A stretch of 47,572 bases of DNA from an uncultured Ruminococcus sp. Lineage in GTDB: Bacteria > Bacillota > Clostridia > Oscillospirales > Acutalibacteraceae. Each line of letters begins with the position of its first letter. Position 1 is the first letter of the stretch. The position numbers and the translations under genes were made by a program. The notes under the pieces were generated by a model. The model had not been told where the DNA came from, searched no databases, and saw only the letters and a list, made by a program, of their open reading frames with translations. Location of the stretch: contig CAZTWO010000001.1 of NCBI GenBank assembly GCA_964617965.1, forward strand, positions 4,457 to 52,028, read 5' to 3'. Positions 1 to 47,572 of the stretch are shown here, piece by piece.

Positions 1-138
1 TCACAAAACATACAATAGATTCATAACAGATTTTCAAGACAATGTCAAGAGTTAACATACAGTTCATAATTGATTTTGATGATTTTCTGTGTATTGCACA
101 AATCTCGGGGGGGGATTTGGGGAAAGTGACGACAAAAA

Positions 139-449
139 TTAGCAATTAGCAATTTGCAATGTATGAGGGGTCGGGGACCGGGGACCGGGGGTCGGGGGTG
201 AGGAAGTCCTACGGACTTGATTTATATAGCTTCGCCTCTTGCGAAGCCTAACTGCTCCTTGCTGACTTTTTTGTCAACCGGCAATTAGCAATGAGCAATT
301 TGCACTCCGGGCAAATCAATGTAGAATGCACAACGTAGAATGTAGAATGCATAATGCAGAATGCATAATGTAGGAAGTCCTACGGACTTGATTTATAAGC
401 TTCGCCTCTTGCGAAGCCTAACTGCTCCTTGCTCCTTGCCCCTTGCTCC
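139..449 (+). repeat. Two tandem copies of the modular intergenic element. Copy 1 has an AGCAATT-type array (139-161), a GGGGACC-type array (167-199) and a core (202-263). Copy 2 has an AGCAATT-type array (281-304), a GTAGAAT/GCATAAT array (321-372) and a core with CTCCTTG tail (373-449).
   Basis: Direct reading. The core GGAAGTCC-TAC-GGACTTGATTTATA(T)AGCTTCGC-CTCTT-GCGAAGCCTAACTGCTCCTTGCT occurs twice, almost identical. It contains hairpins at 204-218 and 229-247 (copy 1) and 375-389 (copy 2). Confidence 0.9.
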
Positions 450-563
450 TTTTTTTCTGTCTGAATTTGATATTGAAAAAATAAGCAATCGGTGCTATTA
501 TATTACGGTATATATAAAAGCCGACAAAAAATTAATTGCAGGTCGGCAAACGGAGGTTTTTTA

Positions 564-1046
564 ATGAGTCTTTTTTATGTTCGTGACGGTGAGCCTTATA
601 TCCCCGATGAAATCGGCAGAGAGCTTGCGAAGCTCGCCCACGCGATTGTAAAAACCTGCCGCCTTTCTTTTAAGGTGCAGATGAAAACAACGGCAATCAA
701 CAACGCCATAAAGAGCGGCGACAAGGAGCAGATGCACAATATGCTCCAGAAGGTTCTTGAAAAGTACAGAAAGGTTTATTCCGATTATATGTCCCTCTCG
801 GGTGCCGAGATAGGCGAAGTCGACGACAGCTTTTTCGCAGATAAAGACAATGATTTCTATGTCGGTCAGCTCAGGATTCTGCTTGACCTTGCAAACATCA
901 ACTGCATTGCAGAGTCCCGCATGATGCCCCTGCTCAGTGCCGCATGTGAAAAGACACTTGACAAGAAGTTAAATCAGCTGTATTTCTTCTCGAACCAGGG
1001 TGAAATAAGAGAAGACGATTCCGACACAGACAGCGACGAAGAATAA
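564..1046 (+). CDS. Hypothetical protein (160 aa) with an acidic Asp/Ser/Glu C-terminal tail
   Basis: ORF track 492..1046. The internal ATG at 564 is preceded by GGAGG (553-557). The gene lies 30 nt upstream of alaS on the same strand. No family recognised. Confidence 0.6.
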   Translation: MSLFYVRDGEPYIPDEIGRELAKLAHAIVKTCRLSFKVQMKTTAINNAIKSGDKEQMHNMLQKVLEKYRKVYSDYMSLSGAEIGEVDDSFFADKDNDFYVGQLRILLDLANINCIAESRMMPLLSAACEKTLDKKLNQLYFFSNQGEIREDDSDTDSDEE

Positions 1047-1076
1047 TCAAGACAACACGAAAGAAGATGATATAAC

Positions 1077-3710
1077 ATGGAATGGACGGGACTTAACGAG
1101 CTTCGTGAAAAGTACCTCAGATTTTTTGAGAGCAAAGGACATCTGCGTCTTGACAGCTTTTCGCTTGTTCCGCAGGGCGACAAAAGCCTTCTGCTCATAA
1201 ACGCCGGCATGGCGCCCATGAAAAAATATTTTACCGGTGAAGTCACTCCCCCTTCAAAGAGAGTTACCACCTGTCAGAAGTGCATTCGTACTCCCGATAT
1301 TGAAAGAGTCGGTCACACCGCGCGTCACGGCACATTTTTCGAGATGCTCGGCAACTTCTCATTCGGTGACTATTTTAAGCATGAGGCCACTGCGTGGGCA
1401 TGGGAATTCTGCACCAAAGAAATGCAGATGGACCCCGAAAAAATATATGTAAGCATTTATCTTGACGATGACGAGGCATATGACATCTGGACAAAGGAAG
1501 TCGGCGTAAAGCCCGATCATATGGTTCGTTTCGGCAAGGAAGACAACTTCTGGGAGCACGGTGCGGGTCCCTGCGGCCCTTGCTCGGAGCTTTATTATGA
1601 CAGAGGTCCGGAGCACGGCTGCGGCAAACCCGACTGCAAGGTCGGCTGTGACTGCGACAGATATGTTGAGTTCTGGAACCTTGTTTTCACTCAGTTTGAA
1701 AATGACGGCAACGGCAATTACACACGCTTAAAGCACCCCAACATCGACACCGGTATGGGGCTTGAGAGACTTGCGTGCATTTCTCAGGGGGTTGACAATC
1801 TTTTTGAGGTTGACACGGTTCGCAACATTATGAAGCGTGTTATGGAAATCGCCGGCGTAAAATATCACGAGGACGAGAAAAAGGATATTTCTCTTCGTGT
1901 TATTACCGACCATATCCGTTCAACAGCAATGATGATTTCAGACGGCGTTATGCCCTCAAACGAAGGCAGAGGCTATGTTTTAAGACGACTTTTAAGACGT
2001 GCCGCACGTCACGGCAGACTTTTAGGGATTGACAAGCCCTTCCTTGCAGACCTTTGCGAAACGGTTATAACCGAGAGCGGAAAGGCATACCCGGCACTTG
2101 TCGAAAAGCATGACTATATTGTTAAAATTATATCCGTAGAAGAGGACAGCTTCAACCGCACACTCGATTCGGGACTTAAGCTTCTTGAAGAAATGATCGA
2201 AAAGAGTGAAGGCAAGACGCTTTCGGGTGCGGATGCGTTCAAGCTTTCCGACACATTCGGATTCCCCATTGATCTTACAAAAGAAATTCTCGAAGAAAAG
2301 GGCATGGATGTCGACGAGGACGAGTTTAATGCACTTGTCAAAAAGCAGAAGGACACCGCAAGAAGCGCAAGAAAAGACGCGGGTGCGGACGCATGGAAAG
2401 ACACCGGCGCAACGCTCAAGGGAATTCCGGCTACCGTGTTTACGGGGTACGAGACAACAACCGACAGCGGAAAGGTTCTCGCTATCCTGAACGGCAAGGG
2501 TGAAAAGATTGACAGTGCGGATGCAGATACCGAGGCGACACTTATTCTTGACAAGACCTGTTTTTATGCTGAGAGCGGCGGACAGACGGGTGACAGAGGC
2601 AAGATAAAGGGCAACGGCTTTGTGTTTAAGGTAACCGACACCACCAAAAATTCAAACGGACTGTTCTTCCACAAAGGCAATGTTATTGACGGTGCTGTGG
2701 CTGTAAATGATGAAGTCACGACAAATGTATGTCCTCACTGCAGAGCGGCAACGGCTCGCAACCATACGTCGGCTCACCTTTTGCAGGCGGCACTCAGAAA
2801 GACATTCGGCAGTCATATTGAACAGGCGGGCCAGCTTGTAAACCGTGATGTCATGCGTTTTGACTTTACACATTTCGAGGCTCTTACAAGCGAGCAGATA
2901 GCAGAGATTGAACATAATGTAAATGAAGTAATTCTGTCCGCAGTTGATGTTGTTACAGAAGAAAAAACTCTTGCGGAAGCTAAAGCGATGGGCGCTATGG
3001 CTCTGTTCGGAGAAAAATACGGCGACAAGGTTCGTGTCGTAAACATCGGCGGCTATTCGCTGGAACTTTGCGGCGGCACACACGTAAAGAACACGGGCGA
3101 AATAGGAATGTTCAAGATAATTTCCGAGTCGTCGGTTGCATCGGGTGTCAGAAGAATTGAAGCCGTAACGGGACTTAACGCTCTTAAGTACGTAAATTCG
3201 GTATGCGAAAACGCACTTAAGGCGGCATCGGTTCTTAAATGCGGCACGGTTGAAGCACTGCCCGACAAGGCGGCTGCAATTCAGACCGAGCTTAAGACAG
3301 CCGAAAAAGAGATTGAAAAGCTCAAGGGTGAAATCGCATCCGCAAAAGCCGGTGATCTGTTTAAGACAGTCGGCGAAATCAACGGTATAGCGATAAAGAC
3401 TGCCGACATGGGCGAAGCGGACGCAAACGCGCTCAGAACAATGCTCGACAGCGCAAAGGATGACGACAGCGTTGTTATGGTAGCCGGCAAAAATTCCGAA
3501 AAAGGCACCTGCTCGTTTGCGTGTGCATGCGGCAAAAACGCAGTCGCGAAGGGTGCTCACGCAGGCAACATAGTTCGTGAAACCGCAAAAATAGCAGGCG
3601 GCGCAGGCGGCGGCAAGCCCGACAGCGCTATGGCAGGCGGCAAGGATATTACAAAAATAGGCGAAGCTCTTGAAGCAGTCAAGGGCATTGCGGAGAAGTT
3701 TATAAAATAA
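1077..3710 (+). CDS. alaS: Alanine--tRNA ligase
   Basis: 877-aa ORF with the typical AlaRS N-terminus (LRFFESKGH, FTNAGM-like INAGMAPMKKYF, FEMLGNFSFGDYFK), the editing-domain HTSAHLL motif and a C-terminal DHHA1-like region. Confidence 0.97.
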   Translation: MEWTGLNELREKYLRFFESKGHLRLDSFSLVPQGDKSLLLINAGMAPMKKYFTGEVTPPSKRVTTCQKCIRTPDIERVGHTARHGTFFEMLGNFSFGDYFKHEATAWAWEFCTKEMQMDPEKIYVSIYLDDDEAYDIWTKEVGVKPDHMVRFGKEDNFWEHGAGPCGPCSELYYDRGPEHGCGKPDCKVGCDCDRYVEFWNLVFTQFENDGNGNYTRLKHPNIDTGMGLERLACISQGVDNLFEVDTVRNIMKRVMEIAGVKYHEDEKKDISLRVITDHIRSTAMMISDGVMPSNEGRGYVLRRLLRRAARHGRLLGIDKPFLADLCETVITESGKAYPALVEKHDYIVKIISVEEDSFNRTLDSGLKLLEEMIEKSEGKTLSGADAFKLSDTFGFPIDLTKEILEEKGMDVDEDEFNALVKKQKDTARSARKDAGADAWKDTGATLKGIPATVFTGYETTTDSGKVLAILNGKGEKIDSADADTEATLILDKTCFYAESGGQTGDRGKIKGNGFVFKVTDTTKNSNGLFFHKGNVIDGAVAVNDEVTTNVCPHCRAATARNHTSAHLLQAALRKTFGSHIEQAGQLVNRDVMRFDFTHFEALTSEQIAEIEHNVNEVILSAVDVVTEEKTLAEAKAMGAMALFGEKYGDKVRVVNIGGYSLELCGGTHVKNTGEIGMFKIISESSVASGVRRIEAVTGLNALKYVNSVCENALKAASVLKCGTVEALPDKAAAIQTELKTAEKEIEKLKGEIASAKAGDLFKTVGEINGIAIKTADMGEADANALRTMLDSAKDDDSVVMVAGKNSEKGTCSFACACGKNAVAKGAHAGNIVRETAKIAGGAGGGKPDSAMAGGKDITKIGEALEAVKGIAEKFIK

Positions 3711-3714
3711 AGTG

Positions 3715-4018
3715 AGCAAGGAGCAAGGAGCAGTTGGCTTCGCATAAGACAAACAAGCTGAACAAGATGCATTGTTCATTGCTAATTGCAGATTGGCAAA
3801 AAAAGTGAGTAAAGAGCAAGGAGCAGTTGGCTTCGCAATGTTGTTTTACATAACAATTCAGTTTTGCAAAAGGCGAAGCAATATAATTCAAGGCACGCTG
3901 TGCCTTCCGACATTATGCATTATGCATTCTACATTATGCATTCTTCATTGATTGGTCTGAGTTGAAATTGTTAATTGCTAATCAACATTGCTCATTGCTC
4001 ATTGCTAATTGCTAATTG
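3715..4018 (-). repeat. Modular intergenic element in reverse orientation, one partial copy and one complete copy. Contains AGCAAGG arrays (3715-3735, 3815-3827), a reverse core (3815-3908), an ATTATGC/ATTCTAC array (3912-3950) and an ATTGCTA/ATTGCTC array (3967-4018).
   Basis: Direct reading. Hairpin AAGGCAC-GCT-GTGCCTT at 3890-3906. The GCTTCGC(3830-3836)/GCGAAGC(3873-3879) stem encloses a 36-nt loop. The array starts 4 nt after the alaS stop codon. Confidence 0.9.
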
Positions 4019-4037
4019 AAAGAAAGGTGGCGAAATT

Positions 4038-4376
4038 ATGGATTGCGTATTCTGTGCGATTGCAAACGGAGAAATCCCCTCAACAAAGGTTTATGAGGAT
4101 GACACAATACTGGCGTTTAAGGATCTTAACCCTCAGGCACCCGTTCACATTCTCGTTGTACCCAAGGAGCATATCAAATGGGGATATGACATTACACCCG
4201 AAAACAGTGCTGTGGTTGCACACATTTTCGAGATGATTCCCGTTATCGCAAAAGAGCAGGGACTTACAAACGGATACAGAGTAATAAACAACTGCGGCGA
4301 AAGTGCCGGACAGTCCGTTCTGCACCTGCATTTCCACATCCTCGGCGGAAGAGATTTCGGCTGGCCTCCGGGCTAA
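4038..4376 (+). CDS. HIT-family (histidine triad) nucleotide-binding protein
   Basis: 112-aa ORF with the histidine-triad motif HLHFHILGG near the C-terminus and a CxxC at the N-terminus (CVFCAI). An AAGGTGG RBS lies upstream. Confidence 0.9.
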   Translation: MDCVFCAIANGEIPSTKVYEDDTILAFKDLNPQAPVHILVVPKEHIKWGYDITPENSAVVAHIFEMIPVIAKEQGLTNGYRVINNCGESAGQSVLHLHFHILGGRDFGWPPG

Positions 4377-4382
4377 GAAGGA

Positions 4383-4550
4383 ATGATATATCGCTGACGC
4401 GATATGATATATTGCTGACGCAATATGATATACTTGCTTCGCAAGCATGATATAATTTCCGTTCCGTCATATGCTGTTAGGCTTGTATCACCGCACGCAG
4501 TGCGATATCATATCGAAGATATATCACCCGTTCCGACAGGAACGGATATC
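4383..4550. repeat. Array of ATGATATA-type spacers alternating with short hairpins of differing sequence, located in the HIT 3' region
   Basis: Units ATGATATAT-CGCTGACGCG-AT (4383-4403), ATGATATAT-TGCTGACGCA-AT (4404-4424) and ATGATATAC-TTGCTTCGCAA-GC (4425-4446). Further hairpins CGCAC-GCA-GTGCG (4492-4504) and CGTTCC-GACA-GGAACG (4529-4544) are flanked by GATATCAT motifs. Confidence 0.8.
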
Positions 4551-4554
4551 ATTG

Positions 4555-4585
4555 AAAAAAGCGTTCCGTTAAGGAACGCTTTTTT
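4555..4585. terminator. Bidirectional rho-independent terminator between the HIT gene (+) and tRNA-Leu (-)
   Basis: A6 run, stem GCGTTCC (4561-4567), loop GTTAA, stem GGAACGC (4573-4579), then a T6 run. Confidence 0.75.
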
Positions 4586-4587
4586 CA

Positions 4588-4674
4588 TGGTGCCGGTGAC
4601 CGGGCTTGAACCGGTACGATATTGCTATCACGGGATTTTAAGTCCCGGGCGTCTGCCAATTCCGCCACACCGGC
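4588..4674 (-). tRNA. tRNA-Leu, anticodon UAA, type II with long variable arm, CCA encoded
   Basis: The reverse complement folds as a cloverleaf. Acceptor GCCGGTG/CACCGGC, anticodon stem CGGGA/TCCCG with loop CTTAAAA, variable arm GATA-GCAA-TATC, T-arm ACCGG-TTCAAGC-CCGGT, discriminator A plus CCA. Confidence 0.9.
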
Positions 4675-4742
4675 AAAATCAAACAACGGATAAAGTATAC
4701 ACTCTATCCGCTGTTTTGTCAAGAGCTAATTAACTGTGGGAA

Positions 4743-4925
4743 TTATTCCGACACGGCCTCAGTAGTTGTCTCTTCCTCGGTCTGGGATTCCATGTACTGA
4801 TTATACAGATCCTCAAGCACCGATCCGAAGAACGGGTTTGTGCCGATTTTAATTCCGATAATGCCGAGCTTAATAAACTTTACAAGTACCTTTACCGCTA
4901 AAACGATTGTGCTGACAGTAATCAT
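4743..4925 (-). CDS. Small hypothetical protein (60 aa) with an N-terminal hydrophobic helix and an acidic tail
   Basis: ORF track. ATG start with a GAGGAAGG-like RBS about 9 nt upstream. No family recognised, so it could be spurious. Confidence 0.4.
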   Translation of the reverse strand: MITVSTIVLAVKVLVKFIKLGIIGIKIGTNPFFGSVLEDLYNQYMESQTEEETTTEAVSE

Positions 4926-5010
4926 AAATAAACGCCTTCCTCAAATAAGTGTTATTAATTTTCCGTAAACAAATTATAAACTCTTTTTGAACTGTTGTCA
5001 AGCGATATTT

Positions 5011-7275
5011 TTAATAGCAGATTTCAAAGTGCTGTGCTTTATTCGCCGAAAAGTCAAGCACGAATTTGCCGTCAACAGGGTAAATGACTTCCCCGCTGTC
5101 GGTCTTAAGCGACTTTATACCGTTGTTCGCTTCAAGCCTGATTGTACGCTTTTTGGCGGGGCAGAGTGTAACGGAAAGCGCCTTGCCGTTCTTGAAATCA
5201 ACGGACACTTCTATATTTCCTCTTGCCTTAAGCTTTGTAAACGAACCGCTGAGTTCATTTGTGACAGCCGGAAGAAGCGTGATATAGTCCATATGGCTCT
5301 GTATAAGCATTTCCGCAATGCCTGCCGCACCGCCGAAGTTGCCGTCTATCTGGAACGGCGGATGCGTGTCGAACAGGTTGTCGATTGTGGACTTTGTAAA
5401 CAGAAGTCTTATGTGCTTCTTCACGTTCTCGCCGTCACCGAGACGGGAATAGAGATTTATAAGCCATGCGCGTGACCAGCCCGTGTGGCCGCCGCCGCTT
5501 GAAAGACGACGCTCCATTGTTGTTTTTATAGCGTTGAAAAGCTCCGGTGTCTCTTTGTTTATAAGGCAGTCGGGATAGAGTGCGAAAGCGTGAGAAATGT
5601 GTCTGTGACCGGGCTCGGCTTCGTCATAGTCTTCAAGCCACTCCGCAAGACGGCCGTATTTGCCGACTTTGAGCTTAGGCATTTTGTCAAGTGTCTGCTG
5701 TGCCTTTTCTTTAAGACGCTTGTCACGCTTAAGGACATCCTCGCATGCTATATAGTTGCGAAGAACCGCCGTTATAATCTCAACATCCATTGTGGGAGAG
5801 AAAGCGATATACTGTGTTTTTGTGTGGTTGGGAGTGTCGACAAAATAGTCAAGCTCGGGGCTCATTGAGGGGCCTGAACGAAGAGTGCCGTCATCGGCCT
5901 CAAACATATAGTCTATGAAGAACAGTGCGGATTCACGCATAAAGTTATAGGCAACATCGGACAGAAATTCCTTGTCTTCGGTAAAGAGCCAGTGCTCCCA
6001 CATATGTGTTGCAAGCCATGCGCCGCCGAGAGGCCACACGCCCCAGAGTCCGTCCGCAGGTGCGGTGTAGCCGTAGATGTCGGACAGGTGATGTGTAACG
6101 GTGCCGCGGCAGCCGTAATATTTCTCCGCTGTCTTTTTGCCCGACTCAAGAAGATTGTTGTTCATATAGTCAAACAGGGCAGAAGTGCATTCCGAAATAT
6201 TGGCAACCTCGGGCAGCCAGTAGTTCATCTGTATATTTATGTTTGTATGATAGTCGGCGTTCCATGCGTTTTCGAGTTTTTCTACCCATACGCCCTGAAG
6301 GTTTGCCGGCAGTGTTCCGTCACGGGATGACGATATCATAAGATATTTGCCAAAAGCAAAATAGAGAGCCGCAAGTCCGGGATCGTCTGCGTTATCATCC
6401 TCACGAAGGCGGCGAAGACGTTCGTCTGCGGGCATCGCTTCAATCTCATCGGTTGACTCGAAAACGATATCGGAAGCGTTTGCAAGCTCCGAAAAATCCT
6501 TTTTGTGCTGTTCAAACAGGTCTTCACGGTCGTCGGCTTCTTCAAGAATATCCGTGCAGACATCGGCAAAATTGTCACCTATGCTGTACTGTGTTGTAAC
6601 GGCAAATGTGATAAACGCCGATTTGCTGTCGGACACAAGGATTTTGTTGTCAATGTAGGACACCTTGCAGTCGCCCTGAATTTTTATGCCGACGGCAAAA
6701 TCATGCTCGCCGTTCTGAGTTGTCGCAAGAACACTCAGAGTGTCGCCGTCAAAGGAGATTTTGCGGACATTCTCTCTTGTGTATTCAAGTGCAAAGGCAA
6801 TTTTTTCGGTTGAGTCAATACACAGAGCCGTAACTTCGGATGAGTAGGAGGAAAACGCCGTTTCGATGACCTCGCACTCCCTTTTTTTAAATGTAGCCGT
6901 ATAATAGCCTTCAACCAGATCAAGCTCACGCTTATAGTTTTCGACGGGTGTTTTGTCTGCAAAGGTGATTTTTACAAGGCCCGCATACTCGTTTGACTTT
7001 ACATGGAAAATGCCCTCGTTGAGATTGGCCTTTGCCCAGTCGTCAAACTCACGCACACCGTCCAGATACATACGGTGCATTTCCTGTATTTTTTCTTTGA
7101 AGTTAATGTTTTCGATATCCTGAACGCCGCCGTTCCAGATTGACTCCTCACTCAGATAGATTTTTTCTTCGTAGGGGTCGCCGAAAAGCATTGCGCCCAT
7201 GCTGCCGTTGCCGACGGGGAATGCAGTCTCCCACTTCTTTGCGGGAGTTAACAGAAACAGTTTGTGATTATTCAT
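5011..7275 (-). CDS. Glycoside hydrolase family 95 (alpha-L-fucosidase-like), no signal peptide
   Basis: 754-aa ORF. The N-terminal WETAFPVGNGSMGAMLFG motif and overall length/architecture are typical of GH95. ATG with a GAGGAA RBS. Confidence 0.88.
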   Translation of the reverse strand: MNNHKLFLLTPAKKWETAFPVGNGSMGAMLFGDPYEEKIYLSEESIWNGGVQDIENINFKEKIQEMHRMYLDGVREFDDWAKANLNEGIFHVKSNEYAGLVKITFADKTPVENYKRELDLVEGYYTATFKKRECEVIETAFSSYSSEVTALCIDSTEKIAFALEYTRENVRKISFDGDTLSVLATTQNGEHDFAVGIKIQGDCKVSYIDNKILVSDSKSAFITFAVTTQYSIGDNFADVCTDILEEADDREDLFEQHKKDFSELANASDIVFESTDEIEAMPADERLRRLREDDNADDPGLAALYFAFGKYLMISSSRDGTLPANLQGVWVEKLENAWNADYHTNINIQMNYWLPEVANISECTSALFDYMNNNLLESGKKTAEKYYGCRGTVTHHLSDIYGYTAPADGLWGVWPLGGAWLATHMWEHWLFTEDKEFLSDVAYNFMRESALFFIDYMFEADDGTLRSGPSMSPELDYFVDTPNHTKTQYIAFSPTMDVEIITAVLRNYIACEDVLKRDKRLKEKAQQTLDKMPKLKVGKYGRLAEWLEDYDEAEPGHRHISHAFALYPDCLINKETPELFNAIKTTMERRLSSGGGHTGWSRAWLINLYSRLGDGENVKKHIRLLFTKSTIDNLFDTHPPFQIDGNFGGAAGIAEMLIQSHMDYITLLPAVTNELSGSFTKLKARGNIEVSVDFKNGKALSVTLCPAKKRTIRLEANNGIKSLKTDSGEVIYPVDGKFVLDFSANKAQHFEICY

Positions 7276-7290
7276 CGTTTTTCCTCTCTT

Positions 7291-8982
7291 TTAGTCTTCT
7301 TTTGCTTCGATGATATAGAGCTTTACGCTGTGCTTTGACACGGCTTCGCTTATTTCACCGAGCGATGTGAAATTGTAATCCTCCCATACATCATAGATAT
7401 TATATCTTTCGCATTTCGGGAGGGATACATATTCTTTCTGTGTCAGCTCGTCCGTGCTGAACGAGATAATCTGCGTGGAGTTGACTTTATTAAACAGACA
7501 TACCGCGATTTTGTTGTCTTTAAGCGGCTTTACAAGCACGTCGGCAACACCGTTTGTCTTTACACGGCGGCACTGAACGCCGAGCGGATCCTGATCGATT
7601 GAAATTGCGGCCTTGTTTGTAACGGTCTTGTATGTCTCGTTTGTATAGTCGGGTGTGCCGTCCTCTTTGACAAACTTGCGTATGTCGTTGCCGAGGATAA
7701 GCGGAGCACTCATCATGCACCAGAGTGAAAAATGCGCTCTGTTCTCATAATCGGTAAGATTTCCGTTGCCAACTTCGAGCATATCCGGGTCATTCCAGTT
7801 GCCGACACCGGCGGAAGCGTATCTGCGAACATTGCACTCATATATGCCGACAATTGACGCCCAGTTTGCCATGATATCGGGAGTTGTTCTCCACAGGTTG
7901 CCTGCGGTCATGCCCCAACGCCAGGGCTGATTGAATCCCCATTCGCAGATTGAGAAACAGATAGGCTTTTCGGGCTTGCCTGTTTTTTCGGCGACAAGAG
8001 CCGTTGCACGCTTAAGCTCCTTGCCCATCGCACGATACTGCTTTGCGGCGGAATCGAAACGAGACGCAACGGGGTTTGTTATTATGAGGCTGTTCTTGCC
8101 TTTTTTGAGGTGAACAAGACCGACAAACGCTCTGCCGTCCGCTGTGGGGCTTCTTGTGCCGGGAACATCAACGGTATAAACATCCGTGCCGTTAACGGTA
8201 ATTTCGGCATATTTACGCATAAGACCGTATTTGCGGATACCGAGAGTCAGGTTATAGTCGCCCTCTTCCGGAATTTCAACATCGCAGAATACAGCCGAGC
8301 CGCCTGCGAAATCGAGACCTCTTATAAATTCGTGCGGTTCGGGGAGCTTTTCATCGGTGATGATTTCGGCATTTCCGCGAAGCTCCGCCATGGCCGCCGG
8401 GACAAATATGCTGTCGTTTTCACCGGGTACGGCGAACATAAGCTTTGTAATTTCGGGTGCTGTTGTGGGAATTGCGACATTGTGGCAGAAATCATACTTA
8501 AAGTATTCAATTCCCCACTCGGCAAACGTCTCGGCATCAGTGCGTTCATGATAAAGAGTACCGGGCAGGTCCTCGCATGTGAGCGTGCCGTTTGAATTGT
8601 ATATACCGAGCTTAAGTCCCAAGTCATTAACCTTTTTGACAAGTGACGGAATACCCGATGGGAATGTCGCGGGGTCGGCACTGAGTCTGCCGTTTTCGTC
8701 ACGCACGCTTGCCATCCAGCAGTCGTCAATATTTACATACTGATAACCGAGCTCGGCAAGACCGCTTTTTTTCATCGCAACGGCAATTTCTTCTATAAGC
8801 TTTTCGTCAATATGATTGCGGAACAAGTTCCAGCTCGCCCAGCCCATAGGGGGTGTGAGTGCGACGCCGTTTGAAAATCTGTCGTGACCGTCAACGTGAA
8901 TGTTGTTTGCGGACATGACCTTTTTGGCAATGCACACAGGGCACAGATGAAGCTTTTTGAGTTCTTTTTTTATATCGGGCAT
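7291..8982 (-). CDS. Glycoside hydrolase family 27 alpha-galactosidase-like enzyme with a large internal insertion
   Basis: 563-aa ORF with GH27 motifs PPMGWASWN, YVNIDDCW, KYDFC and CEWG. GGAGG RBS 6 nt from the ATG. The gene lies 15 nt upstream of the GH95 gene on the same strand. Confidence 0.88.
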   Translation of the reverse strand: MPDIKKELKKLHLCPVCIAKKVMSANNIHVDGHDRFSNGVALTPPMGWASWNLFRNHIDEKLIEEIAVAMKKSGLAELGYQYVNIDDCWMASVRDENGRLSADPATFPSGIPSLVKKVNDLGLKLGIYNSNGTLTCEDLPGTLYHERTDAETFAEWGIEYFKYDFCHNVAIPTTAPEITKLMFAVPGENDSIFVPAAMAELRGNAEIITDEKLPEPHEFIRGLDFAGGSAVFCDVEIPEEGDYNLTLGIRKYGLMRKYAEITVNGTDVYTVDVPGTRSPTADGRAFVGLVHLKKGKNSLIITNPVASRFDSAAKQYRAMGKELKRATALVAEKTGKPEKPICFSICEWGFNQPWRWGMTAGNLWRTTPDIMANWASIVGIYECNVRRYASAGVGNWNDPDMLEVGNGNLTDYENRAHFSLWCMMSAPLILGNDIRKFVKEDGTPDYTNETYKTVTNKAAISIDQDPLGVQCRRVKTNGVADVLVKPLKDNKIAVCLFNKVNSTQIISFSTDELTQKEYVSLPKCERYNIYDVWEDYNFTSLGEISEAVSKHSVKLYIIEAKED

Positions 8983-9080
8983 AGTTAATCCTCCAATCCA
9001 TACTGATATAATACAATCATTTTAGTATAAAATCAATATAATAAATTTATTTTTTGTCGGGAATAAGAAGCAAGTGGCCG

Positions 9081-9129
9081 GGGGTCAGGGGCCAGGGGCC
9101 AGGGGCCAGGGGCCAGGGGCCAGGGGCCA
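9081..9129 (+). repeat. Perfect heptamer array, GGGGTCA followed by six GGGGCCA
   Basis: Direct reading: seven consecutive 7-bp units, i.e. seven GGGG tracts separated by 3-nt loops. Confidence 0.95.
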
Positions 9130-9141
9130 GTGACTGCGGAA

Positions 9142-9569
9142 GTCCTGCGGACTTGGATTATATAGCTCTGCAGTCTTTTACCCTGATTTCCTGTAAAAGT
9201 ATCACAATTCGCGTAGCTTTATAATCCAAAACGCAAAGCGTTTTCCTTAATTATGCATTATGCATTCTGCATTCTACATTGTTTTGTCCTGCGGACTTGG
9301 ATTATATAGCTCTACAGTCTTTTACCCTGATTTCCTGTAAAAGTATCACAATTCGCGTAGCTTTATAAATCAAAACGCAAAGCGTTTTCCTTAATTATGC
9401 ATTATGCATGCTGCATTCCACATTGTTTTGTCCTGCGGACTTGGATTATATAGCTCTGCAGTCTTTTACCCTGATTTCCTGTAAAAGTATCACAATTCGC
9501 GTAGCTTTATAATCCAAAACGCAAAGCGTTTTCCTTAATTATGCATTATGCATTCTGCATTCTACATTG
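9142..9569. repeat. Three tandem copies of a 144-bp unit (9142-9285, 9286-9429, 9430-9569). Each unit is built from a forward half-core, a CTTTTAC/GTAAAAG hairpin, a TCACAATTCGCG module, a reverse half-core and an ATTATGC/ATTCTGC heptamer array.
   Basis: Direct reading. The period of 144 was measured from GTCCTGCGG at 9142, 9286 and 9430. Copies differ by a few substitutions (for example CTCTGCAG vs CTCTACAG, and ATAATCCAAAACG vs ATAAATCAAAACG). Confidence 0.93.
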
Positions 9570-9606
9570 AAAAAAACTCCACACTCCACTCTTTTCCGAT
9601 AAAGTC

Positions 9607-9635
9607 TTTACAAATCCCAAATTTCAGAGTAAAAT
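9607..9635 (+). promoter_or_regulatory. Candidate sigma-A promoter for topB (TTTACA-N17-TAAAAT)
   Basis: Hexamers at 9607-9612 and 9630-9635 with a 17-nt spacer, about 40 nt upstream of the topB ATG. Confidence 0.45.
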
Positions 9636-9673
9636 TTTATGGCATACAATCACTAATGAATGGGAAGAAAATA

Positions 9674-11794
9674 ATGAAAGTAATTATAGCGGAGAAGCCG
9701 AGCCTTGCGAGAAACATATCGGGCGCAATCGGAGATATGAAGAAAAATTCCGGATTTTTCACCGGGAAGGATTATATCGTTACATGGGCGTTCGGTCACC
9801 TGTTTTCGCTGTGCGATATAGAAGACTACACAGGCAAAACCTCCACCGGCTTCTGGAGCATGGAAAATCTTCCGTGCTTTCCGAAAGAATTCAGATTCAA
9901 GCTTAAAAACGGTGCGGACAAAAAGCCCGATGCAGGCATTATAAAGCAGTTTGAAACGATTAAGGCGTTGTGTCTTCGTGATGATGTCGACACGATAATA
10001 AACGCCGGGGACGCCGACCGAGAAGGTGAAATTATAGTTCGCCTTTGTGTCAGCAACGCTTTCGAAGGAAAAGAGCAAAAAAGCTTTATGCGTCTGTGGC
10101 TCCCCGATCAGACACCCGAGACCATAAGAGCAGCTCTTGACGACCTTAAAAGCGAGGACGAATACAATTCACTCGCAAATGAAGGATTTGCCAGAACATA
10201 CACAGACTGGCTTTACGGCGTAAATCTGACACGGCTTGCAACGCTCAAAACAGGCGTTCTGCTTCGTGTCGGCAGAGTTATTGTGCCGATAGTCAAGGCG
10301 ATTTATGACAGAGATATGGCGATAAAGAATTTTGTGCCCGACATTTACTACGCACTTGTTTCAAACGCCGAGACAAACGGAGAAAAAATCGAGCTTGTGT
10401 CAAAGCACAAATTCCCGAAAGAGAAGCTTAACACGGCAAAGCGTGCGTGCGACAAATTAAATGCTCAGACGGCGACGGTAACGGCGAAGAAAACGAAAAA
10501 GGATACCCTTAAGCCGCCGAAGCTTTTTTCACTCTCGAAGCTTCAGAGCTATCTCGGAAAAAAGTACAAGATGAGCATGGATGTATCTCTTGCGACTGTT
10601 CAGAAGCTCTATGAAGCGGGATATGTCACCTATCCCAGAACAAACTCCGAATATATGGCAACAGCCGAAAAAGACAAGGTTAAAAAAATAATAGATATAG
10701 TAAGCAAAAAAGGGTATCCCGTAAAATTCCGTGACGGCAAAAACATATTCGATGACAGCAAAATAGAATCGCACTCGGCACTTACTCCGACATATAAAAT
10801 CCCGTCGCCCGACTCGCTGAATGAGACCGAAAAACAGGTATATTCGGCGATTATGCGAAGATTTGCGGCGGTATTCTGCGCCGAGGACTGCGTTGCACAG
10901 AAAAACGAGCTTACTATAAGCGTCGGCGAATGCGAGGACTATACACTCAAAGGTACGGTAATTCTTGTACCCGGCTGGACAAAATTCGAGGAGCCGTCAT
11001 CCACGATTAAGGTTCTGCCCTCACTCGAAAAGGGCGACACGGTCAACATTCACTTTGAGCCGAAGGAGAAAAAGACTTCTCCGCCAAAGCACTATACGAT
11101 TGAGACACTAAATAACTATCTTAAAAATCCGTTCAGAACCGAAAAAGCCGAGGCTGCCGAAAAGGATGACGACACCGAGGACTACAAGGCGATTTTCGAG
11201 GGGCTGGAGCTTGGAACGGAAGCCACACGTACGGGCATAATCGAGAACGCCATAAAGAGCAAATATATTGAGCTAAAAAAGGATGTATATACTCTTCTGC
11301 CCGGCGGACAGTATCTTATCGAGTCGCTGAGTGCCATGGGCATCAGCATGGATAAATATAAGACAAGCACCTTGGGTCAGGCTCTTAAAAAGGTTTACAG
11401 AGGCGAAATAACGGTTGACGACAGTGTAAGACTCGCCTGCAACGAGATAAAAGAAGCGTTTGACTCCCCCGACAACAACACGTCGGAGAAATGCTACACC
11501 GGATTTTACGGTGAAAAAATAGGCGTCTGCCCAAAATGCGGAAAAGATGTCACAAAAAACAGATATTCTTTTTCGTGCGCGGGGCAAAAATCGGGCGAAT
11601 GTGATTTTAAGATTCCGACCGTTCTGTGCAAGAAGGCAATACCGGTGTCGGCGGCAAAATCGCTTATCGAAAACGGCAGGTGCGAAAAGCTTACGGGGTT
11701 CATTTCTAAGGCGGGAAAGATGTTTGATGCGGAGCTTATGCTTGAGGATTTCAATGTAAAATTCAATTTCAATAATTCGAGGCGTGAAAATTAA
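9674..11794 (+). CDS. topB: DNA topoisomerase III (type IA)
   Basis: ORF 9548..11794. The start is placed at the ATG giving MKVIIAEKPS, the canonical Toprim N-terminus. Also present: DADREGE, the YVTYPRT active-site Tyr region and C-terminal Cys4 zinc-ribbon motifs (CPKCG...C..C). Confidence 0.92.
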   Translation: MKVIIAEKPSLARNISGAIGDMKKNSGFFTGKDYIVTWAFGHLFSLCDIEDYTGKTSTGFWSMENLPCFPKEFRFKLKNGADKKPDAGIIKQFETIKALCLRDDVDTIINAGDADREGEIIVRLCVSNAFEGKEQKSFMRLWLPDQTPETIRAALDDLKSEDEYNSLANEGFARTYTDWLYGVNLTRLATLKTGVLLRVGRVIVPIVKAIYDRDMAIKNFVPDIYYALVSNAETNGEKIELVSKHKFPKEKLNTAKRACDKLNAQTATVTAKKTKKDTLKPPKLFSLSKLQSYLGKKYKMSMDVSLATVQKLYEAGYVTYPRTNSEYMATAEKDKVKKIIDIVSKKGYPVKFRDGKNIFDDSKIESHSALTPTYKIPSPDSLNETEKQVYSAIMRRFAAVFCAEDCVAQKNELTISVGECEDYTLKGTVILVPGWTKFEEPSSTIKVLPSLEKGDTVNIHFEPKEKKTSPPKHYTIETLNNYLKNPFRTEKAEAAEKDDDTEDYKAIFEGLELGTEATRTGIIENAIKSKYIELKKDVYTLLPGGQYLIESLSAMGISMDKYKTSTLGQALKKVYRGEITVDDSVRLACNEIKEAFDSPDNNTSEKCYTGFYGEKIGVCPKCGKDVTKNRYSFSCAGQKSGECDFKIPTVLCKKAIPVSAAKSLIENGRCEKLTGFISKAGKMFDAELMLEDFNVKFNFNNSRREN

Positions 11795-11876
11795 TTAATT
11801 CTTAATAAGAACAATATTGAAACATCCCCTTTTCGGTTGTATTATATTCAGAGAAATTTTTTCGGGAGTGACAGAT

Positions 11877-13382
11877 ATGAAAAACACATTTAAAAAATCT
11901 GTGTGCTGCCTTTTAGCGGCTGTGTCGCTGATGCTGACGGTATTGCCCGCCTTTGCGGAAGAAACCGGAACGACAGCCGAAGAAACGGCAACGATAGCGG
12001 AAGAGACGGCAACTGCGGCGGAAGAGACCGGGACAACGGCAGAAGAGACCGAAACGGACACGGATACGACAACGGCAAAAGAGACAACGACCGAAGCTCT
12101 CACCGAGCATATTTTTGCCGATGCGGACGAAAACGGCGATGTAAACGTAACGGACGCAAGAATGATTCTGCGTTTTGCCGTAAAGTTAGACAAATACGAC
12201 GAGAAGAAAATCGAATACTACGATCTTGACAACAACAATTCGGTTGATGTCATGGATGCGAGAATTGCCCTCAGAATTGCGGTAAAGCTCCCTGCGGACT
12301 ATGTCGAACCCGAAACAGAGGAAGAAACCGAGGAAGAGACCACAACCGTTCCCGTGACCACAACCGAACCGACCACAAAGAAGCCCGAACCGACTACAAA
12401 AAAGCCCGAGCCGACCACAAAGAAGCCGGAACCGACAACACAGCCGACTCCCGTCAAGAAAAATCCCACAAAAGCGGAATATGCAAAATCGATGGGCAAC
12501 AGCGTGTGGACAGGTCACATTGATAATACGATGAAGTCATTATGCAACACCATAGGCACAAGATATGTCGGTTCAAACAACTGCTTCACGGCTAAAAACT
12601 GGATAAAGAAACAGCTTTCAAGCTACGGATACAGCAATGTTACGGAACAATATGTAAGCGTAACAAGCAAAGGCTATACTTCATATAATCTGATAGTAAA
12701 AATTCCGACAGCGAAAAAGAATCCGAAAATAATCACATTCTCGGCACACTATGACTGCAGCTCGCAGAGTGTCGGCGCGGTGGATAACGCCTCGGGTGTC
12801 GCGGCAATTCTGGAACTTGCGAGAATAGCAAAGAGCAAAAATATGGACTTCGGCGTGGAGCTTCGTTTTGCGTTCTTCACGGGTGAGGAAAACGGCTACT
12901 ACGGCGCGTATAAATACCGTTCTTCACTGTCGCAGGACGAAAAGAACCGCCACATAGTTTTCTTTAATATCGACATGGCGGCACCGTCAACGGCCGATAA
13001 AGAGAGCTATCTGTGTGTAAGCACCGAGCCTGTCACACAGAACTATCGGTGGAGAAAGGCGTACAACAACGCCGGCAGCAACGCCGTAAGAGAAGCACAT
13101 AACATTATGGGCAGCTGCGGTGAAAAGGCATTTTATTCGCCGATTGCGGCAGGCATGCACGACATAGTCCCGTTCAGAAAAGCGGGACTTCCCGCAATTA
13201 CGCTGTCATGGAGGCGTGTAAGCTCTTCGGGTAAGGGCAACGATTACAGCCTTACATCCCCGTCGGTTATTCACACCTATAAAGACAACCTGAATTATGT
13301 AAACTATAACGCACTGTACAAGACGGTAAGACTTGCCGCCGCATCAATGGGCGTGCTTACATACGGGTATGTCTATTCATAA
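11877..13382 (+). CDS. Secreted M28-family metallopeptidase with an N-terminal dockerin module and Thr/Glu/Pro-rich repeat linkers
   Basis: Signal peptide MKNTFKKSVCCLLAAVSLMLTVLPAFA (ATG 11877, GGGAG RBS). Two dockerin-type Ca-binding repeats (DENGDVNVTDARMILRFAV, DLDNNNSVDVMDARIALRIAV). M28 motifs SAHYD, GAVDNASG and FFTGEE.GYYGA. Confidence 0.85.
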   Translation: MKNTFKKSVCCLLAAVSLMLTVLPAFAEETGTTAEETATIAEETATAAEETGTTAEETETDTDTTTAKETTTEALTEHIFADADENGDVNVTDARMILRFAVKLDKYDEKKIEYYDLDNNNSVDVMDARIALRIAVKLPADYVEPETEEETEEETTTVPVTTTEPTTKKPEPTTKKPEPTTKKPEPTTQPTPVKKNPTKAEYAKSMGNSVWTGHIDNTMKSLCNTIGTRYVGSNNCFTAKNWIKKQLSSYGYSNVTEQYVSVTSKGYTSYNLIVKIPTAKKNPKIITFSAHYDCSSQSVGAVDNASGVAAILELARIAKSKNMDFGVELRFAFFTGEENGYYGAYKYRSSLSQDEKNRHIVFFNIDMAAPSTADKESYLCVSTEPVTQNYRWRKAYNNAGSNAVREAHNIMGSCGEKAFYSPIAAGMHDIVPFRKAGLPAITLSWRRVSSSGKGNDYSLTSPSVIHTYKDNLNYVNYNALYKTVRLAAASMGVLTYGYVYS

Positions 13383-13464
13383 ATACTGATACTTGATAAT
13401 TCTCCGCTTGCATGATATACTGTAACATATATTTTCACGAGGAAATCAGAGCTATACTTTTAAT

Positions 13465-13614
13465 GCATAATGTAGAATGCATAATGCATAATATCGGAAG
13501 TCCTGCGGACTTGGATTTATAAGCTGCGCAGACATTAAAGCAAATCAACACAGACAACATTTTTGCTTTGCGAAGCTTCACTGCTCCTTACTCCCTGCTC
13601 CTTGCTAACTGCTC
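13465..13614 (+). repeat. Modular intergenic element, forward. GCATAAT/GTAGAAT array (13465-13492), then a core with a 35-nt insert in the second stem and a CTCCTT-rich tail (13496-13614).
   Basis: Direct reading. Hairpin AAGTCC-TGC-GGACTT at 13498-13512. The tail reads CACTGCTCCTTACTCCCTGCTCCTTGCTAACTGCTC. Confidence 0.9.
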
Positions 13615-13666
13615 TGTGTGTTTTTCTTGAAAGTATAAAATATATTATGAAAGCGGAGGATTTTTT

Positions 13667-14908
13667 ATGGTTACCGAAGTAATTGACTTTCTCAAGAGGT
13701 ATGACAGTGAGGTCGGAAACGCGATTGAGCATGAGTTTATCCGTGAAACGGACGGCCTTGAGCTTATCGCAAGCGAAAACCTTGTTTCAGAAGGCGTAAT
13801 GCTCGCAATGGCAAACCCGATGACCAACAAATACGCAGAGGGCTATCCTTCACACAGATACTACGGCGGATGCTCAGCTGTTGACGAGGTTGAGGAGCTT
13901 GCAAGAGAGCGTCTTAAGAAGCTCTATGGTGCGGAGCATGCAAATGTTCAGCCGCACTCGGGCGCACAGGCAAATATGGCGGTGTTTATCGCTCTTCTGA
14001 CACCCGGCGACACAATTATGGGCATGAATCTGTCCGAAGGCGGTCATCTGACACACGGCAGTCCCGTAAATTTCTCCGGCAAATATTTTAAGGTTGTTCC
14101 CTACGGTGTAAACGGCGACGGCTTTATCGATTATGACGAGGTCGAGAAAAAGGCAAACGAATGCAAGCCCAAGCTTATTATAGCAGGTGCTTCCGCTTAC
14201 CCGAGAATAATAGATTTTGAAAGAATGGCAAAAATTGCCCATTCGGTCGGTGCTTATCTTATGGTTGACATGGCTCACATTGCGGGTCTTGTCGCAGCGG
14301 GGCTTCATCCGTCACCCATTCCCTATGCCGATGTGGTAACAAGCACCACACACAAGACTTTAAGAGGACCCAGAGGCGGCATAATTCTGTGCAGGGAAGA
14401 GCTTGCAAAGCAGATAGACAAGGCTGTTTTCCCGGGTTCACAGGGCGGTCCGCTTGAGCACATAATCGCAGCAAAGGCCGTGTGCTTCGGTGAAGCGTTA
14501 AAGGATGACTTCAAGGTCTATCAGCAGAATGTAGTTAAAAATGCCGCTGTGCTTGCCGAGAGCCTCAAGAAAGAGGGCTTTAACCTTGTATCGGGCGGCA
14601 CGGACAATCATCTTATACTCATTGACCTTACAAAGACGAACATTACAGGCAAGGAGCTTGAGGCAAGACTTGACGAAGTGCATATTACAGTCAACAAAAA
14701 CTCGGTTCCCAATGACCCCTATAAGCCCACAATTGCGGGCGGCATAAGAGTCGGCACTCCGAGTGTTACGACAAGAGGTCTTAATGAGGACGATATGAAG
14801 ACGCTGGCACATCTTTTCGCTCTTACGGCTTTTGATTTTGAAAACAGTAAGGATTATGTAAGAGATGAAGTAAGGAAGCTGTGTGAGAAGTACCCCATTT
14901 ACAGGTAA
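13667..14908 (+). CDS. glyA: Serine hydroxymethyltransferase
   Basis: 413-aa ORF with the SHMT signature (LIASEN, the PLP-site region [13 protein letters not shown]). GGAGGA RBS. Confidence 0.97.
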
Positions 14909-15039
14909 GGGGTCAGGGACCGGGAACCGGGGGCCGGGGACTGATGAAGTCACCGGGTGATCGGGAGTTGCATAACAATTAGCAATTAGCAGTTAGCAAT
15001 TAGCAATATCGGAAGTCCTGCGGACTTGGATTTGTAAGG
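14909..15039 (+). repeat. Modular intergenic element, forward with a truncated core. GGGGTCA/GGGACC-type array (14909-14941), AGCAATT/AGCAGTT array (14975-15007) and a half-core (15010-15039).
   Basis: Direct reading. The array starts on the nucleotide after the glyA TAA. Hairpin AAGTCC-TGC-GGACTT at 15013-15027. Confidence 0.9.
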
Positions 15040-15071
15040 ATTACACTAAAAAACGGCAGAGGGAGTAATTT

Positions 15072-16718
15072 ATGAATAAGGAAAAGAGAAGTTTGCTTTT
15101 GGACAATGCGAAAAATCATATTGACAAACAAAGGCTTATGTACTGCTTTGTGCTTACGTTTGTGATAGGTTTAATCTGTCATGCGTATGCGTATCTCAAT
15201 TATCAGCCGAGCCATGACTCACTGTATGAGGCGGTTTCAAATTCCGATTATTGGGAAATGAAAATTGAGTACGGCAGATACATAAAGCCTTTGTGTGATA
15301 TGGTGCTCGGAAAGTTTGCGAGCTTTCCGTGGATAAACGGCCTTATTGCGCTTTTCTGGCTGTCTTTGTCGGCATATATTGTCACGGATATGTTCAGAAT
15401 CGAAAGACGGCGTGATATAGGTCTGTTCTGCGGAATACTTACAACCAACATTACGGTTATAAGCATGTCGGCGACGTATTTTCAGGATCTGAGCGCAAAT
15501 ATGTTTGCACTGTTTCTGTCGCTTGTCGGCACGCATATATGGTTCGACATGACAAACAGGTACGATGACCTCGGCGTCAAAAAGAAGATTCTGCTCTCGC
15601 TTGCGGCCGCCATTTGTGTATTTGTCTCAATGGGAATTTATCAGGCGTTTGTAAGCGTGCTTATTACACTTGTGCTGATAATTTCTATAATGAGACTGTT
15701 AAACGAAGAGGCCGAATGCAAAAAGGTATGGACTTACGACTTCTGGGGTGCAGGCTCGGTTATTGTCGGAAGTGTGCTGTATTACGGTGTATACAAGCTT
15801 GTTTTGCTTGTGACCGGAATTGAAATGAACACCTCTAACTATAACAGTCTTGGAAAGCTGTTTTCAAGTGAGCTGTCGGTACCGGAGCTCCTGTCCGAGA
15901 CTTTTTCATATGTCTTCAAATACATATTTACGGCACCCTATTACACCTATCCGACATATGTAACTTCCGCGATAAGCATAGCTATATTTGCCGCAATGGT
16001 TATCTGCTTTATAATAGCTGTCAGAAATCTGAGAAAGAACAAAGCGAAGAAAAGCACAAGAATATCGGTTGTATTTTTCTTTCTGATGATTCCGTTTGCG
16101 ATGAATATAGTAAATCTGCTTGGCGGCGTAACGCACGCCGTTATGATTTATTCATTCTGGTTTACTTATATTATAGCGATACTGTTTACAAAGCATTTTA
16201 CGAAAATAAAAAGCAAAATGTTCTTTGAAAGAGTAACCGCACTGCTTTTGTGCTGTCTGATTTTCGCAAATATACAGGTTGCAAATGCCGCGTATGTAAA
16301 GAAAACAACGGAACAACAGGCGACACTTTCGGTCATGACAAGAGTGCTTGACAGAATTGAATCCATTGACGGCTATGAGCCCGGCGTGACACCCGTAGCG
16401 TTTATGGGAACCCCTAACAAATATCTTACGGAATATGAGGAATTTGAAGATCAGATTTTCATAACAGGTGTAGGATATAAGTCGGTGATAACATATCCGA
16501 ATATTTACAAAAAGTATTTCAGCATGATTCTTAAGGTTGATATAAATGTCGTGAAGAACAAAGAGGCAGTTGAGATTTATGATAAAAACAATCTTGAAAA
16601 TATGCCGGCGTTCCCCGATAATGACAGCATTAAGGTGATTGACGGAACTGTTGTTGTAAAGTTTTCGGATAGGAAGGATAAGTCGTCGACGGAGAAAAAT
16701 GACGAGGCAAACAGTTAG
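15072..16718 (+). CDS. Polytopic integral membrane protein, possibly of the GtrII/Glucos_trans_II glucosyltransferase-domain type
   Basis: 548-aa ORF with AGGGAG RBS. It has many hydrophobic segments followed by a soluble C-terminal domain. The family assignment is from general resemblance only. Confidence 0.7.
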   Translation: MNKEKRSLLLDNAKNHIDKQRLMYCFVLTFVIGLICHAYAYLNYQPSHDSLYEAVSNSDYWEMKIEYGRYIKPLCDMVLGKFASFPWINGLIALFWLSLSAYIVTDMFRIERRRDIGLFCGILTTNITVISMSATYFQDLSANMFALFLSLVGTHIWFDMTNRYDDLGVKKKILLSLAAAICVFVSMGIYQAFVSVLITLVLIISIMRLLNEEAECKKVWTYDFWGAGSVIVGSVLYYGVYKLVLLVTGIEMNTSNYNSLGKLFSSELSVPELLSETFSYVFKYIFTAPYYTYPTYVTSAISIAIFAAMVICFIIAVRNLRKNKAKKSTRISVVFFFLMIPFAMNIVNLLGGVTHAVMIYSFWFTYIIAILFTKHFTKIKSKMFFERVTALLLCCLIFANIQVANAAYVKKTTEQQATLSVMTRVLDRIESIDGYEPGVTPVAFMGTPNKYLTEYEEFEDQIFITGVGYKSVITYPNIYKKYFSMILKVDINVVKNKEAVEIYDKNNLENMPAFPDNDSIKVIDGTVVVKFSDRKDKSSTEKNDEANS

Positions 16719-16962
16719 CAAGGAGCAAGGAGCAAGGAGCAAGGAGCAGTTATCGGTGAACAGTTACCTGTGACCGAAGGATTATCTTTATTGACACATA
16801 AATGCCACTTTTACTTACTTTTTCTATATAACAAAAAAAGGACAGCCTATGCAGATAAGCTGTCCTTTAGTTTTCTCTTTTTGCAGCCGCAACGCTTTAT
16901 AATCCAAAACGCCATGCGTTTTCCTTATCCTCCGGCCACTGGATACTGACCACTGAATATGG
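16717..16962 (-). repeat. Modular intergenic element, reverse. AGCAAGG x4.5 array (16717-16749) overlapping the upstream stop codon, a long central insert, a reverse half-core (16883-16924) and a CCACTGG/ATACTGA array (16935-16962).
   Basis: Direct reading. Hairpin AAAACGC-CAT-GCGTTTT at 16906-16922. The central insert carries the terminator at 16837-16868. Confidence 0.85.
16837..16868. terminator. Bidirectional terminator between the membrane-protein gene (+) and yajC (-)
   Basis: Stem AAAGGACAGC (16837-16846) pairs with GCTGTCCTTT (16859-16868) around a 12-nt loop. An A-run lies upstream and T-rich sequence downstream. Confidence 0.65.
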
Positions 16963-16982
16963 TTGATTAGATTTTTGCGGGA

Positions 16983-17459
16983 TTATTCGGCGTCTTTTTT
17001 GGTGTCGTCGGAAGCGGGAGCTTCATTCTTGGACTTTCTCTTGCCGGCCTTTTTCTCTTCTTTTTCTGCCTGCTTTGCGGCTTCAAGAGCTGCCTTTTCT
17101 TCGGCAAGACGGGCGTTTGCGGTGTCATTGGTCTGAATAGCCCAACGCATGAACTTGACCTTTGTTCTGTCGGCACCTGTTTCGATAACGATTGAATCTT
17201 CTTTTACTGTAACAATTCTGCCGCTGATGCCGCCGATTGTTGTGATTTCGTCGCCTATCTGGATTGAATCACGAAGCTTCTGCTCTTCCTGCTGTTTTTT
17301 CTTCTGAGGTCTGATCATTATGAAATACATAACGGCAACCATAAGAACAAGCATGATAATCATGGAAGCAGAGCTGCCCGAGCCTGAAGTTGTGCCTGTT
17401 GTGGAGCTTGCCGCTGTGCTTGAAGAGCCAAAGAAATTACTGAGCAAATTAAATACCAT
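16983..17459 (-). CDS. yajC: Preprotein translocase subunit YajC, with a Ser/Thr/Gly-rich N-terminus and a long Lys/Glu/Ala-rich C-terminal extension
   Basis: The YajC core is MYFIMIRPQKKKQQE...IGDEITTIGGISGRIV. The ATG at 17459 lies 8 nt from a GGAGGG RBS. The ORF-track start at 17462 is a TTG. Confidence 0.88.
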   Translation of the reverse strand: MVFNLLSNFFGSSSTAASSTTGTTSGSGSSASMIIMLVLMVAVMYFIMIRPQKKKQQEEQKLRDSIQIGDEITTIGGISGRIVTVKEDSIVIETGADRTKVKFMRWAIQTNDTANARLAEEKAALEAAKQAEKEEKKAGKRKSKNEAPASDDTKKDAE

Positions 17460-17543
17460 CAATTTTACCCTCCGGTTAACATAATGTAATTATTATATTG
17501 TTTACAAGAGTAAAAAGCAAGATGTTTTAAAAAAATTTACAAT

Positions 17544-17993
17544 TTACTTTGTGATTTTAGACAGGATTTCGTTGTAAATCGCCGTCAGCTCGTCTTTTGT
17601 AAGACTTTCACCGATATTAAAGAGAGTTACGGCAACAAAAATACAATCGGGATTTTGTGTTTGTCGCACATACTCGCCGACAGCTTTTGCGATATCTGTT
17701 TTAAGCGAACGAATTTCGATGTCCGTTTCTGTATTTATATCATAGTCGGCGGTTCTGCCGCACGGAATCGGGCACACGGAGCAGTCGGGGGCAAGCGTAT
17801 GCTTTTCGGTCGTAAGACTGTCTGTCAGTGTCTGTATTTCATTATCGGAAACACCGTCATCGGATAGACCTAAGACGGCCTTCAGGACAAGCGGAAAAGT
17901 TTTTTCGGTTGTCACTTCCCCGCCGCCTGTGGCTCTCACAGTGCCGATTAAAGCACCGAGCATAGTATTTTTGATGGGTGTAAGATTATTCAT
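17544..17993 (-). CDS. Hypothetical Cys-containing protein (149 aa) with a possible resemblance to the helical N-terminal region of hybrid-cluster protein (Hcp)
   Basis: The ATG at 17993 overlaps the upstream gene's stop by 8 nt, suggesting translational coupling. It contains a CSVCPIPCGRTADYD motif. The segment DIEIRSLKTDI resembles the Hcp NEDVRSLRELL region (from memory, unverified). Confidence 0.65.
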   Translation of the reverse strand: MNNLTPIKNTMLGALIGTVRATGGGEVTTEKTFPLVLKAVLGLSDDGVSDNEIQTLTDSLTTEKHTLAPDCSVCPIPCGRTADYDINTETDIEIRSLKTDIAKAVGEYVRQTQNPDCIFVAVTLFNIGESLTKDELTAIYNEILSKITK

Positions 17994-18699
17994 CAAGAAT
18001 TTTGCCGTCGGTGGAAATTGTCACAACCTGCCACGGAATAAATTTGCCGCTGTTCTGAAGCGCTGTTTTTGCAGCCTGCTCAAGACCGCCGCAGCAGGGC
18101 ACTTCCATACGGACAACCGTAACACTCTTTATGTCGTTGTTCTTGATAATCTCGGTAAGCTTTACGGAATAATCGATATCGTCAAGCTTGGGGCAGCCGA
18201 CAAGCGTAATATGACCCTTAATGAACTTCTCATGGAACGCACCGTAGGCATACGCAGTGCAGTCAGCGGCGATAAGAAGCTTTGCGCCGTTAAAATAAGG
18301 CGCTCTTACGGGAACAAGCTTAATCTGTACGGGCCACTGAGAAAGGCGGCTCACCTGCTCCGAGCAGCATGATGAAGCGGTTTCGGGCTCATCGTGAACT
18401 ATCGAACGGGACTTTGTGCCGGGGCAGCCGCAGGGCAGAGTTTCGGGCTGTTCCTGCATTTTCTTCTGCTTGTTTTCAAGAACCGCTTTTTCGTCATAAG
18501 CGGCGGCTTCACGCTCAACAAAGCTTATGGCGTTAGTGGGGCATGCGGGCAGGCAGTCACCGAGACCGTCACAGTAATCGTCACGCATAAGTTTTGCCTT
18601 GCCGTTAACCATACCGATTGCGCCCTCATGGCAGGCGGCAGCACACGCACCGCAGCCATTGCACTTTTCTTCGTTTATTTCAATAATTTTTCTTTTCAT
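17986..18699 (-). CDS. 4Fe-4S dicluster ferredoxin-domain protein (FrdX-like?)
   Basis: Two CxxCxxCxxxC(P)-type motifs (CNGCGACAAAC, CDGLGDCLPACP) and a Cys-rich C-terminal domain (CPKLD, VPCCGG). AGGAGG RBS 8 nt from the ATG. Confidence 0.85.
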   Translation of the reverse strand: MKRKIIEINEEKCNGCGACAAACHEGAIGMVNGKAKLMRDDYCDGLGDCLPACPTNAISFVEREAAAYDEKAVLENKQKKMQEQPETLPCGCPGTKSRSIVHDEPETASSCCSEQVSRLSQWPVQIKLVPVRAPYFNGAKLLIAADCTAYAYGAFHEKFIKGHITLVGCPKLDDIDYSVKLTEIIKNNDIKSVTVVRMEVPCCGGLEQAAKTALQNSGKFIPWQVVTISTDGKILDE

Positions 18700-18755
18700 G
18701 ATATAAGCCTCCTTGCTTTTGTAGGCTTATTATAGTACAATAAAGTCGTAATGTC

Positions 18756-18771
18756 TGTTGAATTTTCAACA
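18756..18771. promoter_or_regulatory. Perfect 16-bp palindrome TGTTGAATTTTCAACA, a candidate Crp/Fnr-family operator in a divergent intergenic region
   Basis: The 5-6-5 layout matches the Crp-family TGTGA-N6-TCACA architecture. It lies 57 nt upstream of the ferredoxin-gene ATG (minus strand) and 5 nt upstream of the regulator ATG (plus strand). Confidence 0.5.
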
Positions 18772-18776
18772 AAAGG

Positions 18777-19448
18777 ATGATTTTTACGGAAAATTATTAT
18801 AATATTCTTCTCTCATCAAGACTTTTTGCGGGAATAAGCGAAAACGAGCTTAAGTCCGTCCTGTCCTGCCTTGAAGCGAGAACAAAAAAATTCGCAAAAG
18901 ATGAAACCATAATGTATTCGGGCGACACTACAAATGAAATAGGCTTTGTTCTTTCGGGCAATGTGCTTGTCATTCAGGATGACATATGGGGCAACAGAAA
19001 TATTCTGTCAAAAGTAAAGGTCGGTGAGAGCTTTGCGTCCGTTTTCGCCTGTGCCGCAGGTGCGACGCTTAATGTAAATATAATTGCCGAAAACGATACC
19101 GAAATTCTTTTTGTAAATGTAAACAAGATTCTGAATGTCTGCTCCTCCGCCTGCACTCATCACAGCATAATCGTACGAAATCTGTTAAGCGAGCTTGCCG
19201 AAAAAAATCTTAAGATGAACGAAAAACTGACGCACATTAGCAAACGCTCAACCCGTGACAAGCTTATGTCATATTTTTCCGCAACGGCGCAAAGAGCGAA
19301 CTCGAATGAATTTGATATACCGTTCTCACGCCAGCAATTAGCCGACTTCCTCGCAGTCGACCGCAGCGGCCTGTCTTCGGAACTCGGCAAGATGCAAAAA
19401 GAGGGGTTGATTGAGTATAACAAAAATCATATCAGGCTTACAGTATAA
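18777..19448 (+). CDS. Crp/Fnr-family transcriptional regulator (cNMP-binding domain plus C-terminal HTH)
   Basis: 223-aa ORF. The N-terminal beta-roll region and the C-terminal HTH (SRQQLADFLAVDRSGLSSELGKMQKEGLI) are typical of the family. Confidence 0.9.
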   Translation: MIFTENYYNILLSSRLFAGISENELKSVLSCLEARTKKFAKDETIMYSGDTTNEIGFVLSGNVLVIQDDIWGNRNILSKVKVGESFASVFACAAGATLNVNIIAENDTEILFVNVNKILNVCSSACTHHSIIVRNLLSELAEKNLKMNEKLTHISKRSTRDKLMSYFSATAQRANSNEFDIPFSRQQLADFLAVDRSGLSSELGKMQKEGLIEYNKNHIRLTV

Positions 19449-19576
19449 AAAGCCGTTACCGTTTTATCCGTAAGCATCAATTTAGCAATTTGCATACACT
19501 GATTCTTGCTAACTACAGTTATTACTATCAATTTTATGTTTATTTTAGGCATAATTTTCTAAAGTTACAATACTTT

Positions 19577-19638
19577 CTGCATCTTTTTGAAAAACATGCA
19601 GGTTAGATATTGATTTCAGTGATATTTAATGTTATACT
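19577..19638 (+). promoter_or_regulatory. Near-perfect 25-bp palindrome (19577-19601) abutting a consensus-like promoter TTGATT-N17-TATACT (19610-19638) upstream of fic
   Basis: The palindrome reads CTGCAT-C-TTTTT-G-AAAAA-C-ATGCAG. Hexamers at 19610-19615 and 19633-19638 are separated by a 17-nt spacer. Confidence 0.55.
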
Positions 19639-19659
19639 ATAAGAAAAGAGGTAAATACA

Positions 19660-20739
19660 ATGGTTTTAGCAACATTAAATGAACGAAAAAATGACTTCAA
19701 TGCGAACTTTTTTATTAATGAATTGTTTGAAGCTTCAAAACTCCTTGGAGCCCTCGAAGCGAAAATCAGCAGTTATCAGTTTAATAGTATTTTAATTCCG
19801 ATGTTTCGCAACAAGGAAGCGATCTCTTCAATGTCTATTGAAGGCAGCGAAACAACAATTACGGATGTTCTTGAAGATAATATCCGTACAACAAAAGACA
19901 CAAAAGACAAAGTTATTCTTGAATATCGCAATCACACGAATGCCATTCTTTACGGGACAGATTATCTGCGTTCAAGCGGATTTACAAATGAATTAATGTA
20001 TGAACTTCACAAAATAATGATGAGCGGTATTCTTCCTACAGGAAAACAATCTTGTGTCGGAAAATACAAAGAAAAAGACAACTTTATAGTAAACAGTGTA
20101 GGAACAGTTGTTTTTACTCCGCCGTCTCACACCGAAACACAGGCATATATGAAGGATTTGCTGAAATTTATGAATGACACAACAGATGAAATAAATCCAT
20201 TGATAAAAGCCGCTATTATACATAGTCAATTTGAATCCATTCATCCATTTGAAGACGGTAACGGACGAGTAGGACGGTTACTTGTAAGTTTATACCTTTA
20301 CAAATCATGTGTCATTAATTTTCCGTTTTTCTACATCAGCGAAGCAATAAGTCAAGATAAAGGTGTTTATTATAAGAAATTGACAGATTCACGTTCAAAT
20401 AGCTATGATGAATGGATTCGGTTCTTTTTGCAAAAGTGCGTTGTACAAGCAAAAAGGCTAAATGGTTACATTGATGCTCTTAACAAGCTATACGAAAAAA
20501 CTAAGTGCGAAATCAAGAATACAATAAACAGTCCTAAATTTGACAAAATAATCGAATGTATCTTTACACAGCCGGTTCAAACCGTTGTTTATTTAGCCGA
20601 ACAGCTTTCTGTAACAACCGGACAGGCAAAACGATATCTTGATAAATTAGAGGAAGCTCAAATTCTTTTTGGCGACGACCGCAAACGCGGCAGAAGATAT
20701 TATTTCATGCAGCTTTTGGATTTGGCAAGAACACAGTAA
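19660..20739 (+). CDS. Fic-family protein (AMPylase-type) with an N-terminal inhibitory-helix motif and a C-terminal wHTH-like region
   Basis: Fic motif HPFEDGNGRVGR (aa 195-206). The [ST]xxxE[GN] motif SMSIEG (aa 57-62) lies upstream, the class II arrangement. AGAGG RBS. Confidence 0.92.
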   Translation: MVLATLNERKNDFNANFFINELFEASKLLGALEAKISSYQFNSILIPMFRNKEAISSMSIEGSETTITDVLEDNIRTTKDTKDKVILEYRNHTNAILYGTDYLRSSGFTNELMYELHKIMMSGILPTGKQSCVGKYKEKDNFIVNSVGTVVFTPPSHTETQAYMKDLLKFMNDTTDEINPLIKAAIIHSQFESIHPFEDGNGRVGRLLVSLYLYKSCVINFPFFYISEAISQDKGVYYKKLTDSRSNSYDEWIRFFLQKCVVQAKRLNGYIDALNKLYEKTKCEIKNTINSPKFDKIIECIFTQPVQTVVYLAEQLSVTTGQAKRYLDKLEEAQILFGDDRKRGRRYYFMQLLDLARTQ

Positions 20740-20893
20740 TATTCACATAATAAAAAGTTGGTGATGCGTATGATTGTAAACAAATAAAACACACTGAAAA
20801 GCCGCGGCAACAGCAATTCAATGTGTTTCAAACAGATATGCAATTTGCAAATCCGACGACTGCCATTTTAGCATATCTGACATGAGATTACAA

Positions 20894-20922
20894 TTGACTT
20901 TTTACACAAAAAATTTTATCAA
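20894..20922 (+). promoter_or_regulatory. Candidate promoter TTGACT-N17-TATCAA for the 4-gene operon, overlapped by a direct repeat CAATTGAC.TTTTA (20891 and 20920)
   Basis: Hexamers at 20894-20899 and 20917-20922 with a 17-nt spacer. Confidence 0.45.
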
Positions 20923-20956
20923 TTGACGTTTTATCGATCGTCAGAAAGAAGCAATT

Positions 20957-21643
20957 ATGAATTTAATTAAATTGATGCATATTGCAGATAAGCTTTACCA
21001 ATATGCAAATGAAAAAATCGAGTTCGATTCAGACGGATGGCCTGTTTTTCGAAAAGAACATTTTCTTGAAAAGTGGCCTCATGACATGGTCACATTTGAG
21101 AACAGAACGAGTCATCTAATCAAAGCGGAAACAGAAACAGTACTTTGCTTCTATATGGGTGATATTTCAAATTTCCGTCGTTTTAAAAATTTGTTTAATG
21201 ACATTTCCATCTATCAACGATACTTAGGTGTAGTCGTACCTGATATAACCGTCACAAAAGATATGGATCTTGAAATGCAGGAAATGATAATGCTTGTAAA
21301 TCAACTTTTTTCAGCAGTACTTGCAGTCAATAACATCAAGATTGTGTTTAACACCCGAAACGGAAATAGCACGACATCTGATCATTTTAAACATATACCA
21401 AGACATGTAATGTGTGCTTCAGGCTTTTTAGGATGCAACAATGAAAAGAATACCATTTCAGCCGCACCGTATATAAACAAAATTCTTCGGCTGATGCCTG
21501 ATAAACTGCTGATATACGGCAAACATGACGTTATAGTAAACAATCAATTAGATGTTTTAGGTATTAACTATCGCTATTATCCGGACTTTCATACTCGAAG
21601 CAAGCATAATTCCCGTTTAACAGAAAAGGGGGATGTTGCATAA
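20957..21643 (+). CDS. Hypothetical protein (228 aa), DUF4417-like
   Basis: ORF track. The pattern FY.GD...F.R...(Y..Y.GVV.PD.....DM....Q)...IK.VFN.R.G....F..IP....A.GF.G...L.IYG resembles DUF4417 as I remember it (unverified). Confidence 0.7.
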   Translation: MNLIKLMHIADKLYQYANEKIEFDSDGWPVFRKEHFLEKWPHDMVTFENRTSHLIKAETETVLCFYMGDISNFRRFKNLFNDISIYQRYLGVVVPDITVTKDMDLEMQEMIMLVNQLFSAVLAVNNIKIVFNTRNGNSTTSDHFKHIPRHVMCASGFLGCNNEKNTISAAPYINKILRLMPDKLLIYGKHDVIVNNQLDVLGINYRYYPDFHTRSKHNSRLTEKGDVA

Positions 21644-22029
21644 TGTCAGATTACAAGTCTCCTTACTCCGATATTTCAAAAAAATACATTGAAATTTTGG
21701 TTCCCGCAAGTTCTTTGGAACAATCTCGCTATAACCGCAGCAAAGATCGCGAAAGGAAAAACAATGAAAACTGGGTTAAACAAAAAGTTAATCTGAATGA
21801 AATTGTTGATCGATTTATTCCGGAAAACAGCGATGTTGTAACACGTCGCACAGAAGGTGGTGTTAAATATATTTTTGAAGGCAGTCGCTACGCTATTAAG
21901 TGTGATAAAGTATCCGGTTACCTGAGAATTTATGACAAAAAAGCAAAATCCTATTGTTTGCCGGATGGAACACCATCAAAGGATCCGGAAAGAACACATT
22001 TCAAAATCAAACGCCGAGAGGAGATGTGA
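21643..22029 (+). CDS. Hypothetical basic protein (128 aa)
   Basis: Its ATG overlaps the preceding TAA (TAATG). The protein is Lys/Arg-rich. No family recognised. Confidence 0.7.
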   Translation: MSDYKSPYSDISKKYIEILVPASSLEQSRYNRSKDRERKNNENWVKQKVNLNEIVDRFIPENSDVVTRRTEGGVKYIFEGSRYAIKCDKVSGYLRIYDKKAKSYCLPDGTPSKDPERTHFKIKRREEM

Positions 22030-22031
22030 GC

Positions 22032-22379
22032 ATGTGGATTCGAGTTGCACTTGATAACAATGCCGTACACTGCGGAAAAAGTCCCGAATATACCTATGTT
22101 GACGGTGAAAGTATTAAAGAATTTTACTTTGATGATGAAACCGCAAAGCTATTGGAAGAAGACGGTTTTCTTTCGGAAATGTGGTCAAAACTTGACGCGT
22201 TATTTGATTGGGGAGACTGTGACTATTTTTATCCCGAAAAATGTATTAAATTCAAAGCATGGCTTGAACAGAAATTAAAAAATACGACAAATAATACACT
22301 AAAAGAAGTATATGATACCATGCTGAACATGACAAATCTTGCAATCGAATATAACACGGGAATAAGTTTCGATTTTTAA
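22032..22379 (+). CDS. Hypothetical acidic protein (115 aa)
   Basis: Internal ATG of ORF 21954..22379, placed 2 nt after the previous stop with a GAGGAG RBS inside the upstream gene's 3' end. The protein is rich in Asp/Glu and aromatic residues. Confidence 0.65.
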   Translation: MWIRVALDNNAVHCGKSPEYTYVDGESIKEFYFDDETAKLLEEDGFLSEMWSKLDALFDWGDCDYFYPEKCIKFKAWLEQKLKNTTNNTLKEVYDTMLNMTNLAIEYNTGISFDF

Positions 22380-22391
22380 GGAGGAATGTCA

Positions 22392-22808
22392 ATGAAATCC
22401 ACCTATAAGATTTTGTCTGCACACCTGGACGGCAAGCCACTCGCAAAAAATGTTCAGGTAAAAATTCAGGTGCACGAGTATGAAAAGTTATTTCCTATAA
22501 ATGCTGAGTTTAACTTGTTTGATTTCCCGCATTGCAGACGCATGCAATTAGCTTCTGAACTCTTAACATATAATCTTTCGATTATTTCAAATCAGATGCT
22601 TTTATTGGAAACACTCGAAGAGTTAATCATTAAAATTGACTATCATTCACCATTACTTCCAATCAATAATCTATTTTTGAAAAGAGTACTTCAGGCCATA
22701 GGAGTACTACAGCAAATTCGGTCCGATGTTACATACACAATTTCAGTTGAAATGAGCGATTTTGATAGCATTAAAACCATATGTAATCATCTGCAAAGTT
22801 TATCATAA
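22392..22808 (+). CDS. Hypothetical protein (138 aa)
   Basis: ORF 22386..22808. The ATG at 22392 has better spacing (8 nt) to the AGGAGG at 22378-22383. No family recognised. Confidence 0.65.
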   Translation: MKSTYKILSAHLDGKPLAKNVQVKIQVHEYEKLFPINAEFNLFDFPHCRRMQLASELLTYNLSIISNQMLLLETLEELIIKIDYHSPLLPINNLFLKRVLQAIGVLQQIRSDVTYTISVEMSDFDSIKTICNHLQSLS

Positions 22809-22881
22809 TATTGCACTTATAACCATTTGCGTTTGAAACTTCCTACAAAATTCAGCTACCGACAAAAAAGCAACAAAAAAA

Positions 22882-22925
22882 CCGCCCGACAAAGGACCTG
22901 CAAATCCTCTGCCGGGCGGGTTTAT
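22882..22925. terminator. Bidirectional terminator between the island operon (+) and iolG (-)
   Basis: Stem CCGCCCG (22882-22888) pairs with CGGGCGG (22913-22919), with a long partly paired loop. An A7 run lies upstream and TTTATTATT downstream. Confidence 0.6.
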
Positions 22926-22938
22926 TATTATTGATAAA

Positions 22939-23952
22939 TTACTTTATCTCAGACAGGGCAACGGGGCGATGCTCGGCAACGGACTTCTTAGCCGCAAGGC
23001 CGATTTTTACGCTCTGCATACCTGCGTGAATGCCGACGGGAACTTCTGTGTTGTTCTCGACAGCGTTAACGAACTGACGCATTTCTTCTGAGAAGGACTC
23101 CATGTATCTCTCAAGGAAGAAGAACAGGGGCTTTTCGCCTGTTACGCCGTCAGCGTTAGAAAGAACGGCGGATGAAAGAGTGTCGTTGGATGTAGCGACC
23201 ATACCCTTTGAACCGAAGAGCTCAGCTCTCTGATCGTAGCCGTAAGCGGCCTTTCTGGAGTTATCGATAACAGCCAGTGCGCCGTTTGCCATCTTCATTG
23301 AGATGATAGCGGTGTCAACATCGCCCTGCTCGCCGATAGCGGGATCGACAAGAACTGCGGAGTTGACATAGAGTTCTTCAACATCGCTGTTTGTAAGGAA
23401 GCATGCCATATCAAAATCATGAATGGTCATATCAAGGAAGATACCGCCAGATACGGCAATATACTTGGGGTTCGGCGGCTCGGGGTCACGTGATGTAATC
23501 TTGAGGATATGGGCCTCACCGATTTTGCCTTCGTCATAAGCCTTGCGGATTGCGGCGAAGTTGTGGTCAAAGCGGCGGTTGAAGCCGACCTGGAACTTGA
23601 TGCCGGGATGTGCCGCAAGAGCGTCGGCAACAGCCTGAATCTTTTCGATTGAATGGTCAACGGGCTTCTCGCAGAAAACGTGCTTGCCGGCGTTGATGGC
23701 TTCAATTGAAATGGAAGCGTGTGTGTCGGTTGAGGAGCAGACAAGAACAGCGTCTATCTCGGGATCTGCAAGAATGTTCTTGTAGTCGGAGTAAATGTCC
23801 TTTACGCCGAAGCTCTCGATAAAAGCCTTGGTTTCGTCATTCATAAAGGGATCTGCGACAGCCTTGACTGTTGCGTTCTTTACGTGGTAAGAAATGGACT
23901 CAAGATGAACCTTGCCAATTCTGCCCGCGCCGATAATACCTATTGTAAGCAT
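22939..23952 (-). CDS. iolG: Inositol 2-dehydrogenase (Gfo/Idh/MocA family)
   Basis: 337-aa ORF with the N-terminal Rossmann motif IGIIGAGRIGKVH. It is the last gene of the iol cluster. AGGAGA RBS. Confidence 0.85.
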   Translation of the reverse strand: MLTIGIIGAGRIGKVHLESISYHVKNATVKAVADPFMNDETKAFIESFGVKDIYSDYKNILADPEIDAVLVCSSTDTHASISIEAINAGKHVFCEKPVDHSIEKIQAVADALAAHPGIKFQVGFNRRFDHNFAAIRKAYDEGKIGEAHILKITSRDPEPPNPKYIAVSGGIFLDMTIHDFDMACFLTNSDVEELYVNSAVLVDPAIGEQGDVDTAIISMKMANGALAVIDNSRKAAYGYDQRAELFGSKGMVATSNDTLSSAVLSNADGVTGEKPLFFFLERYMESFSEEMRQFVNAVENNTEVPVGIHAGMQSVKIGLAAKKSVAEHRPVALSEIK

Positions 23953-24011
23953 TTTAACTCTCCTTAAATTTTTATATGAGAATAATTTATTGCGGATTTA
24001 CGGCTATTAAA

Positions 24012-25517
24012 TCAGATGGTGCCGTCCCATGTGGAGACAACTGTGTTGGTCTTTTCTTCTTCGTCGAACCAGCGTGTTGTTACGCACTTTGACTCTGTGA
24101 AGAAGCGGTATGCATCCTTGCCGAGGCAGTGAAGATCACCGAAGAAGGAATTCTTGTGACCTGCGAACGGGAAGAAGCCGACGGGTACGGGAATGCCGAC
24201 GTTTACGCCGACCATGCCGCCGTCTGTGTGGCGTGTGAACTCACGTGCAAAGTGGCCGTTCTGCGTGAAGATAACGGAGCCGTTTGCATAGGGGTTGGCG
24301 TTCATGATTCTGAGACCGTCGTTGAAATCCTTGCAGCGTTTGATGCAAAGAACGGGTCCGAAAACCTCATCTCTGCCGATGGTCATATCCTCTGTTACGT
24401 GATCAAATACTGTGGGGCCGACATAGTAGCCGTTCTCATAGCCCTCAACTACGCAGTTTCTGCCGTCAAGAACAAGCTCTGCGCCCTCTGCGACACCCTT
24501 ATCGATGTCGGCGAGAACCTCTTTATAGTGCTTTTCGTAAGTGATAGGTCCGAGTTTTGAGGTCTTGTCATAAGCGGGGCCGACCTTGATTTTTGAAGCC
24601 TGCTTCTTAAGCTCGGCAACAAACTGATCTGCGATTGACTCTTCAACAACACAGGCGGCGAGAGCCATGCAGCGCTGACCGGCACAGCCGAAAGCGGAGT
24701 TGATAACACCCGCGACCGTTCTTTCAATGGGTGTATCGGACATAACAAGAGCGTGGTTCTTAGCCTGGCACAGGCACTGTACACGCTTGCCGGCACGTGC
24801 GGCCTTTTCATAGATAAGCTTGCCGACAGGTGTTGAACCTACGAATGTGATACCCTTGACATCGGGATGCTCAAGGATAACATCGATTTCGTGACGGGAA
24901 CATGTGACAACGTTTACAACGCCGTCGGGCATGCCTGCTTCTTTGTAGAGCTCGGCAATGCGAAGAGCCGTACGGGGAGTAAGCGAAGCCGCCTTAAGAA
25001 CGATTGTGTTGCCTGTCGCAACGCAAACGGGAACCATCCAGCCGAAAGGAATCATAGCCGGGAAGTTTACGGGAACGATGCCTGCAAAAACGCCGAGAGA
25101 CTCACGGTATTTTACTGTGTCGTAGCCGCGGGAAGCATCCATCATGCTCTCGCCCATCATGAGTGACGGAACCTGAGTTGCAAGCTCTGTGCCCTCTTTG
25201 GCCTTGAGAACGTCGCCCTCTGCCTCTGCCCATACCTTGCCGTTTTCTTCGGCTACGAGGTATGTGAGCTCTTCCATGTGCTCTATAAGAAGATCTCTTA
25301 CTTTATAGAGAATCTGTGAACGCTTGATAGCGGGAGTTGAGCTCCAGCCCGGATATGCTGCCTTTGCGGCGGCGATTGCGGCGTTAACTTCCTCTGCTGT
25401 GCAGTTGGGAGCGTAGCCGGTAACTTCACCCGTTGAAGGGTTGTGAAGGTCATAGTACTTGTCGGTCTTGGACTCAACGTACTGACCGTTTACGAAATAT
25501 TTGAGTTTTTCTGCCAT
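24012..25517 (-). CDS. iolA: CoA-acylating methylmalonate-semialdehyde dehydrogenase
   Basis: 501-aa aldehyde dehydrogenase (catalytic Cys region FGCAGQRCMA, and EEVFGPV-like DEVFGPV) in iol context. Confidence 0.88.
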   Translation of the reverse strand: MAEKLKYFVNGQYVESKTDKYYDLHNPSTGEVTGYAPNCTAEEVNAAIAAAKAAYPGWSSTPAIKRSQILYKVRDLLIEHMEELTYLVAEENGKVWAEAEGDVLKAKEGTELATQVPSLMMGESMMDASRGYDTVKYRESLGVFAGIVPVNFPAMIPFGWMVPVCVATGNTIVLKAASLTPRTALRIAELYKEAGMPDGVVNVVTCSRHEIDVILEHPDVKGITFVGSTPVGKLIYEKAARAGKRVQCLCQAKNHALVMSDTPIERTVAGVINSAFGCAGQRCMALAACVVEESIADQFVAELKKQASKIKVGPAYDKTSKLGPITYEKHYKEVLADIDKGVAEGAELVLDGRNCVVEGYENGYYVGPTVFDHVTEDMTIGRDEVFGPVLCIKRCKDFNDGLRIMNANPYANGSVIFTQNGHFAREFTRHTDGGMVGVNVGIPVPVGFFPFAGHKNSFFGDLHCLGKDAYRFFTESKCVTTRWFDEEEKTNTVVSTWDGTI

Positions 25518-25535
25518 TGTCTTATGACTCCTTTA

Positions 25536-26429
25536 TTAAAGTCCTGCCTTTTCGGCAATGTATTTGCGTGCTTTAAGAGCATACTCGAAGGGATTTGCGA
25601 TTGCGGGATCCTGCTCTGCTTCAACAAGAACATATCCCTCGTAGCCTGTTTCGGCGAGAACGTCGAAAATGGGAGCGAAGTCTATAGCACCGTCACCGGG
25701 GACTGTGAATGTGCCGAGACGCACACCCTGCAGGAAGCTCATGTGATTTGCCTTGACTTCCGCTACCTTATCGGGGCGAATGTCTTTAAGGTGAACGTGC
25801 TTGATGCGCTTTGCGTACTTCTTGAGAACGGACATATAGTCCTCACCGCAGTATGCAAGGTGACCCGAGTCAAACAGAAGGCTGAACAGCTCGGGGTCTG
25901 TGTTCTCCATCATTCTGTCGATTTCGGCCTCGGTCTGAACAACCGTGCCCATGTGATGATGAAGTGTAAGAGCGATGCCCATGTCTTTTGCGACCTTGCC
26001 GAGCTTGTTAAGACCGTCGGTGAAAACCTTCCACTCGTCATCGTTCATAACATATTTGCACTCGAAAATGGGCTTGTCTGTGCCCTGGATTGAGTGGCTC
26101 TGCTCCGAGATGCCGACTACCTTTGCACCCATTTCTTTAAGGAATGTAATGTGCTTTATGAAATCAGCCTCAACCTCTTCATAGGGCTTTGTGATAAGGA
26201 ATGAAGAGAACCATGCGTTGCAAATCTGCATTCCTCTGAGATCAAGAGCCTTCTTGAGAACGGCAGGATCTTTGGGATACTTGTTGCCCACTTCACAGCC
26301 TGTGAAGCCCGCAAGTGCCATTTCGGAAATGCACTGTTCAAATGTGTTTTCCGCGCCTAAATCGGGCATATCGTCATTGGTCCATGCAATGGGGGCTATG
26401 CCGAGTTTTACTTTGTTTTTGTCGAGCAT
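25536..26429 (-). CDS. iolE: Myo-inosose-2 dehydratase
   Basis: 297-aa xylose-isomerase-like TIM-barrel protein. The N-terminal [18 protein letters not shown] is characteristic of IolE. Confidence 0.88.
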
Positions 26430-26430
26430 A

Positions 26431-28353
26431 TCAATATTTCCTCGCTTTGCTTAAATTTTCTTCTTTGGCTTTATATGCGTTCTGAACAGACTCCTTGGCT
26501 GAGGTGGAGGCGATGCCTACGTGCCACCATGCGCCGTAGCCGTCTGTCATTGTCTTGGGTAATACCTTGATGTCAAGGAGTGTTGAAACGGTCTGCTTTT
26601 TGGCGTCTTCAAGTGCGAAAGCAAGATCTTCCATGCTTCTGACCTTGTATGTCTTGCAGCCGTATCCTGCGGCACAGGCGGCAAAGTCGATGTTGAGAAG
26701 CGGACCCATGAGCTTGCCGTTTTCGTCTCTGTGGCGGAATTCGGTAGCAAGGTTGCCTATACCGTTGCCCATTTCAAGGTTGTTTATGCAGCCGAAACCG
26801 GAGTTATCGAACAGCATTACGTTAATCTTCGCACCCTCCTGAAGGGATGTGACAAGTTCGGAGTGAAGCATAAGATAGCTGCCGTCACCGCAGAATGCGT
26901 AGACTTCCCTGTCGGGAGCGGCAAGCTTTGAACCGAGAGCGCCTGCAATTTCGTAGCCCATGCAGGAGTAGCCGTATTCCATATTATACGTATATCTTGC
27001 GTCCGTTGTCCACATTCTCTGCATGCAGCCGGGCAGTGATCCTGCGGCGGCAACTGCGATTGCGTCAGGTGCAATGTGAGCACGGATGTATGCGAGCACC
27101 TGTGTCTGAGTGAGGCACGAGCCGTACATTTTGATATATTCGGGAATTGTCTTTTCGTCACGTGCGGCAATGAGGGGCTTAAAGTCGTCGCCGTATGAAT
27201 ATGCGGCAAGGCGTTTCATCTCTTCATCCCATGCGGCCTTGGCGTTTGCTATTTCGTCGGTATAAGAAGTCTTATAGTTCATGCCGGCAAGCACAGCACC
27301 GAGAGCTGACAGACCTAATTTTGCATCTGCAACGCACTTTGTGGCATCGAGCTTATAAGCGTCGAAGCGGTCGGTGTTTATTGTGACAAACTTAACATCG
27401 GGATTTTGGAAAAGCGACTTTGAAGCTGTGGTGAAATCCGAAAAACGTGTGCCGACACCGATAATTACATCCGCATCCTTGGCTATTGTGTTAGCGGCAA
27501 GGTTGCCCGTAACGCCGACACCGCCGAGGTTGAGCCTGTGAGAAGACAGAACGGAGCTTTTGCCCGACTGCGTCTCGGAGAACGGAATGTTGAACTCCTC
27601 GCAGAAGGCTTCAACCTGCTCGCCCGCTTCGGAATATCTTACGCCGCCGCCGGCGATAAGCAGGGGCTTTTTGGCGTTTGCGATAATCTCGGCTATATCG
27701 GATATTTCGTCAAGTGACGGAACAATTCTTGTGATTTTATGAACTCTCTTTTTGAAGAATGAATCGGGGTAATCATAGCTCTCACCCTCGACATCCTGAC
27801 AAAGAGAAATGCACACCGCACCCGTTGAAGCTGTGTCGGTCAGAACACGCATGGCGTTAATCATAGCCGACATAAGGTGCTCGGGACGGGCAATTCTGTC
27901 CCAATATTTGCAGACGGCTCTGTATGCGTCGTTTGTTGTGACGGAGAGCGAGTCGCTCTGTTCAAACTGCTGCAAAACGGGGTCGGGCTGACGGGTTGAA
28001 AATGTGTCAGCCGGGAACAGAAGAAGCGGAACATTGTTGACGGTAGCCGTAGCCGCCGCTGTAATCATGTTAGCGGCGCCGGGACCTATTGACGAAGAAC
28101 ACGCTATTATCTTGCGTCTGTTGTTCTGCTTTGCGAAGGAAGTTGCGGCGTGTGCCATGCCCTGCTCGTTTTTGCCCTGAAAGACCTTGAGCGAACCGGG
28201 ATTTTCATCGAGAGCCTGACCGAGTCCGCAGACAATGCCGTGGCCGAATATGGTAAAAATACCCTCGACAAATTTTGACTCTACGCCGTCAAATGACACA
28301 TACTGATTGTCAAGGAACTTAACAAGAGCCTGTGCCGTAGTCATTACTGCCAT
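26431..28353 (-). CDS. iolD: 3D-(3,5/4)-trihydroxycyclohexane-1,2-dione acylhydrolase (TPP-dependent)
   Basis: 640-aa ThDP enzyme (GDGSYLM motif) positioned between iolB and iolE. Confidence 0.9.
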
Positions 28354-28371
28354 ATTTTCTCCTCCTCTTGG

Positions 28372-29145
28372 TTATTTGGCGTTTACAATCCACTGATGAT
28401 CTTCACCGACGATGCGGGTGGTCTTGTACCACGGGTCGCCGTCAATGTGACGAATCATCCATACATAATACATTTCATAGCACGGAGCCGCCGCCTGTTC
28501 GTGATCCTTGCCGGGTTCTATGCAGCAATATGAGCCGTCGGTGCTTTTGAACACATCATCACCGAGATAGCACGCACCGAAGCCCTGAGGCTTGTCGAAG
28601 CGATAATAATATACTTCGGGCTGCGGATGATGATGCGGCGGATAGCTCGACCAGCGGCCGGGCTGTGTGAAGACTTCGCCCAATACAAGATTTGACTTGG
28701 GGGCGTTGTCGTAGTCGAACATTGTGGATACGATTCTGTGACCCGTGCCGTTCCACTGACCCTTGCCGAACTCCTGATAAAGGCAGTTTTCGGGGGTGTA
28801 GAACTCAGCCGGGAAAACATTGTCGTTGTCGGTCTGCTCTACGATGATTTCGGCATCCTCGTCGCATGTAACGGCGATTTTGCTGTTTTTGGCAACATGC
28901 AGAGCATAGGGCTTTTTCTCGAAGGGATTTGCTCTTTCGCCCGACTCGGTCTTGCCGTCAAAAGCGAATGTAACCTTGCCCTGAAGCAGCAGCACGGCCG
29001 TTTCGTTTTTGTCGTCGAGAATTTCGAGAGTCTCGCCCTTTTTCATTTTTTTAACATATATATTCATGTGCATATCGGCGTTTTTGCCGTTTATCTCGCA
29101 CAGAACCTTTTTGCCGTTTGCGTCAAATTCGGGACGCTCAAACAT
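28372..29145 (-). CDS. iolB: 5-deoxy-glucuronate isomerase
   Basis: 257-aa cupin-type protein in the conserved iolC-iolB-iolD order. Confidence 0.85.
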   Translation of the reverse strand: MFERPEFDANGKKVLCEINGKNADMHMNIYVKKMKKGETLEILDDKNETAVLLLQGKVTFAFDGKTESGERANPFEKKPYALHVAKNSKIAVTCDEDAEIIVEQTDNDNVFPAEFYTPENCLYQEFGKGQWNGTGHRIVSTMFDYDNAPKSNLVLGEVFTQPGRWSSYPPHHHPQPEVYYYRFDKPQGFGACYLGDDVFKSTDGSYCCIEPGKDHEQAAAPCYEMYYVWMIRHIDGDPWYKTTRIVGEDHQWIVNAK

Positions 29146-29164
29146 ATCTAATCACTCCGTTTAA

Positions 29165-30181
29165 TTAAACTCTTGCGACCATTTCGCCGTATTCTTTCTT
29201 TTCGGCGGCTATGAAGTCCTCAACCTGCTTTACGCTCGGCATATCCTGAGAGCATGCGTGAGAAGCGACAAGCATAGCGGCTGAAGCAGAACCGAACTCG
29301 AGGCAGTCGATAATCTCTTTGCCCTCGAACAGGCTGAAAAGGAATGCGGAAGTGTAGCCGTCTCCGCCGCCGAAGGACTTTAGAAGCTTTACGGGGAAGG
29401 GCTTTATCGAGAAGCTCTGACCGTCGTTTGTGTAAGCGGTTGAGCCCTGCTTGCCGTGAGTTACGATGCAGATTTTTGCACCCTTGGCCTGCCAGTATTT
29501 TGCGGATGCGGCATCCGTGCCGTCGAGGTCCGTAAGCTTTTCGGCGAAGTCATACTCTTCACGTGAGCCGATGATAATGTCGGACTGAGAAGCGACCAGT
29601 GAATAATAGACGGCGATTTCGTCATCGTTCTTCCAGTTGTATGCACGGTAGTCGAGAACGAAGATTACGGGGATATTGTTTTTCTTGGCAAGGAGCATAG
29701 CCTTGAGAGAAGCTTCTCTTGAGGGGCTTTCGGCAAGGGCAACACCGGAGATAAGAACAGCGGCGCCCTGCTTTATGTATTCTTCGTCAATGTCGGCACA
29801 CTCGAGCTTTAAGTCGGCGGCTTCATTTCTGTACATAACGATGCTGCTCTCGGTTTCGCTCTTAATCTCGGTGAAGGTAAGGCCGATCTTTTCGCCGTTT
29901 TTGCAGCGGACGATTCTTGAGGTGTCGATTCCTTCTTTATCAAAGAAATCGGTTACGAATGTGCCGAGCTGATCATCGGACACTCTTGCGAAGAAGCCGC
30001 ACTTTTTGCCGAGACGCGCAAGACCTACGGCGATATTTGCGGGAGAGCCGCCGAGATAACGCTTGAAGGTTGTGCTCTCGTTGAGCGGACAATAATAATC
30101 GACAGGGTTAAGGTCAACCGCTACTCTGCCGACAAGAATGAGATCATACTTTTTTGATTTGTCAAATTCGATATATTTCAT
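29165..30181 (-). CDS. iolC: 5-dehydro-2-deoxygluconokinase (PfkB family)
   Basis: 338-aa ribokinase-like protein (GGSPANIAVGLARLG, DTSGAGD-like GGGDGYTSAF). It is the first gene of the iol cluster. Confidence 0.87.
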   Translation of the reverse strand: MKYIEFDKSKKYDLILVGRVAVDLNPVDYYCPLNESTTFKRYLGGSPANIAVGLARLGKKCGFFARVSDDQLGTFVTDFFDKEGIDTSRIVRCKNGEKIGLTFTEIKSETESSIVMYRNEAADLKLECADIDEEYIKQGAAVLISGVALAESPSREASLKAMLLAKKNNIPVIFVLDYRAYNWKNDDEIAVYYSLVASQSDIIIGSREEYDFAEKLTDLDGTDAASAKYWQAKGAKICIVTHGKQGSTAYTNDGQSFSIKPFPVKLLKSFGGGDGYTSAFLFSLFEGKEIIDCLEFGSASAAMLVASHACSQDMPSVKQVEDFIAAEKKEYGEMVARV

Positions 30182-30277
30182 ATCTGTACTCCTTTGCGAA
30201 AAATTGGATTTTTCGGGGAAAATTATAAACTATATTTTTAATTTATTCAACCCAAATTTTGTTAATTTTATGATTTT

Positions 30278-31066
30278 TTAGCATATCACGCCGACTTTTT
30301 TGAGCAAAAAATCGACAAACACGACAATTCCGTAGATAATCGGCTGATGAGCAAGATAGATATAGAGGCTGTATTTTCCTATTTTCGGAAAAAGCGGCAG
30401 TCTGACACACCCGAGACGACGTGCGGTGTTATTTTCTTTAACGGCATTATAGAAGAAATACCCCGCAAGGCACATGAAAAACCACGGAAAAACGGCGAAA
30501 TAATCCGATGACACAAAGCCGCTGAACGGAAAACCGAAAAACGCAGTTATATAGTTTCTGTACAGCGCCGTCGGCAGATAAAACAGCACTTTTTTATAAG
30601 TGCCGACATAGGCGTAGTTCATTCTGTCAAATACCCAGAAAAGCAGAATATTTGCAACACACATTGTTTTTGGCGGCAGATGCTTTAACAGTCTGTCGAG
30701 CAGATACAAAAGCAGTCCGGACACAGCCATAAATGTGAGTATTCCGAAATATACGGGGGCATTGGGAGATACTATGAACGACACGCCCGTTACGGCAAGC
30801 CCGGCACAGAACAAAACGGCAAACCGCTTTATGTGATGGGATGAAAAGTGAAAGCACAATCCGGACAGAAAGATAAACAGTCCCGCACCGAAATCACGGA
30901 TAAACAGCAGAAACCAACTGTTCATTATCTTTTCATAGTCGAAGCCGAAAACCGTGACAACGTCAAATATCGTGTGGTATATAATCATGCCCAAAATGCA
31001 GACTCCCCTCACCGCATCGATGAAGGGATATCTCACTTTGTTTACATTTGTATTCGTCTCGGTCAT
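30278..31066 (-). CDS. DUF1624 (heparan-alpha-glucosaminide N-acetyltransferase-like) membrane protein
   Basis: 262-aa polytopic protein with the N-terminal RYPFIDAVRGVCILGMIIYH motif typical of DUF1624. It overlaps the upstream gene by 4 nt. Confidence 0.8.
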   Translation of the reverse strand: MTETNTNVNKVRYPFIDAVRGVCILGMIIYHTIFDVVTVFGFDYEKIMNSWFLLFIRDFGAGLFIFLSGLCFHFSSHHIKRFAVLFCAGLAVTGVSFIVSPNAPVYFGILTFMAVSGLLLYLLDRLLKHLPPKTMCVANILLFWVFDRMNYAYVGTYKKVLFYLPTALYRNYITAFFGFPFSGFVSSDYFAVFPWFFMCLAGYFFYNAVKENNTARRLGCVRLPLFPKIGKYSLYIYLAHQPIIYGIVVFVDFLLKKVGVIC

Positions 31067-31983
31067 TTCGCCAGAGCTCTGTTCAGGAATGACAGGATAT
31101 CGTCAAACACTCTGTCGTTGTCTTCCTCGCAGAGTATTGCATGACGAAGCCCCGGATAAAGATAGACATCGGGGTCAAGTCCGTTCTTTGTAAGCGTGTC
31201 GGCAAAATCTATTATGCCCTTGCCGAACATTCCCAGGGGGTCTTTTGCACCTGAAATTATAAGCACGGGGAGATTATAGGGCAGCGCTTCGATTGTTGAA
31301 GGGTTGCAGGCGCGAAGAGCCAGGTCGAAAAGCGAAGTTTTCATACCCGTGTCAGCCGGTGCGTTGCACAGCGGGTCGGCACGGTAGCTCTCAATCACGG
31401 ACGGGCTTTTTGCAAGCCACGACAGATCATCATCCTCACCGAGCATAAGCTTTGTCACCTTGCCGAAAATATCGACGTTGCCGCCGTTTTGCGGAAGAAT
31501 GTTGAGCACGGTTTTGACGGTATTGTCAAACGCCATCATCTGCCACGGAAAATGTACCGTGCCGCAGATAATAATGCCCTTTAAGTCGGCGGCGAATTTT
31601 GACGCATACACTCTGACAAGCAGACTGCCCATTGAGTGACCGAGCATAAAATAGGGCAGCTCCGGGTAACGCTTATGCATTATTCTGTAAAGCGTGTTCA
31701 TATCACGAAGCATGGTGACATAGCCGTCGGGCGGGCATTTGCCGAGCTCCTCGACAGACTCAACCGATTTGCCGTGACCTATGTGGTCATTGCCGCATAC
31801 GATATAGCCGCAGTCCGTCAGGAAATGAGCGAGTGCTTCATATCTGCCGATATGATCACCCATGCCGTGTGCAATCTGCACAATGCCGACAGGTGAAATT
31901 TCGTCATTCTGCCATATTGACGTGTGTATCATGTTTATTCCGTTGTCGGAATGGAAATAGGCATCCTTCTTTATAATTGCCAT
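31063..31983 (-). CDS. Alpha/beta hydrolase (lysophospholipase / monoacylglycerol-lipase-like)
   Basis: 306-aa ORF with an HG oxyanion motif (IAHGMGDH) and the nucleophile elbow GHSMGS. Confidence 0.85.
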   Translation of the reverse strand: MAIIKKDAYFHSDNGINMIHTSIWQNDEISPVGIVQIAHGMGDHIGRYEALAHFLTDCGYIVCGNDHIGHGKSVESVEELGKCPPDGYVTMLRDMNTLYRIMHKRYPELPYFMLGHSMGSLLVRVYASKFAADLKGIIICGTVHFPWQMMAFDNTVKTVLNILPQNGGNVDIFGKVTKLMLGEDDDLSWLAKSPSVIESYRADPLCNAPADTGMKTSLFDLALRACNPSTIEALPYNLPVLIISGAKDPLGMFGKGIIDFADTLTKNGLDPDVYLYPGLRHAILCEEDNDRVFDDILSFLNRALAK

Positions 31984-31999
31984 GCTTTACCTCCGTAAA

Positions 32000-33691
32000 T
32001 CAGTCGTCCCAGATATAAACTCTTGTTTCATAGGGGCGAAGTGAAAAGCCGTTATTGAGAACGGTGTTGTTTTCGTAGTTGCAAAGAGCAAGTCGACCGC
32101 CTGACAGGTCAAACTCCTCGGGAGCCTTGAAGCCCGTCGCCTTTGACGTAAACGAGCAGATGATAAGCGCCTTTTTGTTGTCAAGTCGGCGTACATAGGC
32201 GAAAATCTCGCTGCTGTTCTTGTACAGTTCCTCATATGAGCCGTAGATTATGACATCGTTTTCTTTGCGGAACTTTATAAGCTGTCTGTAAAAATTGAGA
32301 ATCGAATTGGGGTCTTTTTCGGCGGCCTCGACATTTATCTTTTTGTAGTTGGGGTTGACAAAGAACCACGGCTTGTCGGCCGTTGTAAAGCCGGCGTTTT
32401 TCTCGGCGTTCCACTGAACGGGTGTGCGGGCGTTGTCACGGGAAGCGTATTTTGTGAGCTTAATGGCTTTTTCTTTTCCGAGAATTGCCTTTGCGACACC
32501 GTAGTTGTTGATGCTCGAAACGTCAACATAATCGTCAATGTTGTCAAGCCCTAAGTTGAGCATGCCTATCTCCTGCCCCTGATAGATAAAGGGAGTACCC
32601 GAGAGGCACATATACGAGACGGCGAGAGCCTTTGCGCTCTCTACTCTGTATGTAGTCGAGCCGTATCTGTTTATGACACGGGGCTGATCGTGATTTTCGA
32701 TATAAAGGGCGTTCCATGCCTTGCCGTAAAGCTCCTTCTGCCAGTGTGACAGAGCCTTTTTGTAGCGTTTGAGGCTGAACTTTGTCTTGAACCAGCTGTA
32801 AGCGATGCAGTCCGCACCCATATGGTCAAAGTTGAACATCATGTTAAGCTGCTGATTGTCGCCCTCTGTTATGTGCTTTAATGCAAGCTTTGTGGTCATC
32901 ATGGGAGCTTCGCCGACGGTCATGCAGTCATATTTTGACAGAACATCGTTTTTGAACTCAGACAGATACTCTTCAAGATGCGGGCCGTGAATGTAGTTTT
33001 CGATGCCGCACGCAACCGGGAACCAATATGGGCTTGAGGGCAGACCCTTACGCTTTGAAATGAATGTGATAACATCCTCACGGAAGCCGTCAACACCCAT
33101 ATCAAGCCAGAAACGCATTATGTCCTTGACTTCTTCACGAACCTTTGGATTGTCCATATTAAGATCTGGCTGTTCGATTGCGAAAAGGTGAAGGTAATAC
33201 ATGCCGTTTTCGGGGCAGTATTCCCATGCGGGGCCCGCAAAAGTGCTGGTCCAGTTATTGGGGCGGCGTTTGCCGTTTTTGCCCTTGCCCTTTCTCCAGA
33301 AATAATAGTCGAAATAGGGGCTGTCGGGACCGTTTTTCTTGCCGTCCAAGAACCATTCATGCTGGTCGGAAGTGTGGTTTACGACAAGGTCCATAATAAC
33401 ACGAAGTCCTCTTTCGTGCGCACCGTCAAGCACCGCCTTGAAGTCCTCCATTGTGCCGTACTCGGGCTGAATCGCACGATAGTCGGCAATGTCGTAGCCG
33501 TAGTCCTTCTGCGGAGATTTATAGAGGGGTGAAAACCATATGGCATCAACACCCAATGACTTTATGTAGTCAAGCTTTGATAAGACGCCCTTAAGGTCGC
33601 CTATGCCGTCGCCGTTGCCGTCGCAGAAGCTGCGGGGCCACACCTGGTAGACGGACATTTCTTTGTACCATGATCTTTTGATTTCGGACAC
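32000..33691 (-). CDS. GH13 alpha-glucosidase (oligo-1,6-glucosidase / glucan 1,6-alpha-glucosidase type)
   Basis: 563-aa ORF. The N-terminal WYKEMSVYQVWPRSFCDGNGDGIGDL, together with DLVVNHTS, GFREDV and ENHD motifs, is typical of GH13 exo-glucosidases. Confidence 0.92.
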   Translation of the reverse strand: MSEIKRSWYKEMSVYQVWPRSFCDGNGDGIGDLKGVLSKLDYIKSLGVDAIWFSPLYKSPQKDYGYDIADYRAIQPEYGTMEDFKAVLDGAHERGLRVIMDLVVNHTSDQHEWFLDGKKNGPDSPYFDYYFWRKGKGKNGKRRPNNWTSTFAGPAWEYCPENGMYYLHLFAIEQPDLNMDNPKVREEVKDIMRFWLDMGVDGFREDVITFISKRKGLPSSPYWFPVACGIENYIHGPHLEEYLSEFKNDVLSKYDCMTVGEAPMMTTKLALKHITEGDNQQLNMMFNFDHMGADCIAYSWFKTKFSLKRYKKALSHWQKELYGKAWNALYIENHDQPRVINRYGSTTYRVESAKALAVSYMCLSGTPFIYQGQEIGMLNLGLDNIDDYVDVSSINNYGVAKAILGKEKAIKLTKYASRDNARTPVQWNAEKNAGFTTADKPWFFVNPNYKKINVEAAEKDPNSILNFYRQLIKFRKENDVIIYGSYEELYKNSSEIFAYVRRLDNKKALIICSFTSKATGFKAPEEFDLSGGRLALCNYENNTVLNNGFSLRPYETRVYIWDD

Positions 33692-33770
33692 TTTTCTTTC
33701 CTCCTGAGAGCTGAATGCTCGAATATGATTTTTTTGTCAAAATTTTAGTCGGTGAAAACAGCGGACAAAT

Positions 33771-34084
33771 TAAGAATTAAGAATGCATAATGCATAATGT
33801 CGGAAGACACTGCGTGTCTTGAATTTATAGAAGCTTCGCGGGGCTGAACTTTTGTGTAAGCCGGTAATTTCTTTCGACATATTTATGACAATGCAGAATG
33901 TAGAATGCAGAAGCAGAATGAAGAATGTAGAATGTAGAATGCATAATGCATAATGTCGGAAGACACTTCGTGTCTTGGATTATAGAAGCTTCGCAAGGCT
34001 AAATTTTATACAAACCGGTAGTTTATTTCGATATATCTGCTATAATGCAGAATGCAGAATGTAGAATGTCACAATTCGCGTGTG
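33771..34084 (+). repeat. Two tandem copies (period 156 bp) of the modular element, forward. Heptamer arrays (33771-33798, 33891-33955, 34045-34068), cores (33802-33890, 33958-34044) and a TCACAATTCGCG module (34069-34081).
   Basis: Direct reading. Hairpins AAGACAC-TGC-GTGTCTT (33804-33820) and AAGACAC-TTC-GTGTCTT (33960-33976). The period was measured from TCGGAAGACAC at 33800 and 33956. Confidence 0.9.
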
Positions 34085-34087
34085 TTT

Positions 34088-34879
34088 TTAGAGGTCTTTG
34101 GCGAAGCAGCCGATGTCGGAGTAGGCGGCGGTGGCTTTTATGGGAGATGAAGCGTAGAGTTCGGGGGTTGTTACACCGGTGTAGACCAGGACGCTTTTAA
34201 GCCCGTTTTTGCTGCCTATGGCAATGTCGGTTTCGAGTCGGTCGCCGACAAAGGCTATTTCGTCTTTTCTGCATCCGATAAGATGCGTTACATAATCAAC
34301 CGTATAGGCGTAGGGCTTGCCCATTATAAGGTCGGGGGCGCGTCCCGTTGACGCTTTTATGAGTGCCATAAACGAACCGACATCCGGCATGAATCCGTTT
34401 TTGAGCGGACAGTTTACATCCGGGTGCGTTACGATATATTCGGCGCCGTTCGCTATGAAATTTGCCGCTTTGTCGAGCTTTTTGTATGTAAGCTCGGTAT
34501 CAAACCCGACAACGACAATATCGGGGTTTTCTTCGGTAAGCGGTATCCCGGCTTTGTTGAAATCCTTTGTCAGATTGTGATTGCCGACAAGATAAACCGT
34601 TTTGCCGGGGCGACTGCGTTTAAGAAAATCGATTGTAACATGAGAAGAGATTATAACGCTCCCCTTTTTTGCGGGATAGCCTAATTTATTGAGCCTTTCA
34701 AGGCATTCGTTTTCGTCGTGTGACGAGTTGTTTGTGAAAAAGAAAAATCTCTTGCCCTTGTTTTTAACGGCTTCGGCAAACTCGAGTGCGCCGGGCAAAA
34801 GGCTGTCGCCGAGATAAAATGTGCCGTCCATATCGACTATATAGCACTTTATGTCGGCAAAAAGTTGTGAGTTATCCAT
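34088..34879 (-). CDS. HAD-IIA family hydrolase (NagD-like sugar phosphatase)
   Basis: 263-aa ORF with HAD motif I DMDGT and motif IV GD....D (VGDRLETDI). Confidence 0.85.
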   Translation of the reverse strand: MDNSQLFADIKCYIVDMDGTFYLGDSLLPGALEFAEAVKNKGKRFFFFTNNSSHDENECLERLNKLGYPAKKGSVIISSHVTIDFLKRSRPGKTVYLVGNHNLTKDFNKAGIPLTEENPDIVVVGFDTELTYKKLDKAANFIANGAEYIVTHPDVNCPLKNGFMPDVGSFMALIKASTGRAPDLIMGKPYAYTVDYVTHLIGCRKDEIAFVGDRLETDIAIGSKNGLKSVLVYTGVTTPELYASSPIKATAAYSDIGCFAKDL

Positions 34880-35011
34880 ATTAACTCATTCGCCCCCATT
34901 CTCGTATATGATATATTAGTTGCGGCGAAAAAGCAAGAACAAAAGCGACAAAACGCAAAAAAGGGTTGATTTTTATTTTTATGTGTGTTAACATTGTCTG
35001 CGTTATAAGTC

Positions 35012-35260
35012 AAACGCCGAGAACGGAAGAGTAGGCCTGAAATTTTCGTCAGAGAGTATGTGCCGTCGGCTGAAAGCACATTCGTTAAATTTTTTGCTGA
35101 AGTTCACCCGGGAGCGGTGCCGCCGAAAAAAGAGTAAGCGGCAACGGCCGATCACCGTTAAAGGATTGCCGAGAGTCCGTCCGTTATCAAAAAAAGACGG
35201 AAACAAGGGTGGTACCGCGGAGCTGATTCTTCGTCCCTTTTTGTGGGATGAAGTTTTTTT
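35012..35260 (+). promoter_or_regulatory. T-box riboswitch leader with a Phe (UUC) specifier, controlling pheST
   Basis: Stem I elements GCCGAGAACGGAAGAGTA (K-turn/AGTA), AGAGA bulge (about 35050) and distal CTGAAAGC. Specifier GAAG-TTC-A (TTC at 35103-35105). T-box AACAAGGGTGGTACCGCG (35202-35219). Terminator CTTCGTCCC/GGGATGAAG plus T7 (35229-35260). Confidence 0.9.
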
Positions 35261-35321
35261 ATTTTCCGCCGAAAAAAATGTAACATACGCAAATTTCATA
35301 AAAACGAAAGGATGACACAGC

Positions 35322-36341
35322 ATGAAATCACAGCTTGAAGCCATACGCCAGAAAGCCGAAGATGAGCTCAAAAAGGTTGCCGAAATTCGTTCACTTGACG
35401 ACATAAGAGTAAGATACCTCGGCAAAAAGGGCGAGCTTACGGCAATTCTTAAGCAAATGGGCAAATTAAGCCCCGAGGAGCGTCCCGTTATGGGTCAGTT
35501 CGCCAACGAAGTAAGAAGCATGATAGAAAATGCCGTTGACGAAAAAATGAAGGAGCTTAAATCAAAGGCAAAAGAAGAACGCCTCAAGGCCGAGACACTT
35601 GACGTTACAATGCCCGGCAAGGCACAGCCCGAAGGACACAGACATCCTCTGAGCATAGTTATGGATGAAGTCAAGGATATATTCATCGGCATGGGCTTTA
35701 AGGTAGCCGACGGCCCCGAGGTGGAGCTTGATTATTATAACTTCGAAGCTCTTAATATTCCCGAAGGACACCCGGCGAGAGATACGCAGGACACATTCTA
35801 TATCTCCGACAAGGTTCTGCTTCGTACACAGACCTCAGGCTGTCAGATAAGATATATGGAAGGTCACAAGCCGCCCATAAGAATGATTGCGCCCGGCAGA
35901 GTTTACCGTTCCGACACAATGGACGCCACACACTCACCCGTATTCCATCAGATTGAAGGACTTGTGGTTGACAAGGGCATAACAATGGCAGACCTCAAGG
36001 GCAATCTGCTTCAGCTTGCAAAGAAGCTTTACGGCGAAAACACCGAGATAAGACTTCGTCCGCATCACTTCCCCTTCACGGAGCCGTCATGCGAAATTGA
36101 CGTTTCATGCTTCCGCTGCGGCGGCAAGGGCTGCCCGATGTGCAAGGGTGAAGGCTGGATTGAGATTCTCGGTGCCGGTATGGTTCACCCGAAGGTGCTT
36201 GAACGCGGCGGCATTGACCCCGAGGTTTATTCCGGCTTTGCGTTCGGCGTAGGCGTTGAAAGACTTGCAATGTTCCGTTTCTCGGTTGACGATATGCGTC
36301 TTTATTACGAGAATGACACAAGATTTTTGAATCAGTTTTAA
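35322..36341 (+). CDS. pheS: Phenylalanine--tRNA ligase alpha subunit
   Basis: 339-aa ORF with class II aaRS motifs (HPARD, FRCGG...[17 protein letters not shown]). Confidence 0.97.
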
Positions 36342-36355
36342 GGAGGTGCGGATAA

Positions 36356-38743
36356 ATGGATCTTTCAAGAAGATGGCTGCTTGATTATGTTGATGTCGCC
36401 GATATAGACGACAAGACCTTTGCGGATGAAATGACACTGTCCGGTTCAAAGGTTGAATGCTACGGCAAAGAGGGCGAGGAGCTCAAAAATATTGTCGTGG
36501 GCAAAATTCTCTCACTCGAAAAACACCCCGACTCCGACCATATGTGGATTTGCATGGTTGATGTCGGCGCAGATGCTCCCCTTCAGATAGTCACGGGCGC
36601 ACAGAATCTGTCTGTCGGCGATTATGTTCCGACCGCACTTGACAATTCGGTTGTTCACGGCGGCAAAGAGATAAAGTCCGGCAAATTAAGGGGCATTGAA
36701 AGCTGCGGCATGCTGTGCTCATTAGGCGAACTCGGACTTACAAAGCACGACTTCCCCTATGCGATAGAGGACGGCATTTTCGTACTCGGCGACGACTGCG
36801 ACAGAACTCCCGGCAAATGCATCAAAGAAGCAATCGGCTTAAACGATACGGTTACCGAATTTGAAATTACACCCAACCGCCCCGACTGTCTGTCGGTTGT
36901 GGGTCTCGCACGTGAAGCCGCCGTTACATTCGGCAGAAAGCTTACCGAACCCAAGACGACATACAAAACCGTCGGCGGTGACGTTAAGGAGCTTTTGCAC
37001 TCCGTTACAATCGAAGCGGCAGACAAGTGCTTCCGTTATGCCGGCGCGGTTGTAAAGAATGTTCGTGTAAAGCCCTCGCCCAAGTGGATAAGAGAGAGAC
37101 TCAGAGCGTGCGGCGTTCGTCCCATAAACAACATTGTCGATATCACGAACTTTGTAATGCTTGAATACGGTCAGCCCATGCACGCCTTCGACTTAAGATA
37201 TCTTGACGGCGGCAAGGTTATCGTCAGAAACGCAAAAGAGGGCGAAAGCATAACAACACTTGACGGTGTCGAAAGAAAGCTCTCCCCTGAAATGCTCGTT
37301 ATAGCGGACGAAAACAAGCCCGTAGCCGTTGCAGGTGTAATGGGCGGCGAATATTCGGGCATCATGGACGACACAAACACAATAGTATTTGAATCGGCAT
37401 GCTTCTATGGCCCGTCAATCAGAAAGACGGCAAAGAAGCTCGGTATGCGTACAGAAGCATCGGGCAGATTCGAGAAGGGTCTTGACCCCGACGGATGCCT
37501 TAAGTGCCTTGACAGAGCACTCTCACTTGTTGAAGAGCTTGACGCGGGCGATATAGTTGAGGGCGTTGTGGATATGTATCCCAATCCCAAGAAGCAGACT
37601 GTGCTTGACTTCTGCCCCGACTGGGTAAACAACTTCATCGGCATTAACGTAAGCGCAGACGAGCAGAAGAAAATTCTGACCGACCTTGAATTTGAGGTTA
37701 AGGACGGCAAGATATATGTTCCGTCATTCAGAAGCGACGTTGAGCATAAGGCCGATATATCCGAAGAAATTGCCAGATTCTACGGCTTTGACAAAATAGC
37801 GGTTCGTGACCTTCAGGGTGAAGCGGACGGCGGACTTAACGACTTCCAGAAGTTTGAGAAGCTTATTGTCAATAAGTGCATTTCACTCGGTCTGTCCGAG
37901 ATTGTCACATATTCGTTCATAAGCCCCAAGGCTTACGACAAAATAAATCTTGCCGCGGATTCACCGCTGAGAAAGTGCGTTGTCATATCTAACCCCTTAG
38001 GCGAAGACACGGGCGTTATGCGTACATCGATGATTCCGAGCATGATGGACACACTCTCAAGAAACTACAACAACAGAAACCTGTCCGCATATCTTTTCGA
38101 AAACGGCAAGGTATATATTCCGAAGGGTGTCGATGAACTGCCCGACGAAAACAGAACAATCGCTGTCGGTATGTACGGAAACGGCGCTGACTTCTTTGAG
38201 CTCAAGGGCAAAACAGAAGCACTGTTCGACTGTGCGGGCATTGCGGAATACGATGTTGAACCGGTAACGGACGACCCGACATTCCACCCCGGCAGAACAG
38301 CCGAATTTACCGTTAACGGCGAGCGTATCGCAATACTCGGTGAAATTCATCCGGATGTAGCCGAAAACTATTCGATAGACACAAAGGTTTATGTGGCAAG
38401 TGTTTCGCTTGACAAGCTCTATAAGCTTTCGAACATCAAGAAGACATATAAGCCCAGCCCACGCTTCCCCGCTCTTACAAGAGACCTGGCTGTAGTGTGT
38501 GACAGAATTACACCCGTACTTAAGCTCGAAAAGGTTATTGCAAAGGCTGTCGGTGAGACACTCGAGCATATTTCGCTGTTTGACGTATATCAGGGCGAAC
38601 AGATCGAAAAGGGCAAAAAGAGTGTTGCGTTCAGCCTGCGTCTGAGAGCCGCCAACCGCACAATGACAGACGACGAAGCGGATGCTGCGATGAAGAGAGC
38701 TGTTGAGGCGCTTGAGAATATAGGGGCAAGCCTGAGAAAATAA
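36356..38743 (+). CDS. pheT: Phenylalanine--tRNA ligase beta subunit
   Basis: 795-aa ORF with an N-terminal tRNA-binding domain, then B3/4, B5 and FDX-ACB domains. It lies 14 nt downstream of pheS. Confidence 0.97.
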   Translation: MDLSRRWLLDYVDVADIDDKTFADEMTLSGSKVECYGKEGEELKNIVVGKILSLEKHPDSDHMWICMVDVGADAPLQIVTGAQNLSVGDYVPTALDNSVVHGGKEIKSGKLRGIESCGMLCSLGELGLTKHDFPYAIEDGIFVLGDDCDRTPGKCIKEAIGLNDTVTEFEITPNRPDCLSVVGLAREAAVTFGRKLTEPKTTYKTVGGDVKELLHSVTIEAADKCFRYAGAVVKNVRVKPSPKWIRERLRACGVRPINNIVDITNFVMLEYGQPMHAFDLRYLDGGKVIVRNAKEGESITTLDGVERKLSPEMLVIADENKPVAVAGVMGGEYSGIMDDTNTIVFESACFYGPSIRKTAKKLGMRTEASGRFEKGLDPDGCLKCLDRALSLVEELDAGDIVEGVVDMYPNPKKQTVLDFCPDWVNNFIGINVSADEQKKILTDLEFEVKDGKIYVPSFRSDVEHKADISEEIARFYGFDKIAVRDLQGEADGGLNDFQKFEKLIVNKCISLGLSEIVTYSFISPKAYDKINLAADSPLRKCVVISNPLGEDTGVMRTSMIPSMMDTLSRNYNNRNLSAYLFENGKVYIPKGVDELPDENRTIAVGMYGNGADFFELKGKTEALFDCAGIAEYDVEPVTDDPTFHPGRTAEFTVNGERIAILGEIHPDVAENYSIDTKVYVASVSLDKLYKLSNIKKTYKPSPRFPALTRDLAVVCDRITPVLKLEKVIAKAVGETLEHISLFDVYQGEQIEKGKKSVAFSLRLRAANRTMTDDEADAAMKRAVEALENIGASLRK

Positions 38744-38745
38744 TT

Positions 38746-38889
38746 AGAAATTAGCAATTAGCAGTTAGCAATGAGATCGAAAAAATGCATAATGTAGAAT
38801 GCATAATGCAGAATGTCGGAAGTCCTGCGGACTTGATTTATATGGCTTCGCGAAATGCCACACTGTTGTCTGCTCCGTAATTTTGCTCC
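38746..38889 (+). repeat. Modular element, forward. AGAAATT/AGCAATT/AGCAGTT array (38746-38773), GCATAAT/GTAGAAT/GCAGAAT array (38787-38814) and a core (38818-38889).
   Basis: Direct reading. Hairpin AAGTCC-TGC-GGACTT at 38820-38834. The array phase runs into the pheT TAA stop (38741-38743). Confidence 0.9.
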
Positions 38890-38931
38890 TTTATAAAAAC
38901 TTCATGATAAAACGATAATTCAAATCAAAAC

Positions 38932-38972
38932 CTGCCGTGTTGAGGATTTTCTTCGCACGGCAGTGTTTTTTT
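38932..38972 (+). terminator. Rho-independent terminator of pheST
   Basis: Stem CTGCCGTG (38932-38939) pairs with CACGGCAG (38956-38963), followed by a T-run (38965-38972). It lies downstream of the repeat element, which therefore falls inside the predicted 3' UTR. Confidence 0.75.
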
Positions 38973-38986
38973 GTGTGATAATTGTG

Positions 38987-39070
38987 CTTAGCTTTTGCGA
39001 AGCTTTATAAATCCAAGGCACACAGTGCCTTCCTTAGCCCCCGACCCCCGGCCCCTGACTCCCGGCCCCT
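38987..39070 (-). repeat. Modular element, reverse. Core (38987-39033), then a C-rich heptamer array (39034-39070) that is the complement of the GGGGNCN type.
   Basis: Direct reading. Hairpin AAGGCAC-ACA-GTGCCTT at 39015-39031. The GCTTAGC-TTTT-GCGAAGC stem has one mismatch. Confidence 0.9.
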
Positions 39071-39112
39071 TTTCATTCTTCTCGGCTAACAATATAAATT
39101 TAAAAATATCTA

Positions 39113-39141
39113 TTGATTTTTATGTCTGTCCGTTGTATACT
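39113..39141 (+). promoter_or_regulatory. Candidate sigma-A promoter TTGATT-N17-TATACT for the ireB-like gene
   Basis: Hexamers at 39113-39118 and 39136-39141 with a 17-nt spacer. Confidence 0.55.
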
Positions 39142-39194
39142 CTACTAATAAGCATAGTATTTTATAATACTTATCGAAAACGGAGGTGTTCCAG

Positions 39195-39443
39195 ATGAGC
39201 GAAACAAAAGAAATTAAGCTCGCCGGCCAGAATGAGGCGGAGGTAAAGCGTATTATTCTTACTGTGTATGACGCTCTTAAAGAAAAGGGCTATAATCCCA
39301 TCAGTCAGATTGTCGGCTATATTCTGTCGGAAGACCCCACGTACATTACAACTCACAACAACGCAAGAAACCTTATCCGCAGAGTAGACAGATTTGAGCT
39401 TCTTCAAATCCTCCTGCGTGACTACATTTCGTCGGATAAATAA
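39195..39443 (+). CDS. ireB: IreB-family regulatory phosphoprotein (UPF0297 / YrzL-like)
   Basis: The segment ILTVYDALKEKGYNPISQIVGYILSEDPTYITTHNNARNLIRR closely matches the UPF0297 family core. The ATG at 39195 lies 8 nt from GGAGG. The ORF-track start at 39186 is a GTG inside the RBS. Confidence 0.88.
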   Translation: MSETKEIKLAGQNEAEVKRIILTVYDALKEKGYNPISQIVGYILSEDPTYITTHNNARNLIRRVDRFELLQILLRDYISSDK

Positions 39444-39444
39444 A

Positions 39445-39556
39445 AAGCTTCTTTGATGGTTTGCAGAACAGAAAAACCGGTATTTTGCGAAGCTTTATAA
39501 TCCAAGACACAAAGTGTCTTCCGACATTATGCATTCTTAATTATGCATTCTCAATT
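39445..39556 (-). repeat. Modular element, reverse. Core (39445-39522) and an ATTATGC/ATTCTTA array (39526-39556).
   Basis: Direct reading. Hairpin AAGACAC-AAA-GTGTCTT at 39504-39520. The AAGCTTC/GAAGCTT stem encloses a loop of about 37 nt. Confidence 0.9.
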
Positions 39557-39575
39557 TTAAAAGGACGGTATTACA

Positions 39576-39866
39576 ATGGCAAAGAAAGACGGCCTTCTTA
39601 TGTACAAGGGCTATCCCCTTGTAAGAAACGGCAAAACAATTTATTACGGCAACAGCTATGACCCGTTTGTGGTTATGATTCAGATAGCATCGACAAAGCA
39701 GTCAGGCGACCTTGAAATCGCCGACAAGGTTCTTATTCAGCTGCTGAACACCGACCCCGATGTTCGCCCCAGAGAACGCATTGTCAAAAAGAGCGAGAAA
39801 AAGGGTCTCTATGCCGCAATGGACATAGCAGAGGTCTGGCTCACAAGAGCGAACGCAGGCAAATAA
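39576..39866 (+). CDS. Hypothetical protein (96 aa)
   Basis: ORF track. ATG with an AAAGGA RBS. No family recognised. Confidence 0.6.
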   Translation: MAKKDGLLMYKGYPLVRNGKTIYYGNSYDPFVVMIQIASTKQSGDLEIADKVLIQLLNTDPDVRPRERIVKKSEKKGLYAAMDIAEVWLTRANAGK

Positions 39867-39933
39867 TCTGATTAACTCAGCCGTCGGTTTTCTTTTCGGA
39901 TTTCGGCGGCTGTTACTTTAGGAGGAAGATAAA

Positions 39934-40959
39934 ATGAATAAGGCAGAACTTGTTTTCAAGGCAATAGATGTTTTCGGCGAAGCTCCGCAGAATGCCGTTC
40001 ACTACCCCGGCATAGTAAGAGTACAGAACATTCCCTATGCCGACACATCCGAAAAATTCACAATCGGTGACCTTTATTTCAAGCGTACTATTCTTAATGA
40101 CGGCAAGCTGCACCCCGTGCTTCTGTATATTCACGGCGGCGGATTTATAAAGGGCGACAAGGATTACAGAGTTACAAACTCCGAGTTTTATGCATATCAC
40201 GGCTATTTTGTCTATAATATAGACTACCGTATGCCTCCCGAAGTGCCGCTTACCGACAACTTCGCAGACATTATAAACGCCATAAACTTTATTCCGGAGC
40301 TTGCAAAAACATACAACATTGACCCGAAAAAGGTTGTTGTATCCGGTGACTCATCGGGTGCGTTCCAGACAGCCATGCTTGCCGCAAGCGCGTTTGATGA
40401 CGAATTAAGACAGGCGCTGTCCCTCCCCGAGGTTACATGCAAGCCCGCCGCTCTCGCCCTTATGTGCGGCATATACGACCTTGAACAGCTCTTGCAGGGG
40501 CCGCGTCTTTTCGGCGTTATCCCCGAGACTGCAAGCCTTATGATGGGCTTCAAGGTTAAAAACGATATGTCGAACATAAACGACTATGAATATATAAGAT
40601 ACATCTGCCCCGTACACCTTGTTAACCCCGACTGGTGCCCGACGTTCATCACATGGGCAGAAGAAGATATCATCTGCGTGGGTCAGGGTCCGTCAATGGC
40701 AAAAGCACTCGAAGACAACAACATAAGAATGGAAAAATTCTATGTTAAGGGTCTTATCCGCAACCATTGCTATCATCTTATGATAAATCTCCCCTCTTCA
40801 AAAGAATGCATGAACAGATGCGTAAAGTTCCTCAATGAGGTTCTTGACAATGACGACCCCGAAAAGGATGAAATCGTCATCAACGAAAAAATGAACAATG
40901 ATGAGCCCGAAGAGGAAGCCGCCGAAGAAGAGACAAAAACCGAGGGCGGCGAAGAATAA
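39934..40959 (+). CDS. Alpha/beta hydrolase, esterase/lipase of the HGGG (hormone-sensitive-lipase-like) type, with an acidic C-terminal tail
   Basis: Oxyanion motif HGGGF (YIHGGGFIKGD) and nucleophile elbow GDSSGA. AGGAGG RBS. Confidence 0.85.
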   Translation: MNKAELVFKAIDVFGEAPQNAVHYPGIVRVQNIPYADTSEKFTIGDLYFKRTILNDGKLHPVLLYIHGGGFIKGDKDYRVTNSEFYAYHGYFVYNIDYRMPPEVPLTDNFADIINAINFIPELAKTYNIDPKKVVVSGDSSGAFQTAMLAASAFDDELRQALSLPEVTCKPAALALMCGIYDLEQLLQGPRLFGVIPETASLMMGFKVKNDMSNINDYEYIRYICPVHLVNPDWCPTFITWAEEDIICVGQGPSMAKALEDNNIRMEKFYVKGLIRNHCYHLMINLPSSKECMNRCVKFLNEVLDNDDPEKDEIVINEKMNNDEPEEEAAEEETKTEGGEE

Positions 40960-40999
40960 TTCGGCATCCTTATCCCCTGCCGCAAAAGAGGTGTTTTCT

Positions 41000-41842
41000 A
41001 TGAAAAGAATAGTTACAATTCAGGATATTTCATGCGTCGGCAAATGCTCACTTACAGTTGCACTGCCCGTCATATCCGCATGCGGAATAGAGACTGCGGT
41101 TATACCGACTGCCGTTCTGTCAACACATACCGCTTTTAAGGGCTTTACATTCCATGATCTTACGAATGAAATAAAGCCCATAACGGAGCACTGGAAAAAA
41201 GAAAACTTCAGATTTGACGCAATATACACGGGTTATCTCGGTTCGTTTGAGCAGGTCAAGCTCATGAGTGACTTTTTCGACGACTTCAAAACCGATGACA
41301 ACATTATTTTCGTTGACCCCGTAATGGCGGATAACGGCGTGCTGTACCCCGGATTTACGCAGGAATTTGCCGACGAAATGGCAAAGCTCTGCTCCAAGGC
41401 GGATGTAATAGTCCCAAATCTTACCGAGGCGTGCTATATGCTTCATAAGGAATATGTGGCCGAAGGATACACAAGAGAATATATCACAGATATCCTTAAG
41501 GGGCTGTCAGAGCTCGGTGCGAAAAATGCCGTGCTTACCGGTGTCAGCTTCCAAAAAGACAGAGTCGGCGTTATGGGATATATAAGCGAGGAAGACAGAT
41601 TTTTTGAGTACTACACAGCAAGAATCGACGCAAGCTTTCACGGTACGGGCGATGTTTTTGCGAGTGCGTGCGTGGGTGCGATGGTCAGAGGTCTGACACT
41701 TGAAAACTCACTTAAGACAGCGGCAAACTACACCGTTGACTCGATTATAAAGACAATGTCCGAGCCGAACCATGTGACGTATGGGGTAAATTTTGAGCAG
41801 TCGATACCGATGCTGCTTGGGGAGCTTGAGAAGAACAAATAA
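41000..41842 (+). CDS. pdxK: Pyridoxal/pyridoxamine kinase (ribokinase superfamily)
   Basis: The internal ATG of ORF 40898..41842 gives MKRIVTIQDISCVGKCSLTVALPVISA, the typical N-terminus of Firmicute pyridoxamine kinases. C-terminal GTGD motif. AAGAGG RBS. Confidence 0.85.
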   Translation: MKRIVTIQDISCVGKCSLTVALPVISACGIETAVIPTAVLSTHTAFKGFTFHDLTNEIKPITEHWKKENFRFDAIYTGYLGSFEQVKLMSDFFDDFKTDDNIIFVDPVMADNGVLYPGFTQEFADEMAKLCSKADVIVPNLTEACYMLHKEYVAEGYTREYITDILKGLSELGAKNAVLTGVSFQKDRVGVMGYISEEDRFFEYYTARIDASFHGTGDVFASACVGAMVRGLTLENSLKTAANYTVDSIIKTMSEPNHVTYGVNFEQSIPMLLGELEKNK

Positions 41843-41846
41843 GCTG

Positions 41847-41957
41847 TCAGGGGTCAGGGGCCGGGGGCCGGGGGCCGTTATCCAGTGGCCAGTATCCAGT
41901 GGCCAGTATCCAGTGGCTGAGGAAGACACTGCGTGTCTTGGATTTATATAGCTTCGC
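41847..41957 (+). repeat. Modular element, forward with a truncated core. TCAGGGG/CCGGGGG array (41847-41877), CCAGTGG/CCAGTAT x5 array (41882-41916) and a half-core (41921-41957).
   Basis: Direct reading. Hairpin AAGACAC-TGC-GTGTCTT at 41923-41939. The element starts 4 nt after the pdxK stop. Confidence 0.9.
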
Positions 41958-41990
41958 TGATTATTAAATTACCGAAAAACATAAGACATA

Positions 41991-42035
41991 AAAACCGCCT
42001 TCACTTACAAGAAAAGTGAGGGCGGTATTATTATT
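41991..42035. terminator. Bidirectional terminator between pdxK (+) and the zinc-ribbon gene (-)
   Basis: Stem CCGCCTTCACTT (41995-42006) pairs with AAGTGAGGGCGG (42014-42025) around a 7-nt loop. It is flanked by AAAA and TATTATTATT. Confidence 0.75.
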
Positions 42036-42049
42036 GCGAGAAAAATTTT

Positions 42050-42301
42050 TCAGTCACATTCCCAGCTGTTGCCGCAGTTGTTACAGATAGCTGTTTTTGT
42101 GTTTGTCGTCTTGATCTTATACTTTTTGGGCTTGAAGATTTTTATTATGAGTGCCGGCAGGGTAAAGAACAGCCACTTTACAGGCACCCACCAGAATCCA
42201 ACAAAAATCCACCAGAAAACGCCATGTTTCTTTTGCTTAATTTTTGTTTCCGTAACAATCTGAACGGATACATTATCGGAACCGCATTTGGGACATGTCA
42301 T
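42050..42301 (-). CDS. Small zinc-ribbon membrane protein (83 aa)
   Basis: N-terminal CPKCG and C-terminal CNNCG pairs flank a Trp-rich hydrophobic segment. AGGAGGAG RBS. Confidence 0.7.
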   Translation of the reverse strand: MTCPKCGSDNVSVQIVTETKIKQKKHGVFWWIFVGFWWVPVKWLFFTLPALIIKIFKPKKYKIKTTNTKTAICNNCGNSWECD

Positions 42302-42460
42302 ATTTTACTCCTCCTATAATCAGCATATAATTACTTGTACTTGCTTGTCAAGTGCAAGTCTGCTATGCGTAGTATAGCAGGGCGTTTTTTGACAGTTTTT
42401 TTGATTATTTATTTCAGATCAGGTGACTTAAAATTCTGAAAATTGTTGCAAAAGATAAAA

Positions 42461-43984
42461 TCATTTTATGTTATTCAGCCAAAGAGCGGGGTCGTCAAGC
42501 TTTACGGCAACTCGGAGCACAGCACGTGCATCGGCTACGGAAACATCATCTACGAAATTGACATTTGCCGAGAGAAGTGACAATCCCTTCAAGGTGTCAA
42601 GTTTAACAGCGGCACGAAGCACCAATCGTGCGTCGGCTACGCTTACCTGACCGTCATTATCCAAATCGCCTATGACTACTATATCTCTTTTTATTGATGT
42701 GTTATTCGAAAAAGTTTCATGCTGCATTCCGGTTAAAACAATACCCGACTGTATTTTGGTTCCGTTATGATATACTGCCGCCTTTTCATTTGCCGAGGAA
42801 ATAATTTTGTCGACATCTGTTCCGGGAACAGCGTATACATAATTCGAAGTAATTTTTACTTTTTCTTCCGAACTGTCGTCTGAAATGCTGTCAATGGACT
42901 TAAAATAGAATGCGGGGCGAATGCCGTTTCCGTCTAAGCTGCCAAAAAGTTCAAACCCGTCTTCGGTGTAGCCATATGCATTTATACCGCAGCTCGAGCC
43001 GAAAATACCTGCTGTGCGTAGAAGCCAGGCGGAATTGCCGTTATCAAACACACGAAGTCCCTGCGATTTTGCATATGAAGAACCCTGTGCGTACCTCGTG
43101 GAAACATTGCCCGATTCGCCTTTAATTTCAGGCACATCCCCTGCGATATTGCTACCTTTACTTGAAAAACCGTATGAGGTATTTTTTGCATCATTCAAGG
43201 ACAGAAGAAAAATTTTATCCTCGGTATCCGCACTGTCATATTGCGAATAAGATGACGGCGTAGAAAGAGTCACGGTTTTTATATTGCCCTGTTCGACGGA
43301 AGTAAATGCCGTTTTAAGGAAGTCATTATTAAGCCATGCACGAAGCGATGATTTTTCCCAGTTGTTAGAATAATATGTTTTTGATAAGCTGCCGTAATAT
43401 TCATTATCGTCACTTGAATACAGTATGCAGTTATTATATGGCTGAGAATCAAGAATTGCTTCGGACATTACAAGACCTTTTGACGGGTCAAGCACCCTCC
43501 ACTCTATCGGTTCAAACTTAAACCAATAAACGGTATTTACAAAGTAGCCGCTATCCTGCTGATATGTATATTTTACGGTTTCAGTATAGTCTCGGGAATA
43601 TACTTTTGTATAAGTCGTCTGTGTGGTTGATTTATAGTATGTTTTATCGGGACGATAGGTAGAGAAATACACACCGCGATATTTTTCGCCGTCATATGTG
43701 ACATCGGTATATTTCATATAATTTTTTGCGGTCATTTTTCCGTCTTCATTGCCGGTGCCCGAATAATAACCGTAGCTTGTCCATGTATCGGTTGCCCCGG
43801 CAAGCTCGGAAAGGGTGTTTTTAAGTTTTGTTTTTGTGACTTCGCTTTGCGGATATGAACCGAATTCAATAATATCCCCTGTTTTCAGTGTCACTGAGGC
43901 GGTCACAAAGACAGTGGGAATGCATGCAAGAACCATGAGTGCAGAAAGAAACAAAGCCAATAAACGTCTTAGTGAAATCTTCAT
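42461..43984 (-). CDS. Secreted DUF6273-type protein with a C-terminal dockerin
   Basis: Signal/anchor segment LLALFLSALMVLACIPTVFV. Motifs FGSYPQ, EWRVL, LRAWLN, IFLLSL, WLLRT and GIRPAF are typical of DUF6273. The dockerin repeats are DLDNDGQVSVADARLVLRAAV and VDDVSVADARAVLRVAV. Confidence 0.82.
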   Translation of the reverse strand: MKISLRRLLALFLSALMVLACIPTVFVTASVTLKTGDIIEFGSYPQSEVTKTKLKNTLSELAGATDTWTSYGYYSGTGNEDGKMTAKNYMKYTDVTYDGEKYRGVYFSTYRPDKTYYKSTTQTTYTKVYSRDYTETVKYTYQQDSGYFVNTVYWFKFEPIEWRVLDPSKGLVMSEAILDSQPYNNCILYSSDDNEYYGSLSKTYYSNNWEKSSLRAWLNNDFLKTAFTSVEQGNIKTVTLSTPSSYSQYDSADTEDKIFLLSLNDAKNTSYGFSSKGSNIAGDVPEIKGESGNVSTRYAQGSSYAKSQGLRVFDNGNSAWLLRTAGIFGSSCGINAYGYTEDGFELFGSLDGNGIRPAFYFKSIDSISDDSSEEKVKITSNYVYAVPGTDVDKIISSANEKAAVYHNGTKIQSGIVLTGMQHETFSNNTSIKRDIVVIGDLDNDGQVSVADARLVLRAAVKLDTLKGLSLLSANVNFVDDVSVADARAVLRVAVKLDDPALWLNNIK

Positions 43985-44029
43985 TTTTCTTCTCCTTATT
44001 CTGAAAAATTCAATTGTTTTGCTATTATT

Positions 44030-44058
44030 ATTTTAACAATTACAAAATAATTTGTCAA
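44030..44058 (-). promoter_or_regulatory. Candidate promoter TTGACA-N17-TAAAAT for the DUF6273-dockerin gene
   Basis: On the minus strand, TTGACA is the complement of 44053-44058 and TAAAAT the complement of 44030-44035, with a 17-nt spacer. Confidence 0.6.
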
Positions 44059-44400
44059 CGAAAATATACTCGGCAAAACAATCGACAGGGCATTAGCCAC
44101 GCACTGACAACGAAGTATTGGTTTCTCGCCGAAAAATCTCCCATATCTTTGTCCGAAAGCCTCACAATGCGACAGCATTGCTTCGTTTGAAGGACTTCGA
44201 TATGAAAAATTTTTCTTGGCTACGAAACTGCTTTGCATTTCAAAACAAAAATTAAAAAAATGTGTAGTATAAATTTGTTATAGGCAACCGATTTGTTACA
44301 CATTAAATTGACGAATTGTCTTTGTTTTGAAACAATGCTTCCTTATCAGCACGTGGCTTTAGCAGAGGTTTTTTGCGGAACATTTTAAATATCTGCATTT

Positions 44401-44443
44401 AAAATTGTTCGGCACGGTCATAAAGACCGTGCCAAACAATTTT
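44401..44443. terminator. Strong bidirectional terminator downstream of the GH3-family gene
   Basis: AAAATTGTT-C-GGCACGGTC, loop ATAAA, then GACCGTGCC-A-AACAATTTT. The 9-bp GC-rich stem is extended by A/T arms. Confidence 0.8.
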
Positions 44444-44501
44444 AATTTAAGTCAGGTTTCGGGAATCAAATTAATTTGGTGTCAATCCACTGTTGCTGCA
44501 A

Positions 44502-46184
44502 TTATTTTACAACGCGGGAGAAGAAGAAGTCCTTCTTTTCGGGGGTGTTGAGAACAACAACGGGCTTAATCTGGTTAAGAGCCATGCCCTTTGCGACGAT
44601 AGACTGACGATACTCTTCGTTGGAGCCGTTCTTAAGAACAAGGACCTCGGGATCGCTGAGCATGCCCCAGCGTCTGTACTTCTCGTACTTTTCGTTTGCC
44701 TCACGGAAGGTGTGGTCGACGAACTCCTCAATTTCTTTCTTCTTTTCGGCAAGAAGCTCGGGCTTGTCACTTTCGACCAGAAGCATATAGTTGGGAATTT
44801 CTTTGTCTATATCGCCGTAGAAGCTGTAAGCGACATTCTGATAGCCGAAGTGCTCCGCTGTTTTCTCGGCAACGAAGTCAAGCATCTGAGTTGTTGTCTT
44901 TTCGTTCGCGACGTTAAGACCCATATTGGAGCGATAGAGGAAACGAATTTTCTTGGACTCCTGATATTCGCCCGTAACTCTGATTATATCGAGAATACGG
45001 TATCTGTAAAGACCCGAGAAGTTTGTAACGATAATTTCATAGTCCTTGCCGACTTCAATCTGATCGAGCGTGAGAGGACGCATATCATCGGGAGCGTCAA
45101 CCGGCAGAAATTCATATATGATACTTCTGGGAAGCAGAACAACATTGTCGTCGTCAAGGTCAACGCACATGCCCATGAAGCCTTCGCTTGCGGCATAACC
45201 CATATGATGAATGGGAAGGTCGCCCACGTATCTTCTGAGCTTGTCCATATACAGACCGAGGGAGGAAGAAACCATGCCGTATGCCCATGCAAGTTTGGGC
45301 CAGATACGCTTTGCTATCGGCACTTCTGTCTCGAAGCCTTTTCTGAACTCCGCACGAAGTTCGTCCGCTCTCTTCGGATTGGGCTTTCTGTGGCCGTATT
45401 TCTTACGAAGGGAGTCGGGGCATTTTACGGACGGGTCAATTGTGCCCTTCTCGATGTCGTTGCATATCATTTCCCAGTTATTTTCAAGATACTCGAACAT
45501 GGTTGTAACAAGCGTTATAACCATACCGCCGAGGAAGGATACCTTCTTGCTGGGAAGCGCGAAAATAAGCTGGAAATAAGGAATATTTGTGTTCTCTTCA
45601 TCTTCGGGATAGAGAATATCCATAGGTGTGCAGGTGACGAACTTAAGAAGGCTCTTTACGTTGTCGTAAGGCACCTGACCCGCACCGTTGCTCATCATGC
45701 CGTTCGGGAGCTTGTGACCGTTGAGCGAGAGAAGCAGCGGACCGTAGAAGGTCGGGAACTTTTCGCCTCTTGCATCAAAATATCTCTTGGCGCAGGCTGT
45801 GGTGGGAACAAGTCCGCAGCACTGAAGATTCCATACATCCTGGAATGTCTTCGGCTGGAGCTTCGGCTTGCCTACACTGCCCGATGAAGAGCAGTAACGG
45901 ACAATCTTTTTGGATGTGATTATATTTTTCTCGCCCTTTTCGACCATTCTGTCGATAAGAGGAGCATAGTCCTCGAAAGTTGAAAGAGGTACCTTGTCCT
46001 GAAAATCCTTGAATGAGTGAATATTGGCGAAATCATATTTTTTGCCAAGTTCGCAGTCTTTGTTTTCCTCAATAATCTTCATGAGGGACTTAAGCTGTGT
46101 TTCCATGGCACATGAAGTATAATGTCTGAACTTTTTATAGGCGTATTTGCCGACAAAAAGGTTGTAGTTTGCTACAAAGCCCAT
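44502..46184 (-). CDS. GH3 (Gretchen Hagen 3) family acyl-acid amido synthetase-like protein (ANL superfamily)
   Basis: The N-terminal pattern (FQDKVPLSTFEDYAPLIDRM..GE.NI) and SSSGSVGKPK (SSGTT.GK.K-like P-loop) are typical of GH3-family proteins. The ATG at 46184 lies 9 nt from AAAGGA. The ORF-track start at 46193 is a TTG. Confidence 0.82.
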   Translation of the reverse strand: MGFVANYNLFVGKYAYKKFRHYTSCAMETQLKSLMKIIEENKDCELGKKYDFANIHSFKDFQDKVPLSTFEDYAPLIDRMVEKGEKNIITSKKIVRYCSSSGSVGKPKLQPKTFQDVWNLQCCGLVPTTACAKRYFDARGEKFPTFYGPLLLSLNGHKLPNGMMSNGAGQVPYDNVKSLLKFVTCTPMDILYPEDEENTNIPYFQLIFALPSKKVSFLGGMVITLVTTMFEYLENNWEMICNDIEKGTIDPSVKCPDSLRKKYGHRKPNPKRADELRAEFRKGFETEVPIAKRIWPKLAWAYGMVSSSLGLYMDKLRRYVGDLPIHHMGYAASEGFMGMCVDLDDDNVVLLPRSIIYEFLPVDAPDDMRPLTLDQIEVGKDYEIIVTNFSGLYRYRILDIIRVTGEYQESKKIRFLYRSNMGLNVANEKTTTQMLDFVAEKTAEHFGYQNVAYSFYGDIDKEIPNYMLLVESDKPELLAEKKKEIEEFVDHTFREANEKYEKYRRWGMLSDPEVLVLKNGSNEEYRQSIVAKGMALNQIKPVVVLNTPEKKDFFFSRVVK

Positions 46185-46458
46185 CGGTATCAATCCTTTC
46201 GATTTCTTAATAAACTATTCACATGTATTTTAACACACCGTTTTTTCTTTTTCAATAGGCAAATAAAAATATAACCGAGTGAGTAGGTAACTCCGGAACA
46301 GATAATTTACAATTTTTCAAACACAAAGCATCAATTATATACAAAGACAGAAATACATCTGTACAGTAAAACAACACATTTTTGCAATTGTGGGATTAAA
46401 CAACAATTTCGCGTTATCTGTGGTTTTTTGCAAGACAAAACAAATTTCACACAACAAG

Positions 46459-46487
46459 TTGACAAAAAAATTATTTTATACTATACT
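46459..46487 (+). promoter_or_regulatory. Candidate promoter TTGACA-N17-TATACT for the DUF2804 gene
   Basis: Hexamers at 46459-46464 and 46482-46487 with a 17-nt spacer, about 37 nt upstream of the ATG. Confidence 0.6.
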
Positions 46488-46523
46488 TAAAATATCAAAT
46501 TTCAACAAAAAGAGGACATAAGC

Positions 46524-47572
46524 ATGGACTTCAAAGAATATCTTTCAAGCAAAAGAACAGCTGTTCCCACACCGGACGACGTTGTAGACGCAAACGGCGA
46601 ATGCCACTTCGGTACATTTGACAAAGAGTTCAGGAACATGAATTTTCTCAATGTCAATCATCCGACAAAGCTGCCGAACATTTTCAACAAGTCACGCCTT
46701 ACCTTATGGGAGGCAACGGAAATTAACTTCGACAATGTCGTTCTGCTGACAGCCGTATGCGATATGGCGCTTTTCGGCACGGCACTCACAGTGCTCTATG
46801 ACAAGAGAACAAAAAAATGCACATCATGGCAGGAGATGTTCCCCGCATCAAAAGCATGCATCTCCCCTAACCTCATAAATTCAGCCGAGACCGTATCAAA
46901 GGGCAAAAAGGTGCGGCTGAGATATGTCAACAACTTCGAGCGGGGTCAGGCTATTGTATCGGGCTACGCCAACGACAAAAAGAGCGGAGCTATCGATTAC
47001 AGAGTCAAGCTCACAAGAGTTTCAAAGCCCAGCATCGTTAATATTCCGTTCGGCGAAAACAGACCGCTCTATTCACAGAAGGATCTGTTCTCGGTTGAAG
47101 GCTATCTTGAATATAACGGAGAGCGTCATGTCGCGAACAAGATGACAACGGCGATCATTGACGACCACAGAGGATACTATCCCAGAAACGCCCACTATGA
47201 CTGGGTTACAACAATGGGCCGCCGTGAGTTTGACGGCAAGGAGCAGTATTTCGGCTTCAACCTCACACGCAACCAGTCGATAAATCAGGATGAGTTTAAC
47301 GAGAATCTTATCTGGCTTGAGGGCGACTCCACGCTTCTGACACCCGTTGTATTCAAGCATTGGGACAAGAATCTGTGGCACATAACCGACGCATACGGAA
47401 TGGTTGACCTGCGTTTTGATATCGGCGACGAATTCCTGATGAAGGTTACAACCGGCATAATCAATATAGATTATCATATTACATTCGGTTCACTTAAGGG
47501 ATTTGTATGTTCTCCCGACGGAGACAAGTATGTGCTTGACGGCATGGTCGGGATTGGGGAAGACAAGACGCT
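46524..47572 (+). CDS. DUF2804 domain protein, 3'-truncated by the window end
   Basis: Open frame from ATG 46524 (AAGAGGA RBS) to the window edge, so it is absent from the ORF track for lack of a stop. My translation is MDFKEYLSS...NENLIWLEGDSTLLTPVVF...GIGEDKT, which resembles DUF2804 proteins. Confidence 0.8.
   Translation, partial: MDFKEYLSSKRTAVPTPDDVVDANGECHFGTFDKEFRNMNFLNVNHPTKLPNIFNKSRLTLWEATEINFDNVVLLTAVCDMALFGTALTVLYDKRTKKCTSWQEMFPASKACISPNLINSAETVSKGKKVRLRYVNNFERGQAIVSGYANDKKSGAIDYRVKLTRVSKPSIVNIPFGENRPLYSQKDLFSVEGYLEYNGERHVANKMTTAIIDDHRGYYPRNAHYDWVTTMGRREFDGKEQYFGFNLTRNQSINQDEFNENLIWLEGDSTLLTPVVFKHWDKNLWHITDAYGMVDLRFDIGDEFLMKVTTGIINIDYHITFGSLKGFVCSPDGDKYVLDGMVGIGEDKT

Follow-up and report, generated by a model that had tools for sequence, protein, structure and literature searches.

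Eleven intergenic regions of the window (the whole 47.6 kb stretch of DNA that was analysed), next to genes that include alaS, hinT, topB, glyA, pheT, ireB and pdxK, carry members of one repeat family, hosted by an Oscillospirales/Acutalibacteraceae lineage. The initial annotation had proposed a common architecture for these regions, and Tandem Repeats Finder (TRF) bears this out: period-7 arrays are present in 11/11 of them, and none of three or more units was found by TRF in the rest of the window. The intervals total 2396 bp, or 5.0% of the window, in agreement with the earlier estimate of about 5%. Elements were called by TRF, a pairing-free core pattern, a covariance model (CM) and reading of the sequence, and are as follows.

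137–263, + strand: half-element 1 (TRF, sequence, CM E 3e-06), with arrays AATTAGC 137–160 and GGGGNCN 167–199, TCC-class hairpin core 202–235, short second stem GCTTCGC-CTCTT-GCGAAGC 229–247 and mirrored-arm remnant CTAACTG-CTCCTTG; ssDNA fold z −4.5.
281–451, + strand: half-element 2 (TRF, sequence, CM E 0.0035), with GCAATKA 281–299, AATGYAK 318–372, core 373–405, second stem and mirrored (CTCCTTG)4 423–451.
3714–3836, + strand: two hairpin-less half-elements, (GAGCAAG)n-CAGTTG-GCTTCGC, at 3714–3745 and 3807–3836 (TRF, sequence), beginning 4 nt past the alaS stop codon.
3873–4018, − strand: half-element with GCAC-class core 3873–3908 and arrays rc-AATGYAK 3910–3949 and rc-AATTAGC 3966–4018 (TRF, sequence, CM E 8.6e-15), stopping 20 nt short of the hinT start codon.
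9076–9569, no single strand: (GGGGCCA)7-8 array 9076–9130, then three tandem 144-bp units (TRF, sequence, CM), each a head-to-head doublet with a 39-nt spacer plus rc-AATGYAK arrays; TCC-class plus-strand cores at 9138 and, as partial copies, near 9293 and 9437; ACGC-class minus-strand cores 9211–9246, 9355–9390 and 9499–9534; between divergent alpha-galactosidase and topB genes.
13461–13614, + strand: AATGYAK 13461–13492, core 13496–13529, 39-nt insert, GCGAAGC (about 13569) and mirrored CTCCTTR 13580–13614 (TRF, sequence, CM E 0.031), upstream of glyA.
14909–15039, + strand: GGGGNCN 14909–14941, immediately after the glyA stop codon, AATTAGC 14976–15007 and truncated core 15011–15039, a hairpin plus GGATTTGTAAGG (TRF, sequence); module order reversed.
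16717–16748, + strand: (AGCAAGG)4.6 array, the arm of a hairpin-less half-element (TRF, sequence), overlapping the stop codon of a GtrII-like gene.
16889–16962, − strand: ACGC-class core 16889–16924 and rc-CCAGTRK units 16925–16962 (sequence, CM E 9.9e-12), between convergent genes and past the terminator at 16837–16868.
33768–34084, + strand: two tandem half-elements (TRF, sequence, CM), the first with AATTAAG and AATGCAT arrays and ACAC-class core 33802–33839, the second with AATGYAK 33890–33955 and core 33958–33994; further AATGCAG array 34044–34068; antisense to the flanking minus-strand genes.
38742–38889, + strand: AATTAGC 38742–38776, sharing the pheT stop codon, AATGYAK 38784–38815 and TCC-class core 38818–38851 (TRF, sequence, CM), in the 3' region of pheT, before the terminator.
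38987–39070, − strand: GCAC-class core 38997–39033 and (GGGGNCN)n on the minus strand 39037–39070 (TRF, sequence, CM), with the pheT terminator on one side and the ireB promoter on the other.
39445–39556, − strand: ACAC-class core 39487–39522 and rc-AATGYAK/AATTAAG arrays 39526–39556 (TRF, sequence, CM E 4.4e-16), between ireB and the next gene.
41846–41957, + strand: GGGGNCN 41846–41877, CCAGTRK 41879–41917 and ACAC-class core 41921–41957 (TRF, sequence, CM), after the pdxK stop codon and before the terminator at 41994–42026.

Seventeen cores were located in the window by the CM (E 4e-16 to 0.03), giving 18 in 47.6 kb with the truncated core at 15011; the pairing-free pattern gave 7 matches against 0.2 expected from shuffles.

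Anatomy of the half-element

The basic unit is a polar half-element consisting, from 5' to 3', of heptamer array(s), hairpin and tail. The arrays are one or more tandem runs of 7-bp units in constant orientation. The hairpin, perfect and of 6–7 bp, follows the formula GG-AAR-stem(3–4)-loop(3–4)-stem'-YTT, in which the GG before the AAR-stem is the conserved 5' flank, and is followed by the non-palindromic tail GGATTATAWA-GCTTCGC. In the window regions the conserved core is GGAAG-hairpin-CTTGGATTATAWAGCTTCGC, with a length of 34–38 nt and a stem of 6–7 bp. Half-elements may stand alone, follow one another in tandem chains or meet head-to-head.

Stems are perfect in 82/88 family-locus matches of the pairing-free pattern, and chance matches have 0 pairs. 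Across 131 distinct copies, 98.8% of cells are paired, compared with 88.6% in shuffles (0/500 of which reach the observed value) and 17–49% in slid-register controls; compensatory changes are present at 3/7 stem pairs in the same copies. The pair types comprise 875 Watson–Crick, 1 G:T and 8 A:C. Loops are hypervariable and stems stay perfect, the stem classes being connected by single base-pair steps.

The arrays have a marked polarity. Forward to reverse heptamers upstream of cores number 155:1 for AATGYAK, 79:1 for GGGGNCN, 164:9 for AATTARS, 91:4 for CCAGTRK and 20:0 for CAAGGAG, and a 7-periodic run lies upstream of 100/136 cores and downstream of 32/136. All period-7 arrays of at least three units in the window lie no more than about 150 nt from a core or a GCTTCGC remnant. 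Of the array types, only AATGYAK keeps a consistent place beside the core. The fixed module order that had been proposed fails within the window itself, where AATTAGC-GGGG-core at 139–200 contrasts with GGGG-AATTAGC-core at 14909–15010, and the same is true of L037, L044 and L076. The heptamers originally listed are real arrays, but the list is incomplete, as relatives add AATTAAC, ACTCCAC/GTGGAGT and AATCGGC. The variable insert of 5–130 nt is present as described, with a second stem GCTTCGC...GCGAAGC. What had been taken for a separate 3' module, GCGAAGC followed by (CTCCTTG)n, is instead a reversed second half-element, (CAAGGAG)n...GCTTCGC, that has often lost its hairpin part. GGGGNCN runs are G-quadruplex-prone, and CAAGGAG runs are Shine–Dalgarno (SD)-like.

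Among head-to-head arrangements the most frequent is a discrete doublet, about 110 bp long and with a spacer of 38–41 nt; 20/39 head-to-head pairs lie 73–76 nt apart. Its cores constitute imperfect terminal inverted repeats of about 36 bp, as in MITEs. The partners are always of different stem class (same class on both sides in 0/20 doublets), and as ssDNA the doublet folds as hairpin–long stem–hairpin (z −3.7 and −5.9). Spacer self-structure is slight (mean z −0.4; only 3–4/15 spacers structured). Unlike in MITEs, there is no target-site duplication at the doublet; the flanks extend the inverted symmetry (..AATGTC/GGAAG...CTTCC/GACATT.., slashes marking the junctions) and are not direct repeats. 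In an invertible promoter switch (inverton), a segment between inverted repeats turns up in either orientation within a population that has an invertase. In L008, whose identity is about 95%, the doublet at 9138–9246 lies the other way round; it has one orientation in all same-strain contigs, and no invertase was seen.

Distribution and variation between strains

The repeats form a single modular family with a covarying hairpin. A CM scan of 444 kb (about 60 contigs, two related MAGs) gave 157 matches, against 0 in 56 kb of control loci, confirming that the family is genome-wide and extends beyond this locus. Hundreds of copies per genome, as extrapolated in the initial annotation, are probable from their presence on dozens of contigs at roughly 0.2–0.4 cores per kb. 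Cores are intergenic in 148/153 cases, and their settings include terminator–promoter gaps and divergent and convergent gene pairs. Packing is tight, elements starting 0–5 nt from stop codons and ending 20–100 nt before start codons. Several copies, placed after a stop codon and before the terminator, are therefore transcribed. Single cores lie on the locally G-rich strand in 41 cases and on the C-rich strand in 21 (p 0.015), a crude proxy that is confounded by gene orientation.

Identical strains have identical elements. Near-identical contigs differ by whole heptamers (one or two units); same-strain contigs differ at 9076–9569 by 2 units in the array and in copy number of the 144-bp unit. 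At 2–5% coding divergence, modules are gained, lost, swapped, duplicated and inverted. Occupied sites themselves far outlast these changes and are shared with a sister species. The site at 38742–38889 has another element in L042, L072 and L073, and an 87-nt module inserted in L075 and L078; the site at 38987–39070 has different arrays or a different stem class in other strains, and stem class also varies among strains at the site orthologous to 39445–39556. At the pdxK site (41846–41957), the CCAGTRK module is missing in L042 and AATGYAK stands in place of the arrays in L072–L078, alternatives that are accounted for by deletions between GCTG(A) microhomologies. The nested 87-nt module has two subterminal hairpins and no target duplication; it occupies the same TC/G-GAAG junction in 5/9 copies, and at one orthologous site some strains have it and others lack it. 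Within the species, no site was seen to be cleanly filled by a whole half-element in some strains and empty in others.

The CM detected zero cores in 31.7 kb of syntenic outgroup DNA, and at a 22-kb syntenic locus of the nearest outgroup sampled, cores and heptamer arrays are both lacking and spacers are short. Within the family, loop populations have a master sequence with variants around it, and species differ in their stem-class frequencies; together these indicate amplification.

Origin and maintenance of the repeats

Intergenic location of copies without transcription bias, together with the near absence of G:T pairs, favours a DNA-level element over an RNA gene. The explanation preferred here, with modest confidence, is a lineage-specific, non-coding, REP/BIME/REPIN-like family of intergenic DNA repeats with microsatellite arms, for which a trans-acting copying enzyme is proposed. 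The core would be recognised and maintained as DNA, either as an ssDNA hairpin or as a duplex palindrome, and a trans-acting protein would copy half-elements or doublets into new intergenic sites; the leading candidate is a single-copy HUH/Y1 enzyme (RAYT or IS200-like). The heptamer arms would be microsatellites derived from the core's own 5' flank, lengthening or shortening by 7-nt replication slippage and trimmed by microhomology deletion. Elements may grow until a stop codon, terminator, promoter or ribosome-binding site (RBS) is reached; with growth bounded by gene signals in this way, they would therefore mostly fill spacers as selfish or neutral DNA. As a side effect, mRNA 3' ends might be influenced by the G-quadruplex-prone GGGGNCN, the SD-like CAAGGAG and the weak terminator-like hairpin with its U-rich tail.

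Against copying by such an enzyme, a cognate RAYT (HUH/Y1) was not found in about 0.6 Mb of clade DNA, a sample that covers less than a third of any one genome. TnpA, TnpB and IS200/IS605 copies were likewise not found in the DNA examined, and tblastn over 595 kb with IS200 TnpA (an approximate query sequence) gave no credible match. The window has no transposase, RAYT, reverse transcriptase or recombinase genes; no enzyme gene was found between distant inverted cores, and no multi-copy ORF or IS element in 465 kb of these incomplete genomes. The failure to see cleanly filled and empty sites within the species, the missing 5' GTAG, the pairing of different stem classes in doublets and the mostly unpaired spacers also count against the preferred explanation.

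Dedicated mobility could be dispensed with if old intergenic palindromes and microsatellites had been reshuffled by slippage, quasi-palindrome template switching (which keeps stems perfect), microhomology deletion, tandem duplication and ectopic recombination. All inter-strain changes observed are of these host-process kinds, and slippage, deletion, duplication and recombination alone could suffice for most of them. Site occupancy that is stable to about 10% divergence, across two sister species, the single base-pair steps linking stem classes and the failure to find a transposase in the DNA searched are also in keeping with this. Such processes cannot, however, put the same 36-nt core and non-palindromic tail at more than 150 unrelated loci. 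They also fail to fit the compact outgroup spacers, empty at six orthologous sites with the same genes present, the amplification indicated by loops and stem classes, and the 87-nt module at its fixed junction. On this evidence, an origin by host processes alone seems unlikely.

The compensatory changes in the hairpin could also reflect selection on transcripts, the repeats being a structured RNA family of cis-regulatory or small-RNA modules (3'-UTR stabilisers, attenuators or sponges) whose CU-rich or SD-like arrays pair with the RBS or anti-SD. The copies transcribed between stop codon and terminator would suit such a role, as would the hairpin with GGAUUUAUAU after it, which was called as a weakly terminator-like site, and the CAAGGAG and CTCCTT arrays, which as read from the sequence mimic SD and anti-SD. 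Orientation relative to flanking genes is, however, unbiased (27 sense, 39 antisense), and copies also occupy terminator–promoter gaps and the spacers of divergent and convergent genes. G:U is nearly absent (1 in 887 cells), no element matched Rfam, whether the gathering threshold or E<=1 was applied, and no convincing promoter or terminator belonging to the element was found. The outgroup has the same genes without the elements, and at one site content is wholly different between strains. An RNA family is thus distinctly unlikely.

The ribbon-helix-helix omega repressor binds heptads on pSM19035, which provides a precedent for arrays bound by protein. In CspB binding, as cited in an account of heptamer repeats, one protein is bound per heptamer (PMC4679880). 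By analogy, a DNA-binding or nucleoid protein particular to this lineage and with a host function might have its site at the core, and the heptads might be bound cooperatively in 7-bp register. The non-palindromic tail is kept in more than 150 copies next to spacer that has drifted, and doublet spacers keep a length of 38–41 nt with poorly conserved sequence and structure; both hint at a sequence-specific binding function. The strict 7-bp register of all arrays (TRF) agrees with this. Against it, at least six unrelated heptamers are interchangeable, array type and number shift between close strains at the same gene, and the neighbours are unrelated housekeeping genes. Dispersal to hundreds of loci in one lineage and absence from the outgroup would be left unexplained, and binding as the primary role is considered improbable.

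RNA-mediated (retro-type) spread of tiny hairpin units into heptamer arrays, as proposed for Nostoc SDR, is very improbable. In L072 and L073 a TTAATTN array encloses a hairpin-only unit of about 21 nt; this would fit, as would the nested insertions at a fixed junction and the parallel architecture of hairpins set in heptamer arrays. However, neither a reverse transcriptase nor a group II intron turned up in the DNA examined, local duplication explains the hairpin-only unit equally well, and the arrays are polar to the core and not continuous across it.

An assembly or binning artefact, which might be suspected because the largest cluster (9076–9569) breaks short-read contigs and its 144-bp unit varies in copy number between assemblies, is effectively refuted: L071 and L074, from independent samples and with coding DNA 100% identical to that of the window, have identical elements, as seen across different assemblers (L071, L074, L165), the same family occurs in ENA, JGI, NCBI and Logan records, and the arrays are shorter than one sequencing read.

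Relationship to known repeats and significance

The likeness first noted to STRR-type heptamers combined with REP/BIME-like hairpins is upheld, once module order and the 3' end are corrected. BIMEs alternate two different REP types, and REP palindromes typically adjoin a conserved 5' GTAG/GTGG tetranucleotide. The REP/BIME/REPIN repeats of Proteobacteria (Gilson, Bachellier; Bertels & Rainey, PMC3337134, PMC3116915) share with the present family short extragenic palindromes in hundreds of copies, arranged singly, as inverted doublets with discrete spacing and copy-specific spacer sequence or as tandem mosaics, and vertical, long-lasting site inheritance without target duplication. The 3 × 144-bp cluster of the window resembles a BIME-2 array. 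The sequences are unrelated, however; no 5' GTAG stands beside the hairpin, the present host is a Gram-positive Clostridia lineage, and REPs lack polar 7-bp microsatellite arms. REPINs pair units of the same group and have a spacer that forms a hairpin (PMC3337134), whereas the present doublets mix stem classes and their spacers are mostly unstructured. A RAYT gene, which in the REPIN–RAYT system is single-copy and flanked by the repeats, was not found in the clade DNA searched.

Heptamer SSRs include cyanobacterial STRR/Nostoc GGGGA(T/C)T, Xanthomonas GGGAATC (PMC4692102) and the TAACTGA of Beggiatoaceae, cyanobacteria and Bacteroidetes (PMC4679880). In common with the present arrays they have a strict 7-nt intergenic unit, abut the upstream ORF, mix types within a spacer and vary greatly in length and sequence among close relatives, some of which have shorter, repeat-free spacers. 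The units themselves are alike (GGGGNCN and GGGGACT; CTAACTGC and TAACTGA). A 7-nt polymerase-slippage step has been proposed for them (Mrazek 2007, cited in PMC4692102 and PMC4679880). They differ in belonging to other phyla and in being described without a conserved hairpin core or fixed polarity, whereas here the arrays form the arms of one defined element that is dispersed. The resemblance among units (GGGGACT, TAACTGA) and the patchy phylogeny of heptamer arrays lack an accepted explanation.

Elhai et al., in Genome Research in 2008, reportedly described Nostoc SDR4–6 as hairpin-forming repeats of 21–27 nt, often within tandem heptamers, and proposed RNA-mediated movement. On that description, they resemble the present family in their very small hairpin units, compensatory changes, heptamer setting and nested insertions, and differ in lacking a long conserved tail and in unrelated sequence. 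Pneumococcal BOX, with RUP and SPRITE (PMC3049150), is likewise a modular intergenic repeat in a Firmicute, often clustered or nested and highly base-paired, with conserved end modules around a tandem array of strain-variable copy number; the boxB unit, however, is about 45 bp, not 7 bp, and BOX has terminal inverted repeats with target-site duplications and a link to an IS transposase, neither of which was seen here. IS200/IS605-derived miniature elements (PATEs; PMC6006769) share subterminal hairpins, insertion at a fixed short sequence and no target duplication, a likeness that is strongest for the 87-nt nested module and may extend to the core; their left and right ends are not inverted copies and they have no heptamer arms. 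Phage and plasmid records, IMG/VR and JGI metagenomes gave no match to the repeat family, and no description was found in the literature searched. With no match in the databases or literature searched, including Rfam at E<=1, the family is previously undescribed, as had been supposed for Firmicutes.

Dispersed hairpin repeats are well studied in Proteobacteria and streptococci (BOX/RUP) and essentially uncharted in the uncultured gut Clostridia, which dominate gut microbiomes. Here one family makes up about 5% of a housekeeping region, and through its elements intergenic DNA evolves faster than any other part of the genome, a property of use in strain typing. Runs prone to form G-quadruplexes, SD-like runs and hairpins are pressed against the stop codons and RBSs of essential genes. 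An enzyme that the element-bearing clade has and the element-free outgroup lacks is a searchable target.

REP-like palindromes and 7-nt microsatellites, so far described separately, are physically joined in this family with fixed polarity, and the over-representation and spread of heptamers in bacteria therefore become experimentally approachable. A more speculative and doubtful extension is that a hairpin core is the agent behind bacterial heptamer repeats. It would represent a new class of tiny protein-mobilised or self-priming DNA element, with activity at its 5' edge making polar 7-nt arrays, for example by repeated nicking and resynthesis with slips of 7 nt, the footprint of a polymerase or HUH enzyme. 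Analogous systems would have produced the STRR/TAACTGA-type arrays of cyanobacteria, Beggiatoaceae, Xanthomonas and Bacteroidetes. The repeat family may help to explain the recurrence of 7-base repeats in bacteria.

Core, heptamer arrays and the polar half-element

All eleven intergenic regions listed in the initial annotation as carrying 7-bp arrays have a period of 7 by Tandem Repeats Finder, and elsewhere in the window there is no such array of at least three units. Together the listed intervals occupy 2396 bp (5.0% of the window), in agreement with the earlier estimate of about 5%. Read by eye, the regions contain a core with the consensus GG-AAG-stem-loop-stem'-CTT-G(G)ATT(T)ATA(W)A-GCTTCGC, a short hairpin followed by a non-palindromic tail. 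A pattern with the hairpin segment left open matched the window seven times, against 0.2 expected in shuffled sequence, and a covariance model built from 28 gap-free cores located 17 (E 4e-16 to 0.03). With a truncated core at 15011, the total is 18 cores in 47.6 kb.

Two parts of the proposed architecture required revision. Module order was held to be fixed, but AATTAGC, GGGG and core follow one another at 139-200 and GGGG, AATTAGC and core at 14909-15010; both orders were found again in related genomes. The supposed terminal module, GCGAAGC followed by [CTCCTTG]n, is a second unit reversed, (CAAGGAG)n...GCTTCGC, the hairpin of which is often deleted. In strain L076, a CTCCTTG array lies immediately next to a reverse core, on its hairpin side. 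The real repeat unit is a polar half-element, consisting of 7-bp arrays in one direction, then the hairpin, then the tail. In the 70-nt stretches that precede 136 cores, the ratio of forward to reverse-complement heptamers was 155:1 for AATGYAK, 79:1 for GGGGNCN, 164:9 for AATTARS, 91:4 for CCAGTRK and 20:0 for CAAGGAG. Of these 136 cores, 100 are preceded by a 7-periodic run and just 32 have one past the tail. Aligned in one common register, the heptamers grade into one another by mutation (AATGCAT, AATTAAC, AATTAGC, AAGGAGC, AGTGGCC, AGGGGCC), and arrays mixing CCAGGGG and CCAGTGA exist; this suggests that the arms diversified from a single ancestral 5' flank.

The pattern used to scan reference genomes demanded no pairing. 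Among the matches listed, stems were perfectly complementary in 82 of 88 family cores and in none of seven chance matches in other phyla. There are four main stem classes, AAG-TCC, AAG-ACAC, AAG-GCAC and AAA-ACGC, joined through rare intermediates by single base-pair steps. A core length that is strictly a multiple of 7 was considered and rejected, being true only of the form with a 7-bp stem (36 + 6 nt) and failing for the TCC class. In 131 distinct copies, standard pairs make up 98.8% of cells, compared with 88.6 ± 0.5% in shuffles (0 of 500 equalling the observed value) and 17–49% in slid controls; this alignment was fitted to the covariance model and so leans towards structure, and the unbiased, pairing-free pattern test agrees. 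Compensatory double changes occur in three of the seven pairs (104 cells). The tally of 875 Watson–Crick pairs, one G:T and eight A:C is nearly free of wobble pairs, to a degree not usual in a selected RNA helix. Loops are hypervariable, with at least 15 different triplets; a master loop, TGC, dominates the TCC and ACAC classes, and GCAC and ACGC cores have scattered loops.

Host range and variation between strains

Two metagenome-assembled genomes, CAVFUV01 and CAVFPQ01 ('Acutalibacteraceae bacterium'), predominate among the matches listed in the reference-genome scan, and the window is 93–96% identical to CAVFUV01. With the covariance model, 157 copies were located across about 60 contigs from the two genomes; control loci gave none. 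This bears out the suggested genome-wide spread. After removal of one seeding hit per locus the density is about 0.2 cores per kb; extrapolated, this gives several hundred per genome, in line with the hundreds of copies predicted. The same four stem classes are present in both host species at unlike frequencies (ACAC 30% vs 8%), and an orthologous spacer is filled in both with entirely different content, between flanking proteins that are 83–97% identical.

The outgroup, a common relative, keeps the gene order (PheT 87% amino-acid and 75–79% nucleotide identity). Its syntenic locus contains no cores and no heptamer arrays, the covariance model finding no core in 31.7 kb, and its spacers are compact (179 vs 452 bp, 39 vs 133 bp and 109 vs 328 bp). 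An origin in phages or plasmids was rejected: blastn of phage and plasmid records gave no match, and the 21 pattern matches in IMG/VR represent one unrelated, non-palindromic phage coding sequence. Nor did JGI metagenomes point to a wider distribution: they yielded 59 single matches, of which three were palindromic, all three one soil coding sequence. Among the matches listed, the family is apparently restricted to a narrow clade of the Oscillospirales, and further host species may exist.

Twelve syntenic strains were compared around ireB and three around topB. L071 and L074, with 100% coding identity, have identical elements, which rules out the assembly artefact raised as an alternative in the initial annotation. 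Between near-identical contigs, the differences come in whole heptamers: GGGGCCA has two units fewer in L165 and L166, TTAATTC is present four times in L072 and three times in L073, AATGCAK differs by one unit between L077 and L079, and GCCGGGG has one unit more in L076. At 2–5% coding divergence, entire arrays are gained or lost (e.g. the 35-bp CCAGTRK module at 41879-41913) or replaced (e.g. the pdxK site), and the region from the pheT stop codon to the terminator is wholly exchanged for a different element. Alternative deletions between GCTG(A) microhomologies can account for the replacement at pdxK. L076 has a tandem duplication of a 200-bp segment, and one orthologous core switches stem class (ACAC, GCAC, TCC), with unique DNA a few nucleotides away nearly unchanged. 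Occupied sites persist to 88–91% nucleotide identity (L077, L079 and L080) and into the sister host species.

Doublets, nested modules and genomic setting

Head-to-head neighbours lie 73–76 nt apart in 20 of 39 core pairs, a spacing that marks out a discrete doublet of about 110 bp. Its spacer of 38–41 nt has a degenerate consensus only. None of the 20 combines hairpins of the same class (about 0.002 by chance), and the ACGC class is mostly found in doublets. Folded as single-stranded DNA, the doublet gives a hairpin, a long central stem and a hairpin (z = -3.7 and -5.9); doublet spacers are mostly without self-complementarity (mean z -0.4). Captured target DNA was rejected as the origin of the spacer, since a degenerate AGACTTAAARC consensus recurs in the 5' part from one copy to another. 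Tandem chains also exist, in which truncated cores run directly into the following array.

Doublet cluster in the window (Tandem Repeats Finder and reading)
9142-9569: three tandem 144-bp copies of the doublet plus arrays

The alpha-galactosidase and topB genes diverge from a spacer whose core-spacer-core doublet (9138-9246) has the opposite orientation in L008 (about 95% identical), where inverted G-rich and C-rich arrays flank it. The inversion could be an invertible switch or the outcome of independent events; contigs on the alpha-galactosidase side stop at the repeat, and those on the topB side are all from one strain in one orientation. Same-strain short-read contigs (L163, L164 and L167) end at the cluster 9076-9569, and the 144-bp unit has one copy in one assembly vs three in the window. 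The elements fragment metagenome-assembled genomes at 9076-9569, and their copy number in assemblies is not to be trusted.

Two further repeats are associated with the cores in related contigs.

Copies of the 87-nt module and of the GC-rich family
87-nt module: L012:3747-3833, L075:3529-3616, L045, L003, L038, L044, L009, L027, L065
GC-rich family: L011:78, L024:7554 (minus strand), L031:7679 and 7296 (minus strand), L032:171 (minus strand), L051:2998 (minus strand), L061:4603; partial in L015 and L046

Two subterminal hairpins characterise the 87-nt module (sequence piece CAGMCAAAAATCATCCGGTGAATGATTTTTGGCGTAGCGACTAATGAGGACCGGCGRCAGCGGTCCGACAAYCMAAGCYAA), which lacks a target duplication. It lies at the junction of array and core, exactly at ..TC|G-GAAG.. 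in five of nine distinct copies, and at the strain-variable pheT site it is present in L075, L078 and L012 and missing from the window. It is absent from IMG/VR and looks like an IS200/IS605-type miniature element. The second, GC-rich family (GCCGGGCTTTGCCGTACCGGCGGGCTGAGCCGCCCGTCGGGGCACCCGG...CCGGACAGCCGGGTACC...TTCATTTGTTAAGCCGCAGGGGCTGCGGCTGAACAAATTC) is at least 250 nt long, with several long hairpins, and is joined directly to cores via GCTTCGC-AAGAGGTGGGCTTTT units. Gene neighbours differ from copy to copy; the family has no Rfam match and is absent from the window.

The window encodes an ordinary housekeeping gene set: alaS, hinT, tRNA-Leu, two glycoside hydrolases, topB, a peptidase, glyA, a GtrII-like gene, yajC, T-box-pheS-pheT, ireB and pdxK. 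Cores are intergenic in 148 of 153 cases. In spacers between co-directional genes, sense (27) and antisense (39) orientations do not differ significantly in number, and cores are also found between divergent and between convergent genes. Elements start 0–5 nt past stop codons, some sharing the stop codon, and their far end lies 20–100 nt ahead of start codons. The element at 41846-41957 lies between a stop codon and its terminator (41994-42026), and that at 38987-39070 between a terminator and a promoter. Beyond the former, a segment of about 390 bp (42050-42440) that includes an 83-aa ORF with a faint zinc-ribbon match (42050-42301, minus strand) is absent from L042, and further on gene content is strain-variable (DUF6273 protein vs GH3 enzyme). 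The 21-bp (7-codon) tandem repeats at 11955-12064 and 12364-12440, inside a 521-aa M28-type peptidase gene (11817-13382), probably encode a low-complexity linker unrelated to the intergenic heptamers.

Scans of the elements for promoters and terminators gave only weak, composition-driven matches. The reverse core contains TATAAT and AATGYAK arrays contain CATAAT, but there is no consistent -35 at 16–18 nt; for a terminator the hairpin lacks length and strength, and the true terminators are found further downstream. Rfam searches of the window and 13 related loci, at the gathering threshold and at E<=1, gave only T-box, tRNAs and Gut-1. The canonical T-box leader (35010-35241, 114.7 bits) lies upstream of pheS-pheT in a spacer without a repeat element, unlike most neighbouring spacers. 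The Gut-1 RNA (RF01706; 4480-4554, minus strand; 60.3 bits, E 1.3e-09) is directly downstream of tRNA-Leu(UAA) (4588-4674, minus strand). It adjoins a tandem array of 21 bp x 3.4 at 4383-4454, which on the opposite strand matches Gut-1 weakly (4373-4436, E 0.011), and L031 has a Gut-1-like match (7581-7654) beside its GC-rich repeat.

Origin and relationship to known repeats

A repeat at the DNA level, multiplied within one lineage, is favoured over an RNA gene or a regulatory site of ancient origin, because the palindromes are perfect by Watson–Crick pairing and independent of transcription direction. The elements are also strictly intergenic, packed against functional boundaries, and form subfamilies of a master plus variants. 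Fixed-spacing doublets, nested junction-specific insertion, long-lived sites and absence from the outgroup support the same reading. The conserved tail and spacer length leave room for a possible protein-binding function.

In such a DNA-level repeat, cores may be copied by a trans-acting enzyme, the heptamer arms would evolve as microsatellites, and selection would merely trim elements that intrude on genes and signals. The most economical guess for the copier would be an HUH/Y1 enzyme, because of the hairpin ends, the lack of target duplication, the fixed insertion junction and the 41:21 strand bias of single cores (G-rich:C-rich strand, by local GC skew, a crude proxy). A cognate gene such as a RAYT, which the initial annotation proposed to look for, was not found in the approximately 0.6 Mb examined. 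Pfam and NCBIfam searches of 30 window ORFs and of ORFs between distant inverted cores, clustering of multi-copy ORFs and tblastn with an IS200 TnpA query each returned no candidate.

The suggested resemblance to both STRR heptamers and REP/BIME sequences is upheld: the repeat joins REP/BIME-like palindromes to STRR-like heptamer arrays. REP/BIME/REPIN elements (PMC3337134) are its nearest counterparts in behaviour and grammar. Unlike those of REPINs, the family's doublets lack same-group pairing and its spacers mostly lack structure. The GTAG motif, a criterion for REPINs, is not present either. It therefore falls outside the REPIN family, though working alike. Published heptamer repeats lie between genes, directly against the upstream ORF; they are hypervariable among relatives and missing from close relatives with shorter spacers, and a polymerase-slippage step of 7 nt has been proposed for them (PMC4692102, PMC4679880). 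The behaviour of the arrays here matches. The family is genuine, well delimited and, as first supposed, apparently undescribed: Rfam gave no match to it and a literature search turned up no description. Its main interest is the fixed polarity between hairpin and heptamer array, through which the abundance of 7-nt repeats in bacteria, so far without explanation, can be approached.

Follow-up and report, generated by a model that had tools for sequence, protein, structure and literature searches.

In a gut Clostridia bacterium, some strains carry a strain-variable, low-GC island of 3.4 kb (positions 19511-22875 of the 47,572-nucleotide stretch of DNA analysed here, hereafter the window) that is missing from another strain. 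It holds two linked modules, a SoFic-type Fic gene and a translationally coupled operon of four genes, here called A, B, C and D, with a conserved structured leader element between them. We favour the view that the island is an acquired conflict module of two coupled parts, Fic and a DUF4417 cassette, and consider it likely to work in the manner proposed below; the cassette itself probably acts as a phage-defence or addiction module. It belongs to what is apparently a widespread and not yet described family, in which DUF4417 is joined by a swappable toxin and its immunity protein.

A horizontally acquired island

The limits of the island, ~19511 and ~22875, are set by a precise empty site: a contig from a related strain (L070) aligns to window positions 18708-19510 and 22876-23430 with zero sequence between them. 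GC content is 0.346 in the island and 0.463 in the rest of the window, and since 376 same-size windows elsewhere have a mean of 0.463 (sd 0.023, minimum 0.412), the island lies about 5 sd low. GC3 is 0.31-0.34 in the five island genes versus 0.47-0.58 in the flanking genes. On the basis of composition and the empty site in a related strain, the island is horizontally acquired foreign DNA, which agrees with the initial annotation of the region as a low-GC, acquired segment. As that annotation had also stated, the island showed neither an integrase or transposase gene nor direct repeats at its flanks.

Two of its other claims fared less well. The terminator at 22882-22925, recovered by a terminator scan, is real and bidirectional, being common to the island side and iolG, but it is not the end of the island as proposed; it is kept in L070, which is without the island, and is therefore host DNA lying outside it. 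The degenerate heptamers that had been read as remnants do not exceed chance, TGCAAnTTGCA (at most one mismatch) having 7 matches versus 3.0 ± 1.7 expected, with 3 of 100 shuffles reaching 7. The heptamer copy at 20839 lies inside a hairpin of the conserved leader. The ORF boundaries of Fic and A-D agree with independent gene calls on other contigs.

The Fic gene and its promoter

The fic gene (19660-20739, + strand) encodes a 359-aa SoFic-type protein with Fic_N, Fic and a possible C-terminal winged-helix-like domain. Pfam detects Fic (2.9e-22) and Fic_N (3.8e-12), and the PADLOC SoFic model PDLC03963 matches end to end (1.5e-86; residues 12-356 against profile positions 19-358 of 361), bearing out the annotated Fic enzyme. 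The SoFic-like winged helix PF21248 scores 21.9 bits on residues 277-350, below its cut-off of 27. The catalytic motif HxFx(D/E)GNGRxxR (HPFEDGNGRVGR at residue 195) and the auto-inhibitory N-terminal motif (S/T)xxxE(G/N) (SMSIEG at residue 57) are both intact, and we predict a SoFic-type AMPylase, a self-inhibited toxic enzyme. It is not an orthologue of SoFic from S. oneidensis, because its score against the NCBIfam equivalog NF046030 (140.1 bits) falls far under the cut-off of 550. SoFic has been published as a defence gene and a toxic AMPylase (10.1101/2022.05.11.491447; PMC12249575; 10.64898/2026.07.09.737422), and abortive-infection phage defence by enzymes of this kind has been demonstrated in other hosts.

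Directly 5' of the fic -35 box lies a palindrome, CTGCAT-N13-ATGCAG (19577-19601, + strand), which is a candidate operator. Its annotation at the fic promoter was correct, and it is kept in L007 and L071/72/75 and, as GTGCAT..ATGCAC, in L008. A consensus scan places a promoter-like site, TTGATT-17-TATACT with a TG extension, at 19610-19638 (+ strand), and its place is kept across the aligned sequences.

A conserved leader element between fic and the operon

The spacer between fic and the operon contains a conserved structured leader element of ~150 nt with two hairpins (20754-20901, covariance model R1). An SD with a mini-ORF (20770-20787) is followed by hairpin 1 (about 20788-20827) and hairpin 2 (20833-20879), and a TTGACT -35-like box (20894-20899) closes the element, all on the + strand. 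R1 scores 124 bits at the window leader and 46-146 bits at non-seed matches, which occupy the equivalent position in other cassettes. Compensatory changes are present in 13 of 26 pairs versus 5.1 ± 1.4 in shuffles. The position of the leader is kept across cassette variants, whether HTH/M78 or Fic fills the upstream slot and whether the toxin is B-type, EndoU or LHH. Rfam 15 gave zero matches at E ≤ 1 in window positions 19300-23100 and zero at the leaders of three other loci (L074, L087 and L009).

The DUF4417 protein A and its partner D

A (20957-21643, + strand; 228 aa) is the constant partner of the cassette and, as initially annotated, a DUF4417 protein, scoring 41.2 bits against Pfam PF14386 (cut-off 28.9) over profile positions 18-175 of 183. 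Its AF2 model (pLDDT 91) has six beta/alpha units and only weak TIM-barrel-like matches in the PDB (E about 0.01-0.1), which suggests an enzyme-like alpha/beta fold. D (22392-22808, + strand; 138 aa) follows C after a 12-nt gap; we place its start at ATG 22392 because this codon is suitably spaced from AAGGAGG and yields the conserved N-terminus MKSTYKL. Almost every ABCD locus has D, placed beside A or flanking the B-C pair, and in a single case (L043) D is fused in frame to A. It has no match in family databases or the PDB, and from its distribution it is predicted to be a subfamily-specific partner of A.

A has several links to phages. Two phage proteins in BFVD resemble its model at TM 0.7, phrog_940 and phrog_8680 match it, and DUF4417 as a domain is over-represented among phages and prophages (10.1101/2025.10.10.680097). 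Within phages, DUF4417 is reported from packaging regions, adjoining terminase (PMC8066415), and MuF toxins are found in such regions as well (PMC5576092). The enrichment of DUF4417 in phages and prophages, together with the B-like domain carried by phage MuF proteins, would fit the view that the cassette is what decay has left of a prophage's packaging or late region (DUF4417, MuF-type tip and immunity), without present function. We disfavour this explanation as highly improbable, since the four ORFs are intact, coupled and 40-80% identical across phyla with constant partners, no phage structural genes were found nearby, and the subfamily is missing from phage, IMG/VR and plasmid collections. 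Specifically, A has zero matches in GenBank phages and PLSDB, its profile has zero in IMG/VR, and B has zero in GenBank phages, so the cassette is not phage or plasmid cargo.

A predicted toxin and immunity protein

B (21643-22029, + strand) is a basic protein of 128 aa (pI 9.45) whose start overlaps the stop of A (TAATG), and C (22032-22379, + strand) is an acidic protein of 115 aa (pI 4.34) that begins after a 2-nt gap. The operon spacing is as had been annotated, with TAATG at 21643, the 2-nt gap and the 12-nt gap before 22392. A search of 1.84e9 proteins with the B profile gave 168 matches. The distant ones fall in the last ~100 aa of Phage_Mu_F/VG15 proteins (P0359, P0349, P0352 and P0369) or behind the Rhs-associated core that forms the N-terminus of P0357 and P0365 (TIGR03696 at 46 and 41 bits, cut-off 32.5). 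The B-like domain is found, then, behind different N-terminal regions, and the match between B and the MuF/Rhs toxins begins at ~residue 13-25. The gene for P0359 directly follows the portal gene of a phage, a placement also described for MuF toxins (PMC5576092).

B itself stands alone, without an N-terminal secretion or trafficking domain. Its AF2 model (pLDDT 88) found no fold match with Foldseek against the PDB (E ≥ 0.09, TM ≤ 0.3), and since B is without a recognisable catalytic fold, its toxicity is predicted from domain context only. We thus describe B as a predicted small basic toxin whose domain is reused as a MuF/Rhs warhead.

C lies directly 3' of B in nearly all loci having both (exceptions, L041 and L048), occurs as three tandem copies in L025 and is fused with B in P0250 and P0286. 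The C profile aligns, over its columns 29-115, with the ORF 3' of a B-like toxin of Rhs type (with an E-value from a five-sequence test). Two ORFs 3' of MuF toxins have only the C-terminal ..A-I-x-x-x-T/S-x-x-x-D-F ending in common with C, and are weak matches (hhalign probability 11%). Because C resembles the ORFs that follow MuF/Rhs toxins, in one clear and two weak cases, it is likely to be the immunity protein or antitoxin for B. The initial suggestion of a toxin/immunity candidate is strengthened by the homology of B to MuF/Rhs tips and, more weakly, of C to their downstream ORFs. In size, charge and adjacency the B-C pair fits a type II toxin-antitoxin system, but it sits within a unit of three to four genes.

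Conservation of the block and exchange of toxins

Of 53 genome loci, drawn from four phyla, about 50 have A, B, C and D together, mostly without Fic (present in 5). As a block the operon is kept in more than 50 genomes, in lineages that include Firmicutes, Actinobacteria and Fibrobacter. The gene order is A-B-C-D, B-C-D-A or B-C-[regulator]-A-D. The four genes are without housekeeping homologues, and this conservation as a block, together with the real deviation in GC and GC3, is in keeping with the module proposed initially.

Canonical DUF4417 genes (from Lentisphaeria, Riflebacteria, Clostridia and others) are likewise followed by a small toxin gene, with overlapping stop and start. These toxins are EndoU_bacteria (8.6e-16), LHH (9.5e-30), HExxH-like or of unrecognised types, and they have in common an N-terminal tag of ~16 aa, MG[TA]G..G.Y.NT.GS. 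A small ORF follows the sister toxins and is SUKH_5 (2.2e-28) after the LHH toxin of L077. DUF4417 is therefore the constant module behind which the toxin/immunity pairs (B-type, EndoU, LHH) vary. In PADLOC (2.0), which had been proposed as a check and which identified the SoFic match, zero models match A, B, C, D, canonical DUF4417, EndoU or the immunity ORF, and we found no published function for the cassette proteins A-D.

The upstream regulator slot

Upstream of the ABCD loci, genes for an XRE-type HTH protein and an M78 (ImmA/IrrE-like) peptidase with HExxH are present in 23 and a fused HTH-M78 gene in 4, or 27 of ~49 sister loci in total; Fic is present in 5, and ~14 have no recognisable upstream regulator. 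The fused HTH-M78 proteins match PADLOC RmrA (8.7e-55) and capP (1.3e-13), the lone HTH weakly matches capH, and HTH and M78 share the strand of the cassette at every locus but one. In the window the slot holds Fic, without HTH and M78, and Fic fills it again in distant cassettes (L076, L085/86). Fic is no casual neighbour but occupies this slot recurrently; the linkage could reflect co-mobilisation instead of joint function.

Beyond this slot the nearest neighbours (134 ORFs) have almost nothing in common across loci. They include DNA methylases in 4 loci, AAA_14/DUF4143 in 4 and serine recombinases in 3, and the defence-island signal, which the initial annotation had proposed to look for, is weak.

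These data bear on two further explanations. The cassette might be a polymorphic toxin system for bacterial competition, in which B, EndoU or LHH would be exported, the tag would be an export or processing signal, C would protect the producer and DUF4417 (with D) would be a dedicated export, maturation or loading factor. The toxin domains do come from toxins that are secreted or injected (MuF, Rhs, EndoU, LHH), SUKH is among the immunity proteins, a conserved N-terminal tag with variable C-terminal domains is a hallmark of polymorphic toxins, and DUF4417 keeps the same phage packaging company as MuF toxins. We nevertheless regard competition as unlikely, since no secretion system, signal peptide, membrane protein or lysis gene was found linked to the cassette, the same small cassette is common to Gram-positive (Firmicutes, Actinobacteria) and Gram-negative (Fibrobacter, Lentisphaeria) bacteria, and stress-type regulators (HTH and M78, RmrA-like) or Fic upstream are the pattern of intracellular toxin-antitoxin or defence systems.

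Alternatively, a purely selfish addiction module might stabilise itself and the island without any benefit in defence or competition, with A and D as maintenance or transfer accessories and the hairpin element as a recombination or transfer site. Its toxin/immunity logic equals that of toxin-antitoxin systems, and it occurs patchily over phyla, varies between strains and has no conserved insertion site; moreover, one sub-lineage has direct copies of the hairpin element on both cassette flanks, and the serine recombinases adjoining the cassette in 3 loci are large. This explanation also seems unlikely to us, because the conserved unit is without recombinase or relaxase, four conserved genes and a dedicated regulator slot exceed the needs of an addiction pair, and ImmA-type partners and SoFic have published anti-phage roles (10.1101/2022.05.11.491447; PMC10440598).

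Proposed mode of action

Across bacteria the cassette design recurs: an upstream sensor or regulator comes first, and the structured leader, DUF4417, a predicted small toxin and its immunity gene come after it. In place of B there may be other warheads, such as the EndoU RNase and the LHH nuclease, each with an immunity gene of its own. If, as we favour, the island is a conflict module, A, co-translated with B, would act together with D. During normal growth, operon expression would be low and B would be held silent by C. A phage-type stress signal would then raise expression or release B; in loci with the peptidase pair the cue may be DNA damage or ssDNA, and in the window island perhaps Fic activity. 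Freed B would damage nucleic acid or translation and the cell would stop, which might protect against phage.

Comparison with known systems

Polymorphic toxin-immunity cassettes were reportedly described by Zhang and colleagues in 2012. The DUF4417 family resembles such systems in exchanging toxin and immunity while a constant part and a short conserved N-terminal tag are kept, in having an immunity-like ORF directly 3' of the toxin and in the homology of B to the C-terminal tip of MuF/Rhs toxins (Jamet et al. 2017, PMC5576092). It differs in having a free-standing toxin (128-170 aa) that carries no trafficking domain, in encoding DUF4417, its constant part, as a protein apart, and in possessing a stress-type regulator slot and a leader element of its own; neither a secretion apparatus nor phage particle genes are linked to the cassette. 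Phage ParB-CTPase-DUF4417 fusions (10.1101/2025.10.10.680097) have the domain PF14386 in common with A, but A is without a ParB domain and its subfamily is missing from phage and IMG/VR collections.

In most sister loci the HTH and HExxH M78 genes directly upstream recall RosmerTA and other toxin-antitoxin or defence pairs (Millman et al. 2022, 10.1101/2022.05.11.491447; Ernits et al. 2023, PMC10440598) whose antitoxin is an XRE-HTH and ImmA/IrrE (M78) peptidase, a class known to combine with many toxins that are unrelated to one another. Unlike RosmerTA, the window has Fic in place of the HTH-peptidase, and the cassette consists of three or four genes with its own immunity protein, whereas the RosmerTA partner is the single RmrT, for which PADLOC found no match among A, B, C and D. 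The sister-locus HTH and M78 upstream of a putatively toxic operon are also similar to CapH/CapP operons (Lau et al. 2022, 10.1101/2022.04.27.489752); CapH/CapP-regulated immune operons are also treated by Calloji et al. 2026 (10.64898/2026.05.16.725639). However, described capH/capP genes are divergent, on the opposite strand, whereas the sister-locus regulators are co-directional, and the resemblance concerns the sister loci, as the HTH and M78 module is absent from the window.

Compared with SoFic (Millman et al. 2022; Wu et al. 2025, PMC12249575), for which a preprint addresses EF-Tu AMPylation (10.64898/2026.07.09.737422), the window Fic has no evident AS1-like small gene downstream and is fixed 5' of a DUF4417 cassette, in the window and at least 5 other lineages, an association not described before, but it has in common with SoFic the Fic_N inhibitory helix, the catalytic motif and the full-length PADLOC match.

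Composition and borders of the island

The GC content is 0.346 in the segment at window positions 19511-22875 and 0.463 in the remainder of the window, and the segment falls below the minimum (0.412) of 376 windows of the same size taken elsewhere (sd 0.023). GC3 is likewise lower in its five genes (0.31-0.34) than in the genes around it (Crp, ferredoxin, iol, SHMT and topoisomerase; 0.47-0.58), which bears out the low-GC island of the initial annotation. The gene layout read from the window also holds: fic (19660-20739) is followed by A, a DUF4417 gene (20957-21643), B, a predicted toxin gene (21643-22029, overlapping A by one base in TAATG), C, a predicted immunity gene (22032-22379), and D, the partner of A (22392-22808). 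For the last four genes, gene calls made independently on further contigs of this species likewise give products of 228, 128, 115 and 138 aa. The host is an uncultured Clostridia bacterium, whose iolG protein shares a 90%-identity cluster with MAGs labelled Clostridia, Oscillospiraceae/Ruminococcaceae and Acutalibacteraceae. Below-average GC (0.34-0.42), milder than in the island, also occurs at 15000-16750, over a Glucos_trans_II-type gene, and at 17300-17750, near a yajC-like gene.

An exact look-up of the Crp protein found the island in ten contigs and absent from one (L070). Because this empty site aligns to window positions 18708-19510 (94% identity) and 22876-23430 (98%) with only ~13 bases between them, the island is a presence/absence polymorphism of ~3.36 kb holding fic and the four-gene operon. 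Together with the deviating GC and GC3, the empty site shows that the segment was acquired, as had been proposed. The G+C-rich bidirectional terminator at 22882-22925, at which the island was thought to end, is real but is still present in the empty site and therefore belongs to the host iolG region rather than to the island. No integrase or transposase was found at the island and no significant direct or inverted repeats at its borders, in line with the initial reading; the putative heptamer remnants (TGCAAnTTGCA motif) occur at chance frequency.

A four-gene block conserved across genomes

A search with an alignment of homologues of A, in which each species was represented by a single genome, yielded 53 loci, hosted by Lachnospiraceae and other Clostridia, Erysipelotrichaceae, Fibrobacter, Bifidobacterium and Eggerthellaceae/Coriobacteriia. 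Nearly all of these loci, with or without Fic, contain the whole set A, B, C and D according to tblastn, ORF clustering and profile searches, so that the four genes seen in the window form a conserved block. Their order is A-B-C-D in ~34 loci, B-C-D-A in ~11 and B-C-regulator-A-D in three. Because C directly follows B in nearly every locus holding both (exceptions L041 and L048), because A and D either adjoin each other or lie on either side of the B-C pair, and because D and A are fused as a single 365-aa protein in a Slackia MAG, the block looks like two sub-modules, B-C and A-D. D itself was considered as a duplicated piece of A and rejected as such, since hhalign finds no relation between the two.

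Some loci depart from single copies. Fibrobacter intestinalis carries three C (immunity-like) paralogues in tandem after a single B (L025, 2151-3296), a second locus has a partly duplicated block of the order B-C-A-B-C-D (L033, 7168-9767) and a third has an additional HTH+M78+DUF4417 set 5' of a complete cassette (L049, 2696-9757). Two metagenomic proteins, P0250 (239 aa) and P0286 (235 aa), are in-frame B-C fusions and represent either genuine toxin-immunity fusions or lost stop codons.

A is assigned to DUF4417 by Pfam, and B, C and D have no match in Pfam, PADLOC 2.0, PHROGs or NCBIfam, in agreement with the original description of a DUF4417-like protein and three small proteins without a recognisable family. 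When 49 homologues of C and 44 of D were scanned individually against Pfam (E <= 1), only scattered chance matches resulted, and PDB sequence-profile searches with A, B, C and D gave nothing significant. A match of B to the beta-trefoil MITSUBA-1 was rejected; it reflects a short hairpin repeat (per-domain E 34-170).

Beyond the block and the slot directly upstream of it, we found no conserved neighbourhood. Among the 134 nearest ORFs there are 189 Pfam families, each of which occurs in four loci at most; AAA_14/DUF4143 and DNA methylases recur in 4 loci each and large serine recombinases in 3. The cassette is thus an autonomous unit placed in many different sites, often between housekeeping genes, and the classic 'defence island' argument is weak because nothing outside the block and slot is conserved. 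Such a unit might also be read as a purely selfish addiction cassette, which we think rather improbable. An origin as phage or plasmid cargo was likewise considered and rejected: A and B had no tblastn match in 50,697 phage records, and neither A against PLSDB plasmids nor the A profile against IMG/VR gave any match. That the island is a decayed prophage remnant is very unlikely.

B and C resemble polymorphic toxins and their immunity proteins

B is the best conserved protein of the block (mean column identity 58%), with invariant K5, Y8, K34, D88 and H119. Its profile retrieved just 168 relatives from 1.84 billion representative proteins, mostly free-standing and ~125 aa in length. In distant relatives of 330-400 aa the domain forms the C-terminal end, either of Phage_Mu_F or VG15 proteins (P0359 and P0349, with P0352 and P0369 similar) or of proteins that start with a Rhs repeat-associated core (P0357 and P0365, TIGR03696 over cut-off). 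The P0359 gene lies directly 3' of an SPP1-type portal gene; MuF polymorphic toxins are encoded after the portal and carry C-terminal toxin domains, followed by small immunity ORFs (PMC5576092). For the ORF after the Rhs-type protein, the match to the C profile spans columns 29-115; two ORFs after MuF-type proteins match this profile only weakly, with a common C-terminal signature A-I-x-x-x-(T/S)-x-x-x-D-F. At the sequence level, these results relate B to MuF and Rhs toxin tips and place C in the position of the ORFs downstream of such toxins, to which it is also, more weakly, related. B is basic (pI 9.45) and C acidic (pI 4.34). Kinship with these tips would also suit a toxin secreted in competition, which we consider conceivable if unlikely.

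In the AlphaFold model of B (pLDDT 88), a pair of long helices leads into a meander of five to six strands; Foldseek found no counterpart of the model in PDB. Judging from its charge, its conserved His, Lys and Asp and the company it keeps, our guess is that B could be a small nuclease. As a possible identity for the B-like domain we considered Ct_MAD of the MuF paper, which is part of COG2369 and described for Proteobacterial phages (PMC5576092); set against its description only, it was not retained. The contig of the Rhs-type B-like toxin also holds, further upstream (L064, 2-1471), a Rhs-core fragment whose tip differs and contains HERDH, followed by a separate ORF of 150 aa, as is typical for arrays of orphan toxin-immunity cassettes.

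Variable toxins downstream of DUF4417

DUF4417 genes outside the A subfamily (hereafter canonical), with ~25% identity to A, were found by tracing the non-coding element of the fic-A spacer into metagenomes and by searching with a canonical DUF4417 protein; their loci belong to Lentisphaeria, Riflebacteria, Clostridia and unnamed bacteria. Each canonical gene examined is followed, with stop/start overlap, by the gene for a 116-170-aa protein. These proteins have the N-terminal tag MG[TA]G..G.Y.NT.GS in common (L073-L078, L079-L087) and differ in the remainder, which is EndoU_bacteria in six loci (Pfam 8.6e-16; five independent sequences, L074 and L078 being near-identical), an LHH nuclease in L077 (9.5e-30), a domain without a known family in L085 and a weak SprT-like/HExxH domain in L073. 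An ORF of 105-130 aa comes third, after the toxin, and in the LHH case is a SUKH_5/SMI1-KNR4 immunity protein (2.2e-28). By sequence, canonical loci thus display a design of DUF4417, variable toxin and immunity protein, and because they are built alike, the window cassette can be seen as one member of this family, with B as the predicted toxin, C as the predicted immunity protein and D as an addition specific to its subfamily. The tag may be a docking or modification site for DUF4417, and invariant K5, Y8 and S9 may be its counterpart in B.

The model of A (pLDDT 91) comprises six beta/alpha units with invariant Asp, Asn, Arg, Lys and His at the C-terminal strand ends, giving a predicted enzyme-like picture. 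Foldseek returned only weak TIM-barrel-type matches in PDB, weak matches to phage TGT and, in BFVD, two unnamed phage proteins (TM 0.7); we assign neither A nor B to a fold family. DUF4417 is enriched in phages and fused to ParB-CTPase domains (10.1101/2025.10.10.680097) and lies beside the terminase in a Streptococcus phage (PMC8066415); a function is never given in the literature that we found mentioning it. In L085/L086 the Fic-DUF4417 cassette is bordered by a PEPCK_GTP fragment of 148-177 aa and a complete PEPCK gene of the same strand (2045-2578 and 5682-7514); it may have inserted there, duplicating part of its target gene.

Alternative front ends in the upstream slot

Of the ABCD loci, 23 have in this slot, on the strand of the cassette, genes for an XRE-type HTH protein and for an M78 (ImmA/IrrE) peptidase with HExxH, four have a fused HTH-M78 protein and ~14 have nothing recognisable; Fic occupies the slot in five lineages (window, L007, L008, L018 and L057) at identities to the window Fic from 87% down to 31%. 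Canonical cassettes are preceded by HTH and M78 (L074, L077 and L087), fused HTH-M78 (L078 and L079), a lone HTH (L082) or Fic (L076 and L085/86). In PADLOC, the fused protein matches RmrA (8.7e-55), with weak matches to capP and capH, and the L085 Fic matches SoFic (4.2e-99). HTH-M78 pairs are described as derepressors triggered by DNA damage or ssDNA, in CapH/CapP immune operons, in ImmR/ImmA ICEs and prophages and for Deinococcus repair genes (10.1101/2022.04.27.489752; 10.64898/2026.05.16.725639), and, within TA-type defence systems, as sensors or promiscuous antitoxins (10.1101/2022.05.11.491447; PMC10440598). Since SoFic-type Fic proteins appear repeatedly and independently in exactly this slot, their pairing with the cassette is, as judged from these loci, not a chance neighbourhood; Fic may be a regulator, a sensor or a mere fellow traveller. 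Where a fused HTH-M78 gene separates B-C from A-D, a conserved ORF of ~169 aa with a weak DUF5615/PIN-like match always lies 3' of it (L025 4336-4845, L030 7326-7832 and L035 4718-5227).

The island Fic contains the Fic_N and Fic domains of Pfam plus a sub-threshold SoFic-like C-terminal winged-helix domain, matches the PADLOC SoFic model end to end (1.5e-86) and retains two motifs intact, the catalytic one (HPFEDGNGRVGR) and the inhibitory one near the N-terminus (SMSIEG). Its score is far under the NCBIfam equivalog cut-off, and we classify it as a predicted SoFic-type protein and not an orthologue of the Shewanella enzyme. SoFic has been described as a single-gene anti-phage system (10.1101/2022.05.11.491447) and as a toxic AMPylase that works through abortive infection (PMC12249575), and EF-Tu is reported to be an AMPylation target (10.64898/2026.07.09.737422). 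The palindrome reported at the fic promoter (19577-19601) is kept in three other lineages, directly 5' of the -35 box, and is a plausible candidate operator. In a search downstream of Fic for a small antitoxin gene like AS1, the sole candidates were a mini-ORF of 18 nt and an ORF of 47 aa on the minus strand, neither convincing, and the plus strand of the fic-A spacer has no small gene besides this 5-codon mini-ORF. The minus-strand ORF (20700-20843) lies over the 3' end of fic, equals in size the anti-Sofic protein AS1, reportedly encoded downstream of E. coli Sofic (PMC12249575), and is probably spurious.

A structured element precedes the block

The fic-A spacer (217 nt) contains a segment of ~150 nt (20754-20901) whose nucleotide sequence is conserved among loci with just 25-60% identity between their proteins. 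It comprises a strong Shine-Dalgarno sequence GGAGGTGAT, a mini-ORF reading M-x-V-K-N-K-T-H-stop in most copies, a first hairpin whose 5' arm contains the mini-ORF stop, a second hairpin with invariant 9-11-bp arms (CAGATATGC...GCATATCTG) and a variable interior, and a TCGTCAATTGAC box (TTGAC). One extra base shortens the mini-ORF to MIVNK in the window, and its start codon is missing in L009. Other copies include L009 7772-7924, L087 3790-3936, L074 965-1120 and L085 3796-3940.

A covariance model built from nine copies detected strong new copies after HTH-M78 (L009, 146 bits; L087, 112; L017, 82) and one after Fic (L085, 46 bits), as well as weaker, position-consistent matches 5' of the block's first gene in around twelve further loci, among them those beginning with B. 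In an alignment of 14 copies fitted to the model, 92% of cells pair, compared with 17-39% in slid controls, and compensatory changes occur in 13 of 26 pairs, compared with 5.1 +/- 1.4 in shuffles. Rfam 15 has no match to the element, which may be a translated leader or attenuator RNA, an operator or a recombination site.

One sub-lineage has a second, diverged copy over the 3' end of D (L029 9683-9826, L031 8306-8450, L047 1560-1708, L024 3762-3896 and L015 3243-3388; also L026, L036, L049, L054 and L058), in which the C-terminus of D, ..YLKKKTP*, is the counterpart of ..VKNKTH* in the mini-ORF. With this second copy, the cassette is flanked there by direct copies of the element; the window has no downstream copy.

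A proposed function and its relation to known systems

The explanation that we favour, and consider fairly probable, is that B would be toxic within its producer and neutralised by C, that A (here with D) would bind, modify or license the toxin via its N-terminal region, and that the front end or the leader would raise expression or free the toxin under infection-like stress, resulting in growth arrest that limits phage spread. A wider proposal, which we put forward as speculative, is that DUF4417 cassettes form a new class of modular anti-phage systems acting by abortive infection, in which a DUF4417 enzyme (here with D) would license or load a small, exchangeable toxin drawn from the repertoire of polymorphic toxins and a dedicated immunity protein would restrain it, while the structured leader RNA with its translated mini-ORF would gate expression by reading a cellular alarm. 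In the window this alarm would be the translation arrest caused by SoFic-type AMPylation of EF-Tu, making Fic the sensor or first responder and the cassette the executioner.

If these proposals are correct, DUF4417, common in gut and rumen bacteria and in phages, would gain its first functional context as the constant partner of swappable toxin-immunity pairs, and the MuF/Rhs toxin domain represented by B, which has no family model or known fold, would be defined along with its immunity family. RmrA/CapP-like HTH-peptidases would prove interchangeable with SoFic-type Fic proteins as front ends of one cassette, a concrete clue to infection sensing by both protein types, and regulators of toxic operons would gain a new covarying RNA or DNA element.

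The Fic part of the island belongs to an already known kind, and the cassette follows a known logic, that of a polymorphic-toxin warhead with its immunity protein behind an ImmA-type or Fic front end. The fused protein of sister loci matches RmrA, the HTH-Zn-peptidase antitoxin of the RosmerTA defence system. In contrast to the described capH/capP genes, the HTH and M78 genes of the cassettes are co-directional with the operon. The assembly is present neither in PADLOC 2.0 nor in the literature we found mentioning DUF4417; new in it are DUF4417 as a constant partner, free-standing tagged toxins, and D and the structured leader.

Follow-up and report, generated by a model that had tools for sequence, protein, structure and literature searches.

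Mosaic extragenic repeats with compensated hairpin stems and linked heptamer arrays in an uncultured Acutalibacteraceae gut bacterium

The repeat units downstream of pheT

In a contig of an Acutalibacteraceae bacterium (Oscillospirales, Bacillota), two oppositely oriented repeat units flank the intrinsic terminator of pheT. Positions are counted from the first letter of the 47,572-nt stretch of the contig that was analysed, hereafter the window. On the plus strand, a heptamer array of AATTAGC flavour begins at the pheT stop codon (38742-38776; TRF period 7, 4.4 copies) and is followed by an AATGCAT/AATGTAG array (38784-38817; TRF and sequence) that runs into a junction at which GTC meets GG. 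This GG and the focal hairpin, hairpin A, come next in forward orientation (38818-38834; AAGTCC TGC GGACTT, the GTCC type), and then the linker GATTTATAT and the arm GGCTTCGC (38835-38851), which is predicted to pair with 38997-39013. The pheT terminator, CTGCCGTG...CACGGCAG plus a T run (38932-38972, plus strand), lies between both arms; it is ancestral and present in all strains. The second unit, on the minus strand, comprises the arm GCGAAGC with the linker TTTATAAATCC (38997-39014), hairpin B of the GCAC type with CC (39015-39033; AAGGCAC ACA GTGCCTT) and a CCCCCGA/CCCCGGC array (39034-39070; TRF), which is G-rich on the strand where hairpin B reads forward.

In the predicted RNA fold of this region (z = -7.0), both hairpins are local and the arms pair around the terminator. 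A preliminary description had placed the forward copy at 38820 and the reverse copy at 39015 180 nt apart with unlike stems; this is correct, the gap lying between 38820-38834 and 39015-39031. The family hairpins were rejected as intrinsic terminators: their 3' sequence is GGATT(T)ATA, or else CC with heptamers; a lax scan accepts none of them but the 38820 copy, and the pheT terminator is the separate hairpin at 38932-38972.

Hairpin copies across the window

Hairpins occur at all 18 positions listed in the preliminary description, far above chance, and have the four stem types named there (GTCC, GCAC, ACAC and AACGC). They are 15-18 nt long with stems of 6-7 bp. The motif as first worded, GGAAG, stem, 3-nt loop, complementary stem and CTTGG, was too narrow: literal GGAAG-N11-CTTGG occurs 4 times (0.09 expected; at least 4 in 0 of 100 shuffles), the rest are variants, and several copies have only one G 3' of the stem. 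The same applies to the proposed constant outer AAG/CTT with 4 inner base pairs, which fails for the GTCC class, with its 6-bp stem AAGTCC/GGACTT, and for the AACGC class, where the stem is AAAACGC/GCGTTTT, the third pair is A:T and 4-nt loops are tolerated. Perfect hairpins of the form AA-N4/5-loop3-N'-TT give 22 matches in the window, against 2.25 ± 1.7 (maximum 7) in 200 dinucleotide shuffles; 16 are true family members, 4 of them counted at both stem lengths, and 2 matches are unrelated. Altogether, 184 perfect hairpins were found in 0.62 Mb of collected sequence and 18 copies in the 47.6-kb window, a density of about one element per 2.6 kb.

The other copies in the window are likewise parts of larger units. 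Two single units lie beyond the focal locus. One, on the minus strand (39487-39556), consists of the arm GCGAAGC, the linker TTTATAATCC, an ACAC hairpin (39504-39520), CC and ATTATGC/ATTCTTA heptamers, and in other strains the orthologous unit has a GCAC or a GTCC hairpin. The other, on the plus strand (41846-41955), has GGGGCCG and CCAGTGG/CCAGTAT arrays, an ACAC hairpin (41923-41939) and GGATTTATAT followed by the AGCTTCGC arm. Two short-form units stand near the start of the window on the plus strand. At 137-266, AATTAGC and GGGGTCG arrays precede a GTCC hairpin (204-218), GATTTATATA, the hairpin GCTTCGC CTCTT GCGAAGC (229-247) and a CTAACTG/CTCCTTG array; at 318-451, an AATGCAT/AATGTAG array precedes a GTCC hairpin (375-389), GCTTCGC CTCTT GCGAAGC (399-417) and a CTCCTTG array. 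In the short form, the arm closes on itself. A reverse unit (3714-3949, minus strand) has GAGCAAG arrays, GCTTCGC...GCGAAGC arms, a GCAC hairpin (3890-3906), CC, GAC and an ATTATGC array.

Tandem multiplication is seen at 9076-9569, where a GGCCAGG array is followed by three copies of a 144-bp doublet (9142-9569; TRF period 144, 3.0 copies, 96%). Each doublet runs from a GTCC hairpin (9140-9154, 9286-9298, 9430-9442) through an arm, a 39-nt spacer and a second arm to an AACGC hairpin (9228-9244, 9372-9388, 9516-9532) and an ATTATGC array. The copies at 9286 and 9430 are truncated, with TT in place of the 5' AA, as had been described. A topoisomerase gene (9548-11794) has one of the tandem arrays upstream of it.

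A long-loop unit (13461-13614, plus strand) carries an AATGCAT array, a GTCC hairpin (13498-13512), GGATTTATAA, GCTGCGC ... GCGAAGC and a CTCCTTG/CTAACTG array. GGGACCG and AATTAGC arrays, a GTCC hairpin (15013-15027) and a degenerate arm occupy 14916-15040 on the plus strand, and a reverse unit at 16885-16950 (minus strand) has the arm GCAACGC, TTTATAATCC, an AACGC hairpin (16906-16922), CC and a CCACTGG-type array. Two further plus-strand units end alike: an AATTAAG/AATGCAT array, an ACAC hairpin (33804-33820) and GAATTTATAG AAGCTTCGC at 33768-33835, and an AATGCAG/AATGTAG array of 9.6 units, an ACAC hairpin (33960-33976) and GGATTATAG AAGCTTCGC at 33890-33992. The units at 39487-39556 and 16885-16950 were delimited from sequence, the others from TRF and sequence, with strain comparison added at 39487-39556 and 41846-41955.

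Units, doublets and heptamer arrays

Read in a common orientation, a unit runs from a heptamer array rich in purines through GG-hairpin-GG and the linker ATT(T)ATA to the arm GCTTCGC, the 5' flank of the hairpin being (T/A)(C/A)GG or AAGG. The hairpin is one module of a larger mosaic element, not a stand-alone motif. Units usually occur as facing pairs; arms alone retrieved 24 such doublets of ~110 nt, each made of two inverted units. In 13 of 14 doublets, 72-75 nt separate the hairpins, and arm partners lie 30-49 nt apart in 45 of 60 cases. All 22 doublets with two hairpins combine different stem types, where ~27% would be homotypic by chance (P ~0.001). The arms behave like terminal inverted repeats, and they pair in 20 of 24 predicted doublet folds (11-15 bp, ~12). 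In these models, the arms form a central stem and the two small hairpins fold on themselves at its base, without pairing together. The arm core GCTNCGC/GCGNAGC has a mid-core mismatch in 18 of the 24. The predicted DNA fold of doublets has z = -2.4, with no structure found within the doublet spacer (mean z = -0.24).

The heptamer arrays sit in phase and with fixed strand polarity, joined to hairpin and arm. TRF reports 25 period-7 arrays in the window, a density of 5.3 per 10 kb; the corresponding value is 0.24 for unrelated genomes and 0 for viral contigs. Arrays begin at stop codons or within a few nucleotides of them, and many units are therefore transcribed. G-rich flavours match the G4N3 quadruplex pattern. 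Stem type and heptamer flavour, a link that the preliminary description had proposed checking, are not associated (permutation p = 0.086). A HutP/TRAP-like reading of the heptamers as NAG-N4 sites was rejected because the G-rich flavours lack AG. The AATGCAT/AATGTAG arrays yield -10-like hexamers, with 10 promoter-like matches against 2.3 expected; other flavours are without such hexamers, and the arrays were not taken as promoters.

Stem pairing is maintained by compensating changes

By the 3' flank alone we gathered 144 distinct copies in the window, in strains related to it and in two MAG species, so the collection carries no selection bias from stem content. Stems are perfect in 127 of 158 unique contexts matched by the 3'-flank anchor, a count that includes chance matches. 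When all 144 copies were aligned together with MAFFT, the GTCC class, whose stem is 6 bp, fell out of register; we therefore restricted formal counts of pairs to the 7-bp classes and treated the GTCC class by script. Among the 71 distinct 7-bp-class copies, 97.2% of stem cells pair, against 88.5 ± 0.6% after shuffling, and none of 500 shuffles reaches the observed value. Pairing drops to 19-51% once the stem partner is slid, and 64 stem cells are changed on both sides, where 20 are expected. The covarying pairs are 3 (GC 49/AU 20), 4 (AU 42/GC 25) and 6 (AU 53/GC 18), with G:C and A:T exchanged on both sides, and RNAalifold independently predicts the identical helix. Divergence from the type consensus is 0.019 per nt in stems and ~11-fold higher, 0.213 per nt, in loops, in keeping with the earlier remark that loops vary freely.

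At one orthologous element, a single compensated pair, changed in place, is the whole stem difference between strains (AAGACAC/GTGTCTT and AAGGCAC/GTGCCTT). Further perfectly paired variants (AAAACAC, AAGTTC, AAGGTAC, AAGACGC) exist, the three variable pairs also combine in intermediate ways, and there are hybrid stems such as AAGACAC/GTGCCTT. A G.U wobble is tolerated singly in four stems, and A.C mismatches are at least as common as G.T. The preliminary description had called the stem changes fully compensatory, which holds inside the window; in the wider sample ~10% of copies have a mismatch (G.T, A.C or other). Its central argument, that structure kept while sequence changes points to selection on a folded RNA or ssDNA and not to simple repeat decay, is supported by the pairing, the covariation and the stem and loop rates. 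Many non-compensated mismatches genome-wide would have told against it, and among the 144 distinct copies we find instead that 97% of cells pair. Compensating changes keep the stem paired. There are few independent compensatory events, with ~5-7 stem variants. Stem types act as propagated subfamilies exchanged among copies, and gene conversion therefore contributes beside selection.

Genomic placement and turnover between strains

The elements are extragenic: the median open frame across the hairpin is 196 nt, in sequence that is 85% coding. Spacers of all three kinds, tandem, convergent and divergent, contain them, some copies lie beyond a terminator, and in tandem spacers they take both orientations to transcription (36 opposite, 20 same). 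Four doublets have a known direction of transcription, and in each of them the sense strand carries the G.U form of the arm wobble (4 to 0), a weak hint that RNA also matters.

Turnover is by module. Among strains ~96% identical, one site may carry ACAC, GCAC or GTCC hairpins, or other heptamer flavours; hairpin type and heptamer flavour are exchanged independently at orthologous sites while the flanks stay. Relative to the window, strain L006 has one unit duplicated, and strains L002 and L003 have a hairpin plus array duplicated. Orthologous spacers differ greatly, by module replacement, duplication and decay, and among those compared we found no clean pair of filled and empty sites with defined boundaries and no target duplication. 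Elements are identical in strains 99.8-99.9% identical and are retained at the same loci in a sister species only ~88-93% identical. Exact-protein matching with SHMT gave near-clonal strains only. Contig ends hold 40 of 148 copies, and the elements therefore fragment MAG assemblies of this group.

Searches for known families and enzymes

Rfam 15 at gathering thresholds returned only T-box, Gut-1 and a tRNA across the whole window, and in E-value mode the best match in two element-rich regions was RsmY at 18.8 bits (gathering score 57), nothing being credible. A tblastn search of ~0.45 Mb of partial genomes for Y1/RAYT enzymes, with approximate IS200 TnpA and E. coli RAYT queries, gave a best E of 0.17, at a site where the ORFs appear unrelated by eye. 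The same ~0.45 Mb of the lineage, part of its genomes, yielded no ORF with an HUH+Y motif and, by ORF clustering, no multicopy ORF family, multicopy transposase or parent IS. In viral contigs, all 19 arm-pattern matches lack the hairpin, most coming from one unrelated conserved phage gene, and we found no phage match to the element. Single matches in Rubripirellula, Bacillus thuringiensis, Pedobacter, Lachnospiraceae and others are unrelated sequence without the hairpin and are attributed to chance. Readings as integron attC sites, terminators or operators were ruled out by orientation, flanks and copy number. We found no account of these elements in the literature on Clostridia, Oscillospirales or Acutalibacteraceae.

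Discussion

REP and RAYT systems have been described mainly from Proteobacteria. The elements reported here share with E. coli REPs and BIMEs their nature as high-copy extragenic palindromes in either orientation to genes, a few discrete types with complementary differences, inverted pairs of two unlike types across a variable linker, and tandem multimers whose number varies by strain. Among the E. coli types y, z1 and z2, complementarity is preserved at the positions that differ; a BIME joins y to z1 or z2 in a heterotypic pair, and BIME-2 occurs as tandem copies in strain-dependent number (PMC3333891). The sequences are unrelated, however. REPs are imperfect palindromes of 30-40 nt whose internal mismatch TnpA-REP requires (PMC3333891), whereas the present hairpin, 15-18 nt in length, has a perfect stem of 6-7 bp, and the nearest analogue of that mismatch is the one in the arm core of 18/24 doublets. 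REPs have a 5' GTAG flank, which is absent from our alignments, where the hairpin stands between GG and GG. E. coli has a REP-associated Y1 transposase, TnpA-REP/RAYT (PMC3333891, PMC2817692); for the present element no such partner was found in ~0.45 Mb of partial genomes. A heptanucleotide array in each unit and a Firmicute host further set the present element apart from those of E. coli.

The REPINs of Pseudomonas fluorescens (PMC3116915, PMC3337134) are also inverted doublets at fixed spacing, 71 or 110 bp there (PMC3116915) and 72-75 nt here, with spacers of constant length and poorly conserved sequence. They too fold into a long hairpin, show compensatory changes and persist at orthologous loci. 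In a REPIN, two REPs of the same group pair together, whereas here unlike hairpins are predicted to fold on themselves and only the arms to pair. Excision intermediates and RAYT linkage belong to REPINs; the present element is known from sequence comparison.

Nothing in REP/BIME biology corresponds to the heptamer arrays or to their strand polarity. Relative to REP, BIME and REPIN, what is novel is these arrays and the host, a member of the Acutalibacteraceae (Bacillota). The STRRs of cyanobacteria are heptanucleotide tandem repeats. GGGNATC/GGGGA(C/T)T repeats occur in Xanthomonas and Nostoc (PMC4692102), and TAACTGA repeats in Beggiatoaceae, cyanobacteria and Bacteroidetes (PMC4679880). As in our family, these are period-7 arrays of 2-10 units, strongly enriched in non-coding DNA near stop and start codons, with G-rich flavours that fit G4N3 and strain-variable unit numbers. 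Unlike them, the present arrays come in many flavours per genome, are joined to a hairpin and arm, and can be replaced wholesale at a locus between strains. A modular Gram-positive repeat is the pneumococcal BOX element, boxA-boxB(n)-boxC, and Elhai et al. reportedly described very small dispersed repeats of Nostoc in 2008. Both are said to be mosaic, modular and intergenic, with variable internal tandem units, stable predicted folds and no encoded protein, as here, but with unrelated unit sizes and sequences. We know of no report of a heterotypic hairpin pair or of heptamer arrays in BOX.

So, what are these elements? With a probability of roughly 0.6, we regard the element as an extragenic mosaic repeat of REP/BIME/REPIN-like type, carried by an uncultured gut bacterium of the Acutalibacteraceae, and the hairpin as its palindromic core. 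It would be as a folded single strand, most likely ssDNA and possibly also read-through RNA, that such an element is recognised or propagated, and copies losing pairing would not be maintained. The few stem types may be interchangeable variants, and unlike types within a doublet would stop the hairpins from pairing together and avoid a long perfect palindrome. Types and heptamer flavours may be reshuffled via shared flanks by ectopic recombination or gene conversion, or by a putative REP-type Y1 transposase.

Selection on the stems as RNA, in a cis-acting structured module of mRNA 3' or 5' UTRs (a 3'-end stabiliser, processing site or protein platform), appears unlikely. It would account for the arrays at or near stop codons with many transcribed units, for the strong focal RNA fold (z = -7.0), for the single G.U wobbles of four stems and the sense-strand G.U in all 4 informative doublets, and it has a precedent in the stabilisation of mRNA by REPs (PMC3479197). 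The orientations (36 opposite, 20 same) speak against it, as do copies in divergent spacers and downstream of terminators, the frequency of A.C, which is G.U only on the other strand, the lack of any Rfam family match, and a density exceeding any known regulon by far. We consider it less probable again that a palindrome-correcting process without functional selection, such as intrastrand template switching at the hairpin or short-tract gene conversion from the family's hundreds of other copies, is at work with the four types as circulating donors. The swapping of whole hairpin types between unchanged flanks, the hybrid stems, the independent assortment of modules and the limit of ~5-7 perfect variants all fit such a process, but conversion alone leaves unexplained why loops escape homogenisation, why doublets are always heterotypic, and how new paired variants (AAAACAC, AAGTTC, AAGGTAC, AAGACGC) arise and spread.

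Duplex palindromic operators for dimeric regulators, or nucleoid or topology sites, are very improbable. Half-sites that are perfect inverted repeats at a fixed 3-nt spacing, the binding of gyrase and IHF to BIMEs (PMC3333891) and the array upstream of the topoisomerase gene would suit them, yet half-sites would have no reason to change together, at least 4 half-sites would need at least 4 proteins, the 4-nt loops of the AACGC class alter the spacing, and operators are far less dense. The null reading set out with the preliminary description, four clonally amplified MITE subfamilies decaying neutrally with structure unconstrained, is the least probable of all and already largely refuted. In its favour are the few discrete stem types and the arms that resemble terminal inverted repeats. 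It is contradicted by the 97% of cells that pair in 71 distinct copies despite highly diverged loops, spacers and flanks, by the in-place compensated change at one orthologous element and by the intermediate combinations of the variable pairs; no parent IS or multicopy ORF was found in ~0.45 Mb of the lineage, a sister species only ~88-93% identical is occupied at the same loci, and the divergence of loops and spacers argues against very recent copies.

There is also some chance, about as slight as that of the RNA module, that the family is a new intergenic mosaic class outside REP/RAYT. Its working unit would be the hairpin, arm and strand-polar heptamer array together, and a hairpin-specific activity would renew the arrays and swap cassettes at fixed loci; a nick or stalled fork at the foot of the hairpin could be where the arrays are made or renewed, through templated synthesis or slippage. 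If this were true, the intergenic DNA of the lineage would be actively rewritten by a mechanism so far undescribed, and the family would give a way into the heptamer repeats of cyanobacteria, Xanthomonas and Beggiatoaceae, which are likewise unexplained.

As a REP/BIME/REPIN-like repeat, our preferred reading, the family would join some of the most abundant and least understood non-coding sequences of bacteria, known almost only from Proteobacteria. It is distinguished by perfect short hairpins, few interchangeable types, obligatorily heterotypic doublets and linked multi-flavour heptanucleotide arrays. Stem types that are natural compensatory mutants would make it a compact system for asking what reads the hairpin, and one architecture ties together extragenic palindromes and heptamer arrays, both of them repeat classes that are unexplained. 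A gut Firmicute lineage with such an element about every 2.6 kb would widen the REP/BIME/REPIN phenomenon.

Hairpin family and stem pairing

The preliminary description listed 18 small hairpins in the window, and a hairpin was found at all 18 coordinates, including the focal pair, hairpin A (AAGTCC TGC GGACTT, 38820-38834) and hairpin B (AAGGCAC ACA GTGCCTT, 39015-39031). All are copies of one family, but the literal motif proposed for them, GGAAG-N11-CTTGG, matches only 4 times (0.09 expected), because the stem classes differ slightly: GTCC stems have 6 bp, GCAC, ACAC and AACGC stems have 7 bp, and the third pair is A:T in the AACGC class. Perfect AA-N4/5-loop3-N'-TT hairpins match 22 times in the window (16 family members, 4 of them counted at both stem lengths, and 2 unrelated), against 2.25 ± 1.7 in 200 dinucleotide shuffles. 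The family is real and exceeds chance.

As choosing copies by their stems was to be avoided, they were gathered by matching their 3' flank alone (G(G)ATT(T)ATA ... AGCTTCGC, ≤2 substitutions). This anchor gave 158 unique contexts, chance matches included, and 127 have perfect stems. The 5' stem halves are AAGTCC (44 copies), AAGGCAC (30), AAGACAC (28), AAAACGC (21), AAAACAC (3), AAGTTC (1) and AAGGTAC (1), plus one AAGACGC from a separate scan. Anchoring on the 5' heptamer junction recovered identical stem types, each followed by the arm.

Covariation was counted on the named helix in an alignment of 71 distinct 7-bp-class copies. Standard pairs fill 97.2% of cells, compared with 88.5 ± 0.6 in shuffles (0 of 500 reach the observed value) and 19-51% pairing in slid-partner controls. 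Double-sided changes occupy 64 cells versus 20.4 expected; pair 3 is GC in 49 copies and AU in 20, pair 4 AU in 42 and GC in 25, and pair 6 AU in 53 and GC in 18. RNAalifold independently predicted the same helix. Loops vary freely while stems are held, as had been suggested, with divergence from the type consensus of 0.213 per nt in loops and 0.019 in stems. These data support structural constraint. Stems are fully compensatory within the window, and in the wider sample about 10% of copies carry G.T, A.C or other mismatches, including hybrid stems such as AAGACAC/GTGCCTT. A.C mismatches equal or outnumber G.T, and the small hairpin therefore carries no strand-specific wobble signal.

Units and doublets

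Each hairpin is bordered by a heptanucleotide tandem array on one side and by a conserved linker plus arm on the opposite side, giving the oriented unit array – (GTC/TAA/TGA)GG – hairpin – G(G)ATT(T)ATA(A/T) – (A)GC[T/C/A][T/C/A]CGC. Most commonly, the arm complement lies 38-42 nt downstream and is followed by a reverse-oriented second hairpin and another array. In a short form it follows after 5 nt (GCTTCGC CTCTT GCGAAGC) and leads into another array; in a third arrangement it lies beyond a longer insert.

Via the arms alone, 24 doublets of facing units were detected. Arms pair over 11-15 bp (about 12) in 20 of the 24 folds, and 13 of 14 perfect cases have a hairpin-hairpin gap of 72-75 nt; neither conserved sequence nor structure of its own was found in the doublet spacer (mean z = -0.24). 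Stem types differ in all 22 two-hairpin doublets, whereas random pairing would make about 27% of them homotypic (P about 0.001). A 144-bp doublet with its array is present in three tandem copies at 9142-9569. In the focal region two units flank the pheT terminator, and the RNA fold (dG -93.4 kcal/mol, z = -7.0) keeps both small hairpins local and pairs the arms around that terminator. Upstream, a T-box leader (35010-35241, + strand, 114.7 bits) lies 5' of pheS-pheT. In 18 of 24 doublets from the window and comparison loci L011-L080, the arm core GCTNCGC/GCGNAGC has a mismatch or wobble (T.G, C.A, A.A, T.T) at its central position.

Heptamer arrays

The window holds 25 heptamer arrays, which fill intergenic spacers, often from the stop codon onward (for example 137-199, 318-373, 3714-3732, 3966-4018, 9076-9130, 14916-15007, 16717-16748, 33890-33955 and 41846-41917). 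Their many flavours include AATGCAT/AATGTAG, AATTAGC, GGGGNCN, CCAGTGG/CCAGTAT, CAAGGAG, AATTAAC and GGAGTGT, and the G-rich ones match a G4N3 quadruplex pattern. Period-7 array density per 10 kb is 5.3 in the window, 5.9 in lineage loci and 0.24 in unrelated genomes; none were found in viral contigs. Regardless of flavour, purines are in excess on the hairpin-forward strand of the arrays lying 5' of the hairpin (90% of 145 copies; mean 0.60, p = 4e-29), and the unit therefore has strand polarity. Stem type showed no association with heptamer flavour (permutation p = 0.086); it is weakly linked to the 5' junction (p = 0.0025) and the 3' linker variant (p = 0.0005). Published heptamer repeats resemble the array module only (PMC4692102, PMC4679880).

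AATGCAT/AATGTAG arrays (38765-38800, 39526-39554) contain periodic -10-like hexamers (CATAAT, TAGAAT), with 10 promoter-like matches in 900 bp versus 2.3 expected; other flavours do not form such a series. Two further repeats are present. An unrelated family at 4383-4580 (features on the - strand) adjoins tRNA-Leu(TAA) (4588-4674), comprises a 21-nt tandem unit (ATGATATATTGCTGACGCAAT, x3.4) with GATATCA...CCGTTCC hairpins, and overlaps a Gut-1 RNA match (4480-4554, 60.3 bits versus a gathering score of 50); its units vary in number and order between strains (L107, L108, L111-L113). The Peptidase_M28 ORF (11817-13382) has period-21 coding repeats in its N-terminal part at 11955-12440 (GCGGAAGAGACCGCAACGACA x5.2; CCGAACCGACCACAAAGAAGC x3.7).

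Lineage, placement and turnover

Housekeeping genes in the window include AlaRS, GH95, melibiase, topoisomerase, SHMT, PheST after the T-box, and IreB, and the IreB and HIT proteins have exact matches in many gut-type metagenome contigs and MAGs. With one genome per species, and among the matches listed, multiple arm-pattern hits occur in two MAGs only, CAVFUV01 ('bacterium H07613-L1_cleanbin_000012') and CAVFPQ01 ('Acutalibacteraceae bacterium H07627-L1_cleanbin_000007'). Single matches listed in other genomes, like all viral matches, lack the hairpin and are chance. Comparison loci are 99.8-99.9% identical to the window (L001, L004), about 96% (L002, L003, L005, L006, L008, CAVFUV) or about 88-93% (L007, L009, L010). 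L007 shares a MAG with L114, whose alaS-HIT spacer resembles that of the CAVFPQ locus L113; the L007/L009/L010 group therefore looks like the CAVFPQ species.

Hairpins are essentially extragenic (median open frame over the hairpin 196 nt), while the sequence is 85% coding; 63 lie in tandem, 17 in convergent and 12 in divergent spacers. At contig ends sit 40 of 148 unique hairpins (L011-L082, the CAVFUV01 and CAVFPQ01 contigs), and short Logan contigs (L104/L105) stop about 90-170 nt from SHMT; the repeats evidently break short-read assemblies of this lineage.

Near-clonal strains carry identical elements, and strains at about 96% identity show the same spacer in rebuilt form. At the pheT-ireB site, CCCCCGA arrays accompany a GCAC hairpin, ATTCTTA arrays (4 versus 3 units in L002/L003) accompany a duplicated GCAC hairpin, and CTCCTTG arrays accompany an AACGC hairpin; the GTCC unit upstream may be there, missing, doubled or placed after a different array. 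In L005/L008 (3555-3640, orthologous to window 38817/38818), an insertion of about 85 bp exactly between the array (…AATGTC) and the GTCC hairpin foot replaces GG and has two other small hairpins (AAAAATCAT…ATGATTTTT and GGACCG…CGGTCC). Downstream of ireB, AAGACAC AAA GTGTCTT in the window corresponds to AAGGCAC ATC GTGCCTT in L002/L003, an in-place compensated pair, with flanks and heptamers that are otherwise orthologous; at this position a GTCC-type hairpin is found in L005 and the sister species. The element after 41842 retains its hairpin and switches array flavour between strains, L006 having one more GGGGCCG unit than the window. Between alaS and HIT, the spacer measures 103 to 388 bp and contains a short-form unit, a hairpin in decay or GC-rich DNA of unrelated sequence. 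In this spacer of the CAVFPQ species (L111-L115, 615-1000), the window's heptamer/hairpin elements give way to about 390 bp of GC-rich sequence, unrelated to them and partly self-complementary, which terminates in a degenerate arm (TTTGCGAAGCTCGACAG…). No clean insertion/excision polymorphism was found among the orthologous spacers compared.

A proposed BIME- or REPIN-like element

So, what kind of element is this? In E. coli, the differences among REP types y, z1 and z2 'retain complementarity'. A BIME joins two different REPs (y with z1 or z2) in inverted orientation through a linker that varies, and BIME-2 copies are in tandem and differ in number from strain to strain (PMC3333891). The inverted doublets called REPINs have a fixed spacing, show compensatory changes and are only loosely conserved in the spacer (PMC3116915). 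The present family shares complementary stem types, heterotypic inverted pairs, tandem copies and fixed doublet spacing, which is why we regard the hairpin as the REP-like core of a BIME/REPIN-kind element. However, REP has a 5' GTAG, absent here, and a 30-40-nt palindrome with an essential mismatch, whereas the one described here is perfect and short. The arm-core mismatch is reminiscent of the mismatch required in the stem by E. coli TnpA-REP, a likeness that may be coincidence. The key mark of REP-RAYT systems is a gene for RAYT (the REP-associated Y1 transposase) with the repeats on both sides; no Y1-like gene or multicopy ORF was found in the available part of these genomes. No Rfam family matched, and full-text literature searching gave no description of these elements. 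The element is thus organised like a BIME or REPIN and appears to work like one, yet we would not file it under the REP-RAYT family.

Recognition or propagation of the element in the form of a folded single strand would keep the stems paired. A single-stranded DNA role is favoured over a purely RNA role, since tandem spacers hold hairpins in both orientations (36 opposite to transcription, 20 the same) and half-elements lie downstream of terminators. RNA effects on read-through transcripts are conceivable, and the arm-core wobble is G.U on the sense strand in the four doublets with known transcription direction (n = 4). The heterotypic rule would be most simply explained if it keeps each small hairpin self-folding and avoids a long perfect palindrome, and module swapping at fixed loci by ectopic recombination via shared flanks.

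Structural constraint on the hairpin, as first proposed, is supported, but the hairpin forms part of a larger mosaic repeat, whose general kind is known, and is not a motif in its own right. New aspects are the lineage of the host, short hairpins that are perfect and come in interchangeable types, doublets that are without exception heterotypic, and heptamer arrays that are joined to the hairpins, have a polarity and switch flavour.
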